A DNA stretch of 63,792 nt, the filler included, from Octopus bimaculoides (Eukaryota): NCBI RefSeq assembly GCF_001194135.2. It is 7 parts of 6 records of this genome, joined end to end, with 100 filler letters (N's around TTAATTAATTAA, not from the genome) between each part and the next. Parts side by side here need not be neighbours in the genome. Positions count along the whole stretch, not along the records: positions 1 to 10,785 come from NC_068988.1; positions 10,886 to 19,017 come from NC_068982.1; positions 19,118 to 32,807 come from NC_069001.1; positions 32,908 to 46,045 come from NC_068986.1; positions 46,146 to 54,109 come from NC_068990.1; 2 more parts are not named here. One strand, given 5' to 3'. Every line of letters starts with the position of its first letter. The first letter of the stretch is position 1. The notes below the pieces were generated by a model. The model ran no database searches. It was not told the origin of the DNA and worked only from the letters and a program-made list of their open reading frames with translations. Shown here piece by piece: positions 1-63,792 of the stretch. Made by a program: the position numbers and the translations under genes.

Positions 1-624
1 AGATGCTCATTAAGCATCATTACGATATTTCATAGCTCGATAAAGCTATCATAACTGCGTTCCACCAATGCTACTACTGGTGATATCTTCAAATTTTGAA
101 TTTATCCACAGATGATATGAACAGTAGTGACATCTAACTTCATATATCAGTGTTTGAATATTTCATTTATATATATATGAATATTTCATTTAAATATTTG
201 TACGCACCATGTGTTCTGATTTTGGCGCAAAACAAAACCAGTTGCACAGTCAGAGACTAACGTGAACAGTCATGAATTTAAACTGGTGGTCCACACTGAC
301 GAAGCTCAAAGTTGAATAACCAAAATTGAAACCTGGTTTGTGGATATCCGTAATAGCATAATATTTTTATTTGTGTTGTTAAACGTTTTAATTCGGTCTG
401 TTTTCCTCGCATACTGTTTTTCTCTGTTATATTGGTGCGCTACGGTGGATTATTTAAGACTTGGCTCTTATTTCTAGCAGGTAGATGCTCATTAAGCATC
501 ATTACGATATTTCATAGCTCGATAAAGTTATCATAACTGCGTTCCACTAATGCTACTAATGGTGATATCAACAAATTTTGAATTTATCCACAGATGATAT
601 GAACAGTAGTGACATCTAACTTCA
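1..624. repeat. Direct repeat with 482-bp period containing one hammerhead motif
   Basis: 1-142 recurs at 483-624 with a handful of substitutions; the second copy runs into a 10-N gap. Confidence 0.85.
290..344 (+). ncRNA. Minimal type I hammerhead ribozyme motif (weak stem II)
   Basis: TCCACA-CTGACGA-(25 nt)-GAAAC-CTG-GTT-TGTGGA. Stem I is 6 bp perfect, core is intact, cleavage triplet GUU, loop III ACCTGGT is near-palindromic. Stem II has only A-T and G-T at its base. Confidence 0.6.
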
Positions 625-2295
625 NNNNNNNNNNATGCAAACTGCTGACCCAAACGCTCTGCATACCAATATGAATCCACATGGTAAAATTCCAAATCAT
701 GCTTTTGCTGAAACTAATGGTGGAGTCGTTGTCGAAGGAACTATAGAGAACTGAACGCGAAAACATGCGGTTACATTACCAGCTTCTTAACCACAGAAGA
801 ACACGCACGCACCCACACGCACACACACACATACACGGACGCATATGCACATACACAGATATATATATATTTTGTCTCATAATCAAGTATAAATATGTGA
901 AATTGATTAAAATAAAACTATTCTGGAACAAATTGCATACCAATGTTGTGATAGTTCCGCTGAATAAGTACACACCCTCACAGTTTATAGCCGTGATATC
1001 TAAATTATATCTCTGAGTATCCTATTCCTCGTAACTATTATATTTATATTTACAGGCATACATTAATATCATAGCACTTGACGTTGTAGGAATGTTGCCC
1101 ATTAAGTTTCCCTTTTGAGAATGTGTACATTATTTAGGTAAATAATAGACAAACATGTGGACAATGCATCATTACTTTGTTATGGTCCATAAAATATTTA
1201 TTTCAATAGTCAATTCTTGTTTAATTCACCCAGAAGTATCTAGTGTATAGTGTCAGATATACTGATTGTTCATATGGGAAAAGTCCGGCGAAGTTTTGCA
1301 CACTTTGCGAGAAATTTTTATACACGTCTCTCCAACAGTTTATTAACGCTGCTTTCGTATATCGCCTGCATTCACTGATAATTGCTTAAAATGCTGTTTT
1401 GATTTGTGATATGTCTGGCATTTAAATGATTTGACATTGAATTTCTGTTGTTTCAGTGAAATATTGTTGTATCAAAATTCAACTCCGTGTACTATGGTAT
1501 CCTTTGCAATGTATTGAATGACCAAGTAATATCATGACAAGGGAATTCTCCATTCCATATTTAACCCAATACAACTTCGTTGTTTACCCATGAACTATAA
1601 TTAGCCTTAAAACCGTTTTATTCGTAGCTTTACTATATCTTAAAAGAACTGCATTGTGTTATGAACATGGTTTCAACCAATACCGTTACAAAAAAAAAAC
1701 ACCTATTTAAGTATACGCTTGTGGATAAATATATATACGCACCGGTAGATTTGCTGCATGAGCAATTCGTATGTATGTATATATGCATGTATGTATGTAT
1801 GTATGTATGTATGTATGTATGTATGTATGTGCAAACCTTTGAACGTAGTGTAAGCCAGAAGGTTTGTAAACCCACCGGAGGCCTCAAAAGACATTTTAAG
1901 ATCCACAAAGAGCAGAACGTATCTGCAGCTCTTGGTGGCCCATATCGGAGGTACAATTTATGTGTATCTTTTCAGAACGTTGTCTTGTTTAAAAAGCCAA
2001 ATCAGATGCCATGATGGTGACAAGTTGTACGTACATGAGGTGGTCAAACACTGTATAAGGAGTAGACAACAACTACGTATGTATGTATGTATGTATGTAT
2101 GTATGTGCACACACCTGCATAATTTGTACTTGTTTGAGTGTGTGCACATACTTGTGAAAGTTAATTACTCAAGTTAAAGGAGTGACAAAATAGTTCTAGG
2201 GCCATGCTTAGAATTTCGATGCGTGATTTTTTTCCTTATGCAAGCGGTGGGAGAATGTTTCATTCTTAACATTTGAAATGTTCACTGTTGAAGTT

Positions 2296-2870
2296 AGGAG
2301 GGTCGGTTATGAATGTCCATAGGCTGACCAAGATGGAACGAGGCCGAGTGAGATTAATTTTTTTTTCAATACAGTCCCCCTTCGGTCCACATACATTTCT
2401 CATCTGTATTGTAGGGCCTTGGTCAAGGCGTTTCAATCCTGTTGGTCAAGAATGTCAACAGCAGCATCATCATTGCTATACTGGTTGCCAGCCAAGTGGT
2501 TCGTCAATTTAGGGAACAGATGATAGTCAGACGAGGCCAAATTATGAGAGTAGGGTTGGTGATCAACAAGTTTGAGGATACTCACATACAGCAATTTAAA
2601 TTAAGGATTTGTGAACTGAAGCTTCGTCCTGATGAAAAAAGTCCCCTTTTCTCAGTTTGGGCGTTTGGACTTAAAGTTTCGTATCTGTCTCAGATAGCTG
2701 GAATTGTACTTTCCATTGATGATGTGGCCATATGCACAATGCCTTTTAGCATCCCAAAATACATCATCTTCCCTGCAGATGAAACAACCGTCGTCTTATT
2801 TGTATGTTTCTATTACATTGATCGTCTGTGATTCACAGTGATGAAGCCAAAAGTTATCCGGAGTTAGGAA
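2296..2870 (-). mobile_element. Decayed mariner transposase C-terminal half plus 3' end
   Basis: Minus-strand fragments read SAGKMM..FWDAK(G)IV, LFHQDEASVHKS, LVDHQPYSHNLASSDYHLFPKL..HLAGNQYSNDD and VDRRGDCIEK. These match mariner DD34D motifs (YSPDLAPSD), with frameshifts and stops. Confidence 0.8.
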
Positions 2871-3795
2871 ATTTTCGAAGAATTCAGCTGGATATACCTC
2901 AAACAACGCCAAATGTTCCCGCTATGTAATCAGCCTGGGGCGCTTTTTGTCAGGTCCCAGAAAAAGAAACCTTCGTCTAACAAGTTTTCATTATGCAGAA
3001 TATACTTAACTCTCTCACGGGATATGCTAATAGCTTTTCATATTTAGTTTATAGTCAGTTGCCTGTCACGCAAAACCACGTCGTGAAGACTATCATTGTT
3101 TTCCTCCATGGTGTCATATGCTGGAAGTACAGATAAGTGGGCCTCTACAAGAGTGTCCCTTCCCCATTTAAATTCAGCTGCCTACGTTCGCACTGTTGAT
3201 AAAGCTGGAACCACAGCTCGAACGGTAGCAAGTACGTCAACATTACCGTTGCAGGTACGCAGGTAACAGGACCCCAATATTTTTCCCTTTTCAAGAGATG
3301 TCTGTACTACTTCCTTTTGAAATATTCTTTGAACGGTCAAATTTCAGTTTAGTTGTACAGAGTCAACGAAGGCACGTTTCGGCCAATACCCCTATAATAT
3401 TTAGTTTTTTCAGAAATTCAAAGCTACCAGTTGCTGCCCAAAACCTGAGTTTACTAGTTTAAGCTTTACTTCGCCAGTCGATCTGGGGGTTGCTTATAAC
3501 ACTCTCTGTGTGTCCATACCATGTTGAGTGCCTGATGTATTTAATTTCAAACAAAGGCAAAACTCCGAGAAACCAATGGCACCGCTGTTGAATCGCAAAT
3601 AAATTATTTATCCAGGAGACCCAACATAGCAGGTAAGGCTATGTAAGTGCTACGTACGAAAGGACCCTAGTTAGACGCTCGCTTCGATAATAATACGAGT
3701 GAAGGGTCTGTGTGAGAATGTATATGTAAAATAAAATGAGACAACGAAACCAAAGCTCTGTTGAATTTATAGGACATTTATATTGAGAAAGATAA

Positions 3796-3853
3796 TTCTT
3801 ACAGCTGTTTCGGGTATTTTCTGGGATATCAAGGATATCTCGTCTTCAGAGAC
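3796..3853 (-). ncRNA. Hammerhead motif, core intact, stem II base mismatched
   Basis: Minus strand: GTCT-CTGAAGA-CGAGATATCCTTGATATCCCAGAAAATACCC-GAAAC-AGCT-GTA-AGAA; palindromic ACAGCTGT loop III. Confidence 0.55.
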
Positions 3854-4011
3854 GATATGAGAGGGTTAACAAGAGAGAAATAGTAGAGATCAATATAAGG
3901 TGATATTTTGGAAATAGTTAGATGTAGGATTTACTGCCTATATCGATCCTTTTCCAAAATAACTCCTCATATTGAACGCTACTATTTCCCTCTAGTTAAC
4001 TCTCTCATAAC

Positions 4012-4059
4012 GTCTCTGATGAAGGGATATCCCTCACATCCCTGACACAGCTGTAAGAC
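4012..4059 (+). ncRNA. Hammerhead motif with GAAA>GACA mutation (probably inactive)
   Basis: GTCT-CTGATGA-AGGGAT..ATCCCT-GACAC-AGCT-GTA-AGAC; stems I and II are perfect. Confidence 0.65.
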
Positions 4060-4149
4060 ACCATTTCTCTTTATAAATATGCTATAAATTCCATACAGCC
4101 AACGCTTTGTTGTCTCGCTCCATGTGATACACACACACATTAATACATA

Positions 4150-4190
<41 letters not shown>

Positions 4191-4791
4191 GTCTTGTACC
4201 CGGATATGCACCTATATATACATGTGGATATCGGTATGTACAAATATGTATGTATATATGCATATGCTCACAATATCATTTGTATTNNNNNNNNNNNNNN
4301 NNNNNNNNNNNNNNNNNNNNNNNNNNNNNNNNNNNNNNNNNNNNNNNNNNNNNNNNNNNNNNNNNNNNNNNNNNNNNNNNNNNNNNNNNNNNNNNNNNNN
4401 NNNNNNNNNNNNNNNNNNNNNNNNNNNNNNNNNNNNNNNNNNNNNNNNNNNNNNNNNNNNNNNNNNNNNNNNNNNNNNNNNNNNNNNNNNNNNNNNNNNN
4501 NNNNNNNNNNNNNNNNNNNNNNNNNNNNNNNNNNNNNNNNNNNNNNNNNNNNNNNNNNNNNNNNNNNNNNNNNNNNNNNNNNNNNNNNNNNNNNNNNNNN
4601 NNNNNNNNNNNNNNNNNNNNNNNNNNNNNNNNNNNNNNNNNNNNNNNNNNNNNNNNNNNNNNNNNNNNNNNNNNNNNNNNNNNNNNNNNNNNNNNNNNNN
4701 NNNNNNNNNNNNNNNNNNNNNNNNNNNNNNNNNNNNNNNNNNNNNNNNNNNNNNNNNNNNNNNNNNNNNNNNNNNNNNNNNNNNNNNNNNN

Positions 4792-4834
<43 letters not shown>

Positions 4835-4942
4835 ACAGATGTTGTTTAAGTTACACAATATAGCCGATGATAACTTATTAATACGTTGGAGGTTATTTCT
4901 AGGCAAAATCTATTAACACTTCTTGCGTTTCCAAGCTATTCC

Positions 4943-4999
<57 letters not shown>

Positions 5000-6499
5000 A
5001 CAAAATTGGTGACGCTGCGTTCGGTCATGTAAAAACAAATAGTAAATGAGTATATGTATATATACGTACAGGTATGTGCATACCAACATCCACCTGTATG
5101 TATAGGTGCATATCTGGGTACATGACATTGCAAACAAAACGTAGACAAGAAAATAATGATAATCAGAGTACAGAAAACGCACAAGCCACATAGAGAACAT
5201 TTTCCCTCATCGGTTACCCCCGTTTTAACACCGGCGTTTCGAAGAGCTGTTTAGGACGCATCGTTAAAACGGCTCTTCCCATGGACCGCAAATTAAATTT
5301 GTATACACAAATTAAACCTTGCCNNNNNNNNNNNNNNNNNNNNNNNNNNNNNNNNNNNNNNNNNNNNNNNNNNNNNNNNNNNNNNNNNNNNNNNNNNNNN
5401 NNNNNNNNNNNNNNNNNNNNNNNNNNNNNNNNNNNNNNNNNNNNNNNNNNNNNNNNNNNNNNNNNNNNNNNNNNNNNNNNNNNNNNNNNNNNNNNNNNNN
5501 NNNNNNNNNNNNNNNNNNNNNNNNNNNNNNNNNNNNNNNNNNNNNNNNNNNNNNNNNNNNNNNNNNNNNNNNNNNNNNNNNNNNNNNNNNNNNNNNNNNN
5601 NNNNNNNNNNNNNNNNNNNNNNNNNNNNNNNNNNNNNNNNNNNNNNNNNNNNNNNNNNNNNNNNNNNNNNNNNNNNNNNNNNNNNNNNNNNNNNNNNNNN
5701 NNNNNNNNNNNNNNNNNNNNNNNNNNNNNNNNNNNNNNNNNNNNNNNNNNNNNNNNNNNNNNNNNNNNNNNNNNNNNNNNNNNNNNNNNNNNNNNNNNNN
5801 NNNNNNNNNNNNNNNNNNNNNNNNNNNNNNNNNNNNNNNNNNNNNNNNNNNNNNNNNNNNNNNNNNNNNNNNNNNNNNNNNNNNNNNNNNNNNNNNNNNN
5901 NNNNNNNNNNNNNNNNNNNNNNNNNNNNNNNNNNNNNNNNNNNNNNNNNNNNNNNNNNNNNNNNNNNNNNNNNNNNNNNNNNNNNNATATATATATATAT
6001 ATATACATGTGCACGTGTACATGTGCGTGTGTGCGCGTGTGTGTTTGTGTGAGTGTATTCAGCCTCGGTACATTTCGTCGTTGCAAAGTACATTGTAATC
6101 ATATGGCTAAACATTTGGTAAATACTAGTCAGACATTGCGACAACACATCATTTTTCAGTTATTGTCCATAAAATATGTATTTCAATCACACAATATTTG
6201 TTTAATTCCATCAGAATTGTCTCGGGGACAATAGGTCAATGGATCGATTTCATCCAATTAGACACATGAGAATTAGCAAAGTGTGTATATGAATAAATAT
6301 ACCTATACATATATGTGTGTCTGTGTGTGTGTGTGTATATATTTACATTCATATATATATGTGTGTGTGTGTGTGAGTGTGTGTAAATAGATGTGTGTAT
6401 ATATTTCCCTTGTTAACAATTAACACGGAAAGAATATATATATGCATGTATGTGTGAATATATATGTGATTTAAACGGATAGGTGTGCTGGGTAAGTGC

Positions 6500-8330
6500 T
6501 GTGTAACTACTACGCCTCCATATCTCCAACCCTCCTTAAGATGGCCTAACTCTAGCTAAAAATCTAACCACCGTAACTTCCTTAGAAATAATTCTTTCAG
6601 CTAAGCAGACTCTCTTTGGCTCCGTGTCAGCCTCAATACTAAACGAAATGACTTTTTTGATAGAACAATGGGCTCATCCGACTCCGCTCAGGTCATGGAT
6701 CTAGTCGGACAGCAACTCTTTATTTTGCTCCACTCACTTCCTCAACATCAAAAGTGGTTTACATAATGACGATGCGTTGGTAAATGCAATAGGCCTAACA
6801 AGACCTGCTTTGGAGAGAAGTAGAAAACTGTTACAGAAATGTCTCGCCAGCGCTAACCTATCTATCTCTTCTGAAAAACTCCCCAAAACAGCAAACTTCC
6901 TATATGTCTCCTTAGATTTATACTCCATATCATAAGCCCAATCAGCGCCTTAAATACATAAATACACAATCTACCCACTATAATCCACATTCGAGGGCAT
7001 AATCAAGGGCATATCCATTAGGTTATCCGAACTATTCGCCACCGAGGAAATTTTCAATAACTGGCTAGAGATGTGAAATTGCTCTGCGTCAAATGTTTAA
7101 AAGAGTGCACATGCGCAGAATATCTGTTTAAAATAAGTTGCGGACACAATATAGTAGCTATATTAGGTTCGCCATCTAATTGCTACGAAAATACAATATA
7201 GGTTATCCTGGGCTATAATTGATTCTGGCATACCATATCAGTGGATTATACCAAAAAGAATCCCTTAAAATTCTAACGCATTTACTCAACTAATACAGCG
7301 AGGCCTTCACAACATGCAAACACAAATTCGTCCACACTTTTGAACTCTTCCCTAAATCTAAGTGCAAGCTTATCCCCACTCCCACACACATAGCGCCTAA
7401 CTATATACCTCTATGATCCATTGTTTATCGTCTCTATTGTTATTAATTCCTTCATTCCTAACTATTTATTCTTTACTTTATTTTGTAAAACTTAATCTCA
7501 CAAATCCCCTATTTTTTTGTTCCTAAATAATTTAATTTCACAGTTAACTGGTTTTCCAATACACATTCACCCTTCCCATCATCCATATCCCACTAGCTAG
7601 GATTTTATTTACGGCCACTAGCCTTGGCCATAAAATTAACTCCTACACTTACTTCCTACTCCACCCCTATAACTCGAAGAACAACACTAGCGTCTACTGT
7701 CTGATTCCCTTTTATCTACTTTACGTATTTATTCTACTTTACTTTATCTTGTATTTCTTAAATTATCTTCCTTTAAATTTATTCCTCTTTCTCTTTATAT
7801 TCTTCATTACATTTTTTTAATATTTTTATATTCTGCGGCAATTCCATGTCACCTGCTTCTCTCTCCGTAAATCTGACCACCCTCTCTACTTATTATTCTT
7901 CTTTCTCTTTTCCCCCCGATAGCCTCTAATGTTCTTTCACGATACATATCTCTCTTTCTACTTCTTTCTCTTTAGCCAACTTCTACTATCGACATGGAAG
8001 TATTCTTCATGGACATCTACAATATGAGGAATAATATCTTACGTAGATTCACAATAGATTGCACCTAAATGCTCATGGATTAGCACCTGCACAATCGGAA
8101 ACTTAAACTACGATCTTTTATATACTTTTTCCTTTTCCGTTTTTCTTTTTCTTTTCTTCTTTTCCTTTTTGTCTTTTTTATCCGTGTTCGCCTTTTCTAC
8201 ATCTCTCCATCGTTTTCGTAAACTATACTTTCTGACTTTCTCACCATCTGTCTCCGATGATAGGATATCCAACACGTTTCTGAGATATCCCAGAACCAGT
8301 TGTAAGACATAAAAAATTACATAATATTTG
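6500..8330 (+). mobile_element. Decayed Penelope-like element (Neptune-type RT) ending in a hammerhead remnant
   Basis: Frameshifted fragments YYASISPTLL, FDRTMGSSDSAQVMDLVG, GLHNDDAL, NFLYVSLDL, HKPNQRLKYINTQSTH and GISIRLSEL match Penelope RT motifs (MGSYDGAEV, YRDD, SNHP). Confidence 0.75.
8249..8309 (+). ncRNA. Degenerate hammerhead (same family as the 3.8-4.1 kb motifs)
   Basis: TGTCT-CCGATGA-TAGGATATC..GATATCCCA-GAACC-AGTT-GTA-AGACA; stems retained, two core substitutions. Confidence 0.55.
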
Positions 8331-8621
8331 TTAATAATAACATATATGACTAAGAGATGTCTTGCTTATTGTTTGTTTTCCTTTTTANNNNNNNNNNNNN
8401 NNNNNNNNNNNNNNNNNNNNNNNNNNNNNNNNNNNNNNNNNNNNNNNNNNNNNNNNNNNNNNNNNNNNNNNNNNNNNNNNNNNNNNNNNNNNNNNNNNNN
8501 NNNNNNNNNNNNNNNNNNNNNNNNNNNNNNNNNNNNNNNNNNNNNNNNNNNNNNNNNNNNNNNNNNNNNNNNNNNNNNNNNNNNNNNNNNNNNNNNNNNN
8601 NNNNNNNNNNNNNNNNNNNNN

Positions 8622-8652
<31 letters not shown>

Positions 8653-9639
8653 ATTACATGTGCATATCTATATATATGAATATGTAATTACATAGATAAA
8701 ATTATGCATATGCAGACAAATACACGTATAAATACATCCACTCACATAATGCGTTTACACACCCGTACTGACACACACACGCACATGGAGGAATATTACC
8801 CATGTAGTTATGTTCACGATATTTACGTTCGCATTTTGTGTATGATAATTATATGTAGTAGAATTAAAATACGTCACCACTGTCTCATACATTCATGTAT
8901 TGTATTACACTTAAATATCCTCACATTGTATTGTAAATTGGATAAATAGTAGCAAACACTGGACATATCTATAAAGTCACACATTATTGAGTGCGACGAA
9001 CTCTACATTTGATTACTGTTAATTCGGTCCAGAATTTCAGTAGTACTTTATTTTATTGATTATTGAAGGCTAAAAAGGTAGAACTGAGTGCAAATCAGAT
9101 GTAAAGGAGCGGAAAGAAAGGCCGTCGCATTTAAATTCGATCCATTTCTCAGTGCTATGATCTTCATGGTCATAATTGATAGACATCATAGGCCCAATTT
9201 CACAATGACAATTGTATTACATACATGCCTTGAACTCTTCTTTTGTCTAATTTAGATGAATAAAAACCAAACAAGAGATTGGGAGAAAATGAAGTGAGAA
9301 TAAAAATGTGTAATGTTATGACTGTAAAGAACCTGACAGCACACCAGCTATAACAACAATTCACTTAACCAAATCCAGGGCTACGATTCCTAACATATAT
9401 ATACGTCCACACTTCTTGATATATCATATATGTTTGTTATTATATTCTGCAGTCGTATACTCCAATGACACATTGCTTCTGAATTATTTGCAACTAGTGC
9501 AGCATATTTTCAGAAAAATTTAAGTGATAAAAATCCGGCATGATTTGAAACCAAATCATATTTAGTCTAAACACACGTGTAGATCATTCCATTCGACATA
9601 TTTATGATACAGCTAAATGTGGAATTTTTTGTTATGTTG

Positions 9640-9665
9640 ATATCATCATCATCATCATCATCATC

Positions 9666-9706
<41 letters not shown>

Positions 9707-9708
9707 CA

Positions 9709-9739
<31 letters not shown>

Positions 9740-9888
9740 TATTATCATCATCATCATCATCATCATAATTATTATTATCATCATCATCATCATCATAATA
9801 TCATCATCATCATCATCATCATCATAATATCATCATCATCATCATCATCATCATCATTATCATCATCATCATCATCATCTTCATTATC

Positions 9889-9960
<72 letters not shown>

Positions 9961-9962
9961 CA
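9640..9962. repeat. Compound (ATC)n/(ATT)n microsatellite
   Basis: Directly visible. Confidence 0.95.
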
Positions 9963-10745
9963 TTGTCCGTCTTCACGTGGATTGTGTGGAAAGATGACAT
10001 ATTTTATATCCGAAACTGAGATAGCAGGGAGATCTGATTTCTGCACTATGTGCTGTTAATCTTCTAATACGTAGCTGATAACAGGGATGAATATGGCGTA
10101 TCTCAGGTTGTAAAGAATACGTTTCAGCTTGGTTCTCGGCTTTGGCACGTATCTGTCCATAACTCGTCTTCAAACCGATTTTATATATGTGATGTGTTTT
10201 TCATAGGAAACATGGATCTTACTGCAATAAAAAGGTGTTTCTACTAAAGTGTTGATAGGTAGTATTAAAACAATCGTTCAAAATATGCATCCAGATACAC
10301 CACGTTCCTAATTTTTCTAACATCCGAATATTGATGAATCGGTATATACTCTTACATTGAAGACATCGTGATATTTTATAATGAAACCTCGAACAATTCT
10401 GAGTTATGGTGTTTCTGTTCTGAAAGTGATATGTACAATTCCTCCGTTATTCTGTGTTCCCCAACTGTTCAGAAAATAACTCGATTACCTCAGCTTCCTA
10501 ATTAATATGATAGCATTGTAGGTACCAACGAAATAGAAACGTTTGAGACATGAGAATGAAGTAAAAAAAAAATTATAAATTCTTAGGGCTATCTTGTGGT
10601 GCGAAGATGCTTTCAGCTGGGACATTTATGCTCTGTTTCCGATTTGATGATATGTTCAATTTTGCCTTTCTTCCACCAGTTTCAGTGATATGACGAAAAA
10701 TCATTGCTCTTACACTTTCAGCTGATTAATATCCAAGTATTGTCT

Positions 10746-10785
<40 letters not shown>

Positions 10786-10829
10786 NNNNNNNNNNNNNNN
10801 NNNNNNNNNNNNNNNNNNNNNNNNNNNNN

Positions 10830-10841
10830 TTAATTAATTAA
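10830..10841. other. Artificial scaffold linker TTAATTAATTAA in a 100-bp gap (also 19062, 32852, 46090, 54154, 60432)
   Basis: Identical 12-mer with stops in all six frames, flanked by N runs, at six positions. Confidence 0.95.
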
Positions 10842-10886
10842 NNNNNNNNNNNNNNNNNNNNNNNNNNNNNNNNNNNNNNNNNNNNT

Positions 10887-10988
10887 TCTTCTTCTTCTTC
10901 TTCTTCTTCTTCTTCTTCTTCTTCTTCTTCTTCTTCTTCTTCTTCTTCTTCTTCTTCTTCTTCTTCTTCGTATTTGTTAGGTAGATTG

Positions 10989-11024
<36 letters not shown>

Positions 11025-11100
11025 GTTGTTGTTGTTGTTGTTGTTTTTGTTGTTGTTGCTGTTGTTGTTATTTTAGATGTTGTTGTTATTGTAGATGTGG
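10887..11100. repeat. (TTC)n/(ATT)n/(GTT)n microsatellites
   Basis: Directly visible; source of the poly-E/I/T ORFs. Confidence 0.95.
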
Positions 11101-12639
11101 TTGGTCTATGTGGTGCCCTAAAGGACACAAATTTCATAATATTGATTTGCTGTCGTCTGTTTTCCTATCTATATAGAATTATGGTGGCAACGACGCCCAG
11201 TATCCAACGAGGAGGTAGCGGGAAGCTCTTCTCATACCACTATAAGCCGTACATGAGATGATTTACACGAGAACAACAAGAATAACAAAGCAATAACTGT
11301 AATTGGTTAAGAGAACGAGTTTAACAACACAGCCAACAACGACACAAGCATGAAAAAGAAAAAGAAGCGACAACAAGACCAGCAACAGTAATAGATATGC
11401 AATAGCTCTTTATATTATTATTACTCGACCGACAACGACACAAACAACAACAATAACAATTACCTTGGAAGTTGTTACTTATTGTAATAGAAATGCCTTA
11501 CTCTTTAAATAATCATTACAGCCGCAATTGAATAATTGAATAATTGCAATCTCTAACACTTTCATTTACTGGAATTCTTCAAATCTAAAATTCGTTTTCT
11601 AAATCTTAAATCGACCTATAATTATCCACTTTAGTAATAGCTTAAACTGCTGTTTATATAACTGTTTAATATACTATACTATCAATTGAGGAGAGAAAAT
11701 CCAGTACGCCTCTTCTGATTAGCAGAGAACAAACTTTGAAAAGTTCCCCCACATATTCGTACATAGAAAGCATAGAATGAATGTGTTTGTATTCTAACAA
11801 TTTTTTAACAGGTTTTGAACTATTAGAATAATAATTACATATAGACGCCATCGAATTACTTTATATTACTGTGTCCTCATCATAGACATTTGCAGTTGTT
11901 TTGGGGAGTTGCAATATTTAGTTAATGACATGCCGTTTGTAGTGACAGTACAGTTTTGCGGTTAGCTTTGTTGGTTGGCACGGGAATTTATGCCTTGTCA
12001 CCTATTGTGAAGAAACAGGGAGGAGACATTACTTAACAGTTTTAGTTTAAAATGCTGACACACTGACCAATGAAGTTCTTGGCTAAATCTGCCATGTTTT
12101 TATTTATACACTACGTAGTTCACTATGTCAATTTCTTCATTGTAGCATCAGCACTTTGTATCTATTCCATTTTTTTTATCTCATTGGCTTGATAGCTCTG
12201 GGTTAATAAGTTTTGATTTTGAGAAGCTACGATGAAGTCTTGACAATCCGCCTTTAGCACTGAACTTCGTAGCTATTTATGGGTGCATTTTGTTATTATT
12301 ATTATTATTATTATTATTGAGTGAGAGAGTAGGAAATGTCATCAAAGTGACACTGGGGTACAAATGTACAGAGCCCAATATACTTATCATGACTGCCCGT
12401 CTGATAATAAATGTACACCAGACACATGCATCACAACCATATCTTCACGACATGGTGAGCTCATATCAAGATAAATGGACCCTATCGTTATTATTACAAG
12501 CATTAACAGAACAAAAGACTACACCACACACCAAGAGAAAAAAATATCTAACACAATACAGTATCAAGAAGAGTTTGCTGTGCTGTTCTATTTATTTCCG
12601 GGTTGGGTAGCTATGTAGAGATTTTACTTTGGTTTAGCC

Positions 12640-13195
12640 TTTTATTTACTGTTTTCAGTGTTCTCTCTGTTGTGTTCTCTCCTTTCGTTTGTGATGGCTT
12701 TTGCGTTTTCGGAGATATAACGTCTGATGTGTTGGTTTTTGCCTGATTGCAGTCAATTGTTTTCAGTTATGAGGTGTTTTTTAAAAAATTTTCCGCGTGC
12801 ATTTTATCTATTAGTTTGTCTATTTCGGTTCGGGGCACGTTTCTCTCTCACAGCATACGTCACTGGACATCCGCAAGAGTATTCCCTGAGACTTTTCCCC
12901 TTCTATCAGTATTCCTTCTCTATATTTGATATGTTTCTCTTGTTATCCCTGTGTTTCCCGGGTATAGCTTTGCAGTGGAGAATGCATATAGCACTTCGAT
13001 GTAGTTATCATCTGTCCAACTTTCTCTTTTGGTTTTGATTTTCGTTTGGGTAATGGCATTAAAAGAGGGATCTGCCTGTTAGAGTTAACTTTTTGGCAGA
13101 ACACCTTCTCTGGGTGTGTGCTATTATTGTTCACGTATCTTGAGTGCCTCAAAATCATAAATAAAAACTCGCCTTTGTTTTCGAACTTTTATTAC
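12640..13195 (-). mobile_element. Penelope-like RT thumb remnant
   Basis: Minus-strand YVNNNSTHPEKVF resembles the Penelope Y-x4-S-x-HP motif; downstream sequence is heavily decayed. Confidence 0.45.
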
Positions 13196-13199
13196 CGAA

Positions 13200-13229
13200 C
13201 ATTTCTTCTTGTTCTTGTTCTTGTTCTCG

Positions 13230-13261
<32 letters not shown>

Positions 13262-13309
13262 GGTGTTGTTGTTGGTGTTGTTGTTGTTGTTGTTGTTGAT
13301 GCTGTTGTT

Positions 13310-13351
<42 letters not shown>

Positions 13352-13490
13352 CTTCTTCTTCTTCTTCTTCTTCTTCTTCTTCTTCTTCTTCTTCTTCTTC
13401 TTCTTCTTCTTCTTCTTCTTCTTCTTCTTCTTCTTCTTCTTCTTCTTCTTCTTCTTCTTCTTCTTCTTCTTCTTCTTCTTCTTCTTCAGC
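13200..13490. repeat. (GTT)n + (CTT)n microsatellite
   Basis: Directly visible. Confidence 0.95.
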
Positions 13491-13724
13491 GTTGCTCGAT
13501 TGATGATTCAAGGGGAACCAGCACATTAGCGGTAACAGTCTTTCCGTGGGAGTAACCAGATGTGGTGGTGGTGGTGGTGGATTAGAATTTGGTGATACTC
13601 AGTTACAATATTTGGTAATACTAGGTTAAAAGCTGAGGCTGGTTGGTTAGCTTTGATGGAGTTGTATTCTATATGGGCGGCGGGGGTTAATTACCTTGCG
13701 TTGTGCATGGAGTGGCCAGGCCTA

Positions 13725-14600
13725 AGGTGGTATATCTTGATTATCAGTTGCCATTGTCTTGAAGTTCATTGAAAAGGTGTAGCTCTGGTGGCAACGATAA
13801 GATAGTTTATTCTTCCTGTTGGTGGATACGGCAAGTTGTTGGAGTATGTACAATCTATCGAGGAGGAAGAGTTGGCACATCCGAGTTCCAGGTGAAAGTG
13901 GGAAACGTCAATGATACTCCATTCGATGTTGGGAAGTCGTTCCAATGGCACTGGAGCCTCCAGATAAAACGGGGTAGGGAGGAGTCTATTTTCTATACGT
14001 GCATGTGAAGGAGTTACTGTGTTGCGTATGCTTTCCTTTGCACTCGAACTCATTAGCTGTCATTTCCCTGTAGTGTCTTGTAATGTCATCGGATAAACTA
14101 TAATCTATCGCCGCACCCATGCTCACCATCTAGCCTCAACTTTTTAACCTTCGATCACCAATTTCTTTTCAACCTAAGGCCACCAGACTTAATTCCAGTC
14201 ACACCTGTTACTATTGAAAGGCTATTGTCGCTAATGTGTTGGGTCTCTTTGAATTGGCCATCGAGTAACAAACCCGGAACAACACCCCATCAAGTCATGT
14301 GTGGTATGAAAGGCAATGAACTGATGTCGCTCATTATACCATACTGCAGATCCAGACATGACGATGTCTGCTACCTTCCGACTTCCAGTCCGAGAACATG
14401 CTCCTAAGAATAAAGAAAATAACTGATGTCACTGTTAGACCAATATCACCGCATGATTGAATTGACCAGTAGACGCGTAACATCTAGAAACCATCTTGGA
14501 TTTGTTTCACGTCCCTTTACTCTTGTCTAGATGCCTGATAAGATAGGGTCGTTCTGCGAGCTGACGAAATATTAAGTTCGTTGAAACTGAGTTAAACTGT
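13725..14600. mobile_element. Retroelement remnant (probably Penelope-like) with terminal hammerhead core
   Basis: Plus-strand SSHVWY..YTIL resembles the Penelope endonuclease C-terminus and is followed by CTGACGA..GAAAC-TGA-GTT at 14561-14593. A minus-strand ORF fragment lies at 13766-14053. Confidence 0.35.
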
Positions 14601-17189
14601 TCTCAGATGTGTGTGTCTGCGCGCGCGCGTGAAAGAGAGAGAGAGAGAGAGAGAGGGGGGGAGAAAGAGAAAGAGAGAGAGAGAGAGAGAGGGGGGAGGG
14701 AGAAAGAGAAAGAGAGAGAGAGTTTTAAAAAAAGAAACAGAAAAGAGGAGAAAATGACTATTTAATATAGTTATTCTCTCACAACTGTTGCATTACCTCG
14801 AAATTTCCAAGCCTGAGATGTGGACATTCTGAGTAATACATATTGGTTTAATGTTATTGTTGTTTCTAATCAAATACTTGGAACATTCATCTTCGAAACC
14901 GGCGGAGATCCATTTTCTTTTGTATAATGGGACGCATCGAATGGGGTTAATATAATCTCCCTCTAAATAATTATTAGTTTATGCGTTCAGGCCGATCAAT
15001 TTCAATCTCAATATTAACTGTTGATTATTACTTCCGTGTGGTGCAAATATTGAGGTAGAAACATTGACATTCAATACTTGCTATTGCTGTATTCATTACT
15101 GACAATGATCAGGACTGTGATGACAATATTCATATCGTGTAAATTGGGATATTGCTTTATGTACTAGTGTCGCCAAGTTCAATTCAGTTCAAGCATCAAA
15201 ACGTTAATAAAGCTCACTCTTCATAAACCGAAAATATAAAATACAAATTCCAGTATTGATTAATTGTAATTTTCAATAAGAGTTGAGAAAATTTCTTTAA
15301 CAGCAAAGTCAAAGAAAAATATAAATCTTCCTCGTAGCAAAGCCTGTAAGAATTTTAACAAGAATGTGTATATTCCATTTAACTTATGAAAACTGTCGTT
15401 TGTATAAATCAGAAAGTTTCGGAGATAGAACGGAATTTGTTTAATATTCAATCTTCAATCATGATAATTTCCTCAATCATCATTTGATTTGATGAAAGTT
15501 GCAGGAGATAAACTATAACTTTTATCGCAGAACATCAGAAATATTTATATGAAATGGGATAATCTACTTAGTAATACTTTCAGTTTTATTACTGAACTTT
15601 GCAAATAGACTGCGACACCGCCCGAAAATTTACTTTGAAAATATCTTACCATATTGTTTACTTATGTGCACATACACAAACACACATATGAACACACAGA
15701 CACGTACACAGACACGTACACAGACACACGGACACACTCGCGCGCACACGCATACACATACACACAAACGCTTTCTCTCTCTCTCTCTCTCTCTCTCCTT
15801 CGCATGCACTCGCACAAATATATCTACGTTCTTCGATATATATAACGTAAACGCAAAGGTGTTCCAAGAAACATGCTACATAGCTAGGCACATACCGACA
15901 GAGAAACACACAAACGCATATACACATACATACAAACACACTCCTGTCGCTACATTCACACAGACACTTTCACCTATATGTACATACATTCAAGAGACTG
16001 TACTTTCATTTGTTCGGATACGAGCTTCAATTTCTTGCAATTCATATTTTGTATTACAAATGCCAAATTGACAAATCTAAGTACACATACAAAATACACA
16101 AGCAAATAAACTCTCACACATATGCACACATTCACACACAATCACTCATACGCAGATGCACACATATATATAATGGTAAAAGTTCAACGACAAGGAAAAA
16201 ACAACGAAAAATAAGTTCCTCTTATTAAGTTAACCATCAATGAAATATAAACATCTCCCACGTAGGTCTTTCATTGATTACTATGAAGACGTGATAAAAG
16301 AGAAAACAGAAAAAAAGTAAATGTTGAAACACTTCACTTTCTATAAAAATCTAGAGCCAGCACTGAAGGTTTCGACGTTTTTTATACGAATACTTCTATG
16401 TAAACAATGCGATCGAAGATAGCAAAATAGATAATGGGTGTATATGCATATTGTAGAAGTTATTGCTCCGTCTTCAGCACTACATTCAACCCATTAACTA
16501 TCAAAGAAATGCAATTTATGCGTATCTAAATGTTCGCACTTTCGTTTTAGATCTAAGAATTCCACCGCTCTATTTAATTCTAGATGCAAAATTTTCTGCA
16601 AATGCAAGCAAATGGACGAATTTCTTTTGGTGAACTGGAGAATAGCACAGTCTCCGCATCGAGCAACTGTCTTGCAGATGTTGGACTAATCTCTGTTGAA
16701 TTATTCTACAATAACTAGTTTAAGTATGACTTCTACAGTCAAATGGGATGTAACTCTAGTTTTCTTTCTTTTCTTTCTTTTTTTTTCGCTTTGATTCACC
16801 ATTTATTTTCTCATTGCACTTTTTCCGTCAATCTTGTGATTTCACAAATACCACCGTCTTAATTTTCAAATACAACGAACCGTGTACTCAGAGACCGAGA
16901 GTGCTTGGAGACCCACAGCACATTATAAAAACCTATTTCAATGACTAGAAACTATCGGTAGCTCTTATCTTAATAGAGTGTACTTTATAAATTATATTTA
17001 TCTCTCACTGGATGGAGTCTATTTTTGTGGATTTTACCTTAACGGAACAATAAGCCACACACGCGCACACACACATATACAAACATACTTCCTGCATATA
17101 TATATATATATATATACATACATACATGTATATATATATATATATATACATACATATATATACGTACATACATACGTACATATATATAT

Positions 17190-17243
<54 letters not shown>

Positions 17244-17966
17244 GTGTAGTATGCACCACTTCGAGCAAGTGACCCTATCATAGCTGCATTGCTGCTATTT
17301 AGGCATTAAATAAGGTTTACCACATATGGAGAAATTCATGCAACCACCAATATTGGACAACGGTTACCCAGCTTCGCAATTCCTGTAAAAGTCCTACAGC
17401 GAAAAAAGCCTTCTTGGGATGCATAACCCCACCTCCCAAACTGCAGCCGATCCTTCTACTAACTTGCCAAAAACAATCTCAACCGATTTGGCAGCAGCAT
17501 CTTTTCCTCTATTATTTAAAGAGAATGGCTGTTTATGAGCTCTCCTTTTGGAGTAAACCTTTACTTTCGCTGCGCCCTGTACAGTATACACCACATGCAT
17601 TGGGCATGTATCCTTCCAATCTATCCTCTAGTTTTTCAGGTTCCCCGTTTTCATACATGCATACCATCTGCGAAAGTCGCCTCAAAGCAACAATGCCACA
17701 AAAGCTGAGCATGTTACCTACTATCATCCTTAAACACTGAACACCAGAGTCAAACCCTATACTCTCCAAAGTCTTCAATCTCTCTACAGGTATAAATGTT
17801 GATTTTAGAAATACATAATAATATCATACTCAATATGCCCAAGATAATAGAGATAACTAAGGACATTTTCCAACACTTCGAATTACTCTTTCTCCCGTTC
17901 TCTTTCTCTCCCTCTCTATTTCTCTCTCTCTCTTTCTCTCCCTCTCTCTTTCTCTCCCTCTCTCTT

Positions 17967-18016
<50 letters not shown>

Positions 18017-18041
18017 GTCTGTTTGTCTTTGTCTGTCTGTC

Positions 18042-18082
<41 letters not shown>

Positions 18083-18221
18083 ATCTATCTATCTATCTCT
18101 GCTTAACGACCACAAGTTACATGACCTAAGTCACACATCATTGGGTCGATATGGTCGATGATGTCTACGCGATAGCTCAACTTCTTGAAATTATTGAGAA
18201 TTTATAAATCTAATACTAAGA

Positions 18222-18555
18222 TGCATAGCTCGGTGATTCGAACGTCGGGTTTACAATCACGAGGTAGTGAGTTCTATTCCTGTACAGGGCTGTATGTTGT
18301 GTTCTTGAGCAAGACACTTTATTTCATGTTGCTCCAGTTCACTCAGCTGTAGAGATGAGTTGTGACGTCACTGGTGATAAGTTGTATCAGCCTTTGCTTT
18401 TAACTTGGATAACATCGGAGCTATAGAGAGGGGATGCTGGTATTCATGGATGACTGTTGGTCTTCCATAAGTAAACTTTCCCCAACTTCGTCCCCGGAGG
18501 GGAAATTTCTAGGTGCAATCCCATGATCATTCATGACCGAAGAGGGTCTTTACTC
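18222..18555 (+). mobile_element. tRNA-headed SINE (family D); partial copy at 57960-58080
   Basis: TAGCTCGGTG A-box-like and GAGTTCTATTCC B-box-like head, then TGTTCTTGAGCAAGACACTTTATTTC, which is shared with 58040-58075. Confidence 0.7.
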
Positions 18556-18760
18556 TTTTTACGAAGAGGGGCAATACCCCGAAACTAGTCTGTAGATGCC
18601 AGACCAGCAAGGTGAAGCGCTGACCTCCCCTATTCGAAGGTTATAATGGACACAGGTTCGTGTGTCACATAGCTAGCTAGAGGCGATGGCTTCTTGGAGC
18701 TAATCAACGGCTGCATTCGTCCTATTTTTTGGACTGCCATGTTGGCTTGGCGATACCTAT
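18556..18760 (+). mobile_element. Hammerhead-bearing repeat (inverse copy of 32940-33130)
   Basis: Shares GCCATGTTGGCTTGGCGAT, TAGCTAGCTAGAGGCGATGGCTTCTTGGAGCTAAT and other segments with the reverse complement of 32940-33130. Motif: TTTAC-GAAGA-GGGG CAATA CCCC-GAAAC-TA-GTC-TGTAGA. Confidence 0.7.
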
Positions 18761-19489
18761 TATATATATATATATAGGAAAATGAAAAAAAGACAGAATG
18801 CTGAACTGGAAGCATAATTTAATAAAGATTTTTTCTAACCGGTTTTCATTGCGAAGAAGCAAATTATCAAGAAGGAGAATGAAAATGTTTTTTTACAAAG
18901 AAGTACAAAATGAAGAAAATAATATATAAAACAATAATATATAAAAAAATAAATATACCCATACATTATATTGTCTTTGAGCTTTTGTAGTTCAATAGTA
19001 GTTCATGTATAAATTGGNNNNNNNNNNNNNNNNNNNNNNNNNNNNNNNNNNNNNNNNNNNNTTAATTAATTAANNNNNNNNNNNNNNNNNNNNNNNNNNN
19101 NNNNNNNNNNNNNNNNNTTCTATTTTATTTTTGTTTTAATTACCATAGTTGAAATGAATACTAACTGGACTACCATTGAAAAACTACTTTCTAAATGAAG
19201 TAGAAATGAAAAAAAAAGAAAAAGAAAGAAGTCGGAGTTTTTATGTTTAATGTATGTGCGGTTATGAGAAGCTAAGAATAAATAATTTTTTAAATGTCTG
19301 GGAGAAAAAATTCAGATAACTGACGCGGCTAGAAACGTTGGTTATAGAAAAGGTTTTCGGAATGAATGAATGAACTAGTTGGGTGTGGGAAGGAAGGAAT
19401 AAACAAAAAAAAAAAAAAGGAATATAAATGCGAAAAAAACACACACACACACAAAAACACAAAACAAAAATTACAGAAGACAAAAGAAT

Positions 19490-19645
19490 TGATATTGAGG
19501 GTCGCGGGTGGGTTGACGAGCTAAGCAAACACTACCAGTTCTTTGGGCTTTGCTACCACCGGAAGAAGCAGTTTATACAATACACACAGTACTACTAGCA
19601 ATTCCAGTTAGCTGCACTTCAGCAAACAGTCATACAAAGGTAGGT
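19490..19645 (+). promoter_or_regulatory. Candidate promoter / non-coding first exon of the BEN gene
   Basis: Non-repetitive, locally CpG-containing stretch with ETS-like CCGGAAG and a donor CAAAG|GTAGGT at 19639/19640, at the start of the same contig block as the gene. Inference only. Confidence 0.25.
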
Positions 19646-21185
19646 AGAACTTCATCTAAAAAAACACAGGGAAAATAACAATAATAATAAATGTCTAAGA
19701 CGGCCAAGATTTTGCTGTATGTATATATGTGTAAATATATACATGATATTCAATTTGATACCGCTGCTACTGCAGTTAGAGCAGAATTAAGACACCAACT
19801 ACAGCTTCTACGGCAACATAATGTATCTGTGTAGTCTTCTCTGCCCTCTTGTTTTAGCCTTCTTTAGCATTCCGTACATAGTTGCCTGGTTCAGCTTAGC
19901 ATTCGGAACGAGTAAAAATTCAGTCCATTTGAATACATTAGTCATTGTTCACGTTTATGTATTTATATATATATATATTTTTAAATATATATTAAATCAC
20001 GTATTTCAAGAAATTAATTACATGAATATTAAGTTGAAAGAATGAATGAAAGAAAAAAAGAGATTTAAAAACAAAAAAACGAAACACACGCAAATTACCG
20101 ATTGTCTAGGAATAAGACTAAATAAGATAGCCAGCTTTTAAACAACGATGCTTAACAATTGCCATTTTAATTTAGGTCAACTTGCAACATGGCTGAGTTT
20201 ATTAAAATAAAATTATATATATATATATATNNNNNNNNNNNNNNNNNNNNNNNNNNNNNNNNNNNNNNNNNNNNNNNNNNNNNNNNNNNNNNNNNNNNNN
20301 NNNNNNNNNNNNNNNNNNNNNNNNNNNNNNNNNNNNNNNNNNNNNNNNNNNNNNNNNNNNNNNNNNNNNNNNNNNNNNNNNNNNNNNNNNNNNNNNNNNN
20401 NNNNNNNNNNNNNNNNNNNNNNNNNNNNNNNNNNNNNNNNNNNNNNNNNNNNNNNNNNNNNNNNNNNNNNNNNNNNNNNNNNNNNNNNNNNNNNNNNNNN
20501 NNNNNNNNNNNNNNNNNNNNNNNNNNNNNNNNNNNNNNNNNNNNNNNNNNNNNNNNNNNNNNNNNNNNNNNNNNNNNNNNNNNNNNNNNNNNNNNNNNNN
20601 NNNNNNNNNNNNNNNNNNNNNNNNNNNNNNNNNNNNNNNNNNNNNNNNNNNNNNNNNNNNNNNNNNNNNNNNNNNNNNNNNNNNNNNNNNNNNNNNNNNN
20701 NNNNNNNNNNNNNNNNNNNNNNNNNNNNNNNNNNNNNNNNNNNNNNNNNNNNNNNNNNNNNNNNNNNNNNNNNNNNNNNNNNNNNNNNNNNNNNNNNNNN
20801 NNNNNNNNNNNNNNNNNNNNNNNNNNNNNNNNNNNNNNNNNNNNNNNNNNNNNNNNNNNNNNNNNNNNNNNNNNNNNNNNNNNNNNNNNNNNNNNNNNNN
20901 NNNNNNNNNNNNNNNNNNNNNNNNNNNNNNNNNNNNNNNNNNNNNNNNNNNNNNNNNNNNNNNNNNNNNNNNNNNNNNNNNNNNNNNNNNNNNNNNNNNN
21001 NNNNNNNNNNNNNNNNNNNNNNNNNNNNNNNNNNNNNNNNNNNNNNNNNNNNNNNNNNNNNNNNNNNNNNNNNNNNNNNNNNNNNNNNNNNNNNNNNNNN
21101 NNNNNNNNNNTATATATATATATATGTAAAAGGCAGTGGTCCCAGCATAACCCTCAGCTATGGCTTGAAGCTGAAAAATAAAATA

Positions 21186-21340
21186 AGGCATAGCTGTGTG
21201 GTAAGAAGCTTGCTTCCCAACCACATGGTTCCAGGTTCAGTCCCACTGCGTGGCATCTTGGGCAAAATATCTTCTATGACAGCCTTGGCTTGATCAAAGC
21301 CTCATGAGTCAATTTGATAGACAGAAACTGAAAGGAACCA
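21186..21340 (+). mobile_element. tRNA-headed SINE family A
   Basis: GCTGTGTGGTAAGAAGCTTGCTTCCCAACCACATGGTTCCAGGTTCAGTCCCACTGCGTGGCA. The same family recurs at 23870, 24588(-), 27508, 28155(-), 35840(-), 41150, 52030 and 56112(-). Confidence 0.85.
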
Positions 21341-21344
21341 GCTA

Positions 21345-21383
<39 letters not shown>

Positions 21384-21949
21384 GGTATTCTCTAACAAGG
21401 ATAGTATTAACAATGTCTGTCACATCAAAAGGCATGTTTTAAATATGGCTACATTAAAACAAAGCAAAAAAAAAGAATTAAAATGAAAATGGCTGGGAGG
21501 GTGTAACTGGTATGACTTGTCAGGATTATCATTCCATGGTTGTCACCAGTAGAACCATCACTGTTTTCAACTGGCTTAGTCACCTTCATCATCATTATGA
21601 TGTTTCCACTGTCGTTTGTATGACATCCTTTTTAACTTTGGTTGGTTCAATTCTGTTGTTATAGTTATGTAATTAAAACTGAGTGGGTTGGGAGAGTGCT
21701 TTACACCAGTCCTTAATATACTGATATAACAATATAGTAATAATAATAATAATAATAATAATCGTCGTCGTCGTTTAACGTCCGCTTTCCATGCTAGTAT
21801 AATAATAATAATAAAAGTAAACATAAGAGCACCACAGCAAACCACAGCACATACCCAAGGCGCACAGAGCTGCGCTCGGTAGTGAAGTGAAAGCACGTTA
21901 TAAAAATAAAACTACTGAACAATAATAATAATAATAATCATAATAATTG

Positions 21950-22399
21950 TAATTTTGGCACAAGGTCAGCCGTTTTATGGGACGAGGCAAAGTCGGTTAC
22001 ACCGACCCCCTGTGTTTGACTGATACTTTATTTTATCAATTCTGAAAAGATGGAAGACTAAGCTGACCTTGGTGGAATTTGAACTCAGTATGTCAAGAGA
22101 GGTGAAATGCCATTAAGCATTTTGTGCTTGTGTGCTAACGATTCTGCCAATCTTGCCACTTCAATAAAGACTTTGAATTTTTGGCACAAGGCCAGCAAGT
22201 TCAAGGAAGGGAGACGAGGCGGGTGTGGATGGGGGGGGGGTCAGTAAATTACATCGACTTCTCCAGTGTTTGACTGGTACTTCTTTTATTGACACCAGAA
22301 GGATGAAAGACAAAGTGGGATTTGAACCCAGAATGTAAAGACAGACAAAATGCTGGTAAGCACTTTGCCTGGCATGCTTTCAATTCTACCAGCTCACTG

Positions 22400-22438
<39 letters not shown>

Positions 22439-22659
22439 TAATAATGCTTTCTTATTATAGGCACAAAGCCTGAAATTTGGGGGAAGGGGATAGTGGATTA
22501 CATCGACCGCAGTACTAAACTGGTACTTGATTTATCGACCCCGAAAGGATGAAAGGCCAAGTTGACCTCGGTGGAATTTGAACTCAGAACATAAAGAAGG
22601 ACGAAATACTGCTAAGCATTTTGTCCGGCGTGCTAACAATTCAGCCAGCTCACAGCCTC

Positions 22660-22699
<40 letters not shown>

Positions 22700-22920
22700 C
22701 CTTTCTACTATAGGCACATGGCCTGAAATGTTTTAGGGGAGGGGACTAGTCGATTACATTGACCCCCAGTGTTTCTCTGGTACTTAATTTATCGACCCTG
22801 AAAGGACGAAAGGCAAAGTCAGCCTCTGTGGAACTTGAACTCGGAACGTAGCAACAGACGAAATACCACTAAGCATTTCGCTCAGCATACTAACAATTCT
22901 GCTAGCTCGCCGCCTCCATT
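21950..22920 (-). mobile_element. Four head-to-tail copies of SINE family B separated by (AAT)n tails
   Basis: Copies at about 21950-22161, 22175-22402, 22445-22661 and 22698-22920, each with GGAATTTGAAC(T/C)CAG and GCTAACA/GATTC; each is the reverse complement of the copy at 24890-25110. Confidence 0.85.
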
Positions 22921-23000
22921 AACAACAACAACAACAACAACAGTAATAATAATAACAACAACAATAATATTTTTTTTCTGTTATCTCTTTGAACAGGCAA

Positions 23001-23166
23001 ATGTCAGAACCTCCAGTAATGTACATAAAAACAGAAGATGATGATGATGATGATAATAAAGAGAATTTGAAGAAGAAAATAAAATACTTAGAAGAAGAGA
23101 ACGAAACCTTGAAGAAAGCTCTTGAACAGCTACAACAGCTGCAAGGCAAATGTTGTGACTGGTGTG
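23001..23166 (+). CDS. BEN-domain protein, coding exon 1 (MSEPPVMYIKTEDDDDDDNKENLKKKIKYLEEENETLKKALEQLQQLQGKCCDWC)
   Basis: Acceptor ctttgaacag|G at 22996/22997, ATG at 23001, donor G|gtaagc (phase 1); heptad coiled-coil pattern. Confidence 0.85.
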
Positions 23167-23290
23167 GTAAGCATGCTCTTTTATAATCTCAGGTCACGTT
23201 GTTGTTTTTAAAAAAAACTGCTAAGGTTTTACTCCTCCTCTCTAGATTTCTGTCTCAGCATTACACACGCATACCTATTTCCTAGCTGTC

Positions 23291-23816
23291 TATGAGGGGG
23301 TGCTGAAAGTTCTTGGCTTCGAGTAAAAGGAAATACAAGGGGATCAGTTAATTATGATTTTATTCAACATATTCCCCCTTTCAGATTCACACACTTATTG
23401 CAGCAGTCCTTCAGTTTTTCTAAACCCTGTAAAAGAACTTGGGATGTTGGGCCTCCAAACAGGCCTTTTGTGATACCCTGAAAGCCAGGAACTTACCAAT
23501 ACCCCCTCATATGTATGTGTGCATATGCCTGTGTGCGTATGTCTGTGTATATATATATATATACACACACACATACATACATACATACATACACACACGA
23601 GGGTGTGCCGTAAAGCTCCTGGCTTTGGGTAAAAGAAAATACAGGAGGATCAGTTAATTATGATTTTATCAAACATATTCCCCTCTCAGATTCTCACGCT
23701 TATTACAGTAGTCCTTCAGTTTTTCTAAGCCCTGTAAAAGAACTTGGAAGGTTGGGCCTCCAACCAGGCCTTTTGTGATACCCTTAAAGCCAGGAACATT
23801 TCAGCAACCCCTTGCA
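23291..23816. mobile_element. Two tandem mariner-type MITEs (23291-23511, 23596-23816)
   Basis: First copy runs TATGAGGGGGTGCTGAAAGTTCTTGGCTT ... AAAGCCAGGAACTTACCAATACCCCCTCATA, with TIRs and TA ends; the second copy aligns along its length. Confidence 0.85.
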
Positions 23817-24029
23817 CATGCTTATTTTCTGTCCGTCTGTCTGTCTATCTGTGCATCTTTACACTCATATTACTGCATGGCACTTTGGGCAAGTGTCTTC
23901 CGCTATGGCCTTGGGCTGACTGAAGCCTTGTGATTGAATTTGGTTGGCGGAAGTTTCTGTTGTGTGTGTGTACATGTGTGTGGAAGTGCTTGTGCCTCCT
24001 AAGAGGGAGGAGGAAAGAAACTACCTCAC

Positions 24030-24275
24030 TTGGGATGAGGTGGGGGTTGGCAACAGGAAGGGCATCCGGCTGTAGAAAGCTTACCACACAATATCATCAT
24101 CATTGTTTAATGTCTGCTTTCCATGCTGGCATGGGTTGGATGGTTTGACTGAAAACTGGTAAGCCAGGGGAAGTGGGGGTGCACCAGGCTCCAATCTGAT
24201 TTGTCAAGGTTTCTACAGCAGGATGCCCTTTTCTACACCAACCATTCCGAAAGTATAGTGGGTGCTTTTTACTTG
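24030..24275. mobile_element. Repeat family C fragments (AGGAAGGGCATCCAGCTGT...CCAACCCATGCCAGCATGGAAAG + (ATG)n tail)
   Basis: Same motifs recur at 27855-27965, 28828-28940, 29655-29865, 30090-30435 and 30790-30830(-). Confidence 0.75.
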
Positions 24276-24309
24276 GACTAGTCATTATTTTTTCCTATGT
24301 TTTTTGTAG

Positions 24310-24551
24310 AGTTGTTGATGCCAAATTCAGATCAAGAACGGACAGTGGTCAGCAATTGGCTGGAAAGTGTTTTAATAGCCATCAAAAGCCAACGAGAGAA
24401 CTCTGAAATTGTTGTTGAAGATACAACTAGCAGATATGTACCGTCCCTGCCAGCAGCACCCCCTCCAGTTGCTGCTCCGTCCCCTCCACCTCTTCCTCTA
24501 CCTCTTTCTCCTTCAAATCCAGGCATGAATCTACAGCCATTGTTAGTTGAG
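24310..24551 (+). CDS. BEN-domain protein, coding exon 2 (ELLMPNSDQ...Pro-rich...QPLLVE)
   Basis: Acceptor ttttttgtag|AG completes phase 1; donor GAG|gtaagt is phase 0; no stops. Confidence 0.88.
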
Positions 24552-24889
24552 GTAAGTTTTGGTACCTCATCATTTTTTTTTATCACATCAACACACCAAC
24601 ATCGGTTGTCAAGCGATGTTGGAGGGACAAACACAGACACACACATTTATATACATGATGGGCTTCTTTCAGTTTCCGTCTACCAAATCCATTCACAAGG
24701 TTTTGGTCGGCCCAAGCTATAGTAGAAGACACTTGCCCAAGGTGCCATGCCGTGGGACTGAACCCGGGACCATGTGGTTGGTAAGCAAGCTACTTACCAC
24801 ACAGCCACTGTATATATAATTAATCGAAGTGTATATTATATGTCTATTACGGCCGGTTGTACTCTTTGATGAATGCATCCACTCTACTA

Positions 24890-25110
24890 AGGCGACGAGC
24901 TGGCAGTATCGTTAGCAAGCCGGGCGAAATGCTTAGCGGCACTTCGCCTGTCTTTGCGTCGTTCTGAGTTCAAATTCCGCTGAGGTCGACTTTGCCTTTT
25001 ATTCTTTCGGGGGTCGATAAATTAAGTACCAGTTGTGTACTGGAGTCGATCTAATCGGCTGACCCCCCCCCCCACAAATTTCGGGCCTTGTGTCTAGAGT
25101 AGAAAGAATA
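24890..25110 (+). mobile_element. SINE family B, full length
   Basis: GGCGACGAGCTGGCAGTATCGTTAGC...GAGTTCAAATTCCGCTGAGGTCGAC...GGGCCTTGTGTCTAGAGTAGAAAG; Pol III B-box-like GAGTTCAAATTCC. Confidence 0.8.
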
Positions 25111-25681
25111 TACCCACTCCACTGACAGATATACGAGTGTATTTAATCCAGACTCATTGACTCCTAAACGGCTTACATATTTATATACATATATAAACAC
25201 ACACACGTACCTACGTACGTATGTGTGTGTTCATTACATAAAGATCTTTTTATCCACCACATTTTAATTAATTATCATGGTATGTCATATTTGGTGTTAT
25301 TTTCTCCTCTGCTAACTATTAAACCATTCATCAAGGAATAAATACGACCTCCATGTGGGTTCTTGTCATCCGGCTTAAAAATAAAATGCTTTGTCCAATG
25401 TTCGGCGTGCAATGCAAAGTCGCTAACAAAGAGACAAAGTGCTGATCAAGCTCGTATTTCTTGATTAGAACCTACTTCAAGGGAGATAACCTTTAGCATT
25501 AGTACATATTAACGTTTTATTTAGTTTAGCAGTCATAACGAGTTGTCGTCATATACATAACAATAATCTCCCGCCATATCGCGCTTTATTGTGTCAGCTT
25601 ACGTCCATTCCTCCGTGGTGTTGTTTTGCATTTATAATAAAATAAATATATACAAATTATAAACATTAAAAAAATTTATAC

Positions 25682-25758
25682 AGTACTGTTTTTGCGGATT
25701 TTCATCTATTGCGGTGGGTTTTCGAATGTAACACCCGCGATAGTCGAGGGATTACTCT
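25682..25758 (-). mobile_element. Tc1/pogo (Tigger-like) MITE end
   Basis: Minus strand AGTAATCCCTCGACTATCGCGGGTGTTAC resembles pogo/Tigger TIRs. Confidence 0.45.
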
Positions 25759-25764
25759 GTGTGT

Positions 25765-25818
<54 letters not shown>

Positions 25819-26332
25819 ACATAAATAATATATAATTATATGCATATATCCATACATATATGTACATACCGACATCTAGTTTTATTGTTGTTTCTTATTC
25901 TCTTTTTGGCGATCTTACGGTACGAGTCCTAAATATCGGCCTTTTCCGTCTCAAGTTTTTACTTCAAAAAAATTCCTTATGCGGCATGATGTTATTTAAA
26001 AGATTTTAACGTATGATAGGAAAAAAAATTTCTTTGAAAAATCAGTATAATTATAAATCTCGTCATTGTTTATCAAAGTTATCTCCCTTGTAACAATTTC
26101 TATTCGGATGAACTGAATGAGAATCGCCATTATGCGGTCGCTTGACTTGCTAGAAATAATAACTAAATTTCTTTAAAATCACCTACTATCGAAAAACAAA
26201 AGTGGTGGTGGGGGGCGCATTGGGTAATGTATTCCTAGATAGGGTATGGTGGGAAGTTTATTTGATCGATGCAATGACGGAAAAGAAGGCATTAAATGAT
26301 GACGACGACATTCCTTGTATTTTTATATCTAG

Positions 26333-26440
26333 GGAACAGCCATGACAAAATCCCTGCCAATAAATTACATGAAGTTAAAAGCAATTCTACGAGCAACAAA
26401 TGAACGACTCGGAGATAAAATGAAATATCTTTTAAACAAG
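26333..26440 (+). CDS. BEN-domain protein, coding exon 3 (GTAMTKSLPINYMKLKAILRATNERLGDKMKYLLNK)
   Basis: Acceptor tttttatatctag|GGA, donor AAG|gtcagt; 108 nt, phase 0-0. Confidence 0.85.
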
Positions 26441-26829
26441 GTCAGTCAGTTGTTACATTTTTTTTTCATTTTATCTAGTTTCAGCTCATAAGCTGTGGCC
26501 ATGCTGGGGCACGTCTAAAATTGTTTTATTTGTTGTTTGTTTTTTTAATGGTTTGTTTCTGAAGAAGGAAAGGTTGATGTGGTCTGGAAGAGGGTGTTCT
26601 TTGAACGTCTGCCATAGAAAACTGCTGATAAAAACCATGGGCACTGATCGAATTACAAAGAGAAAATTATGCACCAAACACCAGCTTAAAGTTATTTTAA
26701 TGGAATCTTTGTTATTTTCAAAATAAATTTCGAACAAAAGCAGTGTATTTCAGCAGAAATATGGTGACATATTAGAATAATAATAATAATAATAACTTTG
26801 AATATAAATGCAGGCATGGATGAGTGGCT

Positions 26830-27006
26830 AAGATGTTTGGTACCAGGTTGATCCCAAAATCTAATAAGTCTGTGCCAGTTACGAGGCCAAACATCCCTGA
26901 AAGTTTCATCCAAATCTATCCAGCGGTTCTTGAGATATCTTGTCCACGGACAAACAAACAAACACAACTGAAAACAATACCTCTGCCTTCGCTAAGGCAG
27001 AGATAA
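26830..27006 (+). mobile_element. Non-autonomous Helentron/Helitron-like element 3' part
   Basis: Short (ACAA)n tract followed by the perfect hairpin CTCTGCCTT-CGCT-AAGGCAGAG (26981-27002) and ATAAT, the usual HINE/DINE 3' architecture. Confidence 0.55.
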
Positions 27007-27224
27007 TAGGAAAGAGCTGAAATGAATGCATGCAAGATTTCACAGCTCTAGCATTACTCCTTCATAGTCAGCCTTTGAACTTTTCAGCCCACCCTTCCTT
27101 GTATGAAGGGGGTGAGATGTATGGGGTGGGGGTCAGAGAGATAAATTGGAGGCACAGGTGTAAAACGGTGTAAAATATCAGTGTGTTGCTCTAGTAAAGT
27201 TTTTCTTTTTTTTTACCGTTGCAG

Positions 27225-27342
27225 TTGGTTGATGCTATGTTCACACGCGATGAGCTGGTGGCAGCTAGTGGCCTAGGGCTACGAACACAGAAAGACAAAC
27301 AACACACACCACTTGATAGGAAGAAATTAACTGCCATAAAAG
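27225..27342 (+). CDS. BEN-domain protein, coding exon 4 (LVDAMFTRDELVAASGLGLRTQKDKQHTPLDRKKLTAIK)
   Basis: Acceptor ttttaccgttgcag|TTG, donor G|gtaatt (phase 1); BEN signature L-x3-F-x3-L-x3-S-x2-G...LD-x2-K-x2-AIK. Confidence 0.9.
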
Positions 27343-28489
27343 GTAATTATTATAAATCTGCTTTTCATAAATATTTTTCTTTTGAAACAAAGACATCACC
27401 TGGTTTAATATTTCGATCCAGAGAGGACAAATGAGATTGATGTGGTTCATGTCCTGCATGGTGATGATGATCCTCATCACCAGATTCTGACATTGATGTG
27501 GTTGATAGGCACAGACATGGCTGGGTGGTTCAGAAGCTTGCTTCACAACCATGTAGTCTCAGGTTCAGTCCCACTGTGCAGCACCTTAGGCAAGGGACTT
27601 CTACTCTGATTCCTGCTTCAATAAATTCTGTCTGATCGATACATGCAAGCATGGAAAAGGTGGATGCTAAACATCATTCAGTCACACTCACAGACTGTAG
27701 TGACACTGGACAATGTCAGGCCACACTCCCAGACTGTGAGGGTATTGATATGGTTGATGTCCAGTCTAAATAACTTCAGGCCACACTTCCAAAACTGCGG
27801 AGACATCTACATGTTTGATATTCAATATGGACAACACTGTACCCAAATCAAACCATTCCAAAACTGACCTCGCCTGTGCTGGTGCCATGTAAAAAGCACT
27901 CAGTCCACTCTGCAGGGTGGTTGGTGTTAGGAAGGGCATCCAGCTGTAAAAAGACGTGCCAAAAACATGGTAACAAAAGGGTTAGGTCTTGGTACAAAAG
28001 TTTTCCCTTCATAGTTTTTAACTTTGCCCTGTACATAAATCACCTCACCACCAATTAAAGTTAAGCGTAAAACAATGTGACTTATATACAAGTAAATACG
28101 GTATCTTTATCCTTTATTTTTTGCCTTATGAATCAACCTCAGGACTTTTTTTTTTAAAGCCTGGTACTTATTCTATTGGTTTCTTAGCTGAACCACTAAG
28201 TTATAGGGACATAAACAAACCGACACAAGTTATCAAGCAGTGGTGGGGGACAAACACGCACGCACACACACGAGTTTCTTTCAGTTTCTGTTTACCAAAT
28301 TCACTCACAAGGCTAGAGTAGGAGACACTTGCCCAAGATGTCACACAGTGGGACTGAACCCAGAACCATGTGGTTAGGAAGCAAACTTCTTACCACACAG
28401 CCACATCTGTGCCTATAAGTATATTTTATATGTTTTACCAACTAACATAAATTACAGATTTTTAAAAAAAAATTTTCTTTTCCTTACAG

Positions 28490-28641
28490 AGTTCCTGGCA
28501 GAGTTTTCTGAGAGAAAGAATATTAAGATGATGGATTCACGGACGTTTCGGGTAACAGTGGGGAATAAAATCACAAATGCACGCAGGAACTTACGGAACG
28601 AATTTAAGATTGATCAAATTGCTGCAAACATAAGCTCATGA
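28490..28641 (+). CDS. BEN-domain protein, last coding exon (EFLAEFSERKNIKMMDSRTFRVTVGNKITNARRNLRNEFKIDQIAANISS*)
   Basis: Acceptor ttttccttacag|AG completes phase 1, TGA at 28639-28641; the basic K-x2-N-ARR helix is typical of the BEN DNA-recognition helix. Confidence 0.88.
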
Positions 28642-28678
28642 GGATGTCTCTATTACGAAGTCGATATGTATAAACTTC

Positions 28679-28684
28679 AATAAA
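28679..28684 (+). terminator. Polyadenylation signal AATAAA
   Basis: 37 nt after the stop codon, followed by a T/G-rich tract. Confidence 0.5.
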
Positions 28685-29494
28685 TATTCTTTGCCTTGCT
28701 TTTGTGCCAAAATTAACCGATCCAAAGAAAACGGTAATTTTTTTCATTGGGAACAAACAATACAAAACAATTGTTACCGTTTCTTTGGCACTTAAAAAAA
28801 AAAAAAACCCAGTTGTTTTATTGTATCCAGCTGTAGAAACTCTGCCAAATCAGACTGGAGCCTGGTGTCGCCTCCTGGTCCACCAGTCCTCAGTCAAATC
28901 GTCCAACCCATGCTAGCATGGAAAGCGGATGTTAAACGACTATATTCCAAATCTGAATCTTAATTTGGAAACTAAAATCAATAGCAGCAGCAATATGGCA
29001 ATGATGAGTTGACAAGAATCGGTAGAGCATCGGACAAAATGCTTTGTGGTGTATTAGTTTGGTGCTTCTCTTACTGAGTTCAAATCCTGCTGTGGTCAGC
29101 TGTGCTTTACATCCTTCCAGGGGACCAATAAAATTGAATGCTGGTCACGTATTAGGGGTTGATATGATTGACTGCAACCCCTTGTCAAAGTTTATGTCCT
29201 TATTGCTGAAATTCTCGTTTGTTTCAATCATTGGACTGCAGCCATGCTGGAGCACTGCTCTGAAGAGCTTAGTCCAGTGGTTCCCAAACATTTTGGGGCT
29301 GCTACCCCCTTGGCTATTGGGCCACATTCCTAGCCCCGCCACCTCCCACTCACCACCACACACATACACCACTTTCTGCAACAAACTCTAAACCAACTGT
29401 ATTTCACAAATAAAACTAATTAACCCATTATTTTGTCGTTTTTACATCCATCGCCCTCTTTCGACCACCCCATCCTCACCCCCACTGGATCTGA

Positions 29495-29649
29495 GAATTA
29501 AAATCTTCCACCAAACTTTAGTCACAATTTATGTTCCTAACACCAGCTGAATGATAACTTAGTTATTTTACTAAATTCTTTGTTATATTTAAAAGTAATT
29601 GAAAGAAACACTGAGCATCACAAAATAAATACAGTAATGAAAGGGTTAA
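29495..29649. mobile_element. piggyBac-like MITE fragment
   Basis: Ends in GAAAGGGTTAA (CCC/TTAA terminus); only one end is visible. Confidence 0.4.
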
Positions 29650-30848
29650 AAACCATTCCAAAACTGAACTTGCCTGGTCTGGTGCCATGTAAAAAGTACT
29701 CGGTCCACTCTGTGGGGTGGTTGGTGTTAAGAAGGGCATCCAGTCATAAAAACCATACCAAAACAGACACTGAAGCCTGGTGCAGTCTTCTGCCTAACCA
29801 GTTCCTGTCAAACCGCCCAACCCATGACAGCATGGAAAGTGGATGTATGATGATGATGATGATGGGAAAATGAAATGTAAATTCCTCAGTGGAATTTGAA
29901 CACTCAGCAAACACATAATAAATCCAGTACTTCACCTTATTGTTAAGCAGTAGCCCTAAATTCTTTTATCAGTTCTAGGAAGACAAATGACTCCAGGATT
30001 ATGTAATATTATAAAGTACTTTTGACTTAATCTTTAAGGTGTACCAGGTGACATGACATTATTTAGTAAGCTTTATTGCAGTTGGGTCATGGGTGGATAC
30101 TCACATGTATACCTGTATGCGTGTGTCACCATCTGAATGTGGTTGATGCCAGTGTCCCTTGACTGGTTCCCGTACGAGTAGCACATAAAAAGCCCCATAA
30201 AAAAGTGGTTGATGCCAGTGTGCCGCCTGACTGGCTCCCATGCTGGTGGCACATAAAAAGCACCCATTACACTCTCAGAGTGGTTGGCGTTAGGAAGAGC
30301 ATCCAGCTGTAGAAACCTTGCCAGAACAGAGTGGAGCCTGGTGCAGCCTCCTGGCTTGCCAGTCCTCAGTCAAACTGTCCAACCCATGCCAGCATGGAAA
30401 ATGGACGTTAAACGACGACAACAACGACGATGATGACATATATGTTTATGTGTGTGTCTGTGTGAGTCTGTATTAGTATGAAGAGAAGTACTGCCAAATA
30501 ACAAGGGCAAAATTAAGCCATTTAATCTAGCTGACTCTGTAAGTACTTGATCTCTGAATGACATAAATTCCATGATATGAAATGAAACGGAAAGTAATTG
30601 CCAGTGAATAAATCACAGAATAGGTACGTTCCTCTTCCCCCAAAACAACAACAACAACAGTGGCATCAACAACAAAGATAACAAGATATGTCACTGCTAT
30701 TTTCACTAGGGGGGTTTCTATGAAAAAAAGGTGATATACTTTCAACTGTGTTGCTAAATACATATTGAAGGATATATCGTTCGTTCATCATTGTTTAACG
30801 TTCACTTTCCATGGTAGCATGGGTTGGACAATTTGCATACATACATAA

Positions 30849-30911
<63 letters not shown>

Positions 30912-31008
30912 CACATATATACATACATATATATGCATATATACATACACATATATACATACACACACACACAATATATATACACATACATATGTACATA
31001 TTTCTATG

Positions 31009-31044
<36 letters not shown>

Positions 31045-31494
31045 TACATATATGTATGTATGTGTATATATATATATATTCTTTGTGACAAACTGTCTTG
31101 ACAACTGTCATATTAGGTTGCTAACGAGCGTTTAAGTAGCCTCTTCATAGTTTAGTTACTCCCAGAGATTTATTATCAGTAATACTAAGTGTACTTGTTT
31201 GACCAATAATCTTTAATTGTACATTCATTTTCTTCCCTGAGTAGGGCAGTGTGTACGTGTGTCCACGCACATGTGTCTATGTGTTGTTTTATCCATGTAC
31301 AGAGTAGCCTGTTCTGTTCATATAACAATGCACAGAGACAAACTAAGTTCGAACAAGGTATAAACCCTTTACCTGTCCTGTGTATCATGCGATAAACAAA
31401 AATCTATTTCCCTGGTATCTATACATCATATATGGATTCATGGTTATACTTTAGCATATGGCCTGCCTGGCCATTTACCCTTTAGTGTGCAGTC

Positions 31495-31544
31495 TAATCA
31501 TAACCCTAACCTAACCCTAAATCTTAACCTTATCCCTAAACCCT
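31495..31544. repeat. Degenerate (TAACCC)n telomere-like tract
   Basis: TAACCCTAACCTAACCCTAAATCTTAACCTTATCCCTAAACCCT. Confidence 0.5.
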
Positions 31545-31653
31545 CATGCATATGTGCTTATACATATAAATATATATATATATATTATGTGTGTGTGTGT
31601 GCATATATATGAGCATATAAATATATATATATATACATAATTGCCATTTTGTT

Positions 31654-31801
31654 GGTACTGCATCTGGGCACTGAGAGCCACTGCCTGGTACTGCATCAGG
31701 GCACAAAAAGCCACTGCGTGGTACTGCACCCTGGCACTGAGAACCACTGTCTGGTACTGCATCAGTGTACTGAGAGCCACTGCCTGGTACTGCATCAGGG
31801 C

Positions 31802-31802
<1 letters not shown>
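31654..31802. repeat. 33-bp minisatellite, about 4.5 copies
   Basis: Unit GGTACTGCATC(A/T)GGGCACTGAGAGCCACTGCCT repeated head to tail with no spacers. Confidence 0.9.
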
Positions 31803-31858
<56 letters not shown>

Positions 31859-32908
31859 TATTATTATTATTATTATAATATATTATATTTTCTTTTCTGA
31901 TTAATATTACCAGAAGCAACTTCAAAGAAAAGCTGTCACCTCTCATCTATGTCATTTAATATAACGTTAATTGATAAGGTTGAATCAAAAGAACATGTTA
32001 TATAATTTTACCACCACCCTGGAGTACTTATTCTTTGATGAAAGAAAATAATATTGTAAGGTCTTAAAGACAGAACCCACCCTCTCCTACTTTTCAATAA
32101 AAAAACATTGTTTTATTCAAATGAACAAAGGAATGGTTAGCACAATGATACCATTTTCAGTACCTGTACACGGCGACGGATATACGTGTCGGGGGTAGAG
32201 TGGTGGTATTCAATTAATACCCTCCAGGGAAGACAAGAAACGTAATTTCAATGGCAAAATATTCTAGAAATTCTCTAGAAGGAATTTGTACTCGGTAAAT
32301 TCAGGAACAACTGAATGAATATACAAACATTGACACCATCCTCATTAACACCCATTTTTTTCCCCCATGCAGGTATAAACTGAAAGGGTCTACCTCATCA
32401 GAGCATCCCACTGTTTGTTGTGGTCCCTTCTCGTCACCTCAAGGTTCATAACCCTCAAATTAATCTACCCCACATCTTCCCATGTCGTCTTTTCTCCCCC
32501 CCCCTCAGGATCCTTCCACCCAGTTTATTTTGACCCTTTTCTCTCCCAACCCAGCCTATCATCTTTCTCGTACCTGCATATATTACCTGCCCATACCATT
32601 CACGGATTCCTCTCTTCGGCGCTATGACTCATACCTGTAATACCCATTTCTCCTTTCCCCCCCCACCTGCTTTTCGTTGTTGCTCTGCGCTGACATGACC
32701 CAACACACAGGCTCAACTCTCATTAATTTCCAGTCTTCACACATCCACCCCAATCAACACCCGTGTTTTATTAACGTAGCACTTTGCACATAATTACTAT
32801 ATAATTCNNNNNNNNNNNNNNNNNNNNNNNNNNNNNNNNNNNNNNNNNNNNTTAATTAATTAANNNNNNNNNNNNNNNNNNNNNNNNNNNNNNNNNNNNN
32901 NNNNNNNG

Positions 32909-33313
32909 GTACTGGATATTAATAGTTATCACCAAGCCAACATGGCAGTCCAAAAAATAGGACGAATGCTTCCGTTCATTAGCTCCAAGAAGCCATCGCC
33001 TCTAGCTAGCTATGTGACTCACGAATCTGTGTCCATTATAACCTTCGAACAGAGGAGGTCAGCCGCTTCCCTTGCTGGTCTGTCATCTACAGACTATAGT
33101 TTCAGGGTATTTGCCCTTTATCAATGTAAAGCAGCCGAACCGAGTAGGTGTCGCTACTGGTCGTCTATTCGAGGGGGTATTTACCTAAATTCAGTGGAAT
33201 ACATCCACTGGTTTTCAAAAATAGAAATATTAATATTTCTAAATCTCTCTAAAGGAGACTACGGCAGCAGTACTGGATATTAATAGTTATCGCCAAGCCA
33301 ACATGGCAGTCCA
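32909..33313 (-). mobile_element. Direct-repeat-bounded 361-bp unit with one hammerhead
   Basis: 44-bp direct repeat GTACTGGATATTAATAGTTATC(A/G)CCAAGCCAACATGGCAGTCCA at 32909 and 33270. Confidence 0.75.
33086..33130 (-). ncRNA. Hammerhead motif with two core transitions
   Basis: Minus strand: TTTACA-TTGATAA-AGGG CAAATA CCCT-GAAAC-TATA-GTC-TGTAGA; stems I and II intact, palindromic ACTATAGT. Confidence 0.6.
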
Positions 33314-33332
33314 TATATACATATATATACTT

Positions 33333-33377
<45 letters not shown>

Positions 33378-33499
33378 TGCATACACATACGCAGACACAC
33401 ATACGCAGACACACACATATCTAATATACTGCAGCCATCAACCTTGTAAAGCCAATGGTACTGCTTGCCTGTGTATCTATATACCTATCTATCTATCTA

Positions 33500-33546
<47 letters not shown>

Positions 33547-34509
33547 ACCACATATATACATATGTATATGTGTGTGCATATACATATGTATGTGTACGTG
33601 CGTATGCGTGCGCGCGCGTTAGCATGTGTGTACTTGTATGTAGCCTGATTCGTAAACGTAACCACAATGAAAGAATAGCTTAAATTCCCGCCGAAAATAG
33701 TTTATCGAGGTAAATACTACGAAGAGACATCAAGAGACGTCCATTGAGGTTTCTCATATCTTACTCTTCATTGTATTATTTCTCTCCCCCAGTCCCCCTC
33801 TCTCTCTCCTTCTCTCTCTCTCCTTCTCTCTCTCTCCTTCTCTCTCTCTCCTTCTCTCTCTCTCTCCTTCTCTCTCTCTCCTTCTCTCTCTATCTCTCTG
33901 TCTCACTCTCTTTCGCTTTCTTCCTCTGTCTTCCTAATTTTTCAGGACACAGTTACTTGGTCACAGTGTATTTTCATCTCACTTTCTGTGGTTTTTCCCT
34001 TCTCTCTATTTACCATCTTTCCTCCTCCCCCTCCTCCTTCTCTTCCTCCTAATAGCATTTGATATTATATATATCGACGTAAACATTGGTTGATGGTAAT
34101 CGATGAAAAAGTCCTGAGTAAACATCTGAAGGGAAATTAGGACACGAGGGATACCCACTGAGTCTATGATTAAGAAACTATAAAGACTGCGTTAACATGC
34201 ATAGGTGTGCGCACGCCCGCACGCAGTCACGCAAGTACGATAAGACTTACCTCATTCACGTTAAATCTATCTATCTATCTATCTATCTATCTATATTTTT
34301 TCAATATATGAAAGTATATGTGTATGCGTCTATATGGGCATGTGTATCTGCGTGGGAGTGTATATATATATATGTGTGTGTGTGTGAGTGTGTGTGTGTG
34401 TGTGTGCGTGCGTGCGTGTGTGTATACTACTTATACACGAATATATATCTATGCAATCTACAAACTTATACGTTTGTGTATAATTATGTATATATATATA
34501 TATATATAT

Positions 34510-34648
34510 TTCTTTATTGCCCACAGGGGTCTAAACACAGAGGGGACAAACAAGGACAGACAAAGGGATTAAGTCGATTGCATTGACTTACTTAATCTTA
34601 ATCGACCTCGAAAAGATTAAAGGCAAAGTCAATCTCGGCGGAATTTGA
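34510..34648 (-). mobile_element. SINE family B variant, truncated by gap
   Basis: AAAGGCAAAGTCAATCTCGGCGGAATTTGA matches family B. Confidence 0.6.
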
Positions 34649-35217
34649 NNNNNNNNNNNNNNNNNNNNNNNNNNNNNNNNNNNNNNNNNNNNNNNNNNNN
34701 NNNNNNNNNNNNNNNNNNNNNNNNNNNNNNNNNNNNNNNNNNNNNNNNNNNNNNNNNNNNNNNNNNNNNNNNNNNNNNNNNNNNNNNNNNNNNNNNNNNN
34801 NNNNNNNNNNNNNNNNNNNNNNNNNNNNNNNNNNNNNNNNNNNNNNNNNNNNNNNNNNNNNNNNNNNNNNNNNNNNNNNNNNNNNNNNNNNNNNNNNNNN
34901 NNNNNNNNNNNNNNNNNNNNNNNNNNNNNNNNNNNNNNNNNNNNNNNNNNNNNNNNNNNNNNNNNNNNNNNNNNNNNNNNNNNNNNNNNNNNNNNNNNNN
35001 NNNNNNNNNNNNNNNNNNNNNNNNNNNNNNNNNNNNNNNNNNNNNNNNNNNNNNNNNNNNNNNNNNNNNNNNNNNNNNNNNNNNNNNNNNNNNNNNNNNN
35101 NNNNNNNNNNNNNNNNNNNNNNNNNNNNNNNNNNNNNNNNNNNNNNNNNNNNNNNNNNNNNNNNNNNNNNNTATATATATATATATATATATATATAGGT
35201 ACGTGTGTGTACAGAAA

Positions 35218-35260
<43 letters not shown>

Positions 35261-35839
35261 GAAACAGATGATCATGAATATGTGTGTTATAGTATACTAC
35301 ATGACTGGTCATTGTGTCAAAATAACACATCACAGTCACGGGCAATTTTTGAAGCAGACAAACATTACAAACTAACTGACCAATAAAATAAAATCACTGC
35401 GTATCTTCACCAAAGAACTAGTTATTGCTGGATTTTCTCAGTCACTTGTTCTATCCAAAAATTCACGATAATCCAGTCTTGCTTTTATCCTCCGGCGGTC
35501 TGCTGAAGAAATCATCAAGTTTCCCAACACTTGAAATGCCATCGTAAAAACCGACCACATGAAAGGGCAGGATCCACTATGTTCACTCCAATAACATTTA
35601 ATGTCTTCCCTTTATATTTATTGCTTATTGTATTTATGGATTCATATGTTTCAGCTCGGACCCATTGTATAAGTGTGAGGAATAGAAGAGTGGTGCTCCC
35701 CATCAGGCTGGAGCTAAGCTCAGTCTATCAACATGACAAATATTTATTCTTCTCTATGAATTTCATTTTTATTCTTTGTTTTTGTTTTTTTTACGGAGGG
35801 CTTCTAGCAAAAGTATTTAATTCATATGGCATACTCTCT

Positions 35840-36050
35840 TTTACTCTTTTACTTGTTTCAGTCATTTGAATGCAGCCATGCTGGAGCACCGCCTTTAGTC
35901 GAGCAAACCGACCCCAGGACTTATTCTTTGGAAGCCTAGTACTATCGGTCTCTTTCACCGAACCGCTAAGTTACGGGGACGTAAACACACCAGCATCGGT
36001 TGTCAAGCGATGTTGGGAGGACAAATACAGACACACAAACATATACACAC

Positions 36051-36129
<79 letters not shown>

Positions 36130-36300
36130 CATACATACATAAATACGACGGGCTTCTTTCAGTTTCCGTCTACCAAATCCACTCACAAGGCTTTGGTCAG
36201 CCCGAGTCTATAGTAGAAGACGCTTGCCCAATTCACCCTGCAGTGGGACTGAATCCGGACTTGTATGGTTGGGAAGCAGACGTCCTACAACTGTGCCAAG
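35840..36300 (-). mobile_element. SINE family A, near full length with internal microsatellite
   Basis: GGGCTTCTTTCAGTTTCCGTCTACCAAATCCACTCACAAGGCTTTGGTC plus the 3' part CAGCCATGCTGGAGCACCGCCTTTAGTCGAGC. Confidence 0.8.
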
Positions 36301-36479
36301 TCTTCGCCTTTGAACTACATTTCTTTATTGGAATTTTTATGCAATGCTTTCAGCATGAACTCCATTTTAATATAAACAGATATATGATATATGTAGTTTC
36401 TCATATCCCTGTATTTTCACCTAAAAATCGACTTAGTAATCGTCTGTAGTTTTATTTAAAATGTTCTGGAGTTGAAACG

Positions 36480-36720
36480 GGTATTTCCTATGTCTCTTCT
36501 TTAAATTCTAAAGATCTTCTTATGTATAGGTTAAACCGAGTACATCTTTAACAGACCACAGCTTCTTTTTAGTATATTGATATAGAGAAATCAGCAAACT
36601 TGGGTCCGAGCGGAGAACCCATACCTATGTCATCTATTGAACGTAAAATTACTTTACATACAGCGAAAATGCATTTAATTTCTACGTGACAACAGAATTT
36701 TACTGTGTGTGTTTGATGCT
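36480..36720 (-). mobile_element. Penelope-like RT remnant
   Basis: Minus-strand SIDDIGMGSPLGPKFADF matches the Penelope QxDGxxMGSPLGP motif. Confidence 0.65.
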
Positions 36721-37040
36721 ATAGTTGATATTTTTAATACTAAATGTTATCCCAAATTATGTCACTGAGGTATAGGCGAAAATGATTATTACGACCAATA
36801 TAGCAATTTTGCATTCTTGATTAGTTTCATGTGGAAACATTTGGCATTCTTCCGATGAACATACATCTATCCTTTTTTCTGTATTGTTTTAAAACATTAC
36901 CTAATTCTTTAGGAATTTTAATTTCCAGTGAATTTTATTGGAGTTGTTGACGGAAAAGTTTATATTTATAGCTATACATCTACATACGTACATACATACT
37001 TAAATATATATATGGCTATATGTATATATGTATGTATTTA

Positions 37041-37147
<107 letters not shown>

Positions 37148-37187
37148 GCATGTGTGTACATGTATGCACACACATATATATACATAC

Positions 37188-37226
<39 letters not shown>

Positions 37227-38994
37227 GGGATATATATACACATATATGTGTGTGGGGGTATACATAAACATGCGTATATACATGTATTGTTCCGTAGATA
37301 GCAGCTGTGCATTTGCATTAGTAATTAATTTGTTAAGCTTAATTTTTAATTGAAGAATGTTATCTTTCTAATCCGTATAAAGTTGCTCTTATCATTTAAT
37401 AGAGTGTTAATTCTTGTGATGTATTTGTCGTTATCCATTAATCACTTTTACATGTATGTTATCATTGCTTTTTTAGATCGTGCAGAGCTGTGTATATGCA
37501 AACACTGACATGGATCCTCCACCAGTTTCGATGATGAGCTTTGAATTATTTTATGTTTTAACTGTTTCGATCATTAAACCACAGCCATGATGGGGCCCCG
37601 CTTTGAAAGCTTTAGTTGAATAAATCAACGCCAGGACATATTTTTAGTCTAGCATTTATATCGGTCTCTTTTGACGAAGCGTTGTTTCAGGTAAGTAAAC
37701 AAACCAACATCGGTTGTCAAGTGGTGATATTGTGCTGGAGGACAAACACAAACAGGACTTTGGTGGCCAGATAAGATGTTCAACTTCACTAGAATGTTCC
37801 TCGTGCGATTCAATAACCACTTAGCGGTTCGGCAAAAGAATTTCGAGTCAATAAGTACCAGATTTGAATGTATAAGTACTGTGTTCGATTCGATCGCTTA
37901 AAATTCTTCAACATGGTGGTCCAAGTTGGCCGCGGCCAGGTGACTGAAACACGTAAAGAAAATGCAAGCCATCCAATGGGAAATCTATACTTTGGTTACC
38001 GATGTAAGGCTTAGATCTACCCAAGATCCNNNNNNNNNNNNNNNNNNNNNNNNNNNNNNNNNNNNNNNNNNNNNNNNNNNNNNNNNNNNNNNNNNNNNNN
38101 NNNNNNNNNNNNNNNNNNNNNNNNNNNNNNNNNNNNNNNNNNNNNNNNNNNNNNNNNNNNNNNNNNNNNNNNNNNNNNNNNNNNNNNNNNNNNNNNNNNN
38201 NNNNNNNNNNNNNNNNNNNNNNNNNNNNNNNNNNNNNNNNNNNNNNNNNNNNNNNNNNNNNNNNNNNNNNNNNNNNNNNNNNNNNNNNNNNNNNNNNNNN
38301 NNNNNNNNNNNNNNNNNNNNNNNNNNNNNNNNNNNNNNNNNNNNNNNNNNNNNNNNNNNNNNNNNNNNNNNNNNNNNNNNNNNNNNNNNNNNNNNNNNNN
38401 NNNNNNNNNNNNNNNNNNNNNNNNNNNNNNNNNNNNNNNNNNNNNNNNNNNNNNNNNNNNNNNNNNNNNNNNNNNNNNNNNNNNNNNNNNNNNNNNNNNN
38501 NNNNNNNNNNNNNNNNNNNNNNNNNNNNNNNNNNNNNNNNNNNNNNNNNNNNNNNNNNNNNNNNNNNNNNNNNNNNNNNNNNNNNNNNNNNNNNNNNNNN
38601 NNNNNNNNNNNNNNNNNNNNNNNNNNNNNNNNNNNNNNNNNNNNNNNNNNNNNNNNNNNNNNNNNNNNNNNNNNNNNNNNNNNNNNNNNNNNNNNNNNNN
38701 NNNNNNNNNNNNNNNNNNNNNNNNNNNNNNNNNNNNNNNNNNNNNNNNNNNNNNNNNNNNNNNNNNNNNNNNNNNNNNNNNNNNNNNNNNNNNNNNNNNN
38801 NNNNNNNNNNNNNNNNNNNNNNNNNNNNNNNNNNNNNNNNNNNNNNNNNNNNNNNNNNNNNNNNNNNNNNNNNNNNNNNNNNNNNNNNNNNNNNNNNNNN
38901 NNNNNNNNNNNNNNNNNNNNNNNNNNNNNNNNNNNNNNNNNNNNNNNNNNNNNNNNNNNNNNNNNNNNNNNNNNNNNNNNNNNNNNNNNNNNNN

Positions 38995-39041
<47 letters not shown>

Positions 39042-39046
39042 GTTTG

Positions 39047-39079
<33 letters not shown>

Positions 39080-39339
39080 ATATATATAAATATGTATATA
39101 TATGTGTGTGTGTGTATACATATAAGCACACGTATATGTATATACATAATACATACGCATGGACATAAACACACACATAAAGATATAGGTGTGTATGTGC
39201 ATTTGTATGAATGCTCGTGAGTGTATATATACGTATGTGCACAAGTTTGTACGTGTACGTGTATGTCTTTTTTTGAGGAATATATACATATACATACATA
39301 CACACACACAGACACAGACACATACACACACACACACAT

Positions 39340-39376
<37 letters not shown>

Positions 39377-52029: not shown

Positions 52030-52240
52030 TATGTGTGTGTGTGTTTGTGTGTCTGTGTTCGTCCCCCCAACATCGCTTGACAACCGATGCTGGTGTGTTT
52101 ACGCCCCCCGTAACTTAGCGGTTCGGCAAAAGAGACCGATAGAATAAGTACTAGGCTTCCAAAGAATAAGTCCTGTGGTCGATTTGCTCGACTAAAGGCG
52201 GTGCTCTAGCATGGCCGCAGTCAAATGACTGAAACAATTA
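52030..52240 (+). mobile_element. SINE family A 3' part
   Basis: CATCGCTTGACAACCGATGCTGGTGTGTTTAC...GCATGGCCGCAGTCAAATGACTGAAAC; reverse complement of 35850-36030. Confidence 0.8.
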
Positions 52241-53558
52241 AAAGAGTAAAAGAGAGTATATATATTTCTATACGAAATATATACTCACAAGGCAGCAATT
52301 TTAGAGAGAGGAATCTGTCGATACTCTCTATCCTCAATACATGACTGGTATTTTATTTTATCGGACAGGAGGTATGAAAGGTAAAACTGAAATTTGGCAG
52401 GATTTTAAATGAGAACACATACTACAAGATATTTTTTCGACGCACTAATGATTCTGCCAATCCTCCGCCGATATTATGAACTTCAGTTTTTGACGAGTAT
52501 CTTATTTATCGATCCTGGGGAGAGGAAAGGAAAAGTTGTCCTCGGCGAGTTTGGATTCGGAAGGGGAAGAACCAAAACCAGAATCATAAAACACACTTTT
52601 TGAGATGAAAGACTATCGATGGTCCAGCAGTGCTCTCGAACCCACTCACATAAGGATGCGCAGGTACACAGCTATAGTTGGATCATATCAGTGCAATAAT
52701 GTGTATAGTAGGTGAAACACTCAACAATNNNNNNNNNNNNNNNNNNNNNNNNNNNNNNNNNNNNNNNNNNNNNNNNNNNNNNNNNNNNNNNNNNNNNNNN
52801 NNNNNNNNNNNNNNNNNNNNNNNNNNNNNNNNNNNNNNNNNNNNNNNNNNNNNNNNNNNNNNNNNNNNNNNNNNNNNNNNNNNNNNNNNNNNNNNNNNNN
52901 NNNNNNNNNNNNNNNNNNNNNNNNNNNNNNNNNNNNNNNNNNNNNNNNNNNNNNNNNNNNNNNNNNNNNNNNNNNNNNNNNNNNNNNNNNNNNNNNNNNN
53001 NNNNNNNNNNNNNNNNNNNNNNNNNNNNNNNNNNNNNNNNNNNNNNNNNNNNNNNNNNNNNNNNNNNNNNNNNNNNNNNNNNNNNNNNNNNNNNNNNNNN
53101 NNNNNNNNNNNNNNNNNNNNNNNNNNNNNNNNNNNNNNNNNNNNNNNNNNNNNNNNNNNNNNNNNNNNNNNNNNNNNNNNNNNNNNNNNNNNNNNNNNNN
53201 NNNNNNNNNNNNNNNNNNNNNNNNNNNNNNNNNNNNNNNNNNNNNNNNNNNNNNNNNNNNNNNNNNNNNNNNNNNNNNNNNNNNNNNNNNNNNNNNNNNN
53301 NNNNNNNNNNNNNNNNNNNNNNNNNNNNNNNNNNNNNNNNNNNNNNNNNNNNNNNNNNNNNNNNNNNNNNNNNNNNNNNNNNNNNNNNNNNNNNNNNNNN
53401 NNNNNNNNNNNNNNNNNNNNNNNNNNNNNNNNNNNNNNNNNNNNNNNNNNNNNNNNNNNNNNNNNNNNNNNNNNNNNNNNNNNNNNNNNNNNNNNNNNNN
53501 NNNNNNNNNNNNNNNNNNNNNNNNNNNNNNNNNNNNNNNNNNNNNNNNNNNNNNNNNT

Positions 53559-54078
53559 TTGATTGTTATTTCAAGCAGGTAGACATACTTAGTATGTCCT
53601 TTGATTAATTTTTATCCCTCGGCTATTTAAATGCTATTTTTTGGCCCGCAGTAACTTATATCGTTGATTCTGTTACTAGCATTATTAAACTAGTGGCATT
53701 GGATAATAATAGAATTAACGATACCTTTGTAAATTAATTTTTAATAAATTATTTTTCTCGTAATTCTGTAACGAGATTATTTTACATTGGGAAGCTGCTG
53801 TGATTTCGGTGCAAAACGAATCAGTAGCGGCACAGATTTCTGAAGGATAGGTTGGGAATCGCTTTCCTGGTAATGTGTGCTGAAGAAGCAAAGGCATATT
53901 ATGTCAATGCAGAAACTAGTCCACGTAAATCCATATACTTAAATGAATGTAAGTCTTAACCAAATTTGCCTTCGTTTGATTCCTGAAGTAATCACCAGTG
54001 TATTTTTTGGCGATTTAATAACGAGTTTTGACTGTTATTTCAAGCAGGTAGACATACTTAGTATGTCCTTTGATTAAT
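53559..54078 (+). mobile_element. Direct-repeat-bounded 469-bp unit with one hammerhead
   Basis: About 50-bp repeat TTGA(T/C)TGTTATTTCAAGCAGGTAGACATACTTAGTATGTCCTTTGATTAAT at 53559 and 54028. Confidence 0.75.
53875..53926 (+). ncRNA. Minimal type I hammerhead (near intact)
   Basis: GTGTG-CTGAAGA-AGCA-aaGGCATattATGTCaa-TGCA-GAAAC-TA-GTC-CACGT. Palindromic ACTAGT, triplet GUC, single A-A mismatch at the base of stem II. Confidence 0.75.
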
Positions 54079-54209
54079 GTAATGTGTGTGTGTGTGTGTG
54101 TGTGTGTGTNNNNNNNNNNNNNNNNNNNNNNNNNNNNNNNNNNNNNNNNNNNNTTAATTAATTAANNNNNNNNNNNNNNNNNNNNNNNNNNNNNNNNNNN
54201 NNNNNNNNN

Positions 54210-54570
54210 ATGATAATGCACCAATTCACACAGCTAAAGGTGTTACTGAATGGCACGAGGAACATTCTAGTGAAGTTGAACATCTTATCTGGCCACCACA
54301 ATCCCCAGATTTCAATATTATTGAACATTTATGGTGCATTTTAGGAAAACAAGTAAGGAGTCAATATTCTCCGCCATCATCACTAAAAGAACTGGAGACT
54401 GTTTTAGTTGAAGAATGGGCAAAAATCCGTTTGGAAACAATTCAAACTTTGTACGAGTCCATACCTCGTAGAATTGAAGCTGTAATTACTGCCAGAGGGG
54501 CCCTACTCCATATTGAAATAAAGGTGTTTGAAATTTTAAGGTATTCCCATTATTTTGTCCAAACCCTTTA
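54210..54570 (+). mobile_element. Tc1 transposase C-terminal fragment with 3' TIR
   Basis: DNAPIHTAKGVTEW..WPPQSPDFNIIEHLW..IPRRIEAVITARG; ends TTATTTTGTCCAAACCCTTTA. Confidence 0.9.
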
Positions 54571-55860
54571 TGTATGTACGTGTGTATGCATGTATGTATG
54601 TATGTATGTATGAAGTGGATCGTATATATGGTGTGTCAAAAGAGATATGAATGTAATGTATTGCTGGTGTATAATGTGTGAAGGTGGTGTATATAACGTA
54701 TATATGTGTGAGATATATCTGTATATAAAAATGTGTAATATATATCGTGTGTGGAAGTGTGTATATAGTGATATGAAGGCAATATCTGTGTGGTGTATAT
54801 AACGCATGCGGTTTGTGTATAAGGGAGTTTAGATTGTATTGTGAATGTATAAGGGAGTTTAGATTGTATTGTGAATGTAATATGTAATCTATATAACCTG
54901 TGTGGTTTAATACATGCGTGAGGTGTTTGTATGTGTGATGTATATAATATTTATGTGTGTGTATATATGTTTGTAGTGTATGCGCAGTGTATATATAATA
55001 TGCTTGTGTGTGATGTGTATATACGCTGTATATTATGTGTGGGTGTGTGTAATGTATGTATTGTGGTGAATAAAGCGTCTAGATCATGTCTGAGTGGGTG
55101 TGATAAATCTGCAGAAATTGTATGAAATATGTGTTTGCGTAATTGCAATGTTTAAAGTGTGTGTATGTGTGTGTTGTGATGAAAATGTGATGTTTGTATT
55201 TGCGATATGTGTATGAATTATGTGTGTGTGTGTGTATGTTTGTGGGCTGTATATGCGTAGTATATAACGTGTTTGCGTGTGATATACGTGATAAAGAGAG
55301 CGTCTCTGTGCCGTATCAGTGATATGTGGGCGTGATGTATCCATAATGCGTATGTGTTTGCGTGCTTGTATGTGGGATACGTACGAATTAATAATGTGGG
55401 CGCGTGTGTGTGCCAGCATCTATGTATGTGTGAGAAAAAAAAAGATGAATATTGACTAGAAGGCACCTGTGCTGTATTTATGAGATGTGTGCGTTTGTGT
55501 GAGGTGTGCATAATGTATGTCTTTATTTGTGTGATGTGGGTGTAAATGCGAATTATAATATGATTGTGTAAGTGTATGAGTATGTATGTGTGCGTATGTG
55601 TGTGTGTGTACATGTGTGTGTAGGTGTTTGATATACGTGATGACTGGAATGTCTCTATGCTGTATGTGTAAGATGTGTATGTAATGTGGGCGTGATATAT
55701 GTGTAATTAATATGTTTGTTTCTGTGAGGTATAAGTGCAGTATGTAAAATCCATGTGTGTGTGTGAGCACGTGTCTGCGTGTGTCTGTGTGTGTATGTGC
55801 GTGCGTGTGTGCGTGCATGTGCATGTGTGTGTGCGTGCGTGTGTGTGTATGTGTATGAAA
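54571..55860. repeat. Long TG-rich degenerate low-complexity tract (similar at 58900-60360)
   Basis: Strand-asymmetric decayed (TG)/(TATG) sequence. Confidence 0.8.
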
Positions 55861-56111
55861 TTAGCAGTGTGTACCTTCCTAAGATACTGGACTTTGTTTT
55901 CAGAGCTAAAGCCAACAATTGCAAACCGCCCACGAAGCACGAATGGCAACAACGATTGAGTGGAGTTCTGCTCCCACATCTAAGACATTGCTACACAAAC
56001 ACACACTCGCACACGCACGCACACACACACACACACATATACACATACACACAGATATATATGTATTGATAAGATATAAAGATTTCTTCTGCATACATAT
56101 ATACATATATA

Positions 56112-56270
56112 CGATGGGCTTCTTTCAGTTTCCGTCTACTAAACCCACTTACAAGGCTTTGGTCGGCCCGAGACTATAGTAGAAGACACTTGCCCAAGGT
56201 GCCACGCGGTGGGAATGAACCCAGAACCATGTGGTTGGTAAGCTACTTACCACACAGTCACTCCTGCGCC
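56112..56270 (-). mobile_element. SINE family A 5' part
   Basis: ACGATGGGCTTCTTTCAGTTTCCG...GGTAAGCTACTTACCACACAG. Confidence 0.85.
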
Positions 56271-56366
56271 TACACACATACATACATACATACATACATG
56301 CATGCATACATACATACATACATACATGCATGCATGCATGCATACATACATACATACATACATACA

Positions 56367-56397
<31 letters not shown>

Positions 56398-57488
56398 GTA
56401 CATACATACATCTACACACACACACACACACACACATAACTCAAAGCAATTACAAAGAATACGGAAACTGGTCCATCTTCATATATTTTTTCTTTTAGTT
56501 TCACAGTTAATTATATAGCATAATTAGTTTATACGACCGACACGTGTTTCTGCTGCATAGAAAATATGCAACAGCATTTGCAACCATCTATGTTCAGCTC
56601 AGCACCTCTGTCCACAAATATGGTTCGAGGCGAACTCATTCTATTTAGGCATGTCTAACGTATTTCAGTTTTTTTTTTTATTATGGTTTTAGATTGAAAA
56701 AGAAAGTGAGAGGGAAATTTAGAGATTTGATATGACTATAAAAATTTTTGACGTATTTAACCTCATCTCGACCTTCAGTTTAAACGACAGAACTGAGAGT
56801 CCTCCACCTTAGAGTAGGTCACAGTGAATGTCTCAGTGTTTTTGTACAACAGCTAGGTACAAAATGAGATTAAATAATAAATTAAAATTAATTAGATTCT
56901 GTCAAATTAAATTAGTTATCTGTAATGTAAGAAACTTATTTATGATGTCACTATCTGCGTTATCGAGATTTAGCTTATAAACAGTGTCTCTGTCCTATAT
57001 GTGTTGCTATGATTTATAAAAAAGATATTTTAATTTGGTGCGAATACCGATAGTTAGTAGAAAGTCAAACCAGATATTGACCTGGCATTTATCTCCTAAA
57101 TTTAGGCTCCTCTCATTTGTGTGGCGGATACTAATTTATCCATCACTTGCATTGAAGTATTTAGATGTCTTCCTGTGCAAATGCGGACATCTTAAGGCTT
57201 GTTCCAGTCTACAGTTAAGCAACCGGTATTTAGATGTAAAAATCTGGAAATGATAGCAAAGTCTTTGATCAGAGCCTCACTATGAAACCATGAACACTTC
57301 GAAAATATATTTGCGCTCATATAAACCACTTTGAATATTATTCTAGCAAGTTTAAAGTCATTTCTTTTGTGTCGTAAACCATTTACCATTTCTGTGATGC
57401 CCCCCTGCTTCCCTTGATGCCTAAGCGCATGCTCCCATGTTACTACTACTACTACTACTACTACTAACTACTACTACTACTACTACTG

Positions 57489-57521
<33 letters not shown>

Positions 57522-59144
57522 TTGTAGAGTAGTTTCAGTTGTCAGACAATTCTGAATTTACTCAAATTTACGGCCAAAATATCGATGCAATAACCAGTCT
57601 TCACCAAACACATATTTCACATTAAAAATTCCGCCTTTATCAATTTTTAAAATAACTGAATTTTGTTGATTTTCATTGAATTTCTTGAAATGTTTCTCAT
57701 TTAAAAAGCGATAATGACACAAAAAAGACAAAAGAATTATTGTTTGTAAATCAGGAAATTTTTTTATTAATTATACTTTAGAATTTCATTTTAGAAATTT
57801 ACATAATAACGGGGGTCGATAAGTAATCGAGGATTCCATGAACGGGGTGAATCATATAAGGCGCTTAACGACACCCTGCTTTACACACAGTCCTTCTCCT
57901 CCAGAATCCTTATCCCTCTGGAATTCTTTATATATTATGTGTATTGCTTGCAAAATGTGGTGAAAGTGCGTGGATTTGTGGTTAGAATTGTTGGGCTTAC
58001 CGTTATAAACTCGGGTTCGATTCTCAGACTGAGCTACTCACAGTGTCCTTGAGCAAGACACTTCATTTCACAGTGTTCCAGGAACGGTGCGGTTAGAATG
58101 TGCGCCACTTGGGCCACCCCCTTGAGTTTCCCATCCACTTCCCCGAGCCCCCAACAGTCTGCCGCCCTCATAAAAGCGTCGCCCGGGGCCAACCGCCCCT
58201 ACGCTTTCTTCCTCTAACTACGCCACTGTACTCCAGTTTATTCAAATTAAAATCAGCACCAGCTTTGTATTGGCACTTCTCTCTCTCTCTTACTAACTAT
58301 CTCTCTCCCCTCTTTCTGTCTGTCTGTCTCTCTCGCTCTCCCTCTCTTTCACTGTCTCTCTCTCTCTTTCTCTCCTTCTCTCTCTTTCTTTCTCTCTCTG
58401 TTACTATCTCTCCCCTCTTTCTACCTGTCTGTCTCCCTCTCTCTTTCTCTCCCTCTCCATTCCTGTTACTGTCTCTCTCTCTCTCTTTCTCTCTCTCACT
58501 CACTCTCTCTCCCTCTCTTTCTATATGTTTGCCTATCTGTTTCTCTCTTTCTCTCCCTCTTTGTTGCTGTCTCTCTTTTTCTCACTCTCTCTCTCTCCTT
58601 CTCTCACTCTCCTTCTCTCTCTCCTTCTCTCACTCTCCTTCTCTCTCCTTCTCTCTCTCCTTCTCTCTCTCCTTCTCTCTCTCTCCTTCTCTCACTCTCC
58701 TTCTCTCTCTCCCTCTCTCCCTCCCCCCCTCTCTCTCTCAGATTCTAAATGTTCCACTTAATCGAGAGCGACCAAGCTTCAAAGATGTCTCTCTCAGCTC
58801 GTGACTACATACGCACTTGAAACAATTAACGGAAAGCATGGTACATGCTGCCTGGTCATGCTACTCGCTTGCCAGTGACGGCTCTGGTTGTGCAAAGTGC
58901 GTGTTTTGCGTCTTGTGTAATACGCGATGTGATGTTTGCGCAGTCGTGAATTTTATGCGTGTAAGCATATGCGAGTGTATGAAATGTGCGATGTGTGAGA
59001 TGTGGTACGTACATTGTATATGTGTATGTTTGTGTGTGTCTGTGTGTCTGTGTGCGCAGTGTATGACTCTGTGTAATGTGTGGTGTACCTAATCTGTATG
59101 GCGTCAGGTGCTTGCGTGCGCGTCTGTGTAATATACAGGTGTGA

Positions 59145-59236
<92 letters not shown>

Positions 59237-59359
59237 ATATGCGCTGTGTGTACGTGTGTATGCGTATGTGTGTATGTGTATGTGTGTATGTGTATGTGTG
59301 GGCGTGTAGTATTATGGATGGGATCAACATGTGTATACTTAGTTTGTACAAACGTGTGT

Positions 59360-59397
<38 letters not shown>

Positions 59398-61616
59398 TGG
59401 AGGATGCTGTTTTTGATGCGTATGGCGCGTGCTGTGTGTTGTATGGTGTATAATTTGTAGTGTTTAGTATAATGTCGATAAGGTGTGTGTGTGTGTGTCG
59501 TGTGGGGTGTGTATGTAAGAGGATATGGGGAATGTGTGCGTGTGTGCGTGTGTCTGTGAGTTCGTGTGAAATATGCTATTTGCGTTAAATGTGTAACGTG
59601 ATGTATGCATGTATATGATGTGTGTGTGTACGTGGATGTGTGAATGGATGTATACGTGAACCTCTGTATATGTTTGTTGTTCTGTGTGTGTATATGTATG
59701 TATGTATGTATGTATGCGTGTCTATGAGTGTATATATACGTTTCCTTGTATGTATATATGTATGGATGTATATGAGTGTTTACGTATGTATGTCTATGTC
59801 AGACTGTATGTGTCTGTGTTTGTATGTATATGTCTGGCTGTATGTCTGACTATGTCTATGCTATGTGTGTGTATGTACGTATGTGTGAATGTATGTATAT
59901 GTACGTAAGTACGCGCGCGCGCACGTGCATTTACAATGTGTAGACACAAGTAATTTCAGGCTCAGAAGAATACCTGTATGTATATGCACATATGTCTGTT
60001 TCTGTTAGGCATGTACGTGGTAGAGGTGATGGCGGTGGTGTGTGTGTGTGTGTGTATGTTTGCTCATATATATATGTGCTACTTTATGTGTATGTATACA
60101 TACACACACACACCCACTCACACACATGATGTCAATGTACATATACGTTTGTGTTCACGACATGCATAGGTGTGTGTATGCGCTTGCGAGTCTATGGGCG
60201 CGTGTATGTATATTTGTATATTTGTATAATGTATGTATGTGTGTGTGTGTGTGTGTGTGAGTGTGCGTTTGTGCGTGTGTAGATGCATGTATGTAGAGAG
60301 GTGTATATATGTAGTCATATATGCCTCAAAGCACATCACAATTTAGACTGTTGTGAGTGTCTTACTAGTATAATATATATATATATANNNNNNNNNNNNN
60401 NNNNNNNNNNNNNNNNNNNNNNNNNNNNNNNTTAATTAATTAANNNNNNNNNNNNNNNNNNNNNNNNNNNNNNNNNNNNNNNNNNNNGCCCCTCCACCCC
60501 TGCCACTACTTAAAGTGTATTCTTATGCAGATATGGATTGAATGGTTCATCATATTTACTTTGGAAAGGTTTCTATAGCTGAACAACATTTCTAATGCTG
60601 ACCCCTTTTCAGAATATTGGATGATGTACTGGATGCTTTTTTTTTCATGGTTCCAGCTCTTGTGACGCCACCTTGCAACTTGCAAAACTAGGGGCCTGAA
60701 GTGACTCGTATAACTTAAAGTTTGATGAACCCAATACCAATCGCCTAACAATGTATATTGGGTGCTATTTTAATGCTACCAACACTAGTGAGGTAACCAA
60801 GCAAGTTACCAGAAACAAAAAGCAAGAAAGAGAAAAGTGCTCCTCCCCCATAACTAAGTCAGGTGCTGAGAATCTAAAGCTAATGATAGAGGGAAAGAAC
60901 AGGTGTCTTGCTGTAGAGGAGACACATGGCTATCCCACATTATAAGGGTGAATCATAGTAATAGGGAAGCTGAAGATAAAGAAGAAAGATGGTTGTGGTG
61001 GTGTGCCAGAGCAAATGCTCAAGGTAGGCAAGCATCAGAGAGGATACAGTCATTGGATCAGGAGGGCAGGACAGAGTGGATGGTTTCATAAGTATGAGAA
61101 AGGAGAGTTACAGGTGGTTTAAGAGGTAGGTCAAAGTGGATGTATTTAATGATGTGCAAGGGTGGAGGTGTCATTGGTGGGAATTATCAGTGTGGAGAAA
61201 GGGTAAGATGAGAAAGCTAGTTGTGACTCAAGTAGGACGATAGATAATAAAGCAGGGGAAGGATGTGCAAGGTATAGGAGTGTCAGAGAGGGAGATGTGA
61301 GGATACATAAGGGTATGTATAGTGGATGGGCATGATGGGGGATATGAGAGGGTGTTGAGAATGATAGCATATATGTGAGGCGCTAAGATGGAATATGGTA
61401 GAGGACAGAGAGAGTCATTTGAAGGCAGGGAAAGGAGGTGTTCAGTGAGGATAGTGTGGGAAAGGAAGGGAGAATAATGAGAATACCTTCAAAATGCATC
61501 ATGATGTTTTGTGAAGAGAAACTTTGGTATGTGTTTATATAATTTGAGTACACAAATGAAGCTCAACATTTTAGTACAAGTAAAAAAAGTAAAATATCTA
61601 AGAATATTTGACTCAC

Positions 61617-61702
61617 CCTTTTCATCTTCTTCTAAATTACTTTCTTGGAAAAATGGTAACATTGACCGCATTAGTGTGACAATTAGATAATTCTGTAATG
61701 TT
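61617..61702 (-). CDS. Orphan internal exon resembling peptidase family M13 (neprilysin/ECE): (R)TLQNYLIVTLMRSMLPFFQESNLEEDEK(G)
   Basis: Acceptor cctatcattgcag|A, donor G|gtgagt, 86 nt. Resembles, from memory, ECE1 [28 protein letters not shown] and neprilysin RDLQNLMSW. Confidence 0.55.
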
Positions 61703-62084
61703 CTGCAATGATAGGGAAGTACATTAAGAAGCTACACCAAGACTGCATTATTTATTGTGTATTCAGTTAAAAAGACCCATGAATATAGGGTAAATTACAT
61801 TCACAGCATAACTGCAGAAGTATAACAATAGGTCAAAATAGTAGTTGGAGTTATAGGGAAGGGTGTGTGTGTGTGGGGGGGGGCGCACACATCCGCAAAT
61901 ATATATCAGGTCATCCCACCAATAATGTTTGAATTTTGGGTAAGGAGAAAAAATCTAATGTTAGATTTTATTAAAATTTAATCCTATATATGATTCCCAT
62001 CATTATCGATGACATCCTTTCATCTTCTCATCAGTTGTTTAATACCATTGGTGAAAAACTCTTTAGGTTTTAATGAGAAGAAAG

Positions 62085-62400
62085 AAGAGAGTTGGCATAT
62101 GTAAAATTATGGGGAACCCATTTTCCAAGTTTGGACACCTGTCCAATTTGTCGAAAATGGTAGTTAACAGTTGGTTGGCTTGAATTGAGCTTGCTTGCCA
62201 ATTCTTCAACTGACACAGCATTATCCTTCTCAAGCTCTGACAAAAGAAGTTCATCATCAAATTCAAACTGGGCGTCCTATTCATGGTCTCACTCTTAGGC
62301 TGAAGACATCATTTTTGACCTTTGCAAACTTCTGCAACTTCTTTCATTCAGGTTCTCTTCCCCATAAATAGAATGGATATTTCAGGTTGCTTCTGCTGAA
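62085..62400 (-). mobile_element. Decayed mariner transposase N-terminal fragment
   Basis: YGEENLNERSC, GRPV-EFDDELL, VEELASKLNSSQPTVNYHFRQIGQVSKLGKWVPHN (WVPHEL motif). Confidence 0.85.
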
Positions 62401-62650
62401 ACAACCCTTTTTGAATTCATAAAACATTATGTGCCTTAAATGGTCCTTTGATACACCCATCTTTGAGGGGTTAATATTAGTAATTAATTCAGACAGATTA
62501 TTCTGTTAAAAGAAATAATAAGTTAAAGGTTTCCAATTCGTATGAATATCAATCAATCCCATTTGACATTTTAGAATACTGTAAAATTTGATAGAAATTA
62601 CATATATGATATTTCGGATATTATTCATGGGATGACCTGATATATATATA

Positions 62651-63430
62651 TAGGGGTTGGACAAAATAATGGAAACAACTTAAAATTTCCAACAAATTTA
62701 TTTTAATATGGAGTGGGACCACCTTTGGCAGTAATTACAGCTTGAATTCTATGAGGTATGGACTGGTACAAAGTTTGAATTGTTTCCAAAGGAATTTTTG
62801 TCCATTCTTCAGCAAAAAGAGTCTCCAGTTCTTGTAGTGATAATGGTGGAGGATATTGACTCTTTACTTGCTTTTTCTAAAATGCACCATAAATGTTCAA
62901 TAATATTGAGATCTGGGGACNNNNNNNNNNTTAACAGTTGGAAGAAGGCATTCTGGGTCAAATGCTTCTTTTGGCTGTCTCCACATGTACACTCAGCTGG
63001 TGGTTGGAAATAAGCTAAAGGATGACTTGTCTGAGAAAATAACATTCTTGCACTGCTCTAGGGACTAATTCTGTAGGTTTTTACTCCATTCTAAATGTTT
63101 TGTAATGTTTGTTTTTGAAAGTAGTAGTTTTCTGATTGCAGTTCTGTGAAATCCGACTTTGTGCAGCTCCCAACGAACAGTTTTAGTGGAAATGGTGTTN
63201 NNNNNNNNNTCAAAGGCTGTCATTACTTTTGAGACAGTACTTCTTGATACACCCAACATTTTGGCTGTTTTCATTACACTAGCGCCTGCCATATGAGCAC
63301 CAACAATTTGACCTCCTTGAAAGTCTGATAGATTAGTCATTTTAATGAATTTTAATTACCTTTTTCTGATATCAGAAAAGAAAAAACAATTTTAGCAAAA
63401 CATATTAAGCAACACTAATAATAAATTACT
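62651..63430 (-). mobile_element. Internally deleted Tc1 element, same family as 54210-54570
   Basis: TIR AGGGGTTGGACAAAATAATGG; MTNLSDFQGGQIVGAHMAGASVMKTAKMLGVSRSTVSKV (HTH) and SPDLNIIEHLW. Confidence 0.88.
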
Positions 63431-63677
63431 GTCGTTCAGTTAAATAATAATAATGACACATATACATATATATATATATATATGATAGGATTGTTTAAAC
63501 ATTCAAGGGGTAGGCTTAAATGTTTAAGCAACCAGGGGATAATTAAATCCGAAGGCACTCCTGGAGATTACTTGTGTGGGTACCGTCTTTGTTGGAAGGT
63601 ATCCAGAGGCAGGTAATTTATCGTTTAAACTGCAGTTTATAATTATAATCATTCTCCATTCTCCACTTGATTATAAT

Positions 63678-63710
<33 letters not shown>

Positions 63711-63787
63711 TTATTTATGTTTTGTGATTTATTATTAGTGTTGCTTAATATGTTTTGCTAAAATTGTTTTTTCTTTTCAGATATCAG
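63366..63787. repeat. 61-bp inverted repeat (63366-63426 / 63727-63787), one mismatch
   Basis: CTGATATCAGAAAAGAAAAAACAATTTTAGCAAAACATATTAAGCAACACTAATAATAAAT and its reverse complement. Confidence 0.85.
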
Positions 63788-63792
63788 ATATA

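What the first reader, a model, noticed from the sequence alone, without database searches (positions are those of the whole stretch)
290..53926. Window-wide system: about ten minimal hammerhead ribozymes from several families in three recurrent architectures
Seen in sequence: CTGANGA...GAAAC-N2-5-GTH motifs with paired stem I at 290, 3796(-), 4012, 8249, 18556, 33086(-), 48865(-), 51304 and 53875, plus a core without stem I at 14561. Loop III differs between families (ACAGCTGT, ACCTGGT, ACTAGT, ACTATAGT, ACCGGT, ACTATTGGT) but is always palindromic or nearly so. The motifs occur (a) at Penelope 3' ends, (b) once per 361-482 bp direct-repeat-bounded unit, and (c) in fold-back elements. Established: Penelope-like elements and metazoan non-LTR retrozymes carry minimal type I hammerheads whose palindromic loop III allows dimer-dependent cleavage. 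Inference: this genome hosts several non-coding, hammerhead-processed elements mobilised by Penelope RTs. I do not know whether they have been described in cephalopods.
Basis: partly seen in the sequence, partly recalled or inferred. Interest (0 to 1): 0.85.

Follow-up and report, generated by a model that had tools for sequence, protein, structure and literature searches.

The report
Octopus Penelope hammerheads and retrozyme repeats
This stretch of repeat-rich, likely octopus DNA holds six intact-looking and four decayed hammerhead motifs, predicted to be self-cutting RNAs, in the ends of broken Penelope-like jumping genes and in short non-coding repeats that likely hitch-hike on them; this is a known kind of element, though one very abundant repeat family carries a rare paired change in the catalytic core.

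Summary
The enrichment is real, but half the listed sites are not intact. A type I hammerhead descriptor found 6 sites against a mean of 0.077 in 1000 shuffles. Five are among the 10 listed; one (46027-) is new. Four listed sites are decayed copies, and 14561 is not supported.

The three 'architectures' look like outcomes of one process, Penelope-like (PLE) insertion: 3' ends of decayed PLEs (mostly Hydra-clade), head-to-tail non-coding units of 361-482 bp, and inverted 5'-truncated pairs.

Only the 361-bp family was tested on public data. It is very abundant in three organisms and has head-to-tail joints. Stem I changes in pairs and helix III varies while staying palindromic. No variant at 4% or more was listed in its U3-A8 core in four runs.

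This kind of system is published: PLE hammerheads, mussel retrozymes, a hammerhead in the octopus element Hydra-1_Obim (supplement), and U3-A8 cores in Schistosoma PLEs. I found no paper on cephalopod retrozymes. Cleavage, circles and mobilisation are untested. Verdict: new members of a known kind.

The parts
1..624 (+). 482-bp non-coding unit plus 142 bp of the next copy; cut by the window start and by a 10-N gap
   Evidence: 1-142 equals 483-624 at 137 of 142; fold z -4.61; distantly collinear with the 469-bp unit
289..345 (+). Type I hammerhead, C3 at 296, stem I 7 bp, weak stem II, helix III ACCTGGT, predicted cut after 338
3719..4135 (.). Fold-back: two diverging copies of a hammerhead-bearing 3' segment, TA/CA-rich flanks
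   Evidence: arm-to-arm score 205, shuffle max 62.5
3797..3852 (-). Decayed hammerhead (core letters intact, internal duplication, stem I 3 bp), helix III ACAGCTGT
   Evidence: fails the descriptor
4012..4059 (+). Decayed hammerhead: stems intact, GACA in place of GAAA
   Evidence: one mismatch allowed
6638..7374 (+). Decayed Hydra-like PLE coding remnant (RT, weak endonuclease end)
   Evidence: tblastn E 7e-12; profile E 9e-9
8250..8310 (+). Decayed hammerhead about 0.9 kb downstream of that remnant; same hammerhead type as 3849 and 4016
   Evidence: score 86.5, max 71.5 of 60 shuffles
14555..14600 (+). Core-like letters without stem I; not supported as a hammerhead
   Evidence: no PLE profile hit upstream
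18567..18762 (+). 5'-truncated copy of the 361-bp family: stem II, GAAAC-TA-GTC and the 3' arm, no 5' core; ends in the 31-bp terminal segment followed by (TA)n
   Evidence: (91% identity)
32909..33311 (-). 361-bp unit plus 42 bp of the next; starts at a TA-rich repeat and ends at an N gap
   Evidence: 41 of 42; head-to-tail joints in public contigs; fold z -3.46
33086..33130 (-). Type I hammerhead with U3-A8 core (UUGAUAA), stem I 6 bp, stem II 4 bp, helix III ACTATAGT, predicted cut after 33092
   Evidence: no core variant listed in four runs
45991..46031 (-).
46146..46433 (-). RT fragment of a second PLE-type lineage (not Hydra-like), upstream of 46027 across a 100-base gap spacer
   Evidence: Pfam RVT_1 E 4.7e-5, below cut-off; 253 relatives; one relative has RT plus weak GIY-YIG
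46656..47072 (-). Second fragment of the Hydra-like thumb/linker region
   Evidence: 85% identical to 49700-50262
48865..48928 (-). Type I hammerhead about 210 nt downstream of the Hydra-like endonuclease end; helix III ACTATTGGT, predicted cut after 48871
49126..50958 (.). Decayed Hydra-like PLE with a 5' inversion: RT on + (50256-50958), thumb, linker and endonuclease on - (50265-49126); microsatellites at both ends
   Evidence: alignment text of Hydra-1_Obim
51086..51453 (.). Fold-back: a longer copy with the full hammerhead on +, a shorter inverted copy truncated inside stem II (half-site at 51183-)
   Evidence: arms 112 of 118
51303..51372 (+). Best-formed hammerhead: C3 at 51310, stem I 7 bp, long stem II, helix III ACCGGT, predicted cut after 51365
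53558..54078 (+). 469-bp non-coding unit plus 52 bp repeat, preceded by an 829-N gap and ending in (TG)n
   Evidence: 51 of 52; fold z -2.68
53874..53927 (+). Type I hammerhead, C3 at 53880, stem I 6 bp, A-A mismatch at the base of stem II, helix III ACTAGT, predicted cut after 53921

Best explanation
The window holds type I hammerhead motifs at the 3' ends of decayed Penelope-like retrotransposons and once per unit in short non-coding repeats that are likely non-LTR retrozymes, predicted to be cut from tandem transcripts by paired hammerheads and likely copied into microsatellites by the reverse transcriptase and endonuclease of Penelope-like elements. Shown: the motifs, their enrichment, the PLE remnants and the inverted pairs; for the 361-bp family also its abundance, head-to-tail joints, paired changes and U3-A8 core. 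Inferred: (1) tandem or read-through transcription; (2) cleavage only when two palindromic helix III segments pair, giving unit-length RNA; (3) circularisation by a host ligase; (4) target-primed copying by a PLE protein at TA/TG repeats, which yields more-than-unit, 5'-truncated or inverted copies and so all three architectures; (5) decay of most copies after insertion.
For: Enrichment: 6 against 0.077.

PLE context: two listed motifs lie downstream of Hydra-like coding remnants, and the new one downstream of another RT fragment. The PLE at 49126-50958 itself has a 5' inversion. The fold-back hammerheads resemble the PLE-end hammerhead at 8255.

Units: GC 0.33-0.43, no hit to the PLE protein queries, and more folded than shuffles.

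361-bp family: 4367, 3044 and 2276 contigs laid in three runs of three organisms. Head-to-tail joints with 57-63 letters on the shorter side, longer than the 42-bp repeat, occur in all three. Stem I A-U to G-C is seen on both arms in X12 and X13 (33127 and 33089). Helix III variants ACTAGT, ACTATAGT and ACCGGT are all palindromic. No variant at 4% or more was listed at 33118-33124 or 33100-33103 in 4 of 4 runs, while neighbouring columns vary. One 31-bp segment starts one copy and ends the other, each beside a TA repeat, like the PLE tail of PMC8557442.

Self-duplex energies of helix III were -4.5 to -11.1 kcal/mol at 7 of 8 sites.
Against: No cleavage, circle or transposition was tested. In the 2026 preprint only 1 of 9 Xenopus dimers cleaved in vitro.

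No window locus shows two complete units; arrays end at gaps. The 361, 469 and 482 units showed no similarity to PLE 3' regions in the window above shuffles, so their driver is not identified.

Only one family was laid on public data. Depth over its hammerhead is about 1-3% of the peak elsewhere in the unit, so most of the family's depth is not seen at the core columns and a divergent C3-G8 subfamily could be missed. The 18556 copy has G before A9. Paired stem I changes are column totals, not phased copies. Opposite-strand joints are single contigs at 80% likeness, where the tool warns of repeat artefacts.

The minimum-energy fold of the 361-nt monomer does not form stem I. The 46027 helix III does not self-pair (+2.2 kcal/mol). 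One U3-A8 hit alone is reached in 57 of 1000 shuffles.
Confidence: 0.8

Rival explanations
1. All motifs are terminal fragments (pLTRs) of autonomous PLEs, and the 361-482 bp units are locally amplified PLE ends with no RNA life cycle of their own.
For: Most PLE insertions are 5'-truncated, and inverted pairs are typical (PMC8557442, PMC4209133). The fold-back at 3719-4135 resembles a PLE 3' end. This reading probably holds for both fold-backs.
Against: The 361-bp unit has head-to-tail joints and is covered end to end, with no coding similarity. It is dispersed (two copies 14 kb apart on opposite strands) and carries a terminal segment at either end.
Confidence: 0.12
2. The units are SINE-like or satellite repeats moved by another LINE or by unequal crossing-over, and their hammerheads are inherited and no longer needed.
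For: 4 of the 9 listed sites other than 14561 are broken. Octopus genomes are rich in unclassified SINEs (PMC13282606 passages). Depth over the hammerhead part is low.
Against: Core columns show no listed variant while stems change in pairs and helix III stays palindromic. Uncompensated decoy cores give 0 hits. No poly(A) tail was seen in the window copies.
Confidence: 0.06
3. The motifs are chance matches in AT-rich repetitive DNA.
For: Rfam showed no hammerhead. Site 14561 fails. Site 46027 has a short stem I.
Against: 6 observed against max 2 in 1000 shuffles; 5 against a mean of 0.021 when palindromy is required.
Confidence: 0.02

Closest known systems
Metazoan non-LTR retrozymes (Cervera and de la Pena 2020, PMC7229834; Li, Clavereau and Pollet 2026, bioRxiv 10.64898/2026.07.22.740005)
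   Same: Non-coding units of a few hundred bp, GC under 50%, one type I hammerhead per unit, head-to-tail joints, weak palindromic helix III, co-occurrence with PLEs. Mussel units are 350-390 bp.
   Different: No cephalopod appears in the texts I read. The 361-bp family has a U3-A8 core, and the 469 and 482 bp units are longer than the 150-450 bp of the 2020 paper. Circular RNA was not tested here.
Hydra-clade Penelope-like elements, including Hydra-1_Obim (Craig et al. 2021, PMC8557442 and its supplement)
   Same: By eye, the RT and thumb fragments closely follow the Hydra-1_Obim alignment rows. Both have a 3' hammerhead with a near-palindromic helix III, microsatellite targets, and inverted 5'-truncated copies.
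   Different: The window copies are decayed, and their hammerhead letters differ from the tabulated one. Five helix III strings from the window had 0 matches in that supplement.
PLE hammerheads and min-HHRs (Cervera and de la Pena 2014, PMC4209133)
   Same: Bulged base after A9 (48922, 46027), palindromic 15.2-16.2 region, opposite-strand pairs 100-700 bp apart, and about 1,300 U3-A8 motifs in Schistosoma mansoni.
   Different: Most window motifs keep a 4-7 nt palindromic insert and a 6-7 bp stem I, so they are the small-helix-III variant, not strict min-HHRs. U3-A8 is here in a non-coding tandem unit.

Membership tests
Type I hammerhead ribozyme | Conserved core, GAAA, UH site and stems I and II | tested here: met
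   6 sites pass, 5 of the 10 listed; four others are decayed and 14561 fails
Type I hammerhead ribozyme | Paired changes in stems with a conserved core | tested here: met
   361-bp family only, from column totals; other families not tested
Type I hammerhead ribozyme | Match to an Rfam hammerhead model | tested here: not met
   (150 of 232 rows seen)
Type I hammerhead ribozyme | Self-cleavage at the UH site | not testable with these tools
   needs in vitro transcription
min-HHR of PLEs (Cervera 2014) | Helix III reduced to the conserved nucleotides, no loop III | tested here: not met
   A15.1-U16.1 segments are 6-9 nt at five of six passing sites; 46027 (5 nt) is nearest
Non-LTR retrozyme | Short, low-GC, non-coding unit with one type I hammerhead | tested here: met
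   361, 469 and 482 bp; GC 0.43, 0.33, 0.34; no PLE protein hit in them
Non-LTR retrozyme | Head-to-tail tandem arrangement | tested here: met
   361-bp family in 3 of 3 non-RNA runs laid; the other two units show only 1.1-1.3 copies before a gap or microsatellite
Non-LTR retrozyme | Two consecutive units each with a complete hammerhead (the 'active' criterion of Li 2026) | tested here: inconclusive
   window arrays end at N gaps; no listed contig spans two hammerheads
Non-LTR retrozyme | Expression as linear and circular monomers | not testable with these tools
   only contigs were available, which cannot show ends or circles
Non-LTR retrozyme | Homology to the pLTR of an autonomous PLE | tested here: inconclusive
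   weak for fold-back 3719-4135 against 8255; none for the three units against PLE ends in the window; no genome held
Hydra-clade PLE | RT and thumb of Hydra type with a C-terminal endonuclease | tested here: met
   comparison by eye with Hydra-1_Obim rows; no tree was built
Hydra-clade PLE | CxCX5C linker, and CxxC and CxH motifs at the endonuclease end | tested here: inconclusive
   present in the query proteins; only partly kept in the decayed window copies
Hydra-clade PLE | Hammerhead in the 3' terminal region and insertion in microsatellites | tested here: met
   48922- lies about 210 nt after the endonuclease end, with TG/CA repeats at both ends; the published preference is (TA)n

The most novel reading that the evidence does not exclude
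The 361-bp repeat is an undescribed, very high-copy retrozyme shared by several octopus-like organisms that works with a fixed U3-A8 catalytic core. Its copies show the full PLE insertion signature: terminal tail at either end, microsatellite targets, tandem and inverted forms. It would be a direct genomic readout of retrozyme mobilisation by PLEs in an invertebrate. A second, older lineage (469 and 482 bp units) may in addition retain a PLE-type spliceosomal intron downstream of the hammerhead.
Probability: 0.4. Interest if true: 0.5.

Novelty: new member of a known kind. Interest (0 to 1): 0.33.

Why it matters
If confirmed, octopus genomes carry several retrozyme families, one of them very abundant. 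These would probably sit among the unclassified repeats and produce small circular RNAs in a lineage studied for RNA-level regulation.

The 2026 preprint says it did not test whether invertebrate retrozymes are close to PLEs. A family with tandem, truncated and inverted insertions at microsatellites gives a way to test that. A high-copy natural U3-A8 core would also show that this variant supports a mobile element's life cycle.

None of this changes the known model; it extends it to a new lineage.

Tried and rejected
Genome-wide scan: not possible, no assembly is held.

Rfam: no hammerhead rows. The many miRNA hits are microsatellite artefacts.

The repeat finder was swamped by N runs and microsatellites. 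A masked self-BLAST was used instead.

Metagenome scan with an 18-base motif: 4 loci, matching the window only over the motif and short chance stretches. Rejected as chance.

Expression: no RNA holder listed. One run guessed to be RNA (X15) had 140 contigs laid but may be DNA. It is not used as evidence either way.

Site 16477-: core with a 97-nt insert, and no acceptable cleavage site with stem I. It did not pass the descriptor with inserts up to 120 nt. Site 14561: rejected. Fold-backs 40436-40669 and 63377-63776, and the duplication 23294-23812, show no hammerhead and were left out.

A recalled likeness of the 361-family loop II to the canonical Schistosoma loop could not be verified and is not used.

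Searches for print on cephalopod retrozymes: plus term searches inside PMC7229834 (0 for octopus, cephalopod or squid) and PMC13282606 (0 for ribozyme, hammerhead or retrozyme). None described them. The PMC7229834 supplement, file 1 of the PMC4209133 supplement, the preprint's supplements, Repbase and Dfam could not be seen and may hold such families.

Earlier scan notes: none for this genome or sequence.
Full report
Setting. The window is AT-rich (GC 0.33), full of microsatellites, and holds 7,621 N. No assembly is held. The best hit of an RT fragment is a UniRef entry named for Octopus bimaculoides, at 70% identity. By eye the PLE fragments follow the published Hydra-1_Obim rows. I infer an octopus host.

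Observation. My type I descriptor found 5 sites with a strict CUGANGA core, against a mean of 0.04 in 200 local dinucleotide shuffles. Allowing the compensated U3-A8 core gave 6 against 0.077 (max 2) in 1000 shuffles. Requiring a palindromic helix III gave 5 against 0.021. Uncompensated decoy cores gave 0. The six are 296+, 33124-, 46027-, 48922-, 51310+ and 53880+. Four listed sites are decayed: 3849- has an internal duplication and a 3-bp stem I, 4016+ has GACA, 8255+ has two core changes, and 18556+ lacks the 5' core. Site 14561 has no stem I and no PLE context. Rfam showed no hammerhead in the rows shown.

Context (a), PLE ends. tblastn and a profile from 150 related proteins place Hydra-like remnants at 6638-7374+, 16483-16668+, 47072-46656-, 49431-49126-, 50265-49906- and 50256-50958+. 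The query proteins carry the CxCX5C linker described for Hydra. The element at 49126-50958 has its RT part inverted against its 3' part, and hammerhead 48922 lies about 210 nt after the endonuclease end. Hammerhead 8255 lies about 0.9 kb after the 6638-7374 remnant. Hammerhead 46027 follows an RT fragment of another lineage, but across a gap spacer, so that link is uncertain.

Context (b), units. The three units are 482, 361 and 469 bp. Each is followed by a partial repeat (137 of 142, 41 of 42, 51 of 52) and borders a gap, so arrays may be collapsed. They fold better than shuffles (z -4.61, -3.46, -2.68). The 482 and 469 units align collinearly with hammerheads in register (score 128, max 99.5 of 60 shuffles, one of 156 comparisons), which suggests one old lineage.

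The 361-bp family was the only one tested on public data. Twenty of 24 listed runs hold part of it, in 10 studies. I laid 4 runs on the unit: 4367, 3044 and 2276 contigs in three runs of organisms A, B and C, and 140 in a run of doubtful type. Summed depth reached 1.17 million in X1 against about 30-60 for single contigs. The tool warns this is not a copy number; thousands of copies is my inference. Head-to-tail joints with 57-63 letters on the shorter side occur in all three runs. Opposite-strand joints often have one side near the unit start (33308-33311) and a variable other side, but each is a single contig.

On the hammerhead itself, in 4 runs at a 4% threshold, variants were listed only between 33072 and 33138. 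None fell in the core 33118-33124 or in GAAA. Position 10.1, stem I and helix III did vary. Stem I shows A-U to G-C on both arms in X12 and X13. Loose ends show helix III as ACTAGT and ACCGGT beside the window's ACTATAGT. Against this: depth at the hammerhead is only about 1-3% of the unit's peak, so divergent subfamilies may be unseen, and the pairs are not phased. One 31-bp segment begins the 33311 copy and ends the 18762 copy, each beside a TA repeat. This matches the 30-40 bp PLE tail described in PMC8557442.

Context (c), fold-backs. At 51086-51453 a copy with the whole hammerhead adjoins an inverted copy truncated inside stem II (arms 112 of 118). At 3719-4135 two diverged copies point outward, and their hammerheads resemble the PLE-end one at 8255 (score 86.5, shuffle max 71.5). 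Inverted 5'-truncated neighbours and opposite-strand hammerhead pairs 100-700 bp apart are published PLE features.

Mechanism. Helix III is too short to be stable alone, but self-pairs at -4.5 to -11.1 kcal/mol at 7 of 8 sites computed. This fits cleavage by dimers in tandem transcripts. I infer release of unit-length RNA, circularisation by a host ligase, and PLE-primed copying into microsatellites that yields tandem, truncated and inverted copies. These steps rest on published work in other animals. In vitro activity there is uneven: low for PLE min-HHRs, and 1 of 9 Xenopus dimers. The driving PLE of the three units is not identified.

Literature seen. PMC4209133: parts 1-2 of 4 and supplement passages (U3-A8 in Schistosoma, molluscan examples). 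PMC7229834: section 14 and passages; supplement unreadable. bioRxiv 10.64898/2026.07.22.740005: parts 1-3 of 5; supplements closed. PMC8557442: section 11, passages and supplement passages, including the Hydra-1_Obim hammerhead row. PMC3088659: passages (U3-A8 is natural and was earlier shown active in vitro). PMC6962438, PMC13282606 and PMC7151607: passages only. No paper in searches or 75 described cephalopod retrozymes, but unseen supplements and repeat databases may.

Verdict. Real and enriched, about half decayed, and explained by known PLE and retrozyme biology. The new elements are the octopus non-coding families, chiefly the abundant U3-A8 family. New member of a known kind; interest 0.33.

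Noticed in passing
window:471-500 and 53949-54067: The 482 and 469 units share TTTC(T/A)AGCAG-GTAG, which looks like a 3' splice site, followed by a 6-7 bp hairpin with different letters. The 469 unit has GTAAGT about 100 nt upstream, just after the hammerhead. A retained PLE-type intron is possible, but GTAAGT occurs 19 times in the window.
   Followed up: partly
window:223-233 and 53807-53817: Both related units have a conserved GGYGCAAAAC motif about 70 nt upstream of the hammerhead; it is part of a predicted hairpin in the 469 unit.
   Followed up: partly
window:16350-16490 (-) and 16483-16960 (+): A weak Hydra-like endonuclease end on + adjoins a core-like motif with a 97-nt insert on -. 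A possible 3' half-site lies at 16948+. This may be another inverted PLE end.
   Followed up: partly
window:32955-33258, runs X12 and X13: A joint that goes back 304 bases suggests a shorter unit variant of the 361-bp family in organisms B and C.
   Followed up: no
window:40436-40669 and 63377-63776: Two further fold-back elements without hammerheads, probably MITE-like.
   Followed up: no
window:54212-54610 and 62652-62919: Tc1/mariner-type DDE transposase remnant (Pfam DDE_3, E 5.7e-12), with a second partial copy at 89% identity.
   Followed up: no
window:21185-41284, 52064-52236, 56113-56270: Several dispersed SINE-like repeat families with many copies of 100-220 bp.
   Followed up: no
window:10786-10885 and six similar places: Gaps written as 44 N, a 12-base AT palindrome, and 44 N: an assembly spacer, not biology.
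   Followed up: yes
protein P0001: A named octopus gene model begins with Hydra-like RT sequence joined to a phosphatase/PH-domain protein; probably a mis-joined annotation.
   Followed up: no

What the first reader, a model, noticed from the sequence alone, without database searches (positions are those of the whole stretch)
23001..28641. Complete spliced BEN-solo protein gene invisible in the ORF track
Five exons (23001-23166, 24310-24551, 26333-26440, 27225-27342, 28490-28641) have canonical GT-AG sites with matching phases (1,0,0,1). They join into a stop-free protein of about 261 aa, followed by AATAAA. Architecture: acidic N-terminus, coiled coil, Pro-rich linker and one C-terminal BEN domain. 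Established: BEN-solo proteins (Drosophila Insensitive/Elba/Bsg25A, vertebrate BEND5/6/7) are sequence-specific repressors or insulator factors, several with neural roles. From memory the C-terminus most resembles BEND7 (KLV..F...L..S..G.R...LD....AIK.F......ARR.L). Orthology is not established; it may be a lineage-specific cephalopod regulator.
Basis: partly seen in the sequence, partly recalled or inferred. Interest (0 to 1): 0.8.

Follow-up and report, generated by a model that had tools for sequence, protein, structure and literature searches.

The report
Annotated octopus BEN-domain transcription factor gene
The five exons are real and encode a 261-residue octopus protein with a leucine zipper and one BEN DNA-binding domain. 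The gene is already annotated (LOC106872038), and its BEN domain most resembles that of human NACC1, with no support for the proposed link to BEND7.

Summary
The five GT-AG exons join into a 786-nt, 261-aa ORF that is 100% identical over its full length to the NCBI protein LOC106872038 of Octopus bimaculoides (UniRef: "BEN domain-containing protein"). The annotated gene range equals 23001-28641.

- **Conservation:** Argonauta has the same five exons and phases. The exons are the only collinear conserved DNA between the two species, and dN/dS is about 0.07. In another, unidentified ortholog-bearing species, transcript contigs and genomic fragments show splicing at three of the four junctions.
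- **BEN domain:** Pfam BEN passes its cut-off narrowly (24.4 against 23.2 bits). The predicted fold matches solved BEN domains, best NACC1 (TM 0.68).
- **Relatives:** BEND7 is not supported. No hit whose source name was looked up is called BEND7. The closest vertebrate relatives found are unnamed LOC proteins (sturgeon, lungfish, salamanders, turtle, platypus, opossum). Other relatives occur in echinoderms, hemichordates and bivalves. A clam and a sturgeon relative share a phase-1 intron inside the BEN domain.
- **Likely mechanism:** a leucine-zipper dimer that reads DNA with helix α5 (T240, R243, R244) and loop residue R192.
- **Extra exon:** a non-coding upstream exon ending at 19639 is inferred.

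This is an ordinary, already annotated but functionally unstudied gene.

The parts
19608..19639 (+). 3' end of a candidate non-coding first exon (5'UTR). The donor G|GTAGGT begins at 19640. The exon's start is unknown.
   Evidence: The O. vulgaris ortholog P0002 has a 16-residue N-terminal extension (MAALHFSKQSFIQRQ-M). Seven consecutive residues of it (LHFSKQS) are encoded here. Joining 19639 to the acceptor before 22997 reads ...IQRQ-MSEPP in frame, as in O. vulgaris. In O. bimaculoides TTA replaces the ATG and a stop lies upstream, so the exon is untranslated. This is inferred; there is no transcript evidence for this species and no conserved block in Argonauta.
22997..23166 (+). Exon 1: 4 nt of 5'UTR after the acceptor ...ttgaacag|GCAA, then CDS 23001-23166 (aa 1-55 plus 1 nt, phase 1).
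   Evidence: in-frame TAA at 22965 upstream of the ATG. Conserved with Argonauta at 23043-23182.
23025..23036 (+). I9-K10-T11-E12, a psi-K-x-E motif followed by an acidic run; a candidate SUMO acceptor site.
   Evidence: I9, K10, E12 and D14 are invariant in all five orthologs. The functional reading is inference from the known consensus.
23058..23144 (+). Leucine-zipper-like coiled coil (aa 20-48). Heptad d positions are L23, L30, L37, L44; a positions are I27, N34, L41.
   Evidence: Heptad scan. AlphaFold helix 16-57 with pLDDT about 85. These residues are invariant or conservative in the orthologs. Weak sub-threshold bZIP/TSC22 Pfam hits.
23151..23165 (+). C51-C52-D53-W54-C55 motif at the end of the coiled coil, just before intron 1.
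   Evidence: GKCCDWCE.LMP is invariant in all five orthologs. Its function is unexplained.
24310..24551 (+). Exon 2 (aa 56-136, ends in phase 0): an amphipathic helix (aa 63-86) and a Pro-rich disordered linker.
   Evidence: pLDDT below 50 for residues 86-139; 29% Pro in residues 91-139. Its 5' part is conserved with Argonauta at 24298-24391.
26333..26440 (+). Exon 3 (aa 137-172): start of the BEN domain, with helix α1 and part of α2.
   Evidence: (block 26327-26442). The same exon boundaries appear in another species' genomic fragments P0008 and P0017 when compared with its transcript-encoded protein P0004.
27225..27342 (+). Exon 4 (aa 173-211 plus 1 nt, phase 1): BEN α2-α3, the α3-α4 loop with G188-L-G-L-R192, and the start of α4.
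   Evidence: block 27210-27344; fragment P0007 is identical to P0004 residues 191-229, which align to octopus 173-211. The phase-1 intron after AIK is shared with clam and sturgeon relatives.
28490..28641 (+). Exon 5 CDS (aa 212-261 plus TGA): the rest of BEN α4 and the recognition helix α5.
   Evidence: (block 28484-28606).
28537..28605 (+). The part of BEN helix α5 up to the end of the BEN region (aa 228-250; the predicted helix runs on to about aa 255-260), with N237, T240, N241, A242, R243, R244 (motif NKITNARR).
   Evidence: These residues align with NACC1 D462, T465, N466, A467, R468, R469. The roles of those NACC1 residues come from PMC11472053. Conservation across the family was measured.
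28679..28684 (+). First AATAAA after the stop codon; a candidate polyadenylation signal.
   Evidence: Its use is not shown, and further AATAAA sites lie at 29127, 29409 and beyond.

Best explanation
Window 23001-28641 (+) holds the coding part of the annotated Octopus bimaculoides gene LOC106872038. It is a conserved cephalopod nuclear factor of the BEN-solo class.

**Shown**
- The five coding exons are real.
- They are under strong purifying selection.
- They encode one C-terminal BEN domain. That domain has the five-helix BEN fold and is closest, among solved structures, to the NACC1 BEN domain.

**Inferred**
- The protein dimerises through a four-heptad leucine zipper (L23/L30/L37/L44, with N34 at an a position).
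- Each BEN domain binds DNA in the 'type I' manner. Helix α5 enters the major groove: T240 and R244 read bases, R243 holds the backbone, and N237 replaces NACC1 D462. R192 of the α3-α4 loop reaches into the minor groove.
- A dimer would therefore prefer a palindromic or paired site. That site would be related to, but probably not identical with, the NACC1 ACATGT site.
- By analogy with Insensitive, BEND5/6 and NACC1/2, it most likely acts as a sequence-specific repressor or boundary factor. The invariant IKxE-acidic motif at residues 9-18 may regulate it through SUMO.
- A non-coding exon about 3.4 kb upstream (ending at 19639) probably starts the transcript.
For: - **Gene model:** (100% identity and coverage to the RefSeq protein, same gene range).
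- **Conservation:** Argonauta has the same five exons and phases. Exons are the only collinear conserved blocks. pN 0.157 against pS 0.727 gives dN/dS of about 0.07, and pN is 0.08 in the BEN region.
- **Splicing in orthologs:** uninterrupted orthologous ORFs sit in 1.0-1.4 kb contigs from five sequencing runs. That species' genomic fragments lose identity to its transcript protein exactly at the boundaries of exons 3 and 4.
- **BEN domain by sequence:** Pfam PF10523 24.4 bits against a cut-off of 23.2. NACC1 BEN scores E 5e-5 with the single sequence, 3e-6 with the cephalopod profile and 3e-12 with the family profile. BLASTP gives 30% identity, E 3e-11.
- **BEN domain by fold:** the domain model has pLDDT 82.9 and pTM 0.71. 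Its top 15 PDB matches are all BEN domains, best 8yzs_A with TM 0.68/0.63 and rmsd 3.3 A.
- **DNA contacts:** the NACC1 contact residues come from PMC11472053. R243 is R in 25 of 28 family members, R244 in 19, N241 in 22, A242 in 22, and R192 is R or K in 22. The BEN region has net charge +13.
- **Zipper:**
- **Ancient family:**. hhalign against the vertebrate LOC family gives 99% probability, E 3e-18. Intron positions are shared with Mercenaria (two) and sturgeon (one).
Against: - There is no expression or splice-read evidence for O. bimaculoides itself, and no Logan transcript contig carries the exact protein.
- The Pfam score is only 1.2 bits above its threshold.
- Some NACC1 contact residues are not conserved: D462 is N237, R429 is H199, S423 is Q194 and R400 is N171.
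- Some BEN domains (for example BEND3 BD1) do not bind DNA specifically (PMC8887127).
- Dimerisation, SUMO modification, repression and the target motif are all inferred.
- The coiled-coil regions of distant relatives do not align significantly.
Confidence: 0.75

Rival explanations
1. The BEN domain of this protein is a protein-interaction module ('type 0' BEN, like BEND3 BD1) and not a sequence-specific DNA binder. The protein would be a chromatin adaptor recruited by partners.
For: Zheng et al. propose that some BEN domains are protein-protein platforms (PMC8887127). Several NACC1 phosphate contacts are not conserved here (R400, S423, R429).
Against: The α5 motif TNARR is identical to NACC1 T465-R469, including R469, whose mutation abolishes NACC1 binding. 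R192 matches the minor-groove R421. The domain has net charge +13. These positions are conserved across the family.
Confidence: 0.15
2. It is the cephalopod ortholog of vertebrate BEND7.
For: That motif is generic for type I BEN domains. Zheng et al. note that the predicted BEND7, BEND4, BANP and NACC BEN structures look alike.
Against: None of the 31 hits at E <= 0.001 whose source names were looked up is called BEND7. Unnamed vertebrate LOC proteins score 47-59 bits with the same cephalopod profile, which gives NACC1 30 bits. Two family members were auto-named BEND4 or BEND4-like by their sources, and none BEND7. A BEND7 sequence could not be fetched, so no direct comparison was made.
Confidence: 0.05
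3. It is a pseudogene, an over-predicted gene model, or a transposon- or virus-derived BEN ORF and not a host gene.
For: The locus is crowded with SINE-like repeats and microsatellites. BEN domains also occur in viruses (PMC8887127). No O. bimaculoides transcript contig was found.
Against: The ORF is intact. dN/dS is about 0.07. Exon-only conservation and identical intron phases hold in Argonauta. Spliced orthologous transcripts exist. Intron positions are shared with a bivalve and a fish. No further copy of the coding exons lies within the piece; the repeats found are SINE-like elements and microsatellites.
Confidence: 0.03

Closest known systems
NACC1 / NACC2 (BEND8/9) BEN domain, human; structures 8yzs and 7bv9
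   Same: This is the only solved BEN domain found by sequence (E 3e-12 with the family profile; 30% identity) and the best structural match (TM 0.68). It shares the five-helix fold, the α5 motif TNARR, the GxGxR loop with the minor-groove arginine, and PLD at the start of α4.
   Different: NACC proteins carry an N-terminal BTB/POZ domain. The octopus protein has none and has a leucine zipper instead. D462, R429, S423 and R400 are replaced (N237, H199, Q194, N171), so the ACATGT specificity may not be kept.
Unnamed vertebrate LOC family, e.g. platypus LOC103170203, opossum LOC103095644, sturgeon LOC117400729, lungfish LOC122804404, plus axolotl, Pleurodeles and turtle proteins
   Same: These are the closest vertebrate relatives by profile search (47-59 bits; hhalign 99%, E 3e-18). 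The order of parts is the same: coiled coil, helix, linker, C-terminal BEN ending in NARRD. The sturgeon gene has five coding exons. It shares the phase-1 intron in α4 and has a phase-1 intron directly after the coiled coil.
   Different: They are 320-450 aa long with an extra N-terminal region of about 200 aa that octopus lacks. Only the BEN region aligns significantly. Pfam does not detect a BEN domain in four of them at E 0.01. Some axolotl relatives in the broader hit list carry a KRAB box. All are uncharacterised.
Drosophila Insensitive / Elba / Bsg25A and vertebrate BEND5 / BEND6 (BEN-solo factors)
   Same: They share the class-level architecture: one BEN domain, no other catalytic or DNA-binding domain, and a coiled coil in BEND5/6. 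The fold also matches (Bsg25A TM 0.61/0.69, Insv 0.50, BEND6 0.45). This is the functional analogy for sequence-specific repression or insulation.
   Different: There is no detectable sequence similarity to Insv, Bsg25A or BEND6 even with the family profile at E <= 10. These are not orthologs.
BEND4
   Same: Two members of the same BEN sub-group were named BEND4 or BEND4-like by their sources: oyster K1QNY3, which is 45% identical to octopus over the BEN core, and Anneissia XP_033114389.
   Different: These are automatic names. No vertebrate BEND4 appeared among the looked-up profile hits, and no BEND4 sequence was available for a direct test.

Membership tests
BEN domain (Pfam PF10523) | Score at or above the Pfam gathering threshold | tested here: met
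   24.4 bits against a cut-off of 23.2, E 3.5e-5, residues 170-220. The margin is small. Orthologs P0002, P0004 and P0005 carry precomputed PF10523 hits.
BEN domain (Pfam PF10523) | Five-helix BEN fold with a long C-terminal α5 | tested here: met
   The AlphaFold domain model has pLDDT 82.9 and five helices. The top 15 Foldseek PDB hits are all BEN domains, with NACC1 at TM 0.68/0.63 and probability 1.00.
BEN domain (Pfam PF10523) | Sequence-specific DNA binding through α5 and the α3-α4 loop (type I) | not testable with these tools
   Contact residues T240, R243, R244 and R192 are conserved relative to NACC1, but binding needs an experiment.
BEN-solo class | [quoted passage not shown] | tested here: met
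   Only BEN passes its threshold in Pfam. All other hits (bZIP, TSC22, INO80E and others) are far below their cut-offs and lie on the coiled coil.
BEND7 orthologs | BEND7 is the nearest vertebrate relative (reciprocal best hit or phylogenetic grouping) | tested here: not met
   An exhaustive profile search lists unnamed vertebrate LOC proteins at 47-59 bits, and no looked-up hit at E <= 0.001 is named BEND7. No direct alignment with BEND7 was possible.
NACC (BTB-BEN) family | N-terminal BTB/POZ domain | tested here: not met
   No BTB hit at E <= 10. The N-terminus is an acidic tail followed by a leucine zipper.
NACC (BTB-BEN) family | NACC-type BEN domain (α5 TNARR, loop GxGIR) | tested here: met
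Insensitive / BEND5 / BEND6 group | Detectable sequence homology of the BEN domain | tested here: not met
   No hit to Insv, Bsg25A or BEND6 chains with profiles A1 or A2 at E <= 10. Similarity is at the fold level only. BEND5 is not in the PDB and was not tested.
bZIP transcription factors | A basic DNA-binding region directly N-terminal to the leucine zipper | tested here: not met
   The region before the zipper is acidic (net -7 in residues 1-19). bZIP_1 and bZIP_2 score 9.9 and 11.3 bits against cut-offs of 27.6 and 22.3.

The most novel reading that the evidence does not exclude
The octopus gene may be the cephalopod representative of an unnamed, ancient BEN-solo lineage with a coiled coil and a NACC-type BEN domain ending in NARR. 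Such a lineage would be distinct from all nine named human BEN genes. It would survive in molluscs, echinoderms, hemichordates and a scattered set of vertebrates (sturgeon, lungfish, salamanders, turtle, platypus, opossum), and no eutherian or teleost member was seen among the hits. A shared phase-1 intron in helix α4 would mark the lineage. Cephalopods would have added an invariant CCDWC motif and a SUMO-type IKxE-acidic motif.
Probability: 0.4. Interest if true: 0.35.

Novelty: already known. Interest (0 to 1): 0.2.

Why it matters
The gene itself, however, is already in RefSeq and UniRef as a BEN domain protein. Its modest value lies elsewhere. No member of its sub-group, in any animal, has been studied. 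Its nearest vertebrate relatives are unnamed genes not seen among the hits from the usual model mammals. The conserved NACC1-like contact residues also make its DNA specificity directly testable. For cephalopod biology it is one more candidate sequence-specific regulator. There is no evidence here for a neural role.

Tried and rejected
1. A weak tblastn match of the BEN region upstream (window 19794-19985, E 0.06-1.4). On inspection it is a hydrophobic, low-complexity frame with no BEN motifs, so it is chance.
2. The search for homologous proteins with the 28-sequence BEN alignment and with the BEN domain alone at E <= 10 returned almost nothing (4 and 1 proteins). These searches could not supply named BEND4 or BEND7 sequences.
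3. The O. vulgaris protein could not be traced to a contig, so the upstream exon rests on protein-to-DNA matching only.
4. hhalign of the cephalopod family against the vertebrate family aligned only the BEN region. Homology of the coiled-coil parts is therefore not established.
5. Rfam and tRNA scans of the piece found nothing. Apart from the two ORFs that carry exons 2 and 4, the mechanical ORFs of 70 aa or more look by eye like repeat-derived or low-complexity translations, or run across the assembly gap.
6. Literature searches for LOC106872038, for BEN domain with octopus, and for the SRA run numbers gave nothing. The taxa behind the Logan transcripts remain unidentified.
7. The full-length AlphaFold model is poor outside the helices (pLDDT 66.9). 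Its Foldseek E-values are weak, so the domain-only model was used instead.

Full report
**Observation.** Their lengths (166, 242, 108, 118, 152 nt) give phases 1,0,0,1. Joined, they make a 786-nt ORF from ATG 23001 to TGA 28639-28641, encoding 261 residues with no internal stop. The first in-frame stop upstream of the ATG is TAA at 22965, and AATAAA lies at 28679.

**Identity.** The protein is 100% identical over its whole length to the NCBI protein 'uncharacterized protein LOC106872038 [Octopus bimaculoides]', which UniRef calls 'BEN domain-containing protein'. The gene on record lies on chromosome record CM046621.1 of assembly GCA_001194135.2. It spans exactly the 5641 nt that correspond to window 23001-28641. 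The window piece matches that record at all 13,690 compared positions. The gene model is therefore right, and it is already annotated. No paper in the searchable library mentions the locus, or BEN domains in octopus.

**Is it a real, functional gene?** Four lines of evidence say yes.
- Orthologs exist in O. vulgaris (98% identity), Argonauta hians (63%) and two further taxa known only from assembled sequencing runs (59% and 56%).
- The Argonauta protein maps to its genome as five exons (184, 323, 111, 118, 167 nt) with the same phases 1,0,0,1.
- In a blastn comparison of the 25.6-kb octopus locus with the 27.6-kb Argonauta locus, the only collinear conserved blocks are the five exons (window 23043-23182, 24298-24391, 26327-26442, 27210-27344, 28484-28606). 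Every other match is a dispersed repeat.
- Non-synonymous divergence between octopus and Argonauta is 0.157 against a saturated synonymous 0.727, so dN/dS is about 0.07. It is 0.08 against 0.66 in the BEN region, and the Pro-rich linker evolves fastest.

**Evidence for splicing.** I could not examine O. bimaculoides reads. The orthologs P0004 and P0005 are encoded as uninterrupted ORFs in contigs of 1.0-1.4 kb from five sequencing runs, which means processed transcripts. Short genomic fragments from the same kind of source (P0007, P0008, P0017) are identical to P0004 only within stretches that align to octopus G137-K172 and L173-K211. Beyond these they run into unrelated sequence. These stretches are exactly exons 3 and 4. 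Junctions 2, 3 and 4 are therefore used in an ortholog. All four junctions fall in gap-free, invariant parts of the ortholog alignment.

**A probable extra exon.** Exon 1 begins at an acceptor (ttgaacag|GCAAATG) four bases before the ATG. The O. vulgaris protein is 16 residues longer at the N-terminus (MAALHFSKQSFIQRQ-M). Seven consecutive residues of that extension (LHFSKQS) are encoded at window 19612-19632 (L001 6612-6632), followed by a good donor G|GTAGGT at 19639/19640. Joining 19639 to 22997 gives ...IQRQ-MSEPP in frame, as in O. vulgaris. In O. bimaculoides, however, TTA stands where O. vulgaris has ATG, and a stop lies just upstream. The stretch is therefore most likely a non-coding first exon, and the 261-residue product stands. 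This is inferred. There is an 880-N assembly gap (20231-21110) in the putative intron, and no conserved block in Argonauta.

**Architecture.**
- Residues 1-19 are acidic (net -7).
- Residues 20-57 form a long helix (pLDDT about 85).
- Residues 63-86 form a second helix.
- Residues 86-139 are disordered, and residues 91-139 are 29% proline.
- Residues 140-261 are basic (net +13).
- The first helix has a clean heptad pattern, with L23, L30, L37, L44 at d positions and I27, N34, L41 at a positions. These residues are invariant or conservative in all orthologs. An Asn at a core a position is typical of parallel dimeric zippers (established knowledge from GCN4-type zippers), so I infer a homodimer.
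- It is not a bZIP, because the preceding segment is acidic and the bZIP models score far below threshold.
- Two further invariant features are I9-K10-x-E12 followed by an acidic run (a SUMO-consensus-like motif, inference) and GKCCDWCE.LMP at residues 49-60. The role of the second is unexplained.

**BEN domain.**
- Pfam BEN scores 24.4 bits against a cut-off of 23.2 (E 3.5e-5, residues 170-220), which is a pass by a small margin.
- Independent support is stronger. The PDB sequence search finds the NACC1 BEN domain with the single sequence (E 5e-5), with the cephalopod profile (3e-6) and with a 28-member family profile (3e-12, 49.8 bits). BLASTP gives 30% identity over 86 residues.
- A domain-only AlphaFold model built on the family alignment has pLDDT 82.9 and pTM 0.71, with five helices. 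Its 15 best Foldseek matches in the PDB are all BEN domains: NACC1 (TM 0.68/0.63, rmsd 3.3 A), Bsg25A, BANP, Insensitive and BEND6.

**How it probably binds DNA.** In the NACC1-DNA crystal structure, helix α5 enters the major groove. D462, T465 and R469 read bases, and R468 holds the phosphate backbone together with R429 and S423 of the α3-α4 loop; cancer-associated mutations at R400 and R401 are also expected to weaken DNA binding. R421 of the α3-α4 loop enters the minor groove. R469A abolishes binding, and R468A and R429A nearly do (PMC11472053). Using the HMMER and BLASTP alignments, the octopus equivalents are:

| NACC1 | Role in NACC1 | Octopus |
|---|---|---|
| D462 | base contact | N237 |
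| T465 | base contact | T240 |
| R469 | base contact | R244 |
| R468 | phosphate contact | R243 |
| R429 | phosphate contact | H199 |
| S423 | phosphate contact | Q194 |
| R400 | DNA-binding residue (contact type not stated) | N171 |
| R401 | DNA-binding residue (contact type not stated) | K172 |
| R421 | minor groove | R192 |

The α5 motif TNARR is identical in the two proteins. Across 28 family members R243 is R in 25, R244 in 19, N241 and A242 in 22 each, R192 is R or K in 22, and N237 is N in 14. This fits the 'type I' BEN mode defined by Zheng et al. (PMC8887127). The Asp-to-Asn change at the base-reading position suggests a motif related to, but not identical with, ACATGT. A zipper dimer would favour a palindromic or paired site. 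Repressor or boundary activity is an analogy with Insensitive, BEND5/6 and NACC1/2 and is not shown here.

**Relatives and the BEND7 suggestion.** An exhaustive HMMER search with the cephalopod profile against 1.84 billion cluster representatives gave only 40 proteins at E <= 0.001. I looked up source names for 31 of them.
- Nearly all are 'uncharacterized' or 'hypothetical' proteins. They come from the brittle star Amphiura (best hit, 2e-23), the urchin Diadema, the sea cucumber Apostichopus, the crinoid Anneissia, the hemichordates Ptychodera and Saccoglossus, the bivalves Mercenaria and Magallana, the gastropod Gigantopelta and, at the borderline, the anemone Actinostola.
- Among vertebrates they come from sturgeon and paddlefish, lungfish, axolotl, Pleurodeles, green turtle, platypus and opossum.
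- None is called BEND5, BEND6, BEND7 or NACC. Two are auto-named BEND4 or BEND4-like.
- The nine hits not looked up are the cephalopod ortholog itself and eight short fragments, four of which match the cephalopod ortholog.
- With the same profile NACC1 scores 30 bits, below the roughly 35 bits needed for listing. BEND7 therefore also scores below the listed proteins, which include vertebrate LOC proteins at 47-59 bits.
- hhalign of the cephalopod family against seven of those vertebrate proteins gives 99% probability (E 3e-18) over octopus residues 145-250.
- Oyster K1QNY3 is 45% identical over the BEN core.
- I could not fetch BEND4 or BEND7 sequences, so no direct alignment was made. BEND7 orthology is judged not supported, which is weaker than disproved.

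**Gene structure supports deep ancestry.** The Mercenaria relative (five coding exons) has a phase-0 intron at the position of octopus junction 2 (DE|NV against VE|GT). It also has a phase-1 intron at junction 4 (ACK|EYV against AIK|EFL). The sturgeon relative (five coding exons) has the same phase-1 intron at junction 4 (ACE|AFL) and a phase-1 intron directly after its coiled coil, as octopus does. Junction 3 is not shared: it is shifted by 10 nt in the clam and absent in the sturgeon. Many relatives show the same order of parts (coiled coil, amphipathic helix, variable linker, C-terminal BEN), but only the BEN part aligns significantly.

**Surroundings.** No other gene is called within 10 kb on either side. 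Apart from the two ORFs that carry exons 2 and 4, the mechanical ORFs look by eye like repeat or low-complexity translations, or run across the assembly gap. There is no Rfam or tRNA hit. The introns and flanks are full of SINE-like copies and microsatellites.

**Verdict.** The finding is real, and its main interpretation is correct: it is a spliced BEN-solo gene. It is an already annotated gene of a known kind. The BEND7 link is not supported. The nearest characterised relative is the BEN domain of NACC1/2, and the nearest vertebrate relatives found are unnamed, unstudied genes. Interest is low. A modest residual point is that this BEN sub-group has never been studied in any animal.

Noticed in passing
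window 22315-22955: About 2.5 tandem copies of a 257-nt SINE-like unit, each ending in an (AAT)n or (AAC)n tail. They run right up to the polypyrimidine tract and acceptor of exon 1. A third, more diverged partial copy lies at 22032-22125.
   Followed up: partly
window 24716-24808, 28312-28404, 21204-21265, 27532-27593: Four copies of a second short repeat, present as two direct-repeat pairs (86% and 82% identical) that read as reverse complements of each other. It contains a tRNA B-box-like GGGACTGAACCC, but ARAGORN finds no tRNA and Rfam finds nothing. Other dispersed repeats match many non-collinear places in the Argonauta locus.
   Followed up: partly
window 20231-21110: An 880-N assembly gap inside the piece. 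It lies in the putative first intron, between the candidate non-coding exon and exon 1.
   Followed up: no
window 31653-31886: A 33-nt minisatellite (4.5 copies, about 80% matches) directly followed by (TTA)27.
   Followed up: no
window 30837-31079: A long AT/TA/CA-type microsatellite (about 240 nt) that also scores as a set of imperfect inverted repeats. Similar TA and TG runs lie at 21316-21402, 23499-23597 and 25735-25884.
   Followed up: no
window 23151-23165 (aa 51-55): A CCDWC cysteine cluster at the C-terminal end of the leucine zipper is invariant in all five orthologs but absent from non-cephalopod relatives. Two such clusters would face each other in a dimer, which could allow metal binding or a disulfide. 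This was not tested.
   Followed up: partly
proteins P0013, P0014 (Ambystoma mexicanum): Some axolotl members of the same BEN sub-group carry an N-terminal KRAB box (Pfam E 3e-11). This KRAB-BEN fusion would link the BEN type directly to a repressor module.
   Followed up: no
proteins P0012, P0018, P0021, P0022 (platypus, sturgeon, lungfish, Pleurodeles): Pfam finds no BEN domain at E <= 0.01 in these vertebrate relatives, although the cephalopod profile matches them at 1e-7 to 1e-11. This sub-group sits at the edge of the current Pfam BEN model.
   Followed up: partly
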